This document shows positions 1 through 64,000 of a DNA stretch of 64,000 nt, piece by piece. This DNA comes from Chiloscyllium plagiosum. Lineage: Eukaryota. The notes beneath the pieces were generated by a model. The model was not told where the DNA came from and made no database searches. It was given only the letters and a program-made list of their open reading frames with translations. Made by a program: the position numbers and the translations under genes. The stretch lies in the NCBI RefSeq assembly GCF_004010195.1, contig NC_057718.1, positions 7,329,563-7,393,562 of the forward strand, read 5' to 3'. Positions within the stretch are counted from its first letter, which is position 1, and every line of letters begins with the position of its first letter.

Positions 1-128
1 CTAGCTTATCTCTCCATGCTTCAGGCTCTCTGCCTTTATTCCTGATGAAGGGCTTTTGCCCGAAACGTCCATTTTGCCTGTCCTCGGATGCTGCCTGAAT
101 TGCTGTGCTCTTCCAGCACCACTAATCC
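1..128 (+). mobile_element. PLE 3' end (family A) with hammerhead core at 42-69
   Basis: CTGATGA-A-GGGC TTTT GCCC-GAAA-CGTC followed by the cctcggatgctgcctga...ttccagcaccact tail that recurs throughout the window and is attached to GIY-YIG-region coding sequence at 42416-43069. Confidence 0.8.
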
Positions 129-130
129 AC

Positions 131-330
131 ACCTAACACTGTAGGCAATTTAGCATGGCCAATTCACCTAACCTGCACACCTTTGGATTGTGGGAGGAAA
201 CTGGAGCACCCAGAGAAAATTCACGCAGACACAGGGAGAATGTGCAAACTCCACACAGACAGGCGGGAATCAAACCCAGGACCCTGATGCTGTGAGGCAG
301 CAGTGCTAACCACTGAGCCACTGTGCTGCC
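131..330 (-). mobile_element. HE1-type tRNA-derived V-SINE (partial)
   Basis: Minus strand has A box TGGCTCAGTGG, a B-box-like GTTTGATTC and the V-domain tgtgtggagtttgcacattctcc. Many sibling copies in the window. Confidence 0.85.
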
Positions 331-334
331 CGTA

Positions 335-1260
335 CATTTATTCACAGCCTTAGTTATGTATTCCCCAGGACTCTGGGGGATCCCAGCTTGTTTCAGGTGG
401 AGTCTGTCTCATTGGACAGACATCCCCAGTATGGTCCCAATGCCCCATGAATTCGGAACTGTTTCTCTAGCACCAATCTTTGAGCCCCATGTATGTCTCT
501 TTAATCTTGTTGATCCTGTACCAATTAGCTCAAGGCTCAAAAAGTAATCCAGAGATTATTACATTTCTGTTTCTGCTTTTCAATTGAGCCCCTCGCTGCT
601 CATATTCCCTCATGAGAATCTTATGTCTCTTTCTACCTGTATTGGTGGCACCTACATGGACCACAACAACTGGACCTTTCCCCTCCCACTCCAAGTTTCT
701 CTACATCACAGATGAGATATCCTGAACCCAGGCACCAGACAACACAATCTTGATCCTGGCTACAGAGAACAGAGTCTATTCCCCCTGACTGTACTATCCC
801 TGGCTACGACCACATTTCTCTTCCCTGTCCCCTTTTGAATGGCTCTCTATACCATAGTGCTGTGGTCAGTCTGCTCATCCCTACAGTCCCCACTCTCATC
901 CACACAGGGAGCAAGAATCCCAAACCTGTTAGACCAGCTCAAGGGCTGAGGCTTCTTCAGCACCACCTCCTGGATCCTTCTACTTGCCTTGGCTGGTGGT
1001 CACACCCTGCTGTCCGTGACTACTGACTAAATTCAAATTAGTTCATCTAAGGGGTGTGACTGTCTCCTGAAACATAGCGTGCAGGTAACTCTCCCCCTTC
1101 ACTGATGTTTCGCAGTGTTTGATGCTCAGATTCAAGCTCATCACCTCTGAGCTGGAGTTCATTAAGAATCCAACACTTGCTGCAGATATGATCATTAATG
1201 AACCACAATGGAATCCACCAGCTCCCACATCATGTAGGTACAACACATCGCCTGGCCCAC
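335..1260 (-). mobile_element. Degenerate CR1 LINE ORF1 region (Cys-rich/coiled-coil plus esterase-like)
   Basis: Frameshifted minus-strand translation gives CC..MMWELVD, CSKCW, GESYLHAMFQETVTPLR and VIISGLL, recognised as shark CR1 ORF1 motifs. Confidence 0.65.
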
Positions 1261-1375
1261 CATTCTATTTTATTTATTTACTTTGATTTTTAAAGATTCT
1301 AACTCATCTTTTAGTTTGTAACTTGTAAATATTTCTCTCGCTTACCTTCAATCTGAAAGTAACTTTTTTTTTAAC

Positions 1376-1663
1376 GATTAGATTCCCTACAGTGTGGAAA
1401 CAGGCCCTTCGGCCCAACCAGTCCACACCGACCCTCCGAAGAGTAACCCACCCAGACCCATTTCCCTCTGACTAATGTACCTAACACTCTGGGCAATTTA
1501 GCACGGCCAATTCACCTGGCCTACACATCTTTGTGACTGTGGGAGGAAACTCACGCAGACATGGGGAGAATGTGCAAACTCCACACAGACGGTCACCCGA
1601 GGTTGGAACCGAACCTGGGACCCTGGTGCTGTGGGGCAGCACCACTGAGCCACCATGCCACCC
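1376..1663 (-). mobile_element. HE1 SINE
   Basis: Full HE1 layout with CR1-type tail (gattccctacagtgtggaaacaggcccttcggccc). Confidence 0.85.
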
Positions 1664-1864
1664 CAACCAATTAACTTAGTTTTCCTGTGATGCCACAAGT
1701 TATGCATCAAACTATGAGCTGAAAAAACAATCAAAAAGTGCCTCTTTCCCTCTGCAATGAATTCCTACACTGCCTCCAAATTCCCTGAATTATATCCTCA
1801 CTCAGGTGGGTTCTCAGTACTGATGTGATCTCTCCTTCCTGACTGTGTGCAGCTTCCTGCTAGC

Positions 1865-2160
1865 ACCATCAATAGCACTTCACAAATCTGGGATCTTTAA
1901 CATTAAAAAGGACAAGGTACTTGAGAATGCCATCACCTTCAGGTTTTTCTCCAAGCCACATGCCATCCTGATCATGGAACTATTTCACTGCTATGTCAAA
2001 ATTCTAAAACTCCTTTCTTAACAGTACCATGGGTCTAACTGCATCACAAGAACTGCCATCTTTCAATAAGAGAGCTCATCACCACCTTCTCAAGGGGTAG
2101 TGGGAACAGGTAATAAAGTCCAGACTAGCCACCAGCAGCTATATCCCATGAATAAATAAT
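1865..2160 (+). mobile_element. L2 LINE 3' fragment
   Basis: gctcatcaccaccttctcaaggg...aataaa tail shared with other L2-like fragments and with the DeuSINE tails in the window. Confidence 0.6.
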
Positions 2161-2265
2161 TAACAAGATTAAGAGAGAGGGCTCAAGGAAGTCCAATAGC
2201 AGCTGATGCAACTTTGCAGGACCAGGAACTTACAAAAGGCCCATAATGTACTTCAAAGAATGAAG

Positions 2266-2841
2266 GGGCAGCATAGTGCCTCTCAGTGCCAGGGACCCGG
2301 GTTCAATTCCAGCCTTGGGCAACTGTCTGTGTGGATTTTGCTCATTCTCCCTGAGTCTGCATGGGTTTCTTCCTGTAGTCCAAAGATGTGCAGGTTAGGG
2401 TGGATTGGTTATGCTAAATTGTCTCATAGTGTTCAAGGATGTGCAAGATATGGTGGATTGGCCCTGCTAAATTATCTCATAGTGTTCAAGGATGTGCAAG
2501 ATATGGTGGATTGGCCCTGCTAAATAGTTTCGTAGTGTCCAAGGATGTGCAGGTTAGGGTGGATTGGCCGTGCTAAATAGTCTCGTAGTGTCCAATGATG
2601 TGCAGGTTAGGGTGGATTGGCCGTGCTAAATAGTCACGTAGTGTCCAAGGATGTGCAAGTTAGGGTGGATTGGCCATGATAAATAGTCTCGTAGTGTCCA
2701 AGGATGTGCAGGTTAGGTGCAGTAGTCAGGGGAAATGTAGAGTAATAGGATAGGAAAATAGGTCTGGATGGGATACTCTTTGGAAGGTTAGTGTGGACTT
2801 GTTGAGCCAAATGGCCTGTTTCCACATTGTAGGGATTCTAT
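2266..2841 (+). mobile_element. HE1 SINE with an internal 53-bp tandem array
   Basis: B box GGTTCAATTCC, V-domain, about 6.4 copies of a 53-bp unit, then a normal HE1 tail. Confidence 0.85.
2380..2717 (+). repeat. 53-bp minisatellite, about 6.4 units
   Basis: Unit ccaaggatgtgcaggttagggtggattggccgtgctaaatagtctcgtagtgt starts at about 2380, 2433, 2486, 2539, 2592, 2645 and 2698. Confidence 0.92.
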
Positions 2842-3727
2842 AATGAAGAGTCACTCATCAAAATTGGCCAAACTGACAGAACTCACCTTCCTCCATGTAA
2901 GTGACCAACTGATTTTCACAAAAGAATTGGGCTACAGCAGGAAGCCTGACCAAAGGTGATTAGTGAACTCTTGTTATTCTAACAATCCCTCTCACACCTC
3001 CATTGTAGGCCTAAATTCCACCAGCAGGGGGCAGCTAAAATCAGAACAACTGCCAGAGGAAATGGTAGATACAGGTACAGTTTCAATAGTTAAAAGATGT
3101 TTGGACAGGTATATGAATAGAAAAGGTTTAGAAGGATATGGTCCAAGTGGGACTAACTTAGTTTGGGAAACTTGGTTGGCATGGACAGGTTGGACTGAAG
3201 GGTCTGTTTCCGAGCTGAATGACTTGTTGTGACCCTATTGTGAAGCTGCACCTGACATGATGTTTTCAAGACAGGGACAATAACAATGGAAAACAGCACA
3301 TTTATCATTTTTTTTTTCTGCTTGCTCCACATCAAAAGCTGGGCTGACTCATCTTAAACTGCTGCACCTTGATTATAAGCTGTGGAGTTAATCATTGTTC
3401 AAAGTGCCAAAAATAATCCACCACCTCTCAGGCTTTAACAAGGTCCTTGTCTGTGCTGCTTCAGTACTTTGCGTGGGCTGTGTGCTGAAATGGCACTGCT
3501 CAATTCAGGTCTCTTTTTTTTTTATGTCACTCATCTTGCAGTCCCTTCTATAAAGTCATGAGAAATAGGAACAGGAGTAGGCCATCTGGCCCCTTGAGCT
3601 TGCTCTGCCTTTCAACAGGATCACGGCTGATCCGATTTTCACCCCGTCCATTTCCCTGAACTTCTCCGGAATGTTTGATTCCTCTACTGATCAAGAATTT
3701 ATCTAGCTCAGCTTTAAACAATCACAA

Positions 3728-4044
3728 GGGTGTGGTGGCTCAGTGGTTAGCACGGCTGCCTCACAGTGCCAGGGTCCCAGGTTCGATTCCACTTTTGGGT
3801 GACTGTCTGTGTGGAGTTTGCACGTTCTCCCCGTGTCTGTGTGGGTTCCCTCCACGTGTTCTGGTTTCCTCCCACAGTTCAAAGATGTGCAGGTTACGTT
3901 GGTTAGCCATACTAAATTGTCCCACAGTGTATGGGTTAGCCATGGGAAATGCAGACTTATGGGGTTAGGGTGGGGGAGCTGGGATGCTCTTTGAAGGGTC
4001 AGTATGGACTGAATGGCCTGCTTCCACACTCTAGGGATTCTATG
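3728..4044 (+). mobile_element. HE1 SINE
   Basis: A box TGGCTCAGTGG, B box GGTTCGATTCC, V-domain and tail. Confidence 0.88.
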
Positions 4045-4394
4045 ACCCTGCTTCCACAGCTCTCTATGGCAAGGGCTCATAACCCTACTGAGAGAAGGGA
4101 TTCTTATTCAACAGTATTATTAAAGAAAGGGGATTTACATTCTGTTGCATTGCTTATATTAAGAAGGAGTGAGTCCTGGAAGAACAGGCTGCTCTAGAAT
4201 TATTTTTATGGCTCCATACCTTTGATCATAGAACCTGAGCGTAGCTATTCGCTCTTGGCAATAGTTTCAGTCTGAAGAAGCAGGCAACAAAACAAACTCA
4301 TGAAACAGAGTGATATTTATCCTGCTCCTGTGTCTTTCACAATGTGAAGATATCTCAAAACCCATTACCTCAACTGAGGTACAGTCAGCATTGC

Positions 4395-5075
4395 AAAACT
4401 GGCAAGTGGTTGTCTTGTGATGAAAGGCTAAACAGGTTGGGATCTACTCACTGGAGTTTAGGAGAATGGGAGATGATCTCATTGAAATATAGAGGATTCA
4501 TAAGAGGCTTGGCAAGGTCAATGCTGAGGGGTGGGTGTGGGTCTAGGACAGCATCATCTCAGAATAAAGGGGCACCTACTTACCATGGAGAGCTGTGGGG
4601 GCAGAGTTCTTGTGTGTATTAAACACTAGGACTGACAGATTCTTGATCAGTTGGGGAATTTGAGGTTATAGACAATAGACAATAGGTTCAGGAGTAGGCT
4701 ATTCGGCCCTTCGAGCCAGCACCACCATTCATTATGATCATGGCTGATCATCCACAATCAGTATCCTGTTCCTGCCTTATCCCCATAACCCTTGATTCCA
4801 CTATCTCTAAGAGCTCTATCCGTCTCTTTCCTGAAAGTATCCAGAGACTTGGCCTCCACACCCTTCTGGGGCAGAGCATTCCATACATCCACAACTCTCA
4901 GGGTGAAGAAGTTTCTCCTCAACTCTGTTCTAAATGGCCTATCCCTTATGGTTACGGGGAAAGGGCAGGACAATGGATGTGAAGAGTGTTGGATCAGCCA
5001 TGAATCTATTGATTGGCAGAGCCAGTTTGAGGGACCAAAAGGCCTACTCCTGTTCCGATTTCTCATGGTCTTATG
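4395..5075. mobile_element. Old plus-strand CR1 3' fragment with a younger minus-strand CR1 tail nested at about 4675-4948
   Basis: Translations ERLNRLG (+) and RTELRRNFFTLRVVDVWNALP (-). Confidence 0.75.
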
Positions 5076-5091
5076 ATTTTTTTTTTAAATT

Positions 5092-5572
5092 GTAGGTGTC
5101 CTGGTTTGGCCAGCATTCATTGCCCACCCTTAATTTTCCAAAGAACTAATAAGAATTACCCATATGGTCTGGAGTCACATAAAGACTAGGCAAAGATGGC
5201 AGATTTCCTCCTCTGAGGAACGTTAGTGACTCAAAGCTGAAAGAACTGTTGGATGCTGTGAAAGAGAAAACATAAACAGAAATTGCTGGAAAAGCCCAGC
5301 AGGTCTGTGGAGAGAAATCAGAGTTGGCAGTTTGGGTCGGGTGACCCTTCCTCAATCAGATGGGTTTACTTGACAATATTATATGGTCATTACCGGGCCA
5401 GTCTATTCTAGATTTGCTTGAAGTCAAATTTTGCCAAGAGTCCTGGAGAAGTTGACTTCTCCACCTCCTGATGCTGCCTGGTTTGCATGGTCGGATTTGA
5501 ACTCAAATCCCCTGAACATTGGCCTTAGGTTTTGGATTACTAGCTCTGTGACATTACCACTGCCAACCCCTC
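5092..5572 (-). mobile_element. SacSINE1-like DeuSINE with a PLE-end fragment nested at about 5240-5355
   Basis: Deu-like core ggcagatttcc...gttagtga...cagatggg and an L2-like tail. The insert reads cagaaattgctggaaaagcccagcaggtctg...gggtgacccttcctc. Confidence 0.65.
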
Positions 5573-6143
5573 CACAATGTAGGCCAAATGATAATAACCA
5601 CCAGAGTTTGGTCCTTCATTTCTACACTCAAACCTTTGGAATGAGGGCTGTACTCACAGCTTTCAGGCTCAGGTTTAAAGGTGCCACCAAGAGAGTCCAG
5701 CACATACAGACCATTAAAGGCTGATGACAGTGAGGCAAGTCTCCAACAGTGACATAACTGTAAGTAACATGTCACATGCTCTCAGCCCCTTCACAAACCT
5801 TTAGATTAGGAGCTGCACAGTGGTGCTCACCCTTGACATTGTCTGGGATGTCAAAGCTGGTTGGATTTATTACCCAAGATATTCACCATGTGACCTCTGA
5901 CCTCTAACTGCCCCTCCCCTGTGCTTTACCCATTGGTTCTCCATTTGCTGAGAACAGACAGCTGAGGTCTCCCAGAGAGCGATATAAGCAGAGGACTCAT
6001 CACAGACTGTTGAACCTTTAACTTAATTTAAACTAGAAAATAAAGGAATTAAGAAATACTTTAATGTTAACTTACTTTTTTTATTTTTCTACTTATTCTA
6101 TGAAGGCAATGCTTAACGTTTAACTCTGTTTCTTTTACTACTT

Positions 6144-7838
6144 TAGAACATAGAACATAGAACAATACAGCGCAGAACAGACCCTTCTGCCCTCGATGTT
6201 GCACCGGCCTGTGAACTATTCTCAGCTCAACCCCCTACACTATCTCATCATCATCCATGTGCATATCTAAGGATTGTTTAAATCTCCCTAATGTGGCTGA
6301 GTTGACTACCTTAGCAGGTAGGGCACTCCACTCCCTTACCACTCTCTGCGTAAAGAACCTGCCTCTGACATCTGTCTTAAACCTATCACCCCTCAATATG
6401 TAGTTATGCCCTCTCATACATCATCCTAGGAAAAAGACTTCCACTGTCTACCCTATCTAATCCTCTGATCATCTTGTATGTCTCTGTCAAATCGCCCCTT
6501 AGCCTTCTTCTTTCCAATGAGAACAGACCCAAGTCTCTCAGCCTTTCTTCATAAGACCTTCCCTCCAGACCAGGCAACATCCTGGTAAATCTCCTCTGCA
6601 CCTTTTCCAATGCTTCCACATCCTTCCTGTAATGGGGCGACCAGAACTGTACACAATATTCCAAGAGTGGCCGCACCAGTGTTTTGTATTCTTGCAGCAT
6701 GATATTGTGGTTCCAGAACTCAATCTCTCTACCAATGAAACCTAACACACTGTATGCCTTCTTAACAGCACTATCCATCTGGGTGGCAACTTTCAGGGAT
6801 CTATGCACATGGACTCCGAGATCCCTCTGCACATCCACACTACCAAGAATCTTTCCATTGANNNNNNNNNNNNNNNNNNNNNNNNNNNNNNNNNNNNNNN
6901 NNNNNNNNNNNNNNNNNNNNNNNNNNNNNNNNNNNNNNNNNNNNNNNNNNNNNNNNNNNNNNNNNNNNNNNNNNNNNNNNNNNNNNNNNNNNNNNNNNNN
7001 NNNNNNNNNNNNNNNNNNNNNNNNNNNNNNNNNNNNNNNNNNNNNNNNNNNNNNNNNNNNNNNNNNNNNNNNNNNNNNNNNNNNNNNNNNNNNNNNNNNN
7101 NNNNNNNNNNNNNNNNNNNNNNNNNNNNNNNNNNNNNNNNNNNNNNNNNNNNNNNNNNNNNNNNNNNNNNNNNNNNNNNNNNNNNNNNNNNNNNNNNNNN
7201 NNNNNNNNNNNNNNNNNNNNNNNNNNNNNNNNNNNNNNNNNNNNNNNNNNNNNNNNNNNNNNNNNNNNNNNNNNNNNNNNNNNNNNNNNNNNNNNNNNNN
7301 NNNNNNNNNNNNNNNNNNNNNNNNNNNNNNNNNNNNNNNNNNNNNNNNNNNNNNNNNNNNNNNNNNNNNNNNNNNNNNNNNNNNNNNNNNNNNNNNNNNN
7401 NNNNNNNNNNNNNNNNNNNNNNNNNNNNNNNNNNNNNNNNNNNNNNNNACCTTATCAAAGGCTTTACTGAAGTCCATGAATACCACATCAACTGTCCTAC
7501 CCTCATCTACATGCTTGGTCACCTTCTCAAAAAACTCAATGAGGTTTGTGAGACACGACCTGCCCTTGACGAAACCATGTTGACTATCTGAAATCAAATT
7601 GTTGCTTGCTAGATGATTATAAATCTTATATCTCATAATCCTTTCCAAAACCTTTCCTACAACAGAAGTGAGGTTCATTGGTCTATAATTACCTGGGTCA
7701 TCTCTGCTGCCCTTCTTGAACAAGGGCACAACATTTGCAATCCTCCAGTCCTCAGGTACTAAACCTGTAGACAATGATGACTCAAATATCAAAACCAAAG
7801 GTTCTGTTATCTCCTCCCTAGCTTCCCAGAGAATCCTG
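6144..7838 (-). mobile_element. Young 5'-truncated CR1 (HER1-like) LINE, RT region, spanning an assembly gap
   Basis: ORF with WRIANVVPLFKKG, SQHGFVKGRSCLTNL, DFSKAFDK and LEYCVQFWSPH; (TAGAACA)n tail at 6144. Confidence 0.93.
6862..7449. other. Assembly gap (N run)
   Basis: Run of n characters. Confidence 0.99.
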
Positions 7839-7920
7839 AGATTTTTGTACCTAGGTACCTTGGAACCTAAGATGGTGCCGTGTACTTTTCACTGTACTCT
7901 TGTACTTGAGTAAACGTGAG

Positions 7921-8154
7921 TGAAATAACTGCACAGAGGCTAGTGTCCCATCACTAAGTCAACCCTTTATTTTACTAGTGCACAGGGAGCTAGCTGTAGT
8001 GAGCCAGCTCAGAGTCAGCGTTCAGTCTTCAGCTGGGGAGGTTCTAATCTCCTAGTAATATCAGTCACACAAAGGCTTTCCTCATTTGTCCAGATTAACA
8101 ACCTCAAACAAGAACTTCATAATTAATCAGGCCAAAAAGGTCCCAATCACTACA
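7921..8154 (-). mobile_element. Solo LTR (probably Gypsy-type)
   Basis: Minus strand runs TGTAG...TTTCA with AATAAA (plus TTTATT 7966-7971). Flanked by GTGAG/GTGAC, a possible 5-bp TSD. Homologous to the copies at 42296 and 50961. Confidence 0.65.
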
Positions 8155-8740
8155 GTGACAAAAAAAATCGACATCTAAGTTCTCATCATGCCGTGCCTGT
8201 AATGTGCCTTGACAATGTGATCAGTCCCTTTGGTACATAATTGGATGACTTTTCACACAATCAAAATATATCCCTCACAGTCCAATTACATGGCCTTCGA
8301 AAATGACCAAACTAAGATTGCTCAAAATAAAGAGGGAAATGAAAACGAGTTGTTTTAGTGTCTTGCATCCTGGCGGATTTTGTTTGCTTTTGCCAGGTTA
8401 CTTGAGGAAGTGTCCTGAGTTAATCTTTAATTCCTGGATAATTCTTCAGCATTGACAACCTCCAGTAGCCCGTGAGCCGATGAAAACAGGAGTGGGAGAA
8501 CGCAAAAAAAAAGTGTAGGAAAATTAGAGGGCTAAAAATATATGCAGTGACAGTTGTTTCTTGCTTTCTGCTGCAGATCACTGAAACATCGTTGGGGCTG
8601 AAGATGTAACTATAATTGAGCTTTCAGCTCAACTCAGGCACAGACGTGAACTGGTAATGACTGCCTTCATTGTATCCAAATATAGCAGCACATGACTCAA
8701 CCATGATGTAAAAGCAATGCTGTTAAGTAAAACTACTTAC

Positions 8741-8856
8741 CATAAAATATATCCAGTCGAAAAGATGCTAACTGCAGCCTGGCCTGACTTCCTGTTGGGA
8801 TAATGATAATGTGTTGTCCTCATTTCAATTAGAATGAAGGGGAGGACTGTAGTGTG
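8741..8856 (-). CDS. AIG1: AIG1 coding exon (human exon 4 equivalent), 116 nt, phase 0/2; first codon is the His equivalent to catalytic H134
   Basis: ttttttccccctctctctag|CACACTACA...ATTTTATG|gtaagt translates as [38 protein letters not shown](W) (human [25 protein letters not shown]...GYILW). Not in the ORF track; found from its splice sites. Confidence 0.96.
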
Positions 8857-9037
8857 CTAGAGAGAGGGGGAAAAAAGACAAAAATGAGAAAGAAAGCGTG
8901 CTGTGTACAAAAACAAAAAAAGATACATGTATTAATTAGCAATTCAGGTCAACCATCCTAAAAATTGGAGAAAATACTTGTAAATGAGATGATTCTGATC
9001 AAATATTTGACAGTCCCTCCACAGCATACAACATAGA

Positions 9038-9420
9038 CGGTGGTAATGTCACTTAGCGACCACAGAAACTCAGGCTAATGCTCTAGGGATGTGGGTTCAA
9101 ATCCTACCACGGCACTTAAATTGAATTGATAAGTCCGGCCGAAAAAGTTGGTGTCAGTAATGGTGATTGTAAAAACTGTCATCAAATGGTGTGAACTCAT
9201 CTGATTCATCATCGCAATGAAGGAACATTGACTCCCTGGTCTTGTGTACATGTGACTCCAGATACACAGCAACATGTTGACTCTTAATGGCTCCAGCAAG
9301 TCACTCAGTCATATCAGACTGTGGTTGTTTGAGAAAATGGCTCAGTCCCACCTTCTCACTAGGGATTGGCAGCTAATTCTGACTTTGTCAACAGATCCTA
9401 CATCCGATGAAGATGGGAAA
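9038..9420 (+). mobile_element. SacSINE1-like DeuSINE (degenerate)
   Basis: B box GGTTCAAATCC and the tgtgactccaga..cacagcaa..tgttgactcttaa core. Confidence 0.65.
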
Positions 9421-11602
9421 GCACTAATTCAATACAATACCTCATATCTGCCTCCCCTCTTCCCGAACTCTGGATGCTGGGGACAATTTGGGTAATCTAG
9501 CTTGGATTCTGATACAAATTTATATAATTGCATACTTTTTTTAAAAAAAATCCAACTTCAAATTTAGCCAGTTAGTGCAGGAAGGCAGCTTTAACAGGTG
9601 TGAAAGCAAACAAGCCAAAAAAATGAAGGTCAAATCTCTGAGCATTGTCAAAATGAACAAGAAAGTTTATTGTTGTTTACTGGCATGCCAAACTATTTTT
9701 GACAGGCAGTAATTACACTCCAGGCACAACTCACGTAGCACTTCCCATTAACCGCCCACCACACAATAACAGGCAATAAAACCACCTTGAGGATGTACAG
9801 TGAACTCAAAAGTAGAAACTACAACAGTTAGTAACTTGAAGTAAAAACAGAAAATGTTGAAAAATGCACAGCAGGCATTTTGAAGAGAGTAAGTTGAAAA
9901 ATTAATTGGGAGATGCGGGCATTGTCTGTTAAGAAGGTGAGGGAGATCTACCTTCTTAAACCACTGTAGTCCACCCATAGTGCTGCGGGGAGGGAGCCAG
10001 GATTTTCAGCCAGCAACAATGATATATTTCCAAGTCAGGGTGGTGCATGGCTTGGAAGGGAGTTTGCAGGCTGTTCCCATGTATCTGCTGCCCTTGACTT
10101 TTCCCTAGAATGGGGGATTTCAAGACAAAGGGGCACATTTTTAAGATGAGAGAAGAGAGATTTAAAAATACACAGGGGAGCAAACCTTTTACACAGAGGG
10201 TTGTTCATGTGTGGAATGAACTTCCTGAGGAAGTGGTGGGTGTATTTGGATAAGTACATGAATAGGAAAAGGTTTGGAGGGATATGGGCCAGGAGCAGGC
10301 AGGTGGGACTAGTTTAGTTTGGGATTGTGTTTGACGTGGACTAGTTGGACTAAGGGTATGTTTCCACGCTGTCTGACTCTGTGGGGGTGGAAGGTACTGT
10401 CCAAGATTTTTAAAAACATCCCCAGAATTAAGATTAAGCTGAGTGGTTTGTAATTGCTGGATTAGTCTCTCATTGTACACCAGTAATTCTCTGGTTCTCC
10501 GGCACTATCTCTGAACCCTTAGAGCGTGCTTTAAACCAGCGGCAATGAAATGAAGATAAGTTTGTTCAGCTTTTCAGTGGGTGCTGAATGAAGTCAGGGT
10601 GATCAGCGGGAAATGGGAGGATGGGGGAGTTAGTGTGGGAAAAAGTTCTCCTGATTAGAAACCCTTAATATCGCAGAAGATCCAGAACACCTGGGGAATA
10701 AAATACATCCTCATAACCCTTCCACTGCCTTTATAATGGATAATTCGAGATTCATTGCAGAATTTCACCCATGATAATTTAGTTGCCATTGACAAACTAA
10801 CTTGTCGATAATAATTGTCACTCTCAAGATGTTTCCACTCCAGTCATTTTCTAAGCTTGCCTTTCATGGGTCAAAACAAGCTGAATTCCTTTTCAGAAAT
10901 TACACACCAAAAACACATGAAGTCATTGCTGGTGTGTATTAGGTTACTGTGTATATTAACAAAACTCATGGGATTCATTAACGTCAAAACATTACCAGGT
11001 GGCTCTGGCACGCCAGTACGCTATTAGAATAGAAGTACGAGGGAATAGGGTTCTGAAGTTGTGCTTCCCCCAGTGGCTGAATTTCTCTCCTCATCCAGCG
11101 TTGAACAAGGGAGGCATTGAGTGACATTCAGGATAATGCATCCACTGGGGAACTAAGGGAAGATCAGAAAACAACGCAGTTCTCTACCTCCATCAAAGAC
11201 CTTCTCACCAAAGAGAATGGACACACTGGTAAATGTTCAATCCCTGAGCTCACCCACTAAAACCCTTTTCTGATTTAAACATATTTCTTTGTAAATTTCA
11301 CTCCTTTGGAGGGATATAAGTACTCAATGCAACAGAAAGGATGCCTCAACATTAGGCCGTTCAGCCCGGATGGTCCATGCTGGTGATTGATCTCTACTGG
11401 TCTTGTATCCTTCACCATCTCATGCCCTCTGTGTACCTTTCTGCCTTCATCTGCTTATGCAGATTTTCCATAAATGCATCCACTTTCGTAATGTCAAGCA
11501 CAGCTGGGGTGGGGTGGGGGGAGGTGGTTGCGGTGTGTGTGTGGTGGGGGTAGTATCTCGTTCCAAATTCACATCATTATCCAGATAAAGGTGTTTCACT
11601 TT

Positions 11603-12195
11603 GAGTCACAGAGTCATAGAGATGTACAGCATGGAAACAGACCCTTCAGTCCAACCCGTCCATGCCGACCAGATATCCCAACCCAATCTAGTCCCACCTG
11701 CCAGCACCCGGCCCATATCCCTCCAAACCCTTCCTATTCATATACCCATCCAAATGCCTCTTAAATGTTGCAATTGTACCAGCCTCCACCACTTCCTCTG
11801 GCAACTCATTCCATACGCGTACCACTTTCTGTGTGAAAAAATTGCCCCTTAGGTGTCTTTTATATCTTTCCCCTCTCACCCTAAACCTCTAGTTTTGGAC
11901 TCCCCAACCCCAGGGAAAAGACTTTGACTATTTACCGTATCCATGCCCCTCATAATTTTGTAAACCTCTATAAGGTCACCCCTCAGCCTCCGACGCTCCA
12001 GGGAAAACAGCCCCAGCCTGTTCAGCCTCTCCCTATAGCACAGATCCTCCAACCCTGGTAACATCCTTGTAAATCTTTTCTGAGCCCTTTCAAGTTTCAC
12101 AACATCTTTGCGATGGGAAGGAGACCAGAATTGCATGCAATATTCCAACAGTGGCCTCACCAATGTCTTGTACAGCCGCAACATGACCTCCCAAT
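11603..12195 (-). mobile_element. CR1 LINE 3' fragment
   Basis: LYKTLVRPLLEYCMQFWSP...LRGDLIEVYKIM and GNFFTQKVVRVWNELP; (GAGTCATA)-type tail. Confidence 0.92.
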
Positions 12196-13184
12196 TGAAT
12201 TTCTCTGTGGATTTATTAGTGAGAATCCCATGTTGGTTTTTGTGCACGTTGGGAAGATGTCAAGGAAAGAAGCAAGAAGGCAAGAAGCAGAGCTGACAAA
12301 GAAACCAGAAAACCATCCTGCAAGGGAGACTTGCAGAGAATGCATCTGAGAGGATATGGAGCAATCACCCCCAAAGGCTTGCAGATTCTGTTTCTGAATT
12401 CACACAACTCACAGAGTACACATCTGTTTTCTTCACGCAGTACAAAAGTGCTGCAGAATTTCCTGATGTCTTCAGACGACCACAGAGTCTGATTGCTATC
12501 TGCGATCATTATCTCCTGAGCTGGGGCAATCGCTCAAAAGAAAATTGCACCCTTGAGTGTCGAATTGGTGTGTTACTCTTGCACGGAACCCCTTGTGGTT
12601 TCCTCAGATCAAGTGTACTGTTAACCATCCTGGGAGGAACACACCCAAACATAGACAAGGATAAACACATTCTAAATGTAAGCGCACTCATTTTCTTCAC
12701 GGCTGCTCAGTTTACTAGCTGGTATAAAAAGACCACCTTCGACATTGCAATAAAATCTCCTTGGCTTTATAAACAAGGTGTGTCACAATCACATTAATGC
12801 CAGAAAATACGCAGCAACCTTGCCATGATTTCACTGACGGCTCAGGTCCACTTTGGTAAGAACCATGAACTTGGAACTTGCTAAGTGGCCCGAGCACATG
12901 GAAATATATTTTTCAGTTCCTTTGGCGTTGTTCAGTCAAATTCCCAGATCTCGCTCCCTAACAGAAATGTGGATGTATCTACACCTCAATGGACAGCAGC
13001 TGTTTCAAGGAAGTGCTCATCATCACTTTCTCCAGGGCTAATTAGGATGGACAAGACCTGTTGGCCCAGCCGGGGCACCCACAAAATCACTTATATAAAA
13101 ATCACTGAGAAAGTCATCAGCTCCCAATTTCAAACTAAGCCTCCTGAAGGTGAGTAATGGTGAGTCTGTTTGCCCTGGCCAGAT

Positions 13185-14062
13185 AGAACAGAAGAACATA
13201 AGAACTAAGAGCAGGAGTAGGCCATCTGAACTGTTGAGCCCGCTCCGCCATTCAATATGGTCGTGGATGATCTTACTGTGGACTCACCTCCACTTACTCA
13301 TCTGCTCACCAACCCTTAATTCCTTTACTGTTCAAAAATCTATCTATCTTTGTCTTGAATACATTCAATGAGGTAGGCTCAACTGGGCAGGGAATTCCAC
13401 AGATTCACAACCCTTTGGGTGAAGAAGTTCCTCCTCAACTCAGTCCTAGGTCCTGAATGAAGCATTTCTGATGAAGGACTTATGCCCAAAAGGTCCTCGG
13501 ATGCTGCCTGATCTGCTGGGCTTTGCCAGCGCCACACGTTTGGACTCTGATCTCCAGCATCTGCAGTCCTCACTTCCTCTCAGTCTTGAATCTGCTCCCC
13601 CTTGTTTCGAGGCTATGCCCCTTTGTTCTAGTTTCACCCACCAGTGGAAACAACCTCCCTGCTTTGATCTTATCTATTCCTTTCATAATTTTATCTGTTT
13701 CTATAAGATCCCCACTCATTCTTCTCAATTCCAATGAATATAGTTCTAGTCTACTCAATCTCTCCTTATAAACCAACCCTCTCAACTCTGGAATCAACCT
13801 AGTGAATCTCCTCTGCACTCCCGCCAGTGCCAGGACATCCTTTCTCAAGTAAGGAGACCAAAACTGTGCACAGTACTCCAGGTGTGGCCTCACCAGTACC
13901 TTGTATATCTGCAACATAACCTCCCTGCTTTTAAACACCATCCCTCTAGCAATGAAGGCCAATATTCCATTTGCCTTCTTTATTACCTGCTGCACCCGCA
14001 AACCAACATTTTGTGTTTCACGCACAGGACGCCAAGGTCCCTCTGCACAGCAGCATGCTGCA
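13185..14062 (-). mobile_element. CR1 LINE 3' fragment with a PLE end inserted at about 13463-13578
   Basis: ORF 13570-14025 reads KKANGILAFIARG...LEYCAQFWSPYLRKD. The insert carries a degenerate CTGATGAAGGACTTATGCCCAAAA core. Confidence 0.9.
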
Positions 14063-14118
14063 ATAACTTCTGAATAAGGACCATTTAGGATTTAGATGGC
14101 CAGAAATTTCTTCAATGT

Positions 14119-15447
14119 AGACAAACAGGAGGCTGGGAGAACACAGCAAGCCAGGCATCATCAGGAGGTGGAGAAGTCAATGTTTCGGGTGTAACCCTTC
14201 TTCAGGACTGGGAGTGGGTGTAGGGGGGAGCTGCAGATAAAGGGGATGGTGGAGGCAGATGAAGTGGGGATAGATGAAGACAGGTAGAGGGTATGGTCTG
14301 GTTGGTCGATGGGAAGAATGAATCTGGTTGATGGCTGGGAGCAGTCGAAGAAAGGGAGCCAGGGGATGGGAAGGGAGGTTATTTGAAATTGGAGAACTCA
14401 ACATTGAGTCCTTCAGTCTGCAGTCTGCTCAGGTGGAAAATGAGGTGTTCCTCCTCCAATTTTGGCAATGGAGGAAGCTGAGGATAGTCATGTTAGAAAA
14501 GGAGTGGGAAGGGGAATTAAAATCAACGGTGACTGGGAGGTCCGGTCGGCCCCTGGGGGCCTGACTGAGATGCTCGGTGAACTGTTGTCTCAATTGACAT
14601 TTATTCTCCCTGATATAGAGAAGACCATATCAGAAGCACCTGATGAAGTGAACTAGGTTGGAAGAGAGGCAGGTGAGAGCTCTTCTCACCTGGGAGGGCT
14701 GTTTGGGACTCTGGATGGAGGTGAGGGGAGTGGTGTGCTGGCAGGTTTTGCTACTTTTCGGGTTGCAGGGGAAGGTACCTGGGGGTTCAGGGGGAAGAGT
14801 GGCACAAACCAAGGACTGTCAAAGGGAACGGTCCTTGTGGAAGGCAGAGACGGGTGGAGAGGGGAAGGTGTTCTTGGTGGTGGGGTCTAGTTGGAATTGG
14901 CAAAAGTTTTTTAAGGATGATGCATCAGATGTGGAGACTGGTGGGTTAGTTGGTGATGTCAAGGGATCCTCTGTCTTTATTGCATTTAGACGGGGGTTTT
15001 GAGCAATGGAACAGGGAATGGAGGTGCCGAGGTGGAAGGCTGACTGGATGACAGAGTGGGGAAAAGTGTGTTGTTCGAAATAGGTGGACATCTGGGATGC
15101 TTGGGAGTGGAATGTCTCCTCGTCCAAGCAGATGTGGCAGAAGTGGAGGAATTGGAAGAACAGGATGTAGTGCTTACAGGATATTGGGTGGGATGAGGTA
15201 TAGTCCAGGTAGTTATGGGAGTCTGTGGGTTTATAGTAAACATACGTCTGGAGACTGTCACTGGAGATGGAAATGGAGGGGTCAAGAAAGGGGAGGGAGG
15301 CGCCCAAGATGGGCCAAGTAAATTTGAGGGGGGGGGTGGAAGTTGTGGGCGAAGTCGATGAACTGCTCCAGTTCAGCCTGGGTGCAGCACGCTGCGCTGA
15401 TGCAGTCATCGATGTAATGGCGGAAGATTTGGGGAAGAGTACCTGTG
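14119..15447 (-). mobile_element. Penelope-like element (family B, probably Neptune-type): RT C-half, GIY-YIG and 3' hammerhead
   Basis: Minus translations FRHYIDDCI, LPFLD, YKPTDSHNYLDYTSSHP, a Cys-rich linker and CLSSNLVHFIRC; frameshifted. TSD CTTCAATGT at 14110-14118 and 15448-15456, inside an old CR1 tail. Confidence 0.9.
14175..14209 (-). ncRNA. Minimal type I hammerhead ribozyme motif
   Basis: Minus strand AGTC-CTGAAGA-A-GGGT TAC ACCC-GAAA-CATT-GACT: 4-bp helix I and 4-bp helix II. The helix III palindrome ACGT appears decayed to ACAT. Confidence 0.7.
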
Positions 15448-15824
15448 CTTCAATGTCAAATATGCGAATCTTTGAAATTCTTTGTCCTAGAGAGGTGCCA
15501 GATGCTGCTTATCCTCCTTCTTCAAACAGGATTTGTTGAAGCTTTGGATACGAAGAAAATTAGGGGCTATTGGGAGAGGACGAGGATGTGCAATTGAAGA
15601 GAGATGATCAGCCACAATTGCTTTGAACAGTGGGCCAGTCTACTCCTGTTTCTATTTCCTTGTTCTTATCACCTGTCCCGTTCCCAGATGGTGAAATCTG
15701 GGTAAAACAATGGAGGTCTCCAGCAAACCTGGTTCAAAAACTTATGGCTGTCTGGAATGGAGCTGCTGGTGATATTATGGGGTCATCTTGGAGGCCGAAC
15801 AGCCTGACAAAGAATAAAGATCAA

Positions 15825-16370
15825 CACAGCACATGAACAGGCCCTTCAGCCCACCAAAACTGCACCAACATATGACACCTTGCTAAAATAAAAAGCCTTT
15901 TGCCTCCATATGGTCCATATCCGTGTCTATTCAAGTATCTGTCAAGATGTTTCTTAAACATTGCTATTGTATCTGTTTCCACCACCACCTCCGCACATTT
16001 AGCCCCCACTGTATAAAAAAACTGGCTCTCATGTCTCTTTTAAACTTTCCCCTCCTTTACCTTAAACTTTAAACTCAAGTAATTGACATTTATACCCTGG
16101 GTAAAAGACTCTAGCTACCCATTCTATCCATGCCTCCCATAATTTTGTGAACTTCTTTCGGGCCGACCTCCTCAGCTTTCGATGTTCAAGTGAAAACAAA
16201 CCACATTTGTCCAATCTCACCTCAAAGTGAATGTCCACCAAACCAGGCAACATCCTGGGAAACCTATTCTGTACCCTTTCCAAAGCCTCCACATCATTCT
16301 GATAGTGTGGTAAACAGAACTGTACACAGTATTCCACATGTGGGCCTAACTGAAGTTCGATATAGCTGAG
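15825..16370 (-). mobile_element. CR1 LINE 3' fragment
   Basis: PHVEYCVQFCLPHYQNDVEALERVQNRFPRMLPG. Confidence 0.85.
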
Positions 16371-16389
16371 CGACAAGTGGAACGCTGTA

Positions 16390-16700
16390 ATTAGATTACT
16401 TACAGTGTGGAAACAGGCCCTTCGGCCTAATAAGCTCACACCCTCCAAAGAGGAACCCACCCAGACCCATTCCCCTACATTTACCCCTTCACCTAACACT
16501 ACGAGCAATTTAGCATAACCAATTCACCTAACTTGCACATCTTTGGACTGTGGGAGGAAACCGGAGCACTCAGAGGAAACCCACACAGACATGGGGAGAA
16601 TGTGCAAACTCCACACAGACAGTTGCCTGAGGCGGGATTTGAACCTGGGTCTCTGGCGGTGTGAGGCAGCAGTGCTAACCACTGAGCCACCGTGCCGTCC
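16390..16700 (-). mobile_element. HE1 SINE
   Basis: A and B boxes, V-domain and (attag)n tail. Confidence 0.88.
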
Positions 16701-16721
16701 CTCTATTTCCTGCTGATGAAG

Positions 16722-17052
16722 ATAGAATCCCTATAGAATCCCATTCAGCCCAACACACCCACACCAACCTTCCGAAGAGTATCAAACCCAGACCCATTCC
16801 CCTACCCTATCATGCCACATTTACCCCTGACTAGCCTACGTGACCCTGAACACTATGGACAATTTAGTATGGCCAGTTCACCTCATCCGCATATCTTTGG
16901 ATTGTGGGAGAAAACCGGAGCACCCAGAGGAAACCCAAGCAGACACAGGGTGAATGCGCTCTCTCCACACAGAGAGTCGCCCAGGCTGGAATTGAACCCG
17001 GGTCCCTGGCACTGTGAGACAGCATTGCTAATCACAGACCCAATGTGCCATC
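16722..17052 (-). mobile_element. HE1 SINE (older)
   Basis: Same layout, more diverged. Confidence 0.8.
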
Positions 17053-17114
17053 CTAGAACAGTATCAATTCACTGTCATAATTTTCTGCCCTGTACTCATG
17101 GCTAGCCAGGGATC

Positions 17115-17734
17115 TTTCAAGTGCAGCAGGCAGTGAAGAAGGCAAGTGGCATGTTAGCCTCCACAGCGAGAGATTTTGGGAACAGGACCTTGCTGCAATT
17201 GTATAGGGCCTTAGTGAAGCCATACCTAGAGTACTGTGTGCAGTCCTGGTCTCCTATTCCTGTTCTGGCGATGGAAATAGTGCAACAAATGTTCACCGAA
17301 CTGATTCCTGGGATGTATGATAAGATATACTGACATATGAAAAGAGATTGAATTGCTTAGGATTATATTCACTGGAGTTTCAAAGGATGAGTTGGGCGGT
17401 ATTCCATGGAAACCTACAAAATTCTAACAGGATTCAACAGGGTACATGTAGGAAGAATGTTCTCAATGACCAGGGGAGTCCAGTACCATAAGGATAGCTT
17501 AGGACTGAGATGAAGAGAAATTTCTTCAGCCTGTGTCACAGAAAGTGGTTGAGGCAAAAACATTAAATGCTTTTAAGGAGTTTAATACATATAGTTCTTA
17601 GGGCTAAAGGATCAAAGAGTATGGAAAGAAAGTAGGAACAGGGAACTGAGTTGGATGGGCAGCTGTGATCAGATTGAACAACAGAGCATGCTCGAAGGGC
17701 CGAATGGTCAAATCCTGCTCCTATTTTCGATGTG
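17115..17734 (+). mobile_element. CR1 LINE 3' fragment
   Basis: QQAVKKASGMLA...LEYCVQSWSP. Confidence 0.82.
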
Positions 17735-18059
17735 GAGAAAGTGAGGACTGCAGATGCTGGAGATCAGAGCTGAAAAATGTGTTGCTGGAAAAGCGCAGCA
17801 GGTCAGACAGCATCCAAGGAACAGGCGAATCGACGTTTCGAGCATAAGCCCTGAAGAAGGGCTTATGCGAAAGTGAGGACTGCAGATGCTGGAGATCAGA
17901 GCTGAAAAATGTGTTGCTGGAAAAGCGCAGCATCCAAGGAACAGGCGAATCGACGTTTCCAGCATAAGCCCTGAAGAAGAGCTTATGCCCAAAACGTCGA
18001 TTCTCCTGCTCCTTGGATGCTGCCTGACCTGCTGCGCTTTTCCAGCAACACATTTTTAA
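17735..18059. mobile_element. Tandem plus inverted multimer of PLE ends (family A)
   Basis: Two direct units and one inverted arm. Exact 15-bp TSD CCTATTTTCGATGTG at 17720-17734 and 18060-18074. Confidence 0.85.
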
Positions 18060-19074
18060 CCTATTTTCGATGTGTCTATGTAAGGAGTTCCCAAGATTAT
18101 GGGAGGCATGGATAGAATGGATAGCTGGAGTTTTTTTTTCCCCAGGGTAGAAATGTCAATTACTGAAGTTAAAGGTCTGTGTTATGGCTTATTATCAAGA
18201 TAGACCACGAAAGTGGCACACAGCCATTTTCTTGTGAATGACAATATTAAGGAGGATTTATATACTTTTCAGAACTTCCTGCACTCTATCTCACACTTTC
18301 CACAAGTTATGGTGAAGCAAAGGAGGTTACGGTGAAAGTGAATGGAGAGAGTCAACACTATGAAGGGTTTTGATAGGATTTAAGGAAAACTTATTTCCAC
18401 TTGTGGGAGGGCTGATAGCCAAAGACTGGAGATGGTTAGCAAACCAAAAGCTGGGGTGAGGGAGGTGCAGAGAGCTGAGGAGAATTGTTTAATGTATTGC
18501 CTGGAAAGACCGTGATGGCAGAGATTTAGTAACTTCAAGAGGGAATTAGGTAAACACTCAAAATAAAAGATTGTGGAGCCATTAAAGGCATGAAACTGAT
18601 TGGAGAGGTCTTTAAAAGAGCTCGCACAGGGTGGATAGGCAGAATGAGCTCTCCCAGTGCTGTTTGATTCTGCAGTCTTTATTTTGAGACAGATGTCCAC
18701 ATGAATACAAAACGATGAGGATTCTGTAGACCTCTGGTAAGATGGTGGTGAAGTCGGACATTCCAGGCGGAGTTCCTCTGCTCTGCCCATTCTTGTTCTT
18801 TATTCTCCTTCCTCTTTCCTCCCTTCTCTCCATCCTCTCGGCCTTGGACAGCCAGACCCAGTCTCCGAAGGGGGGTTAGCGGAGACACCAGTGGCTGGAG
18901 CAGGGACGCCAGTGATCAGTGGCCCAGTGCGGAGCATGGTAGCAGCCAGCGGTCAGACCACATTGAGGCCCCCTGCGCTGGTCTGCTGCAGAGAACCTTT
19001 GGAGAGAGACTGCGATGTTTGTCTTTTTAAATTTGCTTCTTATTTCTCTGACCTATGGTTATACTGTGTACAGT

Positions 19075-19269
19075 GTGTGGTACTGGAAAAGCACAGTAGG
19101 TGAGGCAGCTTCCGAGGAGCAGGAGAATCGACATTTCGAGCAAGGAAATCCTGATGAAGGCCTTATGCCCGAAACATCGATTCTCCTGCTCCTCGGATGC
19201 TGCCTGACCTGCTGTGCTTTTCCAGCATCACACTCTCAACTCTGATCTCCAGCGATCCTCACTTTCTCT
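19075..19269. mobile_element. Fold-back PLE-end insertion (family A)
   Basis: Inverted arms around CTGATGAAGGCCTTATGCCCGAAACATC. Exact 16-bp TSD TTATACTGTGTACAGT at 19059-19074 and 19270-19285. Confidence 0.85.
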
Positions 19270-19281
19270 TTATACTGTGTA

Positions 19282-19811
19282 CAGTCGGTTCTGATATAAC
19301 TCATGTTTCTTCATCACAAATTGGATTAAACGCGATTGAAGAATGTAGACCGTTATTTATAAAATGTGAACTTTCTTTACCTGTATTGGCTATAACGCGA
19401 TTCCGACCCCATTGGTTTAAATGGGGCAGCTATTGCACAGTTTTTTCAATTAGATTAGATTACATTACAGTGTGGAAACAGGCCCTTCGGCCCAACAAGT
19501 CCACACCGACCCGCCGAAGCGAAACCTACCCATACCCCTACATTTACCCTTTACCTAACACTATGGGCAATTTAGTATGGCCAATTCACCTGGCCCTGCA
19601 CATCTTTTGGACTATGGGAGAAAACCGGAGCACCCGGAGGAAACCCACGCAGACACGGAGAGAACGTGCAAACTCCACACAGTCAGTCGCCTGAGGCGGG
19701 ATTTGAACCCGGGTCTCTGGCGCTGTGAGGCAGCAGTGCTAACCACTGTGCCACCGTGCCGCCCACATTACGTGAGAACAGAATTATTGCATTGTATCAG
19801 AGCTGACTCTG
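19282..19811. mobile_element. Tc1/pogo-type MITE interrupted by an HE1 SINE
   Basis: TA-CAGTCGGTTCTGATATAA at the left end and a degenerate inverted copy ttgtatcagagctgactctg-TA at the right end. Confidence 0.55.
19449..19765 (-). mobile_element. HE1 SINE (young subfamily)
   Basis: Near-identical to 26801-27114; CpGs retained. Confidence 0.9.
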
Positions 19812-20481
19812 TAGCTGTAATGTAACCTCTTTTCGCCATTTCTCTATTCTGTGACTGAGGATTGTAACCTTGGTATTCTGTACCTAAGACAGCTCTGTGG
19901 ATGACAACTTCTACACATTTCACTGTTCTCATCGAGGTACGTGTGACAATAAAGCTAATTCAATTCAGTTCAGAAGGGGAAGCCTTCTGGCAGAACAATC
20001 CATCTCCTTTCTCTCTATCAACTGCTTTGACAGTTCATGAGAAGTGGATGCAGGAAGGAGGAAAGCAAAGGGTAAAATCTTGTACTTCCTCTAGCTTGCT
20101 GTACTGAGTGGCCTCAGTATGTTTTATCAACACTTCGGGTCCCCTGAGCCTGTTCTGTTTGGAAATTCCTAGGAATGTTTGGCAAAAGACGCACTGCGCA
20201 AAGTTGACTTTGGGAAGCCTCAGGATGAGCCAGGCTGAACAGAGCAGAGGCTTCCAGCAGTCAGTGCGCATTCTCAAGTCAGGACTTGGCACTGAGGAAC
20301 ATTCTTGTGCAAAACACACAACTTGGAGTTGAAACTCATCACATTGAAAACGAATCTTAAGCAGACAGATCAGAAATCGCCCCAGCACTCTGTGTCCTGA
20401 AGTTAATTGCTACTTGCCAGAAGATAACAAAGAACATTGATGACAACAAGAAGATGACAGTCTGTAAAAAGACTGTAAAAA

Positions 20482-21004
20482 CGTATTGTGTCCACTTCTG
20501 GGTGCCCTGTTATAGGAAGGATATTATCAAGCTGGAGAGGATTCAGAAAAGATTTACCGGGATGTTGCTGGGTCTGGAGGGTTTGTGATGAGGAGAGGCT
20601 GGACAGGCTGGGACTTTTTTCACTTGAGCATAGGTAGTTGAGGGGTGACCTTGTAGAGGTTTGTAAAATCATGAGGGATATAGATAAGGTGAAAGGCAGG
20701 TGGCAGATTTCCAGACGAGGGGGCATATTTTAAGGTGAGAGGAGAAAGATTAAAAAAAAAGACATTAGAGACATTTTTTTACACAGAGAGTGGGTCATCT
20801 CTGGAATCAACTTCCAGAGGAAGTGGTGGATGCTGGTACAATTACAACATTTAAAAGACATTTGGATAGGTACATGGAAAGGAAAGGTTTGGAGGGATAT
20901 AGACAAAGCACAGGTGGATGGGGCTAGTTCAGTTTGGGATTATGGTCGGCATTGACTGGTTGGACCGAAGGGTCTGTTTCCGTGCTCTATGGCTCAATGA
21001 CTCA
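20482..21004 (+). mobile_element. CR1 LINE 3' fragment
   Basis: ttctgggtgccctgttataggaaggatattatcaagctggagagg through to the 3' UTR. Confidence 0.85.
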
Positions 21005-21721
21005 TTTTGCCATGAAAAGAGGGAAAATCTCTGAAAGGTCCTGCTGTATTAGAACGTGTGATAAACAATACTTTCTTCATTCATAAAATACATTAAGCAT
21101 AGAATCCCTACAGTGTGGAAGCAGGCCATTTGGCCCATCAAGTCCATACCGAACTTTTGAAGAGATCCCACCCAGACCCACGTATCCCAAGGCCAATCCA
21201 CCTAACCTGCACATCTTTGAACCAGAGCTCCTGGAGGAAACCCATGCAGACACAGGGAGAATGTGCAAATTCCTGTGATCTTCACCTTGAACTGTCAAAA
21301 AGGATTCAAAAACCTGAAGGATGAAACATTTTCAGCTCAGTGGGGAAAGAGTCAGGCAATGGAACTAATTTTGTTGATATTTCGAAGAGCCAGTCTAGGC
21401 AGGATGGGCCAGATGGTTATCTGCTGAACTGCATCATTTGCAAAGAGGTGGATTATAACGAGGAGCCTTAAAGTAGGAGCATGGGGTTTAAGGAGGTAGC
21501 TGGGAGTCTAGGCAAATGGAGTTATGGTCACCAGTAATGCTGCAGGAGGTGGGCAATGTGCGGGGAAGAGGGTAATCACCCAGTCTAGCCTCGGGTATAA
21601 GTCATTTGTGCAATATGGGGGTGCATGGGTGATACGGCCCTCCACCATGCAAGGATCTGGGAAACTATGGTCACAGAAAGTGGGAGAACCCAAGGCTCCC
21701 CTCATGGCCAATATGCGGAAT

Positions 21722-22104
21722 GGGCAGCACGGTGGTTCAGTGGTTAACACTGCTGCCTCATAGCGCCAGGGACCTTGGTTAACACTGCTGCCTCATAGCG
21801 CCAGGGACCTGAGTTCGATTCCAGCCTCGGGTGACAGTCTGTGTGGAGTTTACACATTCTCCCCGTGTCTGTGTGGGTTTCTTCCCTGTGCTCCAGTTTC
21901 CTCCCACAATCCAAAGATGTGCAGGTCAGGTGAATTGGCCATGCTAAATTGCCCCATAGTGTTCAGGGATATGTAGGCGAGATGTAGTCAGGTGTAAACG
22001 TAGAGCAATAGGTTCAGGGAATGGGTCTGGGTGGATTACTCTTTGGTGAGTCAGTGTGGACTCATTGGGCTGAATGGCCTGTTTCTGCACTGTAGGGATT
22101 CTAT
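21722..22104 (+). mobile_element. HE1 SINE with an exact 35-bp duplication between the A and B boxes
   Basis: tggttaacactgctgcctcatagcgccagggacct at 21741-21775 and 21776-21810. Confidence 0.88.
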
Positions 22105-22289
22105 GGACTCTATGGGTAACTACTGACAAAGTTACTTGCTGTTCTGCCATCACAGAAGCAGTGCAGAAATTAACAAACAGGTGCTGTTTCAAGAACAGGA
22201 TGTGAGCCAACTCGACGACTGACGGTATGCTGACCTCACACCCCCACAGCCTGCCTAACAGTTTTCACCAATGTAAGTGTTTATGCTGA

Positions 22290-23120
22290 GCGGTAAACCT
22301 CCAGGCTAGTGCATCCAGCTGGGAGATGGGAATAACAACGTGGGAAGTGTGAGGTAATGCTCTTTGGTAGGAAGAAGACAGGCATGAGCTATTTTCTAAA
22401 TAGGGGAAGGCTTCAGAAAATTGAGGCACAAAGGGGCTTGGCAGCACAGGTTGAGAATTCTCTTCAGGTTAACAGGCAGGTTCAGTCAGCAGTTAGGAAA
22501 GCAACTGCAATGTTAGCATTTATTTAATTCAATTCAAGAGCAGAAATGTACTGCTGAGGCTGTACAAAGCTCTGGTCAGACTGCAGTTGATATATTGTGA
22601 GCAGTTTTTGGGTCCCACATCTATTGATGTACTGGCATTGGAGAGAATCCAGAGGAAGTTTCCAAGAATGATCCCAGGGATGAAGGGCTTGTCATATGAA
22701 GAGTGGTTGAGGACCCAATGAAGTTTAGTCGGATGAAGAGGGAGATCATTGAAGCTTACAGAATATTGAGAGGCCTGGATAGAGTAGACATGGAGAAGAT
22801 GTTTCCATTAATAGGAGAGACTCGGAATCAAAGGCATAACCCTAGAGTGAAGGGACATCCCTTTAGAACTGAGATGAGGAGGAATTTCTTTAGCCAGAAG
22901 ATGGTGAATCTGTGGAACCCATTGCTGCAGAAGGCTGTGGATGCTAAGACTCTGAATATATTTAAGACAGATAGATAGGTTCTTGAGTGGTAAGGGGATC
23001 AAAGGTTACGGGCAGAAGGCAGGGAAATGAGGTTAAGAAACTATCAGCCATGAGCCATGGTGAAGCAGACATGATGGGCTGAATGGCCTAAATCTGCTCT
23101 TATATCTTATGGTCTTATGG
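22290..23120 (+). mobile_element. CR1 LINE 3' fragment
   Basis: RTEMRRNFFSQKMVNLWNPL; tcttatggtcttatg tail. Confidence 0.85.
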
Positions 23121-23129
23121 AAACACACG

Positions 23130-24780
23130 GTCAGGCAACATTCCTTTGTGCATGGGAAATCATGTCTCGTGAACTTTTAGATTAGGTTCCCTACAGTATT
23201 GAAACAGGCCCTTCGACCCAACAAGTCCACACCGACCCTCTGAAGAGTAACCCACCCAGACCCATTCCCCTATATTTACCCCTGACTAATACACCTACCA
23301 CAATGGGTAAATTAGCGTGGCCAATTCACCTAACCTGCATATCTTTGGATTGTGGGAGCAAACTGGAGCACCCGGAGGAAACCCACGCAGACACGGGGAG
23401 ATGTGCAAACTCCACACAAACAGTCACCCGGGGCAGGAATCGAACCTGGGTCCCTACTGCTGTGAGGCAGCAGTGCTAACCACTGAAGAAGTGACAAAGA
23501 AGACTAGTGAAGGCAGAGCGGTGGACATTAACTACATGGACTTCAGCAAGGGGATTGACAAGATTCCTCATGGTAGACTGATTAGCAATGTTAGATCACA
23601 TGGAGAGCTAGCCACTTGAATACAAAATTGGCTTGAAGGTAGAAGATAGAGGGTGGTGATGGAGGGTTGCTTTTCAGTCTGGAGGCCTGTGACCAGCAGT
23701 GTGCCACAAGGATTGGTGCAGGGTCCATTGCTTTTTGTCATTTATATAAATGATTTGTATGTGAACATAGGGGATATAGCTAGTAAGTTTGCAGATGACA
23801 CCAAAATTGAAGATGTAGTGGACAGTAAAGAAGGTTACCTCAGAGTGCAATGGGATCTTGATCAGATAGGCTAATGGGCTGAGGAGTGGCAGGTGTAGTT
23901 TAATTTAGATAAATGTGAGTTGCTGCATTTTGGAAAGGCAAATCAGGGTAGGACTTGCATACTTAATAGTAAGTTCCTGAGGAATGCTGTCGAATAAAGA
24001 GACCTTGGAGTGCAGGTTCATAGTTCCTTGAAAGTGGAGTCACAGGTAGTCACAGGGCAGTGAAGAAGGCATTTGGTACACTTGCCTTTGTTGGTCAGGG
24101 CATTGATTATAAGAGTTGGAAGGTCATACTGTGCCCCTGCTGGACATTGGTTTGGAGAAAGTGAGGATTGCAGATGCTGGAGAGTCAGAGGCGAAAAGTG
24201 TGGCATGGGAAAAGCACAGCGGGTCAGGCAGCATCCGAGGAGCAGGAAAGTTGATATTGGTTAGGAATTGGTTAGTATTTAATTTTGGAATACTGCATTC
24301 AGTTCTGGTCTCCTTGCTACAGGAAAGATGTTGTTAAACCTGAAAGTGTTTACAAGAATGTTGCCAGGGTTGGAAAGTTGGAGCTATTGGGAGAGACTGA
24401 TTGGCTGGGGCTTTTCTCCCTGGAGTGTAGGAGGCTATGGGCTGATCTTATAGAGGTTTATAAAATCATGAGTGGCATGGATAGGGTGAATAGTCAAGGT
24501 CTGGGGTACAGGGTAACGATTTAAAAGGGACTGAAGAGGCAACTTTTTCCTGCAGAGGATGGTGTGTGTATGGAATGAGCTGCCAGAGGAAATGGTGCAG
24601 GCTGGTACAATTACAACATTTAAAATGCATCTGGATGGGTATATGAATTGATAGGGTTTAGAAGGATATGGGCCAAGTGCTGGCAAATGGGACTAGATTA
24701 ATTTCAGCTATCTGGTCGGCCTGAACGAGTTGGACTGAAGGGTCTGTTTCTGTGCTGTTCACCTCTCTGACTGTCTGAGT
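23130..24780 (+). mobile_element. CR1 LINE RT fragment with a nested HE1 SINE (about 23177-23484, minus) and a PLE end (about 24153-24258)
   Basis: YMDFSKG, VPQGLVQGPLLFVIYINDL, KFADDTKI and EYCIQFWSPCY. Confidence 0.9.
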
Positions 24781-25274
24781 CTATACTCCTTTTTATTCAA
24801 TACTGTCTGAAACCGTGTCAATCTCAGTGTGGGCTCAGAGCAAACACTGAAAGACCAGAGCGCACGACAGAACAAGTAACAGCCTTTCACAATGAGGATA
24901 AATTTGTCTTTGACATTCGGCACAGCATAATCGGAACATATTTATGCGACAGGAACTGGAATGAATTCCCCCGAGTTCAGCGTTTCAGGGCTGACAGATC
25001 AGCAAAAGTGATGGGACAATTGTCAGCTTGTCACGTCTGTTCTGTGTAATGTGCACTTCCTGTGAAACTGGGTCAAACAGCAGCTGGGTGGGAGACTATC
25101 ACTGCAAACTGGCTTAGCCACGCTGCACTGTAAGAATTCCCAGAAAAAGAACAGAAGCAGAATTGTGTCCACAGCACGGCTGACCTGAAGCAGCACTCTT
25201 TGAGGGATGTAAGCATTGACAGACATTACAACTGTAAAGGGCTTCAGCAATCAGCAATGACAATTCGGTCGATA

Positions 25275-25787
25275 GAACAATAGATGCTGGAAAGTTGAAA
25301 CAGAAATTGATGGAGAAACTCAGCAGGTCAGGCAGCAACTGTGGCGAGAGAAACAGAGTTATGACTTGGAGATGCCGGTGTTGGACTGGGGTGTAAAAAG
25401 TTAAAAATCACACAACACCAGGTTATACTCAACTAGGCAAACGTGAGGACTGCAGATGCTGGAGGTTAGAGTCTAGATTAGAGTGGTGCTGGAAAAGCAC
25501 AGCAGGTCAGGCAGCATCCGAGGAGCAGGAAAATCGACATTTCAGGCAGGAGCCCTTCATCAGGAATCATTCGTGATGAAGGGCTCCTGCCCGAAACATC
25601 AGTTTTCCTGCTCCTCGGATGCTGCCTGACCCGCTGTGCCTTTCCAGCACCACTCTAATCTTAACACCAGGTATAGTCCAACAGATTTATTTGGAAGCAC
25701 TAGCTTTCAGAACGCTGCTCCTTGTTGTGTGATTTTTAACCTTGAAACAGAGTTAATGTTCCAAGTCCAGTGACCCTTCATCAGAGC
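25275..25787. mobile_element. Three PLE-end families nested in each other; innermost is a fold-back at about 25436-25662
   Basis: A family D end (gaaactcagcaggtc...gtgacccttcatcag) is interrupted by a family C end (ggtgttggactggggtg...agctttcagaacgctgctcc), which is interrupted by a family A fold-back. aacaccagg(t)tata is repeated on both sides of the fold-back. Confidence 0.75.
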
Positions 25788-26800
25788 TGGTGTGATGAGG
25801 GCTTAGGGGTTAAGGCAATAGACTGGCAATTGGTTATGGTCTGTACATCTGGGTTTGAATGCCATTCTCATTACTTTCCCAATGACTTTGCCCACAATTA
25901 AGGATAGTTTTGTCCCTTTAGCGCAGCAGAAATGGACAGATATTTGCAAGCACTTTCTGTTTATTCATTTCCAAAATGTGGGCATCACTGACTGGCCAGC
26001 ATTTATTGCCTGTCTCTAGTTACCCCGGAGCAGGTAGTGGTGAGTTGCCTTCTTGAACCGTTGCAGTCCATGTGCTGTAGGGAGGGAGTTCCAGGATTTT
26101 GACCCAGCGACACTGAAGGAACAGTGAACGGTGATAGAATTTCCAGGGAGAGTGGCTGGAAGGGGAAATTGCAAGTGGTGGTATTCCCGTGTATCTGCGG
26201 TCCTTGCACTGAGTGGTTAGGATCTGAAATGAACTGCCTGAAAGCTTGAGATTTCAAATAAACGTGTTGGGCTATGACCTGGTGTTGCGTGACTTCTGTC
26301 CAACTGAGATATTCGAGTGGGTATTAGATGAATGGATATAAACAGTATGCAGGGAGATGTGGAGAGGGAAGAAACTGGCATGAAGTAATGATGCTCGTGT
26401 GAAGGGTTAATGCAGACATGATGGGCTGAATGGTCTCGTGCTGTGCCCTATCAGTCCTGTAATTCTGTGAACTTTCTTTCAACCTCTACATAACCGTCCA
26501 GCTCACTCCTCAGAACCCTTTTACCTCATCTCCCTCATTGTTGTCAATTGTCAGAAATCTATCAATCTCAGATTTAAATTTAGCAATCGATCCTGTGTCA
26601 GTTGCTGTTTGTGGAAGAGAGTTCCAAAATCATTTGCGCATCAAAGAGTTTCCTAATTTCACTCTTGAAAGGCCTGACTCTAAATCCGAGGCTCGGCCAC
26701 TCATACCAAAGTCAAACAGTTGAGCAAGCTTCTCAAAACCATTTGTGCCATTTATTTGGCTGATCTGTAACTTAACTTCAGTTATCCGTCTTTGATCTGT

Positions 26801-27114
26801 TATTAGATTAGATTACTTACAGTGTGGAAACAGGCCCTTGGGCCCAACAAGTCCACATCGCCCCGCCGAAGCGCAACCCACCCATACCCCTACCTTTACC
26901 CCTTACCTAACACTAGGGGCAATTTAGCATGGCCAATTCACCTAACCTGCACATCTTTGGACTGTGGGAGGAAACCGGAGCACCCGGAGGAAACCCACGC
27001 AGACACGGGGAGAATGTGCAAACTCCACACAGTCAGTCGCCTGAGGTGGGAAATGAACCCGGGTCTCTGGCGCTGTGAGGCAGCAGTGCTAACCACTGTG
27101 CCACCGTGCCGCCC
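26801..27114 (-). mobile_element. HE1 SINE (young subfamily)
   Basis: Intact boxes, V-domain and (ttaga)n tail. Confidence 0.9.
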
Positions 27115-27379
27115 ACTACATCTGTATCCCTTTACATCCTTACTTCTTTAAGAGCTTCTAATCTGTCAGTCCTGAAAGATTTGATTGTTCCTTCGTTACA
27201 GGTTTTTTGGACAGAGGCAGTTTCTGTTTTCTGCCACCCCTTGTGTGAAAAATTCTTCTTGGTCTCACTCTCAATGGGGTTTTGCTAATTTTAAGATGAC
27301 ACACCAGTATCCTTGATCTTGCATTTTCAGTGATGAATGTACATTGGAGATGCTGCAGCTCATCTCCTTTGTAGTAAGG

Positions 27380-27594
27380 GTAAAGTTACCATTGTCTTAG
27401 CAGAGCGTAGCGCTGCTCTCTCATTAGAGAGAGATGACCAGTGGTAGTTTAACCAAGGGGTCACCACAGCTCAAGCGAGGGGAGAGATTGAGAAGTAGAG
27501 TCCTTCATTGTAACCTCAGCCAGTGCATGAATTGAACCGCTGCTGTTAGCATCATGCTGCATCACGCTGCATCACAAACCAGCCAACTGATCCC
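27380..27594 (-). mobile_element. Third tRNA-derived SINE family (possibly MetaSINE/MER131-like)
   Basis: Minus strand has B box GGTTCAATTC and the cccctcgcttgagctgtggtgacc core. A second, interrupted plus-strand copy lies at about 57169-58136. Confidence 0.55.
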
Positions 27595-27937
27595 TATCTC
27601 CTTACAGAGGGAATTTTGAGGTGATCACAATCAGAAGGGCTTAGGGCTAAATGGATGGGTACAGGATATTCCCATTGACAGAACGATTCAGAAAAAGGTG
27701 CAACCAATTGATCATCAAAAAAACATGAAAGATGCCCCAAAGAAAGTCTTTTTGAACAGTTTGTGGCATGCTCTATCCTTCCATTCTGCCAGCAATTTCC
27801 CAACCACTGACTGACCCATGACACAGAGTAAGCTCTGTAAACAGCCACAGTCAGAGGAGTGAAAATAACACCATGCTCCGGGTTACGTGTGCTGAAGCTC
27901 TGCTTTCACAATCCAGTTCCCATGCTGACTGGAAGTA

Positions 27938-28096
27938 CAGTGGAACCTCCAATATCTGGAATTCAATTATCCAAATTTTGGAATATCCAGCAAGATCTCA
28001 AGGTCCTGATGCTTGCCTCAACGGAGTTATCCAGCATTCGATTATCTAAACATAATAGTCCCTTCCCGTGTCGTTCGGATAATCAAAGTTCCTCTG
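27938..28096. mobile_element. Tc1/pogo-type MITE
   Basis: TA-CAGTGGAACCTCCAATATC...GATAATCAAAGTTCCTCTG-TA imperfect TIRs. A related copy lies at about 43892-44048. Confidence 0.75.
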
Positions 28097-28854
28097 TACT
28101 TCTAACAACAAAGGATTTGGATATTTTTGACTTGGTTTGACTTATTGTCATGTGCATTTTACAGTGCAAAATGCAAGAAAATATAATGAAAAGCTTCCTT
28201 TCATCACCATGATAGGGTATGGTGTTGATAGTTGGAGAGAAAAACATGAAAAGATATAGCTCAAAGAGAGGTCTCTCTATGTTTAAATTCTGTGTCAGTT
28301 CAGAACCACCACCATTTCGCCATTGTCTACCACTGGACCCCACTAACGTTGAAGTCTCTGATCCTCAGGCGCCATCTTTCACTGTTGGGCTGATTCTCCT
28401 CCCGCCACTGTCTCACTGCTGTCCACTGCTGGGCTCACCCAATGTCAGAGTCACATCTCTCACTGCTGGGCCTGCCTCACTCTGTCACCATGAATATCCT
28501 CCACTACCACCAACGTCTGACCCAACCAAAGATGAAGTCGCCAATGCTCAGGTGCCATCTTTCACTGCTGGGCCTACCCTGCGACGCCACCTCAGCCGAT
28601 GTAGGACCTGCTGATTCCAGGCTCCCAGGCTCAACCCGGAAAAATAAGAAAGGGCTCGCTCTCCCCAGTACTGGATAGAACATCCAAATATTGTCGACAT
28701 TTTCTCATCACCCTGCTCAGGGATCTTCTTGCACAGCTCTGAAGTGAGTGGGCCTTGAACCCAGGCCTGCCAGCTGGATTCTGTAAGCTTAATTGTAAAA
28801 ACTATCCTGACCATACGCAGAAACTCTGTAAAAAAAAAACACACCGATTGGACT

Positions 28855-29040
28855 GTAAATCAGAAACAAAAGCAGGCGCTGCTGGAAAAGCTCAGCAGGT
28901 CTGGCAGCATCTGTGAAGAGAAGTCAGAGTTAACGTCTTGGGTCTGGTTCTGAGGAAGGGTCACCGAAACGTTAACTCTGATTTCTCTTCACAGATGCTG
29001 CCAGACCTGCTGAACTTTCCCAGCAACTTCTGTTTTTGTA
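28855..29040. mobile_element. Fold-back PLE-end insertion (family D)
   Basis: gctggaaaagctcagcaggtctggcagcatctgtgaagagaa and its reverse complement flank GTT-CTGAGGA-AGGGTCACC-GAAACGTT-AAC. Confidence 0.8.
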
Positions 29041-29793
29041 GTTGCTGCAGAGAATCTGTGTTGGATTGTAATTTCCCTGAGCGAAATGGGTGTGAACGTG
29101 GTTGCTATGGTTGCAACCACAAACAAACACATGAAGTGTAAGGAAGATTGTGCAAAGTATGAGCATAGAGCTGACAATAGCATTCAACAAAACATTTCTC
29201 CTTCCCTTTATGAGCAAAACACTTTGGGTAGGAACAGCATCAAAACAAAGAGGCAGAGGCAAATTGCATACACCCCTTGAACCTGGTCTGGTATTTATTA
29301 AAATCAAGGTTAATCTAGTTAATCTGGTTCTGGCCTTAACTTCACTTCTCTGCCTGCCCCCTTTCATAATCTGCCTGCCTTGTGGATTGTGCTTCTTTTA
29401 TGTGCAGGAAACCTTAATAATAGCCTGCCTCACCTAGCCTGCAACAAGGTGTGGAGGTGCTGGTGTGGGACTGGGGTGGACAAGGTCAGAAGTCACATGA
29501 CACCAGGTTATAGGCCACCAGGTTTATTTGAAATCACAAGCTTTCGAAGCGCTGCTCTTTTGCTAGGTCACCTGATTTCTATGAGTTTAACTTGAGACAT
29601 GTTGTGCTTACGAATCCTTCACTTTAATGATACAAAATATTCTCTGCAAGTCAGATTTGGGCAGTGTGCAATTTGTTTCACAGTTTACAAAACTTTCCCA
29701 TGGTCTCATTGTCAGTATTGAAGACTTGGTGGTGAGGTTCCTTATTCTAGAAACAATTATTACAGAGCCAGTGGGTAAGACTTGGATACCATA

Positions 29794-29996
29794 GGTCAGA
29801 GTGGAGAGTGTGGTGCTGGAAAAGCACAGTACGTCAGGCAGCATCCGAGGGGCAGGAAAATCAACATTTCTGGCATAAGCCCTTCATCAGGAAATTGTCT
29901 GAAACGTCAATTCTCCTGCTACCCGGATGCTGCCTCACCTGCTGTGCTTTTCCAGCACCACACTCTCGACTCTGATCTGCAGCGCTCACTTTCCTC
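29794..29996. mobile_element. Fold-back PLE-end insertion (family A)
   Basis: Inverted arms; TACCATA repeated at 29787-29793 and 29997-30003. Confidence 0.8.
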
Positions 29997-30460
29997 TACC
30001 ATACATCAGAGCCATAATAGATGTAGGGTCACTGGACCTGGAATAATAATTCTGCTTTCTCTCTCTACAGATGCAGTCAGACCTGCTGAATTTCTCCCAA
30101 CAATTTCTGTTTTTGTTTCAGATTTCCAGCATCAGTAGATCTTTGTTTGAAATTGTTACACATCTTTCAGTCCCATTGTACCTCTGTTTCTCTTACCCTG
30201 ATTTATCTAGCTTAGTGTTTCATTGAAAGACATGCAAATCGAATACAATGATACACAGAACAAACTTCGGCTAGATTATATTAATACCTGACATTAAGTA
30301 CAGCTGAGTGAAATGGGCAGGAAGGTTAGCGTAGAAGTTTTGTTGAGGGAGGGAATTTCCCTTTCCTCATCACTATCCCAACAAATTTTATAAATCCACA
30401 ATCAAGGCAGCTTTGTCCAATTGCAGCAACACTCAGACAATCTGCCAGTGTTGTACTTAC

Positions 30461-30562
30461 CATTCCATGGTTAATCCACGGTGGTATAAAACTGTCCAGG
30501 ATTTTTGGATAAACCAGCTCTCGATCATATAGGTACAATGCCCAGAACATTGCCACCACCAT
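30461..30562 (-). CDS. AIG1: AIG1 coding exon (human exon 3 equivalent), 102 nt, phase 0/0
   Basis: ttcccttgcag|ATGGTGGTG...CATGGAATG|gtaagt translates as [34 protein letters not shown] (human [34 protein letters not shown]). In frame with both neighbouring exons. Confidence 0.96.
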
Positions 30563-30679
30563 CTGCAAGGGAACCAGGAGTCAGATGTTATTCCTGCCTA
30601 TGCTAGACACTGAATTCATTCCCAGTTGTTATTTAATGTGATTTCTACCTTCTGCAGTCAAATAAGATGAAATATTAAC

Positions 30680-31360
30680 ATTCTGGGGATCACTAATGAT
30701 CAGAAAATGAACTGGACTCACCATAGAAACATCATCGCTACAAGAGCAGGTAGAGGCTTGGAATCCTGCAGCGAGTAACTCACCTCCTGACTCCTCAAAG
30801 CCTGTCCACCATCTACAAGGCACAAGCCAGGCATGTGATGGAATATTCCCTACTTGCCTGGATGAGGGCAGCTCCAACAACACTCAGTCCAGGACAAAGT
30901 GGTTCACTTGATTGACATACCTTACACTAGCACAAAAACTCAGCCTCACCGCCTTTGACACACAGCGGTGTGTATCATCCAAAAGATGCAGAACTCACCC
31001 TGAGGTTACTTAGAGAGGACCTTTAAAATCTGTGACATCTACCATTTAGAAGGGAAAATACATGGGAACACCTGCAAATCTGTTCCCACTTCCTTCACAC
31101 AATAAGTCACTCACGTGATGAGTTCCCCCACCCCCTCACCATCCATCAAGTCACTCGTTACTATGAGTTGGAACTATATCACTGCCCCATCAGTGTTACT
31201 AGGTCAAATCCTGGAAGGTCTTCCATTACAGCAGAGTGGTTTACCTACACCATCTCAACCAACACATGAAGGAAGGAAGGAGCTCAGTACCATCTTCTAC
31301 AGGACAACTAGGAAAAGGCCAATAAATGCTGGCTGAGCCAGCGACAACTTTTCCCCTTGA
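30680..31360 (+). mobile_element. L2 LINE 3' fragment
   Basis: ccaccatctacaaggcacaagccaggcatgtgatggaatattccc (TIYKAQ...MEY) and an L2 tail. Similar fragments lie near 25960, 51860 and 57280. Confidence 0.72.
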
Positions 31361-32269
31361 AGAACAAAGTTTTAAACTTGCCACGGTATCACAAAATGCC
31401 TTCAGTGGGAAAGAACATTATAGAATCTGTCAAAAAGGAACAGAGGAGACTACGAGGGTGACCTAATTAACACAGAAGAATTGATGTAGGTAATTAGCAA
31501 AGTTGTTCTGTGCAAATTTTTCCTCTGCCAGGGAATTGAAAGGGAACAACGTATGAGTGAAAGGAAGAGGATTAGTTTCACTCAACAGCGTTGTGGACTG
31601 AGGGGCATTTTCAATTCTGCAGATGTTGGAAGATTTGGTGGCATATGTTGTGCTCATGTCCACTGCAACAAACTGAGATGTATTCAGTAGACTCACTGTT
31701 ACCAATCCTTCTTATTCATATTATTTCAATCATTTGGGGAAGGAAGCTCAAACACAATCTTCAACAGAAGAATGACATAGTCTCGATAATGAGGGTAGGT
31801 TTATTATTTGATGTTTGATAACCAGTTATTTAATAACCATGATAATCCTCATGTTAGACAAAAGAGAAAGAACACATTACAATTCAATTACACACATTAT
31901 CACGAAAGTTGCACCTGAGAAATCCTCCAGGAGCTCTCAAACCCATGGTTTAGCTCCAGCCAGTAACAGTCTATATCCTGAGGGTGAAGCTTATTACACA
32001 GTGAGTCAACCCTTTCAGATACAAAATACCTGACCAGTTAAAATCATCCCGAAACTGTTGTTCATTAGTCTCAGTGCCTGCTCAACCAAACCCGTTAAGT
32101 TTTTGCTTTGGATATCAGAATGTGGAGGTGTCTCTGAGCTCCAAAAATAATTCCAACTGCAGTTTGAGCAAGGAAGGAAGCTGCTGTGACCTACAATAAT
32201 ACCATAAGATACAGAAACAGGAAGTGAAAGGCTAGTCAGTCAGATTTCAGTAATTGGGAAACACAGAAA

Positions 32270-32730
32270 GCATTCCTAAGGTACAGTATTAATCTGCACT
32301 TGAACAGGCTGAGATTAATCAAGAACAGTCAGCCTGGTTTTGTTCAGGAGAGGTCATGCCTGACCATTTTGGTTGAATCTTTCAAGGACATGACCTGGTG
32401 TGTGGATGAGGGCAATGTTTGTGATGTAGTCTACTTGGACTTCAGCAACGGTTTTGTTATGGTCCTGAATGGGAGACTGGTAGCGAAGAAAAGACCATAT
32501 GGGATCCAAGAAGATTTGGCAATTTGATCCAGAATTGGCTGAGGAACAACAAGCAGAGGGTGATGGTCAAGGAGAGTTTTTGTTACAGGAATCATAAGTC
32601 CAGTCGGGTTCTGCAGGGATCAGGGGTCCTTCTGTTTGTGGGATATATAAATGGCTTAGGCTCAAATGTAGGATGGTTGATTAGTCAGTTCATGGATGAT
32701 TCGAAACTTGGTGGTAAATAGTGAGAGGGA
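32270..32730 (+). mobile_element. Old CR1 RT fragment that resumes at about 35592-36600 after a younger insertion
   Basis: SQPGFVQERSCLT, VYLDFS and FMDDSKLGG before the insertion; LYKTLARPQPEY after it. Confidence 0.82.
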
Positions 32731-35563
32731 TAGAACATAGAACATAGAACAATACAGCGCAGAACAGGCCCTTCGGCCCTCGATGTTGTGCCAACCTGTG
32801 AACTATTCTCAGCTCGTCCCCCAACACTATCCCATCATCATCCATGTGCTTATCTAAGGATTGTTTAAATCTCCCTAATGTGGCTGAGTTGACTACATTA
32901 GCAGGTAGTGCATTCCACGCCCTTACCGCTCTCTGCGTAAAGAACTTGCCTCTGACATCNNNNNNNNNNTATGTCTCTGTCAAATCCCCCCTTAGCCTTC
33001 TTCTTTCCAATGAGAACAAGCCCACGTCTCTCAGCCTTTCCTCATAAGACCTTTCCTCCAGACCAGGCAACATCCTGGTAAATCTCCTCTGCACCTTTTC
33101 CAATGCTTCCACATCCTTCCTGTAATGGGGCGACCAGAACTGTACACAATATTCCAAGTGTGGCCACGCCAGCGTTTTGTATTGTTGCAGCATGATATTG
33201 TGGTTCCAGAACTCAATCCCTCTACGAATAAAACCTAACACACCGTATACCTTCTTAACAGTACTATCACCCTGGGTGGCAACTTTCAGGGATCTATGTA
33301 CATGGACGCCAAGATCCCTCTGCACATCCACACTACCAAGAATCTTTCCATTGAGCCAGTACTCTGCCTTCCTGTTATTCTTCCCAAAGTGCATCACTTC
33401 ACATTTAGCTGCATTGAACTCCATTTGCCACCTCTCAGCCCAATTCTGCAGTTTATCCAAGTCCCCCTACAACCTGTAACATTCTTCCAAATTGTCCACT
33501 ACTCCACCGACTTTACTGTTGACTAATCCATCCACCTATGCCTGCGTCTAAGTCATTTATAAAAATGACAAACAGCAGTGGCCCCAAAACAGATCCTCGT
33601 GGCACACCACTAGTAGCTGACTCCAGACTGAATATTTTCCATCAACCACCACTCGCTGCCTTCATGCAGAAAGCCAGTTTCTATCCAAACTACTAAATCA
33701 CCCTCAATTCCATGCCTCTGCATTTTCTCCATCAGCCTACCATGTGGAACCTTATCAAAGGCTTTACCACAGTCCATGTATACCACGTCAACTGCCCTAC
33801 CCTATCTACATGCTTGGTCACCTTCTCAAAAAATTCAATGAGGTTTGTGAGACACGACCTGCCCTTGACGAAACCATGTTGACTATCTGAAATCAAATTG
33901 TTGCTTGCTCGATGATTATAAATCTTATCTCTTATAATCCTTTCCAAAACGTTTCTTACAACAGAAGTAAGGTTCATTGGTCTATAATTACCTGGGTCAT
34001 CTCTGCTGCCCTTCTTGAACAAGGGCACAACATTTGCAATCCTCCAGTACTCTGGTACTAAACCTGTAGACAATGATGACTCAAATATCAAAGCCAACGG
34101 CTCTGCTATCTCCTCCCTAGCTTCCCAGAGAATCCTCGGATAAATCCCATCTGGCCCAGGGGACTTGTCTACTTTCACTCCTTCTAGAATTGATAACACC
34201 TGTGTGTAACTAACCTCAATCCTTTCTAGTCTAATCTCTCGTACCTCTTTCTTCTCCTCCATAATATTCTCCTTTTCCTGAGTGAACACCAATGAGAAAT
34301 GTCCATTTTGCACCTCTCTGATCTCTACAGGGTCCACACTCAACTTCCCACTTCTGTCTTTGACTGGCCCTATTCCTACCGTAATCATCCTTTTATTCCT
34401 CACATACCTATAGAAAGCTTTAGTGTTCTCCTTTATTCTATTTGCTAAAGACTGCTTGTGTCCTCTCTTTGCTCTTCTTAACTCTCTCTTTAAATCCTTC
34501 CTAGCTGATCTGTAACTCTCCATCGCCTCATCTGTACCATCTTGCCTCATCAACACATAAGCCTCCTTCTTCTGTTTAACAAGAGATGCAATTTCTGTTG
34601 TAAACCACAGTTCCCTTACCTTACCACTTCCTCCCTGCCTGACAGGGACATACCTATCAAGGACATGCAATATCTGTTCCTTAAATTAGCTCCACATTTC
34701 CATTGTCTGCATCCCCTGCATTTTGCTACCCCATTCTATGCATCCTAATTCTTGCCTAAGTGCATTATAATTGCCCTTGCCCCATCGATAACTCTTGACC
34801 TGTGGCATGTCCCTATCCCTTTCTATCGCTAAACTAAACGTAACTGAATTATGGTCACTCTCTCCGAAGTGCTCACATACATCTAAATCAAACACCTGGC
34901 CTAGTTCATTACCAAGCACCAGGTCCATTGTGGCCTACCCTCTTGTCGGCCCTTCGACATACTGTGTCAGGAAATCCTCCTGTACATATTGGACAAAAAC
35001 TGATCTATCCGACATACTAGAGCTATAGTCAACGTTGGGGAAGTTAAGTCCTCCATTATGACCACCCTGTTCCTTTCACTCCTACTCAGAATAATTTTGC
35101 TAATCCTCTCTTCCACCTCACTGGAACTCTGCGGAGGCCTATAAATAATTCCAAGCAGTGTGACCTCTCCTCTCCTGTTTCTAACCTCAGCCCACACGAC
35201 CTCAGTAGACGAGTCCTCATCAAAAATTCTCTCAGCCACCGTTACGCTATTTTTGACTAACAAGGCCACGCCTCTCCCTCTTTTACCACCTTGCCTGTTT
35301 TTAATGAAAGATCGAAACCCTGGAACCTGCAACATCCATTCCGGACCCTGCTCTATCCATGTCTCCGAAATGGCCAGAACATCGACGTCCCAGGTACCTA
35401 TCCGTGCTGCAAGCTCACCTACCTTATTTCGGATACTTCTGGTGCTGAAATAGACACACTTCAAACCAGCTTGCTGTCTGCCAGCACATTCCTGTGACCC
35501 TGAAATCTTGTCCCTGTCCTTCCTACTCTCATCCTCTTGGGCACTGCAACTACACCTCTGGTT
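32731..35563 (-). mobile_element. Young CR1 (HER1-like) LINE, near-complete ORF2 (APE endonuclease plus RT), frameshifted
   Basis: MKCVYFSTRSIRNK...ISETW...YRPP (APE), KSPGPDGIYPRILWE, SQHGFVKGRSCLTNL and LEYCVQFWSPH; (TAGAACA)n tail; 10-N gap at 32960-32969. Confidence 0.95.
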
Positions 35564-36077
35564 CCCATCTATATATCCTCTGAAGTCTATAGATAGCCAT
35601 AGGCTTCAGAGGATATATAGATGGGCTGGGCAGATGGGCTGATCAATGGCAAATGGAATTCAATTGGATAAATGTGAAGTGATGCACTTGGGCAAGACAA
35701 ACAAGGCAAGGGAATACATGATGAACAGGTCGGACCCTGGGAAGCACTGAGGCTCCTTGATGTGCATGTCCACCAGTCCCTTAAGGAAGTGGGTCAGGCT
35801 GGTAAAGTGGTTAAGAAGGCATATGGTATATTTGCCTTTCTTAGCTGAGGCACAGAGTTGAGGAGCAGGGAGGTAGTGGTGGAACTGTATAAAACATTGG
35901 CTAGGCCACAGCCAGAGTATTTTGAGCACGTCTGGAATCCACTTTATAGGAAGGATGTGATAGCACTGGAGAGGGTCCAGAGGAGATTTACCAGCATGTT
36001 GCCTGGGCTGGAGAGTTTTAATTATGAAGAGAGAGATTGGACAGGCTGGAATTATTTTCCTTAGAGCACAGGACATA

Positions 36078-36385
36078 AGTTGATTAAATTGTATTGAATT
36101 TATTGTCTTTAGTGAAAAGCTGCGAGCAATACAGGCAGATCACAGAGTTAAGTAGCATAATAAGTACATAATAGGTAATCAGCGGTAAAAACAAAACCAC
36201 AGGTACAGGGGAATGTTAAGAGTTTGTGAGTCCATTCAGTATTCTAACAACAGTAGGGTAGAAACTGTTTTGAAACCGGCTGGTGCATGTGATCAGGTTT
36301 CTGTACCTTGTCCCCGATGGTAGAGGTTGTAGAAAAACATTGCCAGGGTGGGATGGATCTTTGAGAATGCTGGCGGCCTTTCCAG
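36078..36385 (-). mobile_element. Rex1/Babar-type LINE 3' fragment
   Basis: Homologous to the 3' part of the element at 47735-48730. Confidence 0.6.
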
Positions 36386-37794
36386 GGATGACATGATTGA
36401 GATGTATAAAATTATGAGGGGCATAGATAGCAAGAGACTTTTGCCCTTGATGGAGGGATCAGTGAGCAGGGGGCACAGATTAAAGAGGTTTAGAGTGAAT
36501 GTGATGAAAAATGTTTGTTCCCAGAGGTTGTGATAGGAATCTGGAGCTCACTGCTTGTAATGGTGGAAAAGGCAGAGGACCTCATAATGTATTCAAAATG
36601 TTCACTATGTTTCTGTCTCCACAGATGCTGCCAGACGTGCTGAGTTTCTCCAACCATTTCTGTTTAGTTTGTCTCCAGCATTCACAGTTCCTTGTGTTAT
36701 ATCAGATGTGAGACAAGGCTACAAGCAGGATGTATAGAGTTTGCAGTTAATGATTTGTATTAAGAGTTAATTAAGCAATTGAACAAACAAATGATGAACT
36801 GAAGTTCATTCAAAAAAGAGGCATTGCATGATGGATGAAAATAAAAAGTGTCTTACCCTGAATACAAAAGAAACAAAAACAGAGAAAGACTGACAGCCAA
36901 ACTGGAACATAATTTGATTAATTAGTTTCACTAACCAGTGTGGTCATCAAAAATTCCCAAAAGAAGTTGGATGGACTGGAGGAAATGAACTTGCAGGTCC
37001 CCAGGGATAGTACAGGGGAATGAGGATAGGCCAGAATGGACTGAATTGGCCAAGATATCTGTACTGCAATGACCTCATGATGAATATTAAACCACAGTCA
37101 GAACAATGAAGCATTTGAATTCCAGGTTTTTGCTGATAAGTCATAGTACATTAGTTAGACCACAATTGGAATTCTTCTGTACAATTTTATTGCAGTGTTT
37201 CGATAGCAAGCTAAATGTTAAATGGAGGGTAATGGGGCTTCTTCTGCTTGAAATGAGAAAGCTGGGGTGTAATGTGGTAGAGGTCTTCAATATTATATGA
37301 TGGTTTGATGAGGTAAATTATTTCTGCTCACAGGCAGGGGTGAAACTATAGGTCATAAACAAAAGGCAGCCAAGACAACACAGGAGAAATCTTGTCACCG
37401 GAGGGTGGTGAGAACATAGGGGTCAGCATGTAAACTAGTTGAGGTGAAAAGCTGGGACAGATTTAACTGGAATGGATGCCTGAAAGATAAAGGAGTGGAA
37501 GGATATTTTGATGGAATTGGAGAAGAAAATTAAGAGCCTTATATGGAGCAAAATATCAACATGAGCCTGTTGTGCCCAGTGGCTTTTTCTGCAGCGACGA
37601 TATTTTGTAATGTATCACAGAGGCTGTGAACAACAGCAGTGTATCACTGTACTTAAAAAGATAAGATTAAACAAAATTCAGATCCTACCCTAGGGAAAGG
37701 GATTGAATGCACATCTTGGTACATAACAACTGTATGCTCCTATATGATGCTTCCGGTTAAAAGGCTCTGCATACTAGGCCTCTTTGAAATTCAG

Positions 37795-38295
37795 GCCTCG
37801 CAGAGCGCTTCCGGGGACATATCCAGGACACTCACACCAATCAACCCCACCGCCCTGTGGCCCAACATTTCAACTCTCCCTCCCCACTCTGCTGAGGACA
37901 TGCAGGTCCTGGGCCTCCTTCACCACAGCTCCCTCACCACCCGACGCCTAGAGTAAGAACACTTCATCTTCCGCCTCGGAACACTTCAACCCCATGGCAT
38001 CAATGTAGACATCACCAGTTTCTTCATTTCCCCTCCTCTCACCTTACCCCAGTTCCAACCTTACAGCTCAGCACCGCCCCCATGACCTGTCCTACCTGCC
38101 AATCTCCCTTCCCATCCATCTGCTCCACTCTCCTTTCTGACCTATCACCTCTATCCCCACCCCCATTCACCCATTGTACTCTTTGCTATATTCCCCCACC
38201 CTCCTCTCTGACCTATCACCTCCATCCCCACCACCATTTCTGCTCCTCGGATGCTGCCTGACCTGCTGTGCTTTTCCAGCACCACTCTGATCTCT
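37795..38295 (+). mobile_element. 5'-truncated PLE (family A), hammerhead deleted
   Basis: ERFRGH, DMQVLGLLHHSSLTTRRLE and IFRLGTLQPHGINVD (GIY-YIG C-terminal region). TSD CCTCT(T/C)TGAAATTCAG at 37779-37794 and 38296-38311. Confidence 0.85.
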
Positions 38296-38475
38296 CCTCT
38301 CTGAAATTCAGACAATGTTGAGGTGGACAACTTACGTCTTTTTCAAATTTCACCCTGTTTCACCACCCGCTCCTCAGCTTTCCAATACACATTCCTATTG
38401 AGTGAAGCTCTGTGCACTGAACCAAGAAGGCTGAGAAAGGCACAAAAGGGCTTAACGAGGAACATGCCCACTTAC

Positions 38476-38631
38476 CACACCCACAGGGAATGCCAGCACA
38501 GCCAGTAGCCAATCTCGAAGAAAGATGAGTTTCCTGAGCTGTCTCTGCTGCTCTCGGTCGTCAGTGCCTTGAGTAAGGAGACTCGAGAGGTCTGTCAGGA
38601 CACAGATTCCAAAGAACACCGTCTGTATTAC
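38476..38631 (-). CDS. AIG1: AIG1 coding exon (human exon 2 equivalent), 156 nt, phase 0/0
   Basis: Minus strand reads tcatttgctcaacag|GTAATACAG...GTGGGTGTG|gtaagt and translates as [52 protein letters not shown]. This closely matches recalled human AIG1 [22 protein letters not shown]...[15 protein letters not shown]. Confidence 0.96.
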
Positions 38632-39109
38632 CTGTTGAGCAAATGACACATGAGCTACTCACACACACAGTAAGGTTAACATTAGCTTTGATCAGTAGGA
38701 TAGCGCCAGCATTAAATGATCCACTGAAGCCAAAGCTAATCAAGGCTGGGAGAGATTTGTAAAGGACAGCTGATTCCTGAAGTCAAAACTCCACCAGGAA
38801 CTTAGAAATTCTTGTATAGTAAAATGCAACTAATCCCAAATTGGCCACCCATTATTCCAACCATGAGCAGGGTTAAGTTGTGAAGCCAGTGACTGGCATT
38901 TACAGTACGAAAGCTTCACTGATAACATCCTGTGTTGGTGCTTAGGTAGTCTGATACTGCAGTCAACGTGTCAATAGGATCGAGAATAAATTGTGGGTTC
39001 TGATGCAATATGGGTGAATTGCACAGTGTGACACTGAGGCACGTAAACTATCTCTAACACACTCTACAATTGTCACATGTAGACGGGGTGATTAGTAAGG
39101 TGATTACTT

Positions 39110-39682
39110 TTGAGTATCAGACTTGGGACATCATGTTAAGACATTGGTGAGGTCTCTTCTGGAGTACTGTGTGCAGTTCTGATCTCCCTGTTATAGGAGG
39201 AATATTATTAAATTGGAGAGGGTTCAGAAAAGATATACCAGAAAGTTGCCCAGAATGGAAGGTTTGAGTTATAAGGAGAGGCTGGATAGGCTGGGACTTA
39301 TTTCACTGGAGTGTAGGATGTTAAGTGGTGACCTTACAGAGATTTATAAAATAATGAGGGTCTAGATAAGGTAAATGGCAGGTGCTTTTTCCCTAGAGAA
39401 GGGATTTCAAGACTAGGGGACATTTTTAAGGTAAGAGGAGAAAGATTTAAAGAAGACATGAGGGGCAGTATTTTCATGCAGAGAATGGTTAGTGCGTGGA
39501 AGAAACTTCCAGAGGAAGTGGTGGATGTGTGTGCAGTTACAACGTTTGAAAGACATTTGGATAAGTACATGGATATGGGCCAGGAACAGGCAGGTGGGGC
39601 TAGTTTAGTTTAGGATTATCATCAGCATGGACTGGTTGGGCTGAAGGGTCTCCTTCTATGTTGTATGACTCCCGGACTCTAA
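39110..39682 (+). mobile_element. CR1 LINE 3' fragment
   Basis: ctggagtactgtgtgcagttctg through to the 3' UTR. Confidence 0.85.
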
Positions 39683-42295
39683 CTTACCTCAGTACAGGAA
39701 GTGGGAATGACAGCCAACCTTCCCACTCCTAAACAGAAACAGAAATTGCTGGAGAAACTCAGCAGATCTGGCAGCGTTTGTGAAGAGAGAGTACAGTTAA
39801 TGTTTTGTGCCCAGCGACTCTTCTTCTTCCCATCCCTAACCCTTATTCAGTGACCAATGCATGTCCACACTTCAGGAAGAATTTGTGTTTGAATTTTAGG
39901 AGGTGCCATGGTCATCCTTGGCAATGCTGCCCTGATGGTACTGAGTGTTTCTGAAGAATGGCCATTTTCCGGGTACTTGGTGCTGCCAATAAGAACATCT
40001 TGCTTTGTTCAGCAGAGGAGGCAAGGACAGAACATATTAGAACATAGAACATAATCCCTTCGGCCCCCACGTTATGCCAGCCTTTTATCCTACTTTAAGA
40101 TCAGACTAACCTAGATACCCTACATTGTACTATTATCCAAGTCCCTATCCAAGAGTTGTTTTAATGTCCCTAATGTATCTGACTGCTGGCAGTGCATTCT
40201 ATGCACCCACCACTCTCTGTGTAAAGAACCTGCCTCTCTAATCTCCCCTAAACTTTCCTCCAGTGACCTTAAAATTATGCTCCTTCATGATAGCCATTTC
40301 TGCACTGGGAAAATGTCTCTGGCTATTCACCCTATGTGTGCCTCTCAACATCTTGTACACCTCGATACTGTTTTAGGTAACGAGAAATGGAAAATGCTGA
40401 AAATCCTCAGCAGCTCTCGCAACATCATTGGAGAGATAAACAGAGTAATGGTTCAGGTCCAAAACCTTCCATCATAATCCAGGCTCACCCTCCAATTGAC
40501 TGCACTTGCCACCTCATGTGCACTCAGTGCTTAAATCTGCGCATTCCTGTTTCCTGCCTCAAACTTATCGAACCCTGGAAAGAATGTTAGTTCTACAGGC
40601 GATGACCATTCAGCCCATCAAAGCCATATCGGCTCTCTGTTGCGCAATCTAGTCAGTCCCATTCATCAGATCTATCCCCACAACAAGTCAACTTTCCTTT
40701 CATACCCATCCAATTTTCTTTGGATATTGTCAGCTCTTCCATCGTACTCATTGGCAGAAAATTCCAGATCATTGTGGTGTAATCCCAACTGATGGTAATG
40801 CCAGACAGGTCAGATCCCAAAAGGAAATCTGGCTCAATAGCCAGAGGTTTTATTTTCACACTTGGTTACTGCACTGGTCGGTCACTGAGCATATTTACAA
40901 CAGGAACAAAAACTATTTTGTACTATCCTAGATTGAGCTGAAACAGTCTTGTTAGAATTCTTAGAAATGACAATTCAACTTGTTTACTCTCAACAATGAC
41001 CTTACAGATATTTAAACCCCAGTGAAGGGCTATCTTTTTCTGATTTGAAGGTCTTTGTTCAGTGGTACAGCTGTGCTTGGTTTCTTTCTGGCAAACATCT
41101 GCATTCACCCAATTATAACACTGCCAGTTTAATGTCCCTTAATGAAACTTTTAAATAATCCACTAACACAATTCACTTCTTTCCTAACATAGAGTCAAGT
41201 ACGATTCCTTAAACCTCTCTTTCCCAGTCTTTGTTTTTGGAGCTTTCTCAGGATGTTTCTCCTGAACTGACTGTAATGGAGACTGCAAAACTGTATTGTT
41301 GCTCTTAAGAGTCTTTTTCTCCCTGAATAACCTTCTTCTGTCTGAAATAAAACTGCACATGCACTGTACTTCTGAATGGTTCTCTCTTGCTAAAGGGAAG
41401 CTGTTCAATCACTCCATCCTTTGCCAAAGGATATCTTTTTGCTAGGCAACAGCTGGATATTTTTCTAACTTTACTCTTTGTTTTATCAAGTAATAAACTA
41501 TTCCTTTCAAGGATATTTGTTTACAGCCTCACTTAAATTTCCAGACACCTAGTGCATGAACATAATTTAAAATTTAAAATACGCTTTTTTCCTTCCAGAC
41601 CCATACAACATAGAAACACAAGTCGAATTTAAAACCAAGTATTGTTTTGTCTACTTTAGCTCCCAAGTTTAACAACAATGATAATAGGGCGTAATGATCC
41701 TTCATCATAAGGACCACTCATTGAAATTACCTCACTTATCGCTTGGTATATAGTCCTTTCACCATCAGTTAATTGTCTCTACCCTATCCAAACCTGTCAC
41801 AATCTGCCCTTCAGCTGCTTCTACTCCAAAGAGCATAAAATAATGAAGTGCGTGACGAGAAGTGTCATAGAGTCATGGAACACAGAAACAGGGGGAGGAG
41901 TGGTGCAGCCAATGTGTAGGAGAGATGTTAGGAAGCACTTTGATACAAAAAGAGGTTTGGAACTCTCTTCCAGTAATGGCAGTGGATGCTGAATCAGTTG
42001 TTCAGTTTAAATCTGACATCGCTTTTTTTTAAGCAAAGGTGTTAAGGGCTATGGGCTAAAGTCAGGGAGTTAGGCCACGGATCAGCCATGATCTCATTGA
42101 ATGGTGGGACAGTCTCGAAGGGCTGAATGGCCAACTCCTGTTCCCAGAATGCAACGCAAACATTAGAACGTTCAGAACTCCAAGCTTTTAAAACAGGAGT
42201 GTGTGGTCCTTTTTGCCCTACATCTAATCCTAGCAAAACCATACATCTCAAAAGGTAAGGTTGCAAATTTCTAAATATGTAGACTGGAGGCCTGA

Positions 42296-43185
42296 TGAAA
42301 TACCTACACTGAGACCATCATCAAGTCTCCCTTTATTTTCAAGTGCACAGTACATGGGCTCTGACCAGCCAGCTCAGAGCCACTCCCAAGATCGAGGAGG
42401 TTCTCTGAATTTCTTAGGCAAAAGTGAGGACTACAGATGCTGGAGATCAGAGTGGTCCTGGAAAAGCACAGCAGGTCAGGCAGCATCCGAGGAGCAGGAG
42501 AATCAATGTTTCGGGCAAAAGCCCTTCATCAGGAATGAGGCCGGGAGCCTCTGGGGTGGAGAGATAAATGGGAGGGAGGGAGGTGGGGCTGGGGAGAAGG
42601 TAGTTAAGAGTACAATAGGTGGATGGAAGTGGGGGTAAAGGTGATAGATTGGGGGAGGATGGAGCGGATTGGTGGTAGGGGTGATTGACAGGTGAAACAG
42701 GTCATGAAGATGGTGCTGAGCTGGAAGGTTGGAACTGGGGTAAGGTGGGGGGAGGGGAAATGAGGAAACTGTTGAAGTCCACATTGATGCCCTGGGGTTG
42801 AAGTGTTTCGAGGCGGAATATGAGGAGTTCTTCCTCCAGGCGTCGGGTGGTGAGGGAGTGGTGATGGAGGAGGCCCAGGACCTGCATGTCCTTGGCAGAT
42901 TGGGAGGGGGAGTTGAAATGTGCGGCCATAGGGCGGTGGGGTTGATTGGTGCGGGTGTCCCGGAGATGTTCCCTAAAGCGCTCTGCCAGTCCAGTCTCCC
43001 CAATGTAGAGGAGACTGCATCGGGAGCAACGGATACAATAAATGACATTGGTGGATGTGCAGGTGAAACTCTCTGAATCTCTTGCTTATATCTGTCAGCC
43101 AGGGCTCCCTGATTGAGCCCAGTTAATAACCCCAGTCAAAAATCTCATAGTCAATGAGATCCACATGCTCCTGGTTCCTATCATT
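42296..43185 (-). mobile_element. Solo LTR interrupted by a PLE
   Basis: tgaaata...ctttattt...; resumes after 43083 with ttatatctgtcagccagggctccctgattg. Confidence 0.65.
42416..43069 (-). mobile_element. 5'-truncated PLE (family A) with GIY-YIG region and hammerhead core at about 42499-42537
   Basis: SANVIYCIRCSRCSLLYIGETG, AAHFNSPSQ and LIFRLETLQPQGINVDF. Minus strand CTGATGAAGGGCTTTTGCCCGAAACATT. TSD TCTCTGAAT(T/C)TCTT at 42402-42415 and 43070-43083. Confidence 0.9.
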
Positions 43186-43196
43186 GCTATTAAATT

Positions 43197-43555
43197 ATAG
43201 GGAGAGGCTGAATAAGCTGTGGCTTTTTTCCCCGGGAGTGTCAGAGTCTGAGGAATTACCTGATAGAGGTTTATAAAATCATGACTGACATGGATAGGGG
43301 AGTCCAGAATTAGAGGGCATCGACTTAAGGTGAGAGGGGAAAGATATAAAAGGGACCTCAGGGGCAAATATTTCCTGCAGAGGGTGGTGCGTGTATGGAA
43401 TGAACTGCCAGAGGAAGTAGTGGAGGCTGGTACAGTTGCAACATTTAAAAGACATCTCGATGGGTATATGAATAGGAAGGATTTAGAGGGATATGGGCCA
43501 AATGCTGGCAAATGGGACTCGGTCAGGTTCGTTTGTCTGGTCGGTGTGGACGAAG
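43197..43555 (+). mobile_element. CR1 LINE 3' fragment
   Basis: RGERYKRDLRGKYFLQRVVRVWNELP. Confidence 0.85.
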
Positions 43556-43844
43556 AGTTTGTTTGAGTGAGAGGTTAAAATGAACCTTTACCTGCAGTAA
43601 ATCTAAAATAGCAACCCAATCCAACTAACCAAAAAGAGGTTCCATAATTTAGTTACAGACATAGATGGGAGTCCAAAGCCCAAGTGAAGCCTTAGCCAGT
43701 GGATTTGACACTTCACAGAGAAGAACAGCCCAAGTTTTTTTTCAGGAACACTGAAAGATTTATGACACCAAACCAAATAAGGAGGTAAAATACAAGACAA
43801 TCACAAGCTGGACAAAGAGGCAAGGAATGTCTTGAAGGAGAAAG

Positions 43845-44688
43845 TCGAAAATCACACAACACTGGGTTATAGTCTTAACAGGTTTATTTGGAATCTCGAT
43901 TATCCGAAGGACATGCGCGGGGAGTATTTCGTTCGGTTAATCGAATCCTGGATAATTGATGTTGGATAACATGCATTGGGACCTTGTGATCTTGTTCAGA
44001 TAATCGGAAATTTAGTTTTTCGAATGCTGGATAATCAAGGTTCCTCTGTACAAGCTTTCGGAGCGATGCTCCTTCGTTAAGTAGCTAGTGCGGCAGGATC
44101 ATAGGGCATGAAATTTATTGTAAAAGATCAAAGTGTCATACAACTGATGCGATGTATTGAACAAACCGAGATTGCTGTTAGATTTTCAATTACTCAGAAT
44201 GGGGATACAGGTTTCGATTCATTAATATGTAAATATGTAAATATTAATCTGAGCTGCCAGAGGAAGTGGTGGAGGCTGGTACAATTGTAGCATTTAAGAG
44301 GCATTTGGATGGGTATAGGAATAGGAAGGATTTGGGAAGATATGGGCCGGGTGCTGCCAGGTGGGACTAGATTGGGTTGGGATATCTGGTCAGCATGGAC
44401 AGGTTGGACCGAAGGGTCTGTTTCCATACTGTACATCTCTATGACTCTAATCAATCAAAACCTGCATCCCCATTCTAAGTGATTTAAGACTTAACACAAT
44501 TTAGGTTTGTTCAGTACATCTCCTCAGTTGTATGACATTTTGATCTTTCACTATAAATTCTGTGTCCTATGATCCTGCAGTGCTCCGAAAGCTTGTAATT
44601 CCAAACAAACCTGTTGAACTATAACCTGGTGTTATGCGATTTTTAACTTTGTCCACCCCAGTCCAACACCGTCACCTCCACGGCATTA
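43845..44688. mobile_element. Long fold-back PLE insertion (family C) with a nested MITE (about 43892-44048) and a central CR1 tail (about 44250-44450)
   Basis: 43845-44230 is the reverse complement of 44450-44650 (aaaatcacacaacactgggttatagtc versus actataacctggtgttatgcgatttt). Confidence 0.75.
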
Positions 44689-45029
44689 AAGGGGAAAAGT
44701 GAGGTGGAGAGGCAGGGTATTCCAGAACTTTGGGTCCCAAGCAATTGAAAGATCAAAGTGTCATACAACTGAGGAGATGTACTGAACAAACCTAGATTGT
44801 GTTAAGTCTTTAATCACTTAGAATGGGGATGCAGGGCTTGATTGATTAGAGTCACAGAGATGTTCAGCATGGAAACAGACCCTTCGGTCCAACCCATCCA
44901 CTACTGAAGAAACAGCAAGAAGGAGTTCGCAAGAGATCTGAATGAGAAAAATACTATCTTGGAGGGGGCTGTGTGCTGGAGGGAGGTAGAGAAGCAGAGG
45001 GGGGTAATGGAAGGATTTGAAAATGAAGA

Positions 45030-45400
45030 CGTATAAAATTCTAACAGGACTAGACAGAGTAGATGCAGACAGAATGTTCCCGATGGTGCTGTGTCCAGAA
45101 CTGGGAATCACAGTCTGAGGATTCGGGTGGACAATTCAGAACAGAGATGAGGAGACATTTCGTCACCCAAAGAGTGGTGAGCCTGTGAAATTCATTACCA
45201 CAGGAGGTAATTGATGCCAAAACATTGAGTGTATTTAAGAGGCTGCTAGATTTAGCACTTGGGGTGAACGGGATCAAAGGCCATGGGAGAAAGCAGGATT
45301 AGGCTATTGAGTTGGATGGTCACTCATGTTGGTGATGAATGGTGGAGCAGGCTCAAAGGGCTGAATGGCCTCCTTCTGCTCCTATCTTCTAAGTTTCTAC
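45030..45400 (+). mobile_element. CR1 LINE 3' fragment
   Basis: gagatgaggagacatttcgtcacccaaagagtggtgagcctgtg and 3' UTR. Confidence 0.82.
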
Positions 45401-46044
45401 ATTTAAGGCGGGAATTTTAAAATTAAGTCATTGCCTAACCAGGAGCCAATGTAGGTCAATGAGCTCAGATTTAATCAGGGATCGGAAATTGGTGCAAGTT
45501 AAGACACAGGCTACAGAGCTTTGGATGGCTGCAACTTTATGGAAGATAAAATGTGGAAGATCAACCATTCACAGGAGAAGTGTGTGAAAACCAGGGGCCC
45601 ATATGGGAAGCAGGAGTATCCCCGTGGATATTACAAGAATAGGGTATGTCCTTGCCTTGTTTCCTGTCCACAATCAGGTATTTGCCACTGACTATGGACC
45701 TCCACCCTTGCCAGTCAGTGTGTGTCCTCAGAGACAGTGTGTCCTGGAAAGCAGCAGTGAGATATTTGCTTGCTGGACTGGGTTCCTACTGCATTGCACA
45801 TGAGCAAAACAGATTGAAATGAGACACAATATCCGAAAGAGCCTCCCCAGTTACAGTTATAAGATGCGCAGAAGTTATACATTGAGAACATTACCTGCCA
45901 CATGATCTCAGTAAGACAGCAGTAAGGTGAATGCATTCAGCTTTTTAAATATAATTTTTGCACATTGTAATTCAATTGCTTGAATAATAATGATTTCCAA
46001 TCAAAAATCCAAACAGCAGCTTTCCTTCTAACATGTTTTTTAAA

Positions 46045-46395
46045 ATTTATTCATGGGATGAGTGTATCACTGGTTCGGCCAGCATGTATTGCTAAGCCCT
46101 AAAATGCCCCCAGTAAAGAGTCAACCATTTTGCTGTGGGCTTGGAGTCAAATGTAGGCCGGACCAGGTAAAGATGGCAGTTTCCTTCCCGAGAGGGCTTC
46201 AGTGAACCAGATGAGTTGTTTCTCCACTCTCCTGATAACTGGCAATGGATTCATGGTCATCATTAGACTCTTAATTCCAAATTTTTATGGAATTCACAAT
46301 CCACCATCTGCTGTGGCAGGATTCAAACACAGGACATTATCTGACTCTCTGGAATTACAGTTCAGTACTAATACCACGAGGCTGTGACCTCCCCA
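46045..46395 (-). mobile_element. SacSINE1-like DeuSINE
   Basis: ggaccaggtaaagatggcagtttccttccc...agtgaaccagatg core. Confidence 0.7.
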
Positions 46396-47211
46396 AGGCT
46401 GGGTCTTAAAGGCTGCATTTTTAATCAGTAAAGGAGTCAAGAGTTATTGTGAGAAGTCAGGAAAGTGCATTTGAGGATGATCAGATCAGCCATGACCTCA
46501 TTGAATGGCAGAGCAGGCTCAATGGGCCGAATGGCTTATATCTGTTCCTACACCTTGTGATCTAAAGTCAGCAGATCATGCACTGGATTGATCAATTGCC
46601 TCGAACCCATCAAAATAGTTGCGGAAACTAATTGGGTCACCGCAGTCTCGATAGTATCGTCTACTAGGGAAGAAGGAGGAATGCGTGATGCTGTTGTCAT
46701 CCTCCAGTCTACCATTAGCAGGAAAGATATCTATTTGTAAGACAAATGTGCTTTCACCACTGGGAACAGCTTTTAAAGTACAGGTGGAGGAACAGATGGG
46801 TCTGTCTGGGAGACAGGCACTACCGAAGCAGATAATGTGACAGAGCAATACCCTTTACAATCTTACTGCAAAACCTGGACACCAGATATTTAACAGCTTG
46901 CGGATTGGGTTGGGAAAGGATTCCAGAAGCTCTTTGGGTAAGTGCAGCAAGGGAGTGTTTTTGTACAAGGGGCAAAAGGCGATAGTTATACAGGATAAAA
47001 GGTCTAATTCCTTTGGATACACCCTCGGCCTTCCCTATTCTCAATGTTTTATTCTTGATGAATATATAATCTATGTTTCATTAAGATGCACAGTGAGTTA
47101 CTATGGTCACTGACATATAGGTATGAGCTGCCTCCTGATTTGTTAAACATGAATCCCACAATTCTTCATTTTTGAGCTGATAGAGAATCAGTTGGCACAA
47201 GTCGGAGGCCT

Positions 47212-47434
47212 AGAGATGGGTCTTGAAGATTTCAAGTGATGGGGCTGTGACAATATGTTTGGTAACTTGATCTATTGTGGGATTGTCCAAGGGAAGAGAC
47301 ATTGTTGATACATTGTCTTGGAAACAAATGGTCTTTGTCATTTGTATGGATGACTAGCTTGTGTTTACTCATTGGTGGAGGGAACCTGGTACCTGTTTCT
47401 GCCAATTCCCACTCGCGCAGTCCATATTTTATAT
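47212..47434. repeat. Left arm of a 223-bp inverted repeat (partner 50662-50884)
   Basis: ccaagggaagagacattgttgatacattgtcttggaaacaaatggtc is the exact reverse complement of gaccatttgtttccaagacaatgtatcaacaatgtctcttcccttgg. Confidence 0.92.
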
Positions 47435-47734
47435 TTTTTTCAGACAGTGTGTTCCAGATCCCAGTAACTCGCCATGTTAAAAGGGTTAGTTTGGTTTCTC
47501 TTGGCAATTCCTAAATCTGTGTTCTCCCTCGACCCTTTTATATTCTCAGTATTAGTGAGGATCTGGGTGGGGTGGCACTGGGTGGCAATGTAGATCCTTT
47601 TTTTGGAGCAGAGGTAGAGCTGGGAGAAAGCCCTTGATCTATAATTACACAAAAAGGAACTAATTGATACCTCCACCTTGTTTTGGAGTGAGGTTTGGCA
47701 TGCTCACCAAGGACTTTGTCTTCAGTTGCCCCAA

Positions 47735-48730
47735 TTTGATTTGATTTGATTCAATTTGATTGACTATTGTCACATGTACCTAAGTACAGTGAAAAGTTTT
47801 GTTTGTGTGCAGTACAGGCGGAACATAGCATACAAGGACAGGCAGATCACAGGGTGCTTAGACAGAGCAAGGCATACAAAGTTATGGCTGCACAGGAGAT
47901 TCACAAGGTCAACTTTAGATTTGAAATTTGAGACATCCATTCAGCAGTCTAACAATAGTGGGGAAACACTGTTTTATGAACATGTTGGTATGTGTGTTTA
48001 AGCTTCTGTATCTTCTGCCTGATGGAAGAGGTTAGAAGAGACTATTACCGGGGTGGGAGGGGTCTATGATGAGTTTGGCAGCCTTTCTGTGGCAGTGAGC
48101 TGTTAGCACTGCTGCCTCACAGCACCAGTGTCCCAGGTTCGATTCCAGCCTCGAGCAACTGCCTGTGTGGAGTTTGCTCATTTTCCCCGTGTCTGCGTGG
48201 GTTTCCTCCAGGGGCTCCGGTTTTCTCCCACAGACCAAAGATGTACAGGTCAGGTGAATTGGCCATGCTAAATTGCCCATAGTGTTAGGTGCATTAGTCA
48301 AAGGGAAATGGGTCTGGGTGGGTTACTCTTTGGAGGGTCAATGTGGACTGGTTGGGCAAAGGGCCTGTTTCCACACTGTAGGGAATCTAATCTAATCGAA
48401 ATGGAGTCCATGGATGGAAGGTTGGCTTCCGTGATGGTCTGGGCTGTGCACACAACCTTCTGTAAGTTTCTTATGATCCTGGGCAGAGCAGTTGCCATAC
48501 CAGGCTGTTATGCACCCAGACAGTATGCTTTCAATGGGGCATCTGTAAAGATTGGTGAGGGTCCTTATAGGCATGCTGGATTTCCCATGCCTCCTGAGGA
48601 AGAAGAGGCATTGTTGTGCCTTCTTGACCGTTGCATCTACATGGGAATTCCAGGACAGATTGTTTGTTACCATCAGTCCTAGGGCCTTGGCACTCTCCAC
48701 CCCCTCCACCTCAGTCCGTTGATGTAGATA
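47735..48730 (-). mobile_element. Rex1/Babar-type LINE 3' fragment with a nested HE1 SINE (about 48092-48396, plus)
   Basis: LSWNSHVDATVKKAQQCLFFLRR...LYRCPIESILSGCITAWYGNCS; (tttga)n tail. Confidence 0.85.
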
Positions 48731-49061
48731 TTCCGGTTTGCACTCAAGGGGAAGAATAGTCACCCTTTCCACTGATTCTACATCATTATAACACAAAATG
48801 GCAACTGACGTCCTAGGAACATCACGGTGTGCTGACTTGCATAATTTAATAAGATTCATGAGTTGTTTCAGGTCGCATCAGTGCCCCTTCGGATGCCCTT
48901 AATAAATTGGTAGCCGGTATGACCATTCAGGGAACAGAAGTCCAGCCTGCTCTCTGCTTTTTTGACCCTTTCCCATTCCAGATGGGACAGACACAATTGA
49001 AGGTAGCCCACGTCCCTCGAGTCACTGTGAATAGGAAGCCTTCCATTCAGTTTGTTTCCAC

Positions 49062-49099
49062 AGTTCCTGATGAAGGGCTTTTGCCCGAAACGTCGATTT
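49062..49099 (+). ncRNA. Minimal type I hammerhead ribozyme motif on an isolated PLE end (about 49064-49156)
   Basis: CTGATGA(49067-73)-A-GGGC TTTT GCCC-GAAA-CGTC. Intact core, ACGT palindrome and GUC triplet; helix I is weak. Confidence 0.7.
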
Positions 49100-49360
49100 T
49101 ACTGCTCCTCGGATGCTGCCTGAACTGCTGTGCTCTTCCAGCACCACTAATCCAGAGACTGCCTGGGACAATGCATACCTTGCACGCTGAAAATACTCAG
49201 CAGTTGTCTCCTTCATTGGGTTCTTCATTGTTTATTTAACAAGAAATGAAATAGATACAATTTTCCCTGAAGGAAATCATTCCCTCCACTATTACAGTTT
49301 CAGGACATTGCTCATACAAAGTGTCATCCATCTGAAGGCTCTTACCATTATGAGGTACTC

Positions 49361-49661
49361 TGGCTCAGTGATTAGCACTGCTGCCTCACCGCATCAGATA
49401 CCTGGGTTCGATTCTAGCCTCAGGTGACTGTGTGGAGTTTACACATTCTCCCCGTGTCTGTGTGGGTTTCCTCCGGGTGCTCTGGTTTCCTCCCACAGTC
49501 CAAAGATGTGCAGGTCAGGTGAATTGGCCATGCTGCATTATCCATAGTGTTATGTGCATCATTCAGAGGGAAATGGGTCTGAGTGGATTACTAGTTGGAG
49601 GCTCGGTGTGGACTGGTTGGGCCAAATGGCCTATTTCCACACTGTAGCGAATCTAATCTAA
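49361..49661 (+). mobile_element. HE1 SINE
   Basis: A and B boxes, V-domain and aatctaatcta tail. Confidence 0.85.
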
Positions 49662-49706
49662 GTAAAAAATTCAGAATTCATTTCAATGAAGACCAGCCTT
49701 AAATGG

Positions 49707-50265
49707 ATGAAGTCTCCCTGGCTGAGCTCATTACTTGAAGGGAAAGCAATGGTCTTGTGATATTTTTGCTGAACTATTAATCTGGAGACTCAGATAACAT
49801 TCTGGGGACCTGGGTTCAAATCCTGTCATGGCAGATGGTGGAATTTGAATTCAATGAAAAGGAATGATTGGAATTAGAGTCTAATGATGACCATGCAAAA
49901 CATTGCCTGTTTTTGGAAAAGCCCATCTGGTTCACCAATGTCCTTCAGGGAGGGAAACTACTGTCATGTGACTCCAGACTCAATGCAATGTGGTTGACAC
50001 TTAACTGCTCTCTGGGCAATTAGGGATAGGCAATAAATGCTGTCCTGGCCAGGTACGCCCTCATCCCATGAATGAATAAAAAAAGCTACAGTTGGTGGAA
50101 TATAAATAATAGGCTCTGATTCTCACGCAACTAAAGAAGAGAGGGAAGAATTTCTACAATTTTGTTTGCCAGACATTGAATACAAATAGAAATAGGCAAC
50201 TATTGATTTCTTCACCAAGAGGGGAATTCACCCTAGTTGCCCTTGAGAAGGTGGTGGTGAGCTGC
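49707..50265 (+). repeat. About 555-bp direct duplication (partner 51351-51897), containing a DeuSINE
   Basis: Both copies start atgaagtctccctggctgagctcattacttgaagggaaagcaatgg and end gcccttgagaaggtggtggtgagctgc. Confidence 0.92.
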
Positions 50266-50661
50266 CTCTGAAGGAAAATAGCACAAGAGTTTATAATATG
50301 TTTGATTTTGTGATTCTCCTGATAAGCACCCTTGGGATGTGTTTCAATTCCAAATGCTATGTCAAAGCAAGCTGTTGTTGTTGTAGTACAACTGAGAGAT
50401 CAATTCTATGTCAAAAGGCATGTTTTTATAAAACAGCTTTGGGGAATTATGACCCAAATTCTGCACAATGTCCAGATGCATTGCATTTGTTTGAACGAAG
50501 AGATTAAGCAACCAGCAGACTAGCATCTGTTGCCAACTGCAACAGGATAAAGTTTTAAATGAGGGCTCATGTGGTAGTGTTAGTATCCCTGTCTCTGAGC
50601 TAGGAGGCCTGAGAATGCGAATCTGAGCAAAGTGTTTGGAGAACTAGACTAATCACATTCT

Positions 50662-50884
50662 ATATAAAATATGAACTGGACAAGTGGGAATTGGCAGAAA
50701 CAGGCACCAGGTTCCCTCTACCAATGAGTAAACACAAGGTAGTCATTCATACAAATGAAAAAGACCATTTGTTTCCAAGACAATGTATCAACAATGTCTC
50801 TTCCCTTGGACAATCCCACAATAGATAAGTTACCAAAAAAAATGGTCACAGTCCCCTCACTTGAAATCTTCAAGACCTATCTCT
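50662..50884. repeat. Right arm of the inverted repeat (partner 47212-47434)
   Basis: Direct reverse-complement comparison. Confidence 0.92.
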
Positions 50885-50960
50885 CGGTTGTTTCACTTTA
50901 AAAGTTTTGATGAATAGGACAACCATCTCAAAGGGTCATCATCACTGAGAGAAACATTGG

Positions 50961-51379
50961 TGAAATAATTCCATAGAGGTCGACATCCTGTCACCAAGTC
51001 ACCCTTTATTTACACGTGTGTAGTACATGACAATGACCCAGCTCCTCAAGTGAGCAGAACCCCAGACACTCCTGTTTATTTTTTTTTCTCATCTTACAAG
51101 GAAAAGTCCGTGACACTGGTCCAGCTCCCTCAGAGCCAGCTCTCAGAGTAAACATCACCTGTAACACTCCTGTTCATTTTCTTTTGCTTTGTTTTTGTTA
51201 CCCCCACACTGCCACCTAATTGCGGTAGTGCTTATTATTTTCCCCAGCTCCCATGTTGTGTGTGTGAAGGTGACACTCCTGTTTATATCTGTCAGCCTGG
51301 GCTCCCTGATTGGACCAGGTTAACATCCCTAATCAGGAAACTCATACTCAATGAAGTCTCCCTGGCTGAGCTCATTACT
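50961..51379 (-). mobile_element. Solo LTR with internal duplication or insertion
   Basis: Minus strand has CCAATC, GATATAAA and AATAAA in LTR order and ends TTTCA. acactcctgtt occurs three times. Confidence 0.68.
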
Positions 51380-51897
51380 TGAAGGGAAAGCAATGGCCTT
51401 GTGGTATTTTTGCTGAACTGTTAATCTGGAGACTCAGATAATGTTCTGGGGACCTGGGTTCAAACCCTGTCATGGTAGATGGTGGAATTTGAATTAAATG
51501 AAAAAAAATGTCTGGAATTAAAGTCTAATGATGACCTGCTTTTGGAAAAGCCCATCTGGTTCACCAATGTCTTTCAGGGAGGGAAACTGCTGTCATGTGA
51601 CGCCAGACTCACTGCAATGTGGTTGACACTTAACTGCTCTCTGGGCAATTAGGGATGGGCAATAAATGCTGTCCTGGCCAGGTACGCCCTCATCCCATGA
51701 ATGAATAAAAAAAAGCTACAGTTGGTGGAATATAAATAATAGACTCTGATTCTCACGCAACTAAAGGAGAGCGAGAAAAGAATTTCTACAATTTTGTTTG
51801 CCAGACATTGAATATAAATAGAAATAGACAGCTATTGATTTCTTCACCAAGAGAGGAATTCACCCTAATTGCCCTTGAGAAGGTGGTGGTGAGCTGC
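51351..51897 (+). repeat. Second copy of the direct duplication
   Basis: Matches 49707-50265. Confidence 0.92.
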
Positions 51898-54189
51898 TCT
51901 CTTAAGCCACTGTAGTCTGTGTGCTCTAGATAGATACACAATGCCATTGGATGTGGAAGGTGTTTCAGGATTTTGACTGAGCAACACTGAAGGAATGAGG
52001 ATATATTTCCAAGTCTGGATGGTAAATGGCTTGAAGAGGAACTTGCAGTTGGTGGTTAGGGTTAGGGGTAGGGTGAGCAAGGGCTATCCTATTCAACTGC
52101 TGCCATCGTCCTTCTACGTGGTAGAAGTTGTGAGCTTGGGAGGTGCTGTCAATGGAGCATTGGTGGGTTGTAGCTGTGCATCTTGTGGATGGTACACACT
52201 GCTGCAACTCTATGACATTGAAGTCAGCAGATGTGTCTGAATCAAGTGGGCTACCTCGACCTAAATAGTGTCAATCTTCCAAATTGTTGTCAGAACTCCA
52301 CTAGACCGTGGAACAGAGAAGAATGAGTTTATCAGTTTTGGAAAGAAGATCATTGACCACAAACTTTAACTCTGTCTCTCTCTTCACAGATGCTGCCAGA
52401 ATTACTGAGCATTTACAACAAATTCGATCTTTATTTTTTGCATATTTCCAGCAGCTGTAAGGTTTGCTTTGACAGCAGAGTGGGGCATGACGGAATGTAT
52501 GTTCTGTTCAGATGCGGGAGGAGATTCGATGGGGTTTTTGAGAACATGCCTGTTTTGAACTTGGAACAGTTTGACCTGAAAAACATATTGAAGATTTATA
52601 ATGAAATGCTTCACTTCCCTGTAACAAGTCAGAAGTGACTGGTAAACTGATAAAATCAAGTGAGTTCAGCCAGTCTATGGAAGAAAAACCTCATTAGAAC
52701 TAACTTATTAATTTTGAAAAAGTCAGATAAATTCTCCTTACATTTCTTGAAGTTAACTTTAATATAATTATGCAGTGTGTACTTATGCAGTATCATAAAT
52801 TGTCATATGAAAAATGTTTAAAAATTGGCATTTTGCAGTAAATGTTCAGATTTATAAAGACTTGACATCAATGCTGTCACTTAGCACCGTGGCTACCCAG
52901 CAGCTAGTGAATAAATAAGCCAGAAGCAAGCATGCATTGACATGCGGGAGCCTTATAGGGATTGTACAGGGCATCAGGGAGTCACGCACAGTGAAGGGAA
53001 ATTGGAGAGAATATTGCCCAAGATACCCAGATCAGAAAAACAGTACAACTGAATGTGCTGCCAAACATCAACAAGAACTTACACTCACAGAACACCCTTA
53101 AACCAAACATTGCTAAAAAATGTGCTTTTTGTCTTGGATGCAACAGGACAGGGATGCAAGAAACCAGGCACCGGGTTATAGTCCAACACGTTTATTTGAA
53201 ATCACTCTTGAAAGAGCAGTATTCTGAAAGCTTGAGATTCAAATAAACCTGTTGGACTATAACTTGGTGTTGTGTGATTTCTGACTTTGGACCATGGTTG
53301 GCATGGAAATACCAAAGTATCTTTTAACTGTCAATCTTCGCTTGATAACTAACCTCAGACTAGGCAGGTAGAATCTGATTGGTCAGGATGTCGCCACAGG
53401 GAGTGCTGCAGAGATTGGCAGTTCCTATAATCCTTTTCCAATGAACGTGATGAAATGTGTATACAGAGTCCTTTTATCTGCACAGGACAGAGTCCCTAAT
53501 GTGAGAAAACATGTCACCACTGACAAACGCAGATGAAATACACAGTGGTCCTAACTGATAATCTTACTTTTAACATCATGCGATATCCCAGAATCCCTGA
53601 CAGAAGAGTCATCAATCAAGATTTGACAGTGAGTCACCACTGGTAAAATTAGGACAAGGGACCAAAAGCATGGTCAATTTACAGAGATAATTTTGGTGAC
53701 ATCGGTTAACTGCAAAGAACTGTAGACGCCGAAAATCTGAAACAAAACCAGAAATTGTTGGAGAAACTCAGCAGGTCTGGCAACAACTGTGAGAGAGAAG
53801 TGGAGTTGACATTTTGAGTCCAGTGACCCTTCTTCAGAACTGATAGTAGCTATTGCAGAGACATTGCAATTGATGGAGGAGGGAGTAATTAAAAGGTGGA
53901 CAGATTTAGGGAGATTTCAGAGAATCAGACATGAACAGCACTGAACTTCATTTGATCCTGCAGACAGAAAGGAAATAGGATAGAAACGATTCTCAGAGGG
54001 AAAAGGTATAATTTTACAATGATCAGTCCCGCTAGTGATAAATCTTATCTTTGGATTATGAAAATCTTTTCAAATATTATGCACCATTTTTTTCCCATTG
54101 ATTATGTAGACTACGTGGCCAGATTTTCAGTGGGTGAGTTTTCCTCTTGGCAGGGTATTCACAACAGGAACCTACAGTAACTTTTCCAA

Positions 54190-55365
54190 CAACAAGAATC
54201 TAAGTAGCAGGCAGTGACAAGTGAGATACCACAGGCAGACCCAACTATTCACAATGTACATCAGGGAACTAAATGTAATAACAGCAAGGTTACACACAGC
54301 ACAAAGCTGGGTGGGATGGTGAGCTGTGAGGAGGATGTGGGGGAGGGGGGGTGGGCCTCAGTGTGAATTAATCAAGTTGAGTGAGTGGGTAAATGCATGG
54401 CAGATGAAGGAGGAGGAGACAGATCTAGTTCAAAGGCCGAAAGGGACCAAAAGGTCTGAGGAGAAAGCAGCAACAAGGTACTACATTGGATGATCAGCCA
54501 AGATCATATTGAATGGCAAAGCACTTTTGAAGGGCTGAATGGCCTACTCCTGTTACTATTTTCTATGATGAAATGTAAGATTATCTATTTCTGGTAACAA
54601 AATCAGAAAGACTTATTACTATCTGAAAGGTGATAGGTATGGAAAGGGAGAGGTGTAAATTGATCTGGGTATCCTTATACACCAATCGCTGAAGGTAAGC
54701 ATTACAGAGTTGCAGGCAGCGAAGAAGGTAAGTAATATGTTGGCCTTTTTAGCAAGAGGATTTGTGTACAGGAGTAGAACTGTCTTTCTGCACCACACCC
54801 AGGTGTGAGATCACACCCGGAGTATTGTGTGCTGTTTTGATCTCCTTTTCTGAGGATGGGTGTTCTTGCAATGGAGGGAGTGCAACAGAGGTTTACCAGA
54901 CTGCTTCCTGAGAAGGCAGGACTGACGTACACAGAGAGATTGGATCGGTTAGGACTACATTCACCAGAGTTTAGAAGAATGAGGGATAGGTCTCATAGAA
55001 ACCTGTAAAAGTCTAACAGGACTAGACCGGGTAAATGAAGGAAGGATGTTCCCAACCAGTGGGGTATCCAGGAACAGGGGACGTAGTCTAAGGTTATCAG
55101 GTGGGCTATTTGGGACTGAGATGAGGAGAAATGTCTTCATCTGAGAATGGGGAGCCTGTAGAATTCCTTGCCAACGAACGTATTTGAAGTCAAAACATTG
55201 AATGTTTTCAAGAAGGAGTTAGGTATAAGTCTTAGGGCCAAAGGGATCAAGAGTACAGAACATAGGAACAGGGGGCTGATTTATTTGATCAGCCCTGATC
55301 ATACTGAATGCCAGAGCAGGCTCGAATGGCCGAATGGCCTACTCCTGCACCCATTTTCAAAGTTA
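54190..55365 (+). mobile_element. Degenerate CR1 RT and 3' fragments
   Basis: gagtattgtgtgctgttttgatctcct and gagatgaggagaaatgtcttc, plus 3' UTR. Confidence 0.75.
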
Positions 55366-56697
55366 CTCATAAATTGTATTTATGCAGACCCCCACCATGA
55401 TACAGTAAAACATCTCAACTCTGTAAAGGGGAGTTATCAAGTAAAATTTAACATTGAGCCATACAAGGAGATATTATTGCAAGTGATTAAGGCTGAGTCA
55501 AAATGTAGGTCTAAAGAAGCCTCCTAAGTGAGGAAAGAAAGGTAGGGCAGAGAATGATTTTAAGGAGGGAATTCCAGAGCTCAGGGCCAAGGCAGCTGAA
55601 GACGGAACCAATCCCAACATGCTTAAAATTGGGGATATGCATGAGAGACACCAGAACTGGGAAAACTGCAGGGCTCTCAGAGGCTTGTATTTCAAATAGA
55701 GATCAAGAGAAAGTCACTCTGGGCTACTTCCAGACAGCTCCTGGTGGCCAGGTATGATGCATTATTGATGAGGATCTACATTTTGGAGTGAAAAATAACA
55801 CAAGAGGACAAGACTAAGGAAAGGAAAGCAAAGTGAGGAACAAGGTTTTAAAAACGACTTGATAAATCCATAATCATTTGATAAACTGACCCCTTACCCA
55901 TTCCACATGGGAGTCCATCTCTCACACGTCCTCCCTGTCTCTATTTGAATGAATGTGTATCACAAGCCCAGGTATATAATATTCCTGGCCCTAATGCTTT
56001 GTTGATGCTGTTTTCCAATCCTGGCATAACCAACCATACCGTTCTCAAAAGCTGACAATTAATGTGAGATTTGTGGTGCTGGTGACAGTGCTGTGCGTGG
56101 AAAGAGCACAGAACAGAATCATTGAGACAGGGAGTAGCATTAGCACATTCTTTTGCTCTGAGTAATATCTGAAAAGTTGAATGAAGTCCCAAAGCAACGT
56201 TCTGGATCTGCCTATACGGTTTGGGAAAGGCGCGCCCGTACTATGTAAAAGCAGCTGAGCTGATGACATAAATGCTGGAAGTCTGAAACCAAAGCCAAGA
56301 ACGAGTAATGAAGCCAAGGATGGGTTGGGAGGAAGTCAGGCTGCAAAGTGAATGCTGTGGGAATCCAAAATAATTTTCTCTCTGTTTTTGCAGATGCTGC
56401 ACAGCAGTGAAGAAAAATATTACATGGGATATACAGCACAGAAAGAGGCCATTCAGACCCAGCCAGTCCATGCTTGTGTCCATTAGAACATAAGAACATT
56501 AGGAATAGGAGCAGAGGTAGGCCGTCTGGCCCCTAGAGCCTGCTCCGCCATTCAATACGATCATGGTTGATCTTTCAATGGACTGAGCTCTACTTACCCG
56601 CCCTCTCACCATAACCCTTAATTCCTTTACTGTTCAAAAATATATATATATATCTTTGCCTGAAAAACAGTCAATGAGGTAGCCTCAACTGCTTCAC

Positions 56698-56896
56698 TGT
56701 AGACAGGCAGAAGGCTGGAAGAACACAGCAAGCCAGGCAGCATCAGGAGGTGGAGAAGTCAGCGTTTTGGGTGTAACCCTTCTTCAGAAGTCCTGAAACA
56801 TTGACTTGTCCACCTCCTGTTGTTGCCTGGTCTGCTGTGTTCTTCCAGCCACCTGCCTGTCTACCTTGGGTTCCAGCATCTGCAACTTTTTTTGTC
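56698..56896. mobile_element. Fold-back PLE-end insertion (family B) inside a minus-strand CR1 tail (about 56484-57060)
   Basis: gtagacaggcagaaggctggaagaacacagca versus tgctgtgttcttccagccacctgcctgtctac. Same end sequence as the PLE at 14119. Confidence 0.82.
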
Positions 56897-59800
56897 TCAA
56901 CTGGCAGGGAATTCCACCGATTCACAACCTTTTGGGTGAAGATGTTCCTCGTCAACTCCGTCCTAAATCTGCATCTCCCTTACTTTGAGGCGATGCCCCC
57001 TGGTTCTAGTTTCACGCTGCCTCTGGAAACAGCCTCCCTGTTTCTATCATCAATCCCCTAGCCTCGTCCCATCATTCCTCATATAAACTACTAAGGTCAG
57101 CCCTATTCCCTTTCTCCTCATATACTTACTTTGATTCTATAAAGGCATCAATACCATTTACTTCAATTGGGGGTCAGTCAGCTCAGTTGACTGCTGATCC
57201 TATTGAATGGCTTAGGGGCGAAATGATCTACTCCTGCTCCTATTTCATATGGTCTTATGGCTGGTTTGTGACAGTTTTTGTTTATTCCCTTGTGTGACGT
57301 GGGCGTCACTGGCTGGGCCAACATTTATTGCCTGTCCCTAGTTGTCCTCAAGAAGCTGCAGTCCATGTGCTGTGGGTAAACTCACAATGCCATTAGGGAG
57401 GGAATTCCAGGATTTCAACCCAGCGGCAGTGAAGGAACGACAATATATTTCAGGATCATAAGTGGCTTGAAGGGGAACATGCAAAGGGTGATGTTCCCAT
57501 GTAAATTCTGCTCTTGTCTTCTAGATAGAAGTGGTCATGAATTTGGAAAATGCTGTCTCGGGATTTTTTATGAATTTCTGCAGGGCATTTTATCAACGGT
57601 ACACATGGCTGTTACTGAGCGTCAGTGGTGGAGGGAGTGGATGTTTGTGGATGTGGTACCAGTCGAATGGGCTGCTTTGTCCTGGATGGTGTCAAGCTTC
57701 TTGAGTGTTGTTGGAGCCCATCCAGGCAAGTGGGAGTATTCTATCACACTCCTGACTTGTGCCTTGTAGGTGGTGGACAGGCTTTGGGGAGTTAGGAGGT
57801 GAGCTATTCACTACAGTATTCCTGGTGTCTGATCTGCCACTGTGTTTACATGGTGAGTCCAGCTGAGTTTCAATTCGTGGCAACCCTCAAGATCTGGATA
57901 GTGGGGATTCAACATCCTGGGGGGTTACCATTGATCAGAACCTCAACCAGACTCAAGATACAGTGATGACCAACAGCCCAGGTCTAATTTCCACACCAGC
58001 TGAGATCACCATGAAGGTCAAACCTTCTTAGCCACTCCCCTCACCTGAGGTCTGGTGACCCTCAGATTAAACTCACCACAAGTCGTCACTCTCTGATGAG
58101 AGAGCAGGCCTATGATCCTCTGGAATTACAGTGACAATATTTTGTTCCATGTGGCGGTGAGTATCACATTTTCCACACTCTTTGGGAGAAGTTTCTTCTG
58201 AATTCTCCATTGGATTTCTTGACTACTATCTGATATTGAAATCCTCATTTATACTAGCCTGCACAAGAGAAAGTGTTCTCTCTAATTCCACTATAGAATA
58301 ATCTTGCTTTATTTTAAAGATACTTATTAGACCACCCTTCTTTTCTCAAGAGAAAGGAGTCACAGGTCAATCAACCCTTTACTGGTGTCAATTTTTTTTA
58401 ATGTTCTTTCATGAGATATAGACATCATTGGCTGAGCCAACCTTGATAAGCCATCCCTAGTTGGTCTTGAACTGGCTTGCAGAGGCCATTTCAGAGGGGA
58501 ATTCAGAGTTGGCCACATTGCTGTTGGTGTGGAGTCATTTGTAGGCCAGACCAGGCAAGAACAGCAGATTTCCTTCACGATGGGGGATTAGATGGGACTT
58601 TATAACAATGAACATTGATTTCATAGTCACCATCAGGGAAGCTTTTGCTTTGAATTTTCACAGCCACATCATGCTTGTAAATCTTCTCCACTACCTCTTC
58701 AGTACCTCATTATTTCTTTTTAACATGGTTATCAGAAATGCATGCCATACTTTCATTGTGGTCTAACCAAGGTTCAATCCAGGTTTGGCAAAACTTTGAT
58801 CCTTTCAATTCTACCTGAACTGAAGACTGAGACATTTAGCGGAGAGTGCACAGGATCAAGAAGTTGTAATTTACAAAAAAAAAAATTGTTTTTTAAAATA
58901 CGGTTTTTGAAATGCGATGTACCGACGTGTTATTCAGCTAGGTATGTCTGAGAGAGAGGACACATTCGAGGTGCCACATTGAAAGCAGTAAAAAAATAAA
59001 CATGGATGACTCATAGAACTTCAGAAAATCTAAATAATTCTAAAGCACCTGGAGCTCAGTTTTAAGAATCGAGAGAATGTCGGCTTAACAATGACAGGGC
59101 CGCAACATTACAGTGACAGGGAACAAGATCATTATTAAGATGCTGCTTATAGCTGAGATGACTTTGGAACCTTTTCCTATAATCAAGTCAGCTTCACATG
59201 TGACAGTATGTATTTATGCTGCTGTGTTGTTGCATAAAGATTCATTCTTGGGATGTGGGCGTTTTTGGCAAAACCAGTATTTAATGCCCTTCCACAGAAA
59301 CTCTTAGGAATATGATAGTGAGCCACTTCCCAGAATTACTGTGGGTCACGCCAGGGCTCTGTCAGTAGTGAGTGTCAAGATTTTGATCCAAGTGACAGTA
59401 AAGGTCAGTGATGTATTGCCAATTCCAACTGACGTCTCTGTGAATCACAGAATGATACAGCACAGGAGGAGGCCATTCAGCCCATCAAATCTGCACTGGC
59501 TCTTTCAATGAGACTTTGAAGGGAGTCTGGAGATGGTAATGGACCCATGCGTCTTTCCAAGGAGTGACAGTCAAAGCTTTTCACCAACTTGTCTTCAAGT
59601 TTTTAATCCTCTCACTGACTGATACCAAACTTGACAGAAAGGGCTAGAAACATTCTCCCACCTCACTTCGTTCCCCACCACTCCCCAGCAGCATAAATCC
59701 CAGCTTTCCGATCAGTGGTGCTGGAAGAGCACAGCAATTCAGGCAGCTTCCGACGGCTTTGTCTAGCCTTCACCAGACTCAAAATGTTAACTTTGTTTCT

Positions 59801-60253
59801 CTCTCCATGGATACTGCCAGAGCTGCGGAGATCCTCCAGCAATTTCTGTTTCTGTTCCAGAAAAGCATGTGCCCCGGTTCTTGAGCGATGGCTCACGATC
59901 CACGAGCAGCCGGCTCCTGTTGAAATCGAGATGGTCAGTGTTGTTGGTACCCACCACATTTCCCTGGATGAAGTGTTGGCATGCTGCGTCGATGAGATGC
60001 AACACTAGAGACGCTGCTGACTGCAATCACAACAACCATGCGCCCATCAGCTAGTTAACAACAAAAAACCTGGAAGCTTTTAGGTTTGTATGACTCAGAG
60101 CATCATTACCTGAGGGGGCTGGGCTGTCAGAGAAATCAGCAAAATTATTAAAATTATAATGCTAACCTTAGCTCTCAGTGGGTAATAGGGAAGGTAATTG
60201 GAAGGTTGGCATTTATTTCAAAGGGAATGGAGGATAAAAATAAATTGTAGGGG

Positions 60254-60992
60254 GAGGTGATGGCCTTGTGGTGTTAATGCTAGTTTTTTTTTGATGAATT
60301 TACAGAATGTTGGTGTCACTGGCTGGGCCAGCATTTATTGCCCATCCCTAATTGCCCAGAGGGCAGTTAAGAGTCAACCACATTGCTGTGGTTCTGGAGT
60401 TACATGCAGGCCAGACTAGGGTAGGGAAGGCAGATTTCCTTCTCTAAAGGGCATTGGTGAACCAGATGGGTTTTCTCCCCCCATAATTGTCAATGGTTAC
60501 ATGGTCACCATCAGACTCCTAATTCCATTTTAATATTGAATTCAAATTCCACCATTTACTATGGTGTGGTTTGAGCCCTGATCTCCAGAAGGTTACCTGG
60601 GTCTCTGGAATAATCGTCCAAGGATAACACTCCTAGGGCATCACCTTCCCCCAGAGATACAGGTAATGTTCTGGAACCCAAGTTTTAATATTGCCATGGC
60701 AGAACTTAAATTCAATAAAAAACTGGAATCAGGAGTCTCATGGTGACCATTGTAGATTACTGGAAAAGCCCACCTGGTTCAATAATGTCCTTTAGGGAAG
60801 GAAGCTGCCATCCTTACCTGGTCTGGCCTGCATGTAACTCCAGACCCACAGCAATGTGGTTGGCTCTTAACTGCCCTCTGGTCTGGCCTAAATATGACTC
60901 CAGACCCACAGCTAACGTGAGTCTGACTCTTAAGTGTCGTCCGGGCAATTAGAGATGGGTGAATAAATGCTGACATCCCATCAATGAATAAA
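60254..60992. mobile_element. DeuSINE (plus) with a second DeuSINE (minus, about 60285-60650) nested in it
   Basis: Deu core present in both orientations. Confidence 0.7.
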
Positions 60993-61558
60993 ACAAACCT
61001 GGGGTCATGCTAAAACTATACAAAGCATTGATCAGAGCACAGTTGGAATACTGTGAACAGTTTTTGCAAGGTTTGTGAAGGTTTGTAGCTCAGGTTGAGG
61101 TTTAGGGCGTAGGTTTGCTCACTGAGCTGTAGGTTTGATATCCAGAAATTTCATTACCTGGCTAGGTAACATCGTCAGGGGTGACCATTTCATTACCTGG
61201 CTAGGTAACATCGTCAGGGGTGACCTCCAAGTGAAGAGAAGCTGTTGGGGTTCCTGGGGTTTGTGGTGATGTCATTTCCTGTTCGTTTTCTGAGGGGTTG
61301 ATAGATGGTATCTAAATCTAAGTGTTTGTTTATGGCGTTGCGGTTGGAGTGCCAGGCCTCTAGGAATTCTCTGGCATGTCTTTACTTAGCCTGTCCCAGG
61401 ATAGATGAGTTGTCCCAGTTGAAATGGTGGGTTTTTTTTCATCCGTGTGTATGAGGGAGAGAGGGTCGAGTCTTTTTGTGGCTAGCTGGTGTTCGTGTAT
61501 CCTGGTGGCTAACTTTCTTCCTGTTTGTCCTACGTAGTGTTTGTGGCAGTCCTTGCAT

Positions 61559-61822
61559 NNNNNNNNNNNNNNNNNNNNNNNNNNNNNNNNNNNNNNNNNN
61601 NNNNNNNNNNNNNNNNNNNNNNNNNNNNNNNNNNNNNNNNNNNNNNNNNNNNNNNNNNNNNNNNNNNNNNNNNNNNNNNNNNNNNNNNNNNNNNNNNNNN
61701 NNNNNNNNNNNNNNNNNNNNNNNNNNNNNNNNNNNNNNNNNNNNNNNNNNNNNNNNNNNNNNNNNNNNNNNNNNNNNNNNNNNNNNNNNNNNNNNNNNNN
61801 NNNNNNNNNNNNNNNNNNNNNN
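61559..61822. other. Assembly gap (N run)
   Basis: Run of n characters. Confidence 0.99.
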
Positions 61823-62071
61823 AAAAGCCACCATTTCGACTGGGACAACACATCTATCCTGGGACAGGCTAAGCAAAGACATGCCAGAGAATTCCTAGAG
61901 GCCTGGTACTCCAACCACAACGCCATAAACAAATGCATAGATCTAGATGCCATCTATCACCCTCTCAGAAAACGAACAGGAAATGACATCACCACAAACC
62001 CCAGGAACCCCATCCAGGAGAAAGATATAAATAGAAAGCAGGAGACAACAGCTTCGCTTCACTTGGAGGTC

Positions 62072-62112
62072 TCCACTGATGATGTTACCTAGCCAGTGAT
62101 GAAACGTCTGGA
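62072..62112 (+). ncRNA. Minimal type I hammerhead ribozyme motif (best preserved in the window)
   Basis: TCCA-CTGATGA-T-GTTAC CTAGCCA GTGAT-GAAA-CGTC-TGGA: perfect 4-bp helix I, 5-bp helix II with two G-U pairs, ACGT palindrome. Predicted cut after C62108. Confidence 0.8.
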
Positions 62113-62791
62113 TATCAAACCTACAGCTCAGCGAGCAAACCTACACCCTAAACTGTGAACAGTTTTGAGCAATCCCCAAGCCCCCACATATCCAAGGAAA
62201 GATGTACAGGCATTGAGGATAGTCCAGAGATGGTTCACCAAGTTGATTCCAGGTATAGAGGGACTATTTTATGAGGAGAGGTTGAGTTTGTCAGGCCTGC
62301 ACCCTTTGGACTTTAGAAAGTTTAGAAGCACAAGAATGACAGGGTAGATGCTGAGAGATTGTTTCTTCTTGTGGGAGAGTCGGGAACCAGTAAATATAAT
62401 CTCAGAAAAAGGCATTGCCCATTTAAACAGAGATGAGGACACCATTTTTTCTTCTAAAAGATTAGTGAATCTGTGGAACTCTTTCACAGAGGTTGGCTCA
62501 TTAAATATATTCTAGGCTGAGATGGACAGATTTTTAATTGGTTAGGGAAGGAAGGGTTATCGGGAAAAGACAGGAAAGTGCAGTTGACGGTTATCAGATC
62601 AGCCCTGATCTTGCTGAATGATGGAGCTGACTCATTATGCTATGTCCACTCCCATGTTTCATATTGATATTGTCTTTTGTGCAACAGAATGCTTTGGCCT
62701 TCAACACATTGTTCAATGTATTGCCAAAGACGTTTCAAGCGCTTGATGGAATGCGTGGAAGATAGCTATACACAATAGCAAATAATCAAGA

Positions 62792-63062
62792 TTTGGAGAT
62801 GCCGGTGTTGGACTGGGGTGTACAAAGCTAAAAATCACACAACACCAGGTTGTAGTCCAACAGGTTTAATTGGAAGCACTAGCTTTTGGAGCGCTGCTCC
62901 TTCATCGGGTGGTTATGGAGAACACAATTGTAAGACACAGAATTTATTGCAACAGTGCTGTAACGTTTACTATAAATTCTGTGTCTTACAGTTGTGGACT
63001 CTATAACCACCTGATGAAGGAGCAGCACTCTGAAAGCTAGTGCTCCCAGTTAAACCTATTGG
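62792..63062. mobile_element. Fold-back PLE-end insertion (family C)
   Basis: gcactagcttttggagcgctgctccttcatcgggtggttat versus ataaccacctgatgaaggagcagcactctgaaagctagtgc. Confidence 0.8.
63008..63042 (+). ncRNA. Minimal type I hammerhead ribozyme motif
   Basis: CAC-CTGATGA-A-GGAG CAGCA CTCT-GAAA-GCTA-GTG: 3-bp helix I, AGCT palindrome, CUA triplet. Confidence 0.7.
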
Positions 63063-63784
63063 CAAATAATCAAGGTGGTCAATGAAATGATGGCCTTTAT
63101 ATCTACAAGACTGGGGTGTAAGGAAGCAGAAGTTATGTTGCGGCTATAAAATCTCTGGTTAGATCCCACTGGGAGTACAGGAAGCAGATGTGGGCACCAC
63201 ACGGTTGAATGGATATATTGGCCATGGAGGGAGTACAATGCAGGTTTACAAGAATGATACCTGGACTACAGGGGTTAAATTACAAAGAGAGATTATACTA
63301 ATTAGACCAGTTTTCTTAAGAATTTAAATGGTTAAGGAGTGATCTGGTCAAAGTCTTCAAGATATGAATAGAAAAAACAGGTTAGATAAAGAGAAACTGT
63401 TTCATCTAGTCGGGGATTTTAGAACTAGGGGGCATAGTCTGAGAATTAGAACTAGACCATTTTGGGAGAGATGTTAGGAAGCACTTCAACAAACAAAGAG
63501 TGGCAGACTTTTCCACAAATGGCAGTTGGGCATATTCTTAATCTGAGAGGAGAATGATTTAAAAAAGACATGAGGGGCAATTCTTTTGCACAGAGTTATT
63601 TGTGGGTGGAATGAACTTCCTGAGGAAATGATGGATGTGGGTACAGTTACAACATTTAAAAGACATTGAGATAAATACATGAATAAGAAATATATGGAGG
63701 GATGTGTGCCAAGCATTGGCAGGTGGCACTAGTTTAGTTTGGGATAATGGGTGGCATAGACTGGCGGACCAAAGGGTGAAGTTA

Positions 63785-64000
63785 TGCTGGAAAAGCACAG
63801 CAGGTCAGGCAGCATCCGAGGAGCAGGAAAATCAACATTCCGGGCAAAAGCCCGTCATCAAGAAGGGCAGATTCCTGATGAAGGGCTTTTGCCCAAAACG
63901 TCAATTTTCCTGCTCCTCGGATGCTGCCTGACTTGCTGTGCTTTTCCAGCACCACTCTAATCTTGACTCTAATCTCCAGCATTTGCACTGCGCACTTTCG
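63785..64000. mobile_element. Fold-back PLE-end insertion (family A)
   Basis: tgctggaaaagcacagcaggtcaggcagcatccgaggagcaggaaaat and its reverse complement; both hammerhead cores are mutated. Confidence 0.82.

Follow-up and report, generated by a model that had tools for sequence, protein, structure and literature searches.

What are the short, hammerhead-like motifs that recur along this 64,000-nt stretch of the Chiloscyllium plagiosum genome (hereafter the window), from which kind of element do they derive, and do they look like RNAs that cut themselves? The preliminary description assigned them to at least five families of Penelope-like elements (PLEs) and placed them throughout the introns of AIG1. 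We identified three exons of an androgen-induced-gene-1 homologue (FAR-17a/AIG1; PF04750, E 8.2e-13) on the reverse strand, at 38649-38473, 30562-30446 and 8856-8740. The motifs between 8856 and 38473 are flanked by these exons and are therefore certainly intronic; the placement is softer elsewhere, since the first and last AIG1 exons were not found in the window, and the remaining motifs are probably intronic.

A covariance model built in this analysis detected 18 hammerhead-like modules across the window with a cut-off of E <= 0.001, and 26 when this was relaxed to E <= 1; counting one tandem twin beside the 18 gives 19 modules. Both core boxes are intact in 12 of the 19, and three (49061, 62070, and 63005) keep every feature. 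The bare pattern CTGANGA..GAAA occurs 26 times in the window, compared with 7.57 +/- 2.66 times in shuffled sequences, and none of 100 shuffles reached 26. A stricter descriptor (the core, at most one extra nucleotide, a stem II of at least 3 bp, and GAAA) matched 10 times in the window and another 18 times over 200 kb drawn from 20 other contigs. Thirteen PLE-type matches in the window have both boxes, so that the "dozen or more cores" of the preliminary description was borne out by this count as well as by the covariance model. The match at 14478 is chance-like, having no extra nucleotide, helix I, or palindrome.

That match, together with sub-threshold Rfam matches to microRNA families over four of the hairpins, is what could be said for reading the motifs as chance occurrences of two short boxes, or as microRNA hairpins. 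We rejected this origin, to which we assign almost no probability, on the reversed-sequence controls: the descriptor found nothing in the reversed 264 kb compared with 28 matches forwards, and genome-wide the intact-core pattern has 166,475 matches compared with 309 for the reversed control. The microRNA matches score 31-44 bits, far below the gathering thresholds of 72-100, and these scores come from the inverted repeat arms. The Rfam hammerhead models, which had been proposed as a check, returned nothing: there is no hammerhead family among the 23 window matches at E <= 10, and no match of any kind at gathering scores. The modules thus fall outside the Rfam hammerhead families (canonical type I, II, and III); they have the catalytic boxes and the type I helix order of these families, but neither a helix III hairpin nor the loop-loop tertiary contacts.

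The minimal hammerhead ribozymes (min-HHRs) of PLEs, as set out in the accessible text of PMC4209133, have, in order, a short helix I, CUGANGA, one additional nucleotide, stem II, GAAA, and the palindrome ACGU or AGCU. We aligned 45 distinct motifs and found the same arrangement. The boxes CUGANGA and GAAA are conserved in type I order; C, U, G, A, G, and A of the first box are invariant, as is GAAA, and the first box varies only at position 7 (U, A, G, or C). One unpaired nucleotide lies between A9 and 10.1 in 26 of the 28 descriptor matches in 264 kb, as the preliminary description had it; families A-D have A there, and family E has U. At 10.1-11.1, 31 of the 45 motifs have G-C, 12 have G.U (the closing pair of stem II in family E is of this kind), and two have A-U. 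There is no helix III hairpin, as in min-HHRs, but a palindromic 15.2-16.2 pair: 44 of the 45 have A15.1 and U16.1, and 15.2 and 16.2 are complementary in 36, the other nine being CpG-decayed (in many copies helix III reads ACAT or ATGT). Helix I is short, with an effective length of 2-4 bp, and shows compensatory changes between families. Its innermost pair is C-G in 33 motifs, A-U in three, and U-A in three (39 of 45 paired), and its second is U-A in 29, A-U in nine, and C-G in four (42 of 45 paired); pairing falls to 23 and 26 of the 45 at the third and fourth, and most motifs leave the outer two unpaired, so that two of the six helix I pairs tested are paired in most copies. The cut-site triplet of undecayed copies is always NUH.

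Helices I and II covary, and the claim that pairing is kept across families held. Paired cells make up 75.6% of the alignment, compared with 60.8 +/- 1.2% after shuffling (0 of 500 shuffles as high) and 17.8-47.2% with the partners slid; the covariation score is 0.422, compared with 0.162 shuffled and 0.03-0.15 slid, where the rows are repeat copies rather than independent lineages and the pairing of stem II is already demanded by the descriptor. The minimum-free-energy fold consists of exactly helix I and stem II, with an open core, in five of eight family representatives.

All five families of the preliminary description were located at the sites and on the strands it had cited. For family A, a short copy at 49061-49156 (forward strand) begins with the 5′ strand of helix I; its module (49061-49100) has all features, with the predicted scissile bond at 49094/49095. 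Another family A module (36-75, forward strand, 50.9 bits), in a copy cut by the window edge, has intact boxes and an intact 4-bp stem II, but position 1.1 is C, so that the basal pair of helix I is a C.C mismatch. Two copies are long: 42416-43085 (reverse strand, 51.4 bits) reads in order the C-terminus of a GIY-YIG endonuclease (43085-42702), a 3′ untranslated stretch, the module (42538-42499, in which decay has turned helix III into ACAU), and a tailed 3′ flank; 37797-38286 (forward strand) has lost its hammerhead core by deletion and retains an endonuclease remnant (37797-38063), then the 3′ untranslated region and the 3′ flank. Other family A copies form head-to-head arms. At 19077-19253 the right-arm module (19145-19184, forward strand) has intact boxes, a mismatched stem II, and ACAU as helix III; at 25448-25654 (one of the hairpins with a sub-threshold microRNA match) there are modules on both strands (25530-25569, reverse; 25567-25606, forward); at 29810-29961 the module (29857-29896, reverse strand) combines intact boxes with a mismatch in stem II and AUGU as helix III; and at 63785-63987 the two modules (63828-63867, reverse; 63869-63908, forward) each have a mutated box. 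A worn family A module with a mutated GAAA box (17965-18004, forward strand, 28.7 bits) sits within a rearranged cluster of inverted arms (17746-18051).

The family B module (14173-14211, reverse strand, 38.3 bits) has helix I AGUC/GACU, stem II GGGU/ACCC, and a helix III decayed to ACAU. The family D module (28944-28979, forward strand, 23.4 bits) has helix I GUU/AAC, helix III ACGU, and U17; its stem II is just 2 bp, and an inverted arm lies upstream. Two worn B/D-like modules with mutated GAAA boxes lie on the reverse strand at 25749-25790 (22.3 bits) and 53802-53843 (26.4 bits). Family C is represented by head-to-head arms at 62874-63045, of which the right module (63005-63045, forward strand) has all features (helix I CAC/GUG, helix III AGCU, A17) and the left arm (62874-62914, reverse strand) has mutated boxes. 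The family E module at 62070-62114 (forward strand, 35.8 bits) is likewise complete, with helix I UCCA/UGGA, a 5-bp stem II closed by G.U, helix III ACGU, C17, and an endonuclease remnant upstream; two worn family E modules in tandem, spaced by 39 nt (61139-61223, reverse strand), keep their boxes and a 7-bp stem II, with helix III and helix I decayed, and have a GIY-YIG remnant upstream beyond a stretch of Ns (61559-61822). The families had been described as having unrelated stems. Families A, B, and D, however, have a homologous 3′ flank in common and are therefore diverged relatives, not unrelated sequences.

We then asked to which elements the modules belong. The family A endonuclease remnant at 43085-42702 (reverse strand) lies about 170 nt upstream of the core and shares 52% identity with residues 785-889, at the C-terminal end of a protein of 894 aa in which RVT_1 precedes GIY-YIG; its Pfam match to GIY-YIG (PF01541) has an E-value of 0.0025 and 18.5 bits, below the curated cut-off of 22.6. 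Directly upstream of the family B module, 15328-14337 (reverse strand) is a remnant of a PLE ORF, its C-terminal region with the endonuclease, which aligns by tblastn over 293 aa (45.7% identity) to residues 128-420 of P0002, the similarity continuing to residue 468. Endonuclease remnants are also found upstream in family E (with the motif YVGQTGR...EH), in family F, in a D-like copy (L030), and in one of 11 fetched copies of family C (L081). GIY-YIG remnants thus lie upstream of all five families, as a C-terminal endonuclease does in PLEs, and RVT_1 upstream of the endonuclease is seen in the database relatives; in each long copy that was fetched, the stretch expected to encode the reverse transcriptase reads N (3,066 nt in L034, for example). 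In the long copies the motif lies 110-550 nt past the end of the GIY-YIG reading frame, with about 65 nt left between it and the insertion's 3′ end; only some copy ends bear the optional 36-nt tail. Further PLE features are a partial, pseudo-LTR-like tandem (L012) that has a target-site duplication and only one tailed copy, an inverted 5′-truncated copy upstream of a long copy (L034), and the head-to-head pairs, at least 10 of them across 264 kb; PLE tails and inverted copies are described in the accessible part of PMC8557442.

From the upstream remnants and the match to the published min-HHR architecture, we conclude, with a probability of roughly 90%, that the motifs are min-HHRs in the 3′-terminal, pseudo-LTR-forming module of endonuclease-positive PLEs of at least five families, and that the window copies are mostly dead tails. 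Alternatively, the short fold-back units might be an independent non-autonomous class (SINE, MITE, or retrozyme-like) rather than PLE fragments: most copies are 95-130-nt modules or hairpins of about 200 nt without coding sequence, the 406-nt tandem unit of L012 lacks most of the ORF, and a preprint, in its accessible text, derives animal retrozymes from PLE pseudo-LTRs. We consider this very improbable, since the module runs unbroken into the 3′ untranslated region and endonuclease frame (at 42416-43085 in the window, and in L034 and L026), the body of the L012 unit resembles, by eye only, the start of a reading frame, and published work (PMC8557442, accessible part) describes tails, inverted 5′-truncated partners, and 5′ ends of varying position as the signature of PLE insertion, whereas terminal inverted repeats of DNA-transposon type with target-site duplications are absent. 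Animal non-LTR retrozymes (Cervera and de la Pena, 2020, PMC7229834; Li et al., 2026, preprint) are, like the copies here, hammerhead-bearing, non-coding, PLE-related repeats, but they form tandem arrays with canonical type I hammerheads and circular RNAs, whereas the motifs here are minimal and dispersed. One partial tandem of 406 nt was seen (L012), and among the first 100 exact-core matches listed for contig 1 there are three same-strand pairs less than 5 kb apart (406, 2,025, and 2,119 nt).

The closest known counterparts of these PLE modules are the min-HHRs of Cervera and de la Pena (2014, PMC4209133), which, as far as the accessible text goes, also have type I topology without a real helix III, a 15.2-16.2 pair that is palindromic, a single unpaired nucleotide separating A9 from 10.1, the G10.1-C11.1 pair, a helix I of few base pairs, and compensatory changes among the several consensus families of each genome; their copies, too, are mostly single or in opposite-strand pairs, with few in full elements. 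They differ in host (cartilaginous fish are absent from the text examined and from two supplement files), in helix I, which is often 2-4 bp here compared with the published 4-5 bp, and in stem II, where families A to D have 4-5 bp and Schistosoma 7-8 bp. Poseidon PAc of Anolis carolinensis (Frangieh et al., 2024, PMC11167929, accessible text) similarly has a hammerhead about 100-200 nt upstream of the insertion end, an optional tail past that end, tandem and inverted copies, and no RNA-seq reads ending at the cut site. The PAc ORF, however, begins inside the hammerhead, whereas the motif here lies about 110-550 nt past the endonuclease stop and the ATG of CUGAUGA opens a frame of just about 17 codons.

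Whether the motif cuts is a separate matter. A real, selected PLE RNA structure could instead have a role in protein binding, in dimerisation, or at the end of the template, with no self-cleavage job, and several observations are in keeping with that. Read starts and ends do not pile up at 49094/49095, in poly(A) single-cell RNA, a library type ill-suited to such a test (1,179 of 12.96 million reads map to the module, in about equal orientations; circular-type joints, in which the read goes back, number five reads with two starts). Of 59 family A copies, 32 begin where helix I begins on its 5′ side rather than at the scissile bond; starts directly past that bond, at G1.1, are about twofold commoner than starts at neighbouring positions, a weak excess. 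Helix I is weak in the commonest family, the commonest family A helix I being C-G, U-A, U.U, A-U, with an internal U.U. In the accessible text of PMC11167929, hammerhead mutants leave insertion in vitro unaffected and Anolis reads never end at the cut site, and that of PMC4209133 reports low activity in vitro, leaving other functions possible. Against this, it is precisely the catalytic nucleotides that are conserved between copies with unrelated flanks, and the one core position that varies is the free N7; the undecayed cut-site triplet is always of the NUH form; and the protein-assisted hammerhead described in PMC11167929 loses cleavage, according to the same text, on C3/G8 mutation. We therefore regard a structure without self-cleavage as unlikely, though much less so than an independent class.

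Going by the published work on PLEs, helix I (2-4 bp) and stem II would fold within one RNA in transcripts of active master copies. Two motifs, in tandem pseudo-LTRs or on two RNAs, could then join through the palindromic ACGU or AGCU to make helix III, and each core may cut after GUC, GUU, or CUA, probably weakly and with the aid of the element's own protein. The bulk of the copies in this genome were made from RNA uncut at the scissile site.

The motif population is very large, as the preliminary description had anticipated: about 4,000 (coelacanth) and 9,000 (Xenopus) min-HHRs are given in the accessible text of PMC4209133, compared with the 166,475 intact cores here, although the descriptors differ, and exact 32-mers number 15,500. 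It was also described as not known to be catalogued. No catalogue of shark min-HHRs was found in full-text searches of the literature or in the two searchable supplement files of PMC4209133, and the 2026 preprint counted tandem retrozymes in one chondrichthyan, but the novelty was overstated: the motif was already described for PLEs in 2014, so the present case is of a known kind in another host. Nearly all window copies are dead tail fragments, passive in and around the AIG1 introns, and worn PLE tail pieces with the hammerhead motif are unusually numerous in this genome.

The preliminary description had placed five motif sites in the window, and inspection of the sequence found all of them, on the strands it gave: family A at 36, 49061 and, on the minus strand, 42499; family B at 14173 (minus strand); family D at 28944; family E at 62070; and family C at 63005. 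The five sites share one layout, in which a short helix I strand is followed by CUGANGA, one extra nucleotide, a stem-loop and GAAA (CUGANGA and GAAA being the core boxes), and then by a palindromic 4-mer (ACGU, AGCU, or a CpG-decayed form of these), one base, and the helix I partner. In the window there are 26 instances of the pattern CTGANGA..GAAA, compared to 7.57 ± 2.66 in shuffled sequences. A stricter descriptor, which requires the core and GAAA, allows no more than one extra nucleotide, and demands ≥3 bp in stem II, matched 10 times in the window and 18 times in 200 kb from 20 other contigs, and had no matches in the reversed control of the same 264 kb. Using a covariance model trained on 45 distinct motifs, we identified 18 window modules at E ≤ 0.001, a number that rises to 26 at E ≤ 1. 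Both core boxes are intact in 12 of 19 window modules (counting a tandem twin), and all features are retained in only three (49061-49100, 62070-62114, and 63005-63045). Scans of the window with Rfam, both with the gathering scores as cut-off and with a limit of E ≤ 10, matched no hammerhead family; the sub-threshold miRNA-like hairpins that it listed are in fact inverted, head-to-head repeat arms. A type III hammerhead spanning such head-to-head pairs was also considered and discarded on inspection, as helix I would not close.

Since the motifs align unambiguously on both core boxes, helix I and the base of stem II could be compared column by column. Standard pairs fill 75.6% of the cells (11 pairs in 45 distinct rows), as compared to 60.8 ± 1.2% in shuffles (none of 500 reached the observed value) and 17.8-47.2% when the partners are slid; the covariation score is 0.422, against 0.162 for shuffles and 0.03-0.15 for slid partners. 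All rows come from copies of repeats rather than from independent lineages. The core-adjacent pair of helix I occurs as C-G, A-U, and U-A, and the second pair as U-A, A-U, and C-G; beyond these, about half of the rows form pairs three and four and most lack pairs five and six, which makes helix I 2-4 bp long. For stem II, whose pairing the descriptor demands, the pair types alone are informative. The sole core position that varies is N7, which the hammerhead leaves free, and in five of eight family representatives the minimum-energy fold is exactly helix I and stem II around an open core. The earlier proposal that different sequences keep their pairing holds among these repeat copies, with covariation above both the shuffled and the slid controls. 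Among the genome-wide matches there is a family E relative (e.g., on contig 1 near 545,601 and 2,134,818) in which stem II is closed by G-C and has exchanged a U-A pair for C-G by a double change, but is interrupted halfway by an A.G or G.G mismatch.

We examined what carries the motifs. The family A module is about 95 nt long, with a fixed 3′ end, variable 5′ ends, and an optional 36-nt tail. In the window's long family A copy, an open frame upstream of the module (43085-42702, minus strand) has a product that reads as a GIY-YIG endonuclease: its Pfam match (E 0.0025) falls short of the curated cut-off, it shares 52% identity with residues 785-889 of an 894-aa protein in which RVT_1 is followed by GIY-YIG, and its nearest named relatives are uncharacterised carpet shark proteins. 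The family B module likewise lies downstream of an ORF remnant (15328-14337, minus strand), the family E module downstream of a frame with the signature YVGQTGR...EH (in the window and at one other locus), and, at loci outside the window, a sixth family (F) and a D-like copy downstream of endonuclease remnants; for family C, such a remnant precedes one of the 11 copies taken in list order. A genome-wide search with Pfam GIY-YIG gave one weak match among the 150 of 14,402 candidates that were scored. One locus elsewhere in the genome (L012) is a partial tandem with a target-site duplication at its borders and the tail on one of its copies only, and another (L034) has a truncated inverted copy upstream of a long copy. 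The tail, the partial tandem, and the inverted truncated copy are hallmarks of endonuclease-positive Penelope-like elements (PLEs) in the accessible text of PMC8557442 and PMC11167929. The reverse-transcriptase part is N in every long copy fetched. The assignment of the motifs to PLEs, as first suggested from the sequence, is supported by the endonuclease remnants, the tail, the tandem and inverted copies, and the published features of PLE hammerheads.

In long copies the N stretches often start 40-350 nt upstream of the module, at the position expected for the PLE reading frame (6862-7448, 32960-32969, and 61559-61822 in the window; loci L002, L010, L011, L013, and L034); the long "open frames" beside the endonuclease, such as one of 1,181 aa, arise artificially from such N runs. 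Several copies show rearrangements of their own. The family E module at 61139-61223 (minus strand) is a tandem duplicate with a period of 39 nt, the beginning of its second copy standing in place of helix III of the first. The spacer between the family C arms (62915-63004) forms a further hairpin, about 75 nt long, a relative of which precedes the core in the long C copies L075, L077, and L081. At 38064-38286 (plus strand) and at locus L073, the hammerhead alone has been lost via short-repeat deletions, with the 3′ untranslated region and 3′ flank retained.

Also in the window, on the minus strand, is an AIG1 (androgen-induced gene 1) homologue, represented by three exons (38649-38473, 30562-30446, and 8856-8740). 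The motifs had been described as lying throughout AIG1 introns; from the exon positions this is certain for six of the 13 box-intact motifs, which lie between exons, and probable for the others. The large open frames of the window, considered as PLE candidates, are instead LINE-type remnants with APE endonuclease (PF03372) and RVT_1 frames (32690-35605 and 6404-7888, minus strand; best solved relatives L1 ORF2p and R2), unrelated to the hammerhead modules. The open frame at 48395-48877 (minus strand), which lies some 200 nt away from the family A copy at 49064, matches Pfam ALKBH8_N (PF09004, E 5.1e-9) and may be part of another repeat.

Across the 3.56-Gb assembly, the intact-core pattern had 166,475 matches against 309 for the reversed control, bearing out the expectation of a very large population of ribozyme motifs in this genome; the exact 32-mer of family A by itself accounts for 15,500 occurrences. 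The genome thus has at least 1.6 × 10^5 intact cores, of which many lie within genes, at a density of about one per 20 kb. The family A module (49064-49156) is found at ≥90% identity in thousands of contig pieces from runs of two organism codes (A and B), and words sampled from the stretch occur in runs that carry four such codes. The family is therefore common to related species.

According to the accessible text of Cervera and de la Pena (2014; PMC4209133), PLEs carry minimal type I hammerheads (min-HHRs) without helix III, with a palindromic 15.2-16.2 pair, a single unpaired nucleotide between A9 and 10.1, a G10.1-C11.1 pair, and a short helix I; each genome holds several covarying consensus families, whose copies are mostly solitary or on opposite strands, and cleavage is weak and confined to dimers. 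In architecture and in the arrangement of their copies the shark motifs match this definition and thus belong to this kind. What is new relative to that text is the host and the scale: it counts about 4,000 motifs in the coelacanth and about 9,000 in Xenopus, with a descriptor other than ours. We found no catalogue of shark min-HHRs by full-text searches or in the searchable supplement files of the 2014 paper; a 2026 preprint counted tandem retrozymes in one chondrichthyan.

The ends of the copies bear on which RNA was copied. In the 264 kb, 32 of 59 family A copies start at, or a few bases from, the 5′ edge of helix I, which lies 3-4 nt ahead of CUGANGA; most of these are snap-back head-to-head pairs joined there, and most family C copies seen have the same boundary (examples are 49064, 19143/19149, 25567/25569, 29893/29895, and 63864/63871 in the window, and loci L014, L016, L030, and L031). 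Such an end would not be a product of hammerhead cleavage, and the usual template was therefore an RNA that began at this edge and had not been cut at the hammerhead site.

Signs of cleavage were sought in transcripts and in copy boundaries. In poly(A) single-cell RNA with the same species label, 1,179 of 12.96 million reads fall on the module in about equal orientations, a pattern suggestive of passive transcription as part of host RNAs; these reads, from a library type that is a poor test, show no pile of ends at the predicted bond (49094/49095). Counting a boundary as three non-consensus bases ahead of an anchor, we obtained raw counts of 172 at position 227, 284 at 228, 1,374 at 229 (G1.1, the first base after the predicted scissile bond), 409 at 230, and 925 at 231. 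These are confounded by a one-base insertion variant (about 30) and an internal deletion (12) in the first 100 rows at 229, by a T-run length variant that makes up some two thirds of the 231 rows, and by a fast-decaying CpG in the anchors for 227 and 228. True ends make up 11-14 of 19 usable rows at 229 (first 20 "other" rows) and 14 of 19 at 230 (first 20 rows). With small-indel variants removed, on the basis of 40 fetched examples, about 500 copies start at the cut site and about 300 at the next base; in some of the former the fold-back turn lies exactly at G1.1. As a trace of cut RNA this excess, which involves <1% of copies, is suggestive at most. On a rather unlikely, if conceivable, reading, the hammerhead module of about 95-130 nt is a retrotransposition unit of its own, the boundary at the helix I edge reflecting an abundant short RNA with a 5′ end that arises there through a start site or an unknown processing step rather than hammerhead cleavage, and the minor class of about 500 copies may be a footprint of self-cleavage in vivo in a vertebrate.

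The observation of these motifs is confirmed, and their interpretation as PLE min-HHRs, an already-known kind notable here chiefly for copy number, is supported. The known pairing of PLEs and minimal hammerheads is extended to a shark genome, where the motif is extraordinarily common, and the understanding of how hammerhead motifs work is unchanged. For genome annotation, the modules account for a class of short hairpin repeats and of sub-threshold miRNA-like matches; for ribozyme biology, they provide natural variants of one minimal fold in very large numbers.
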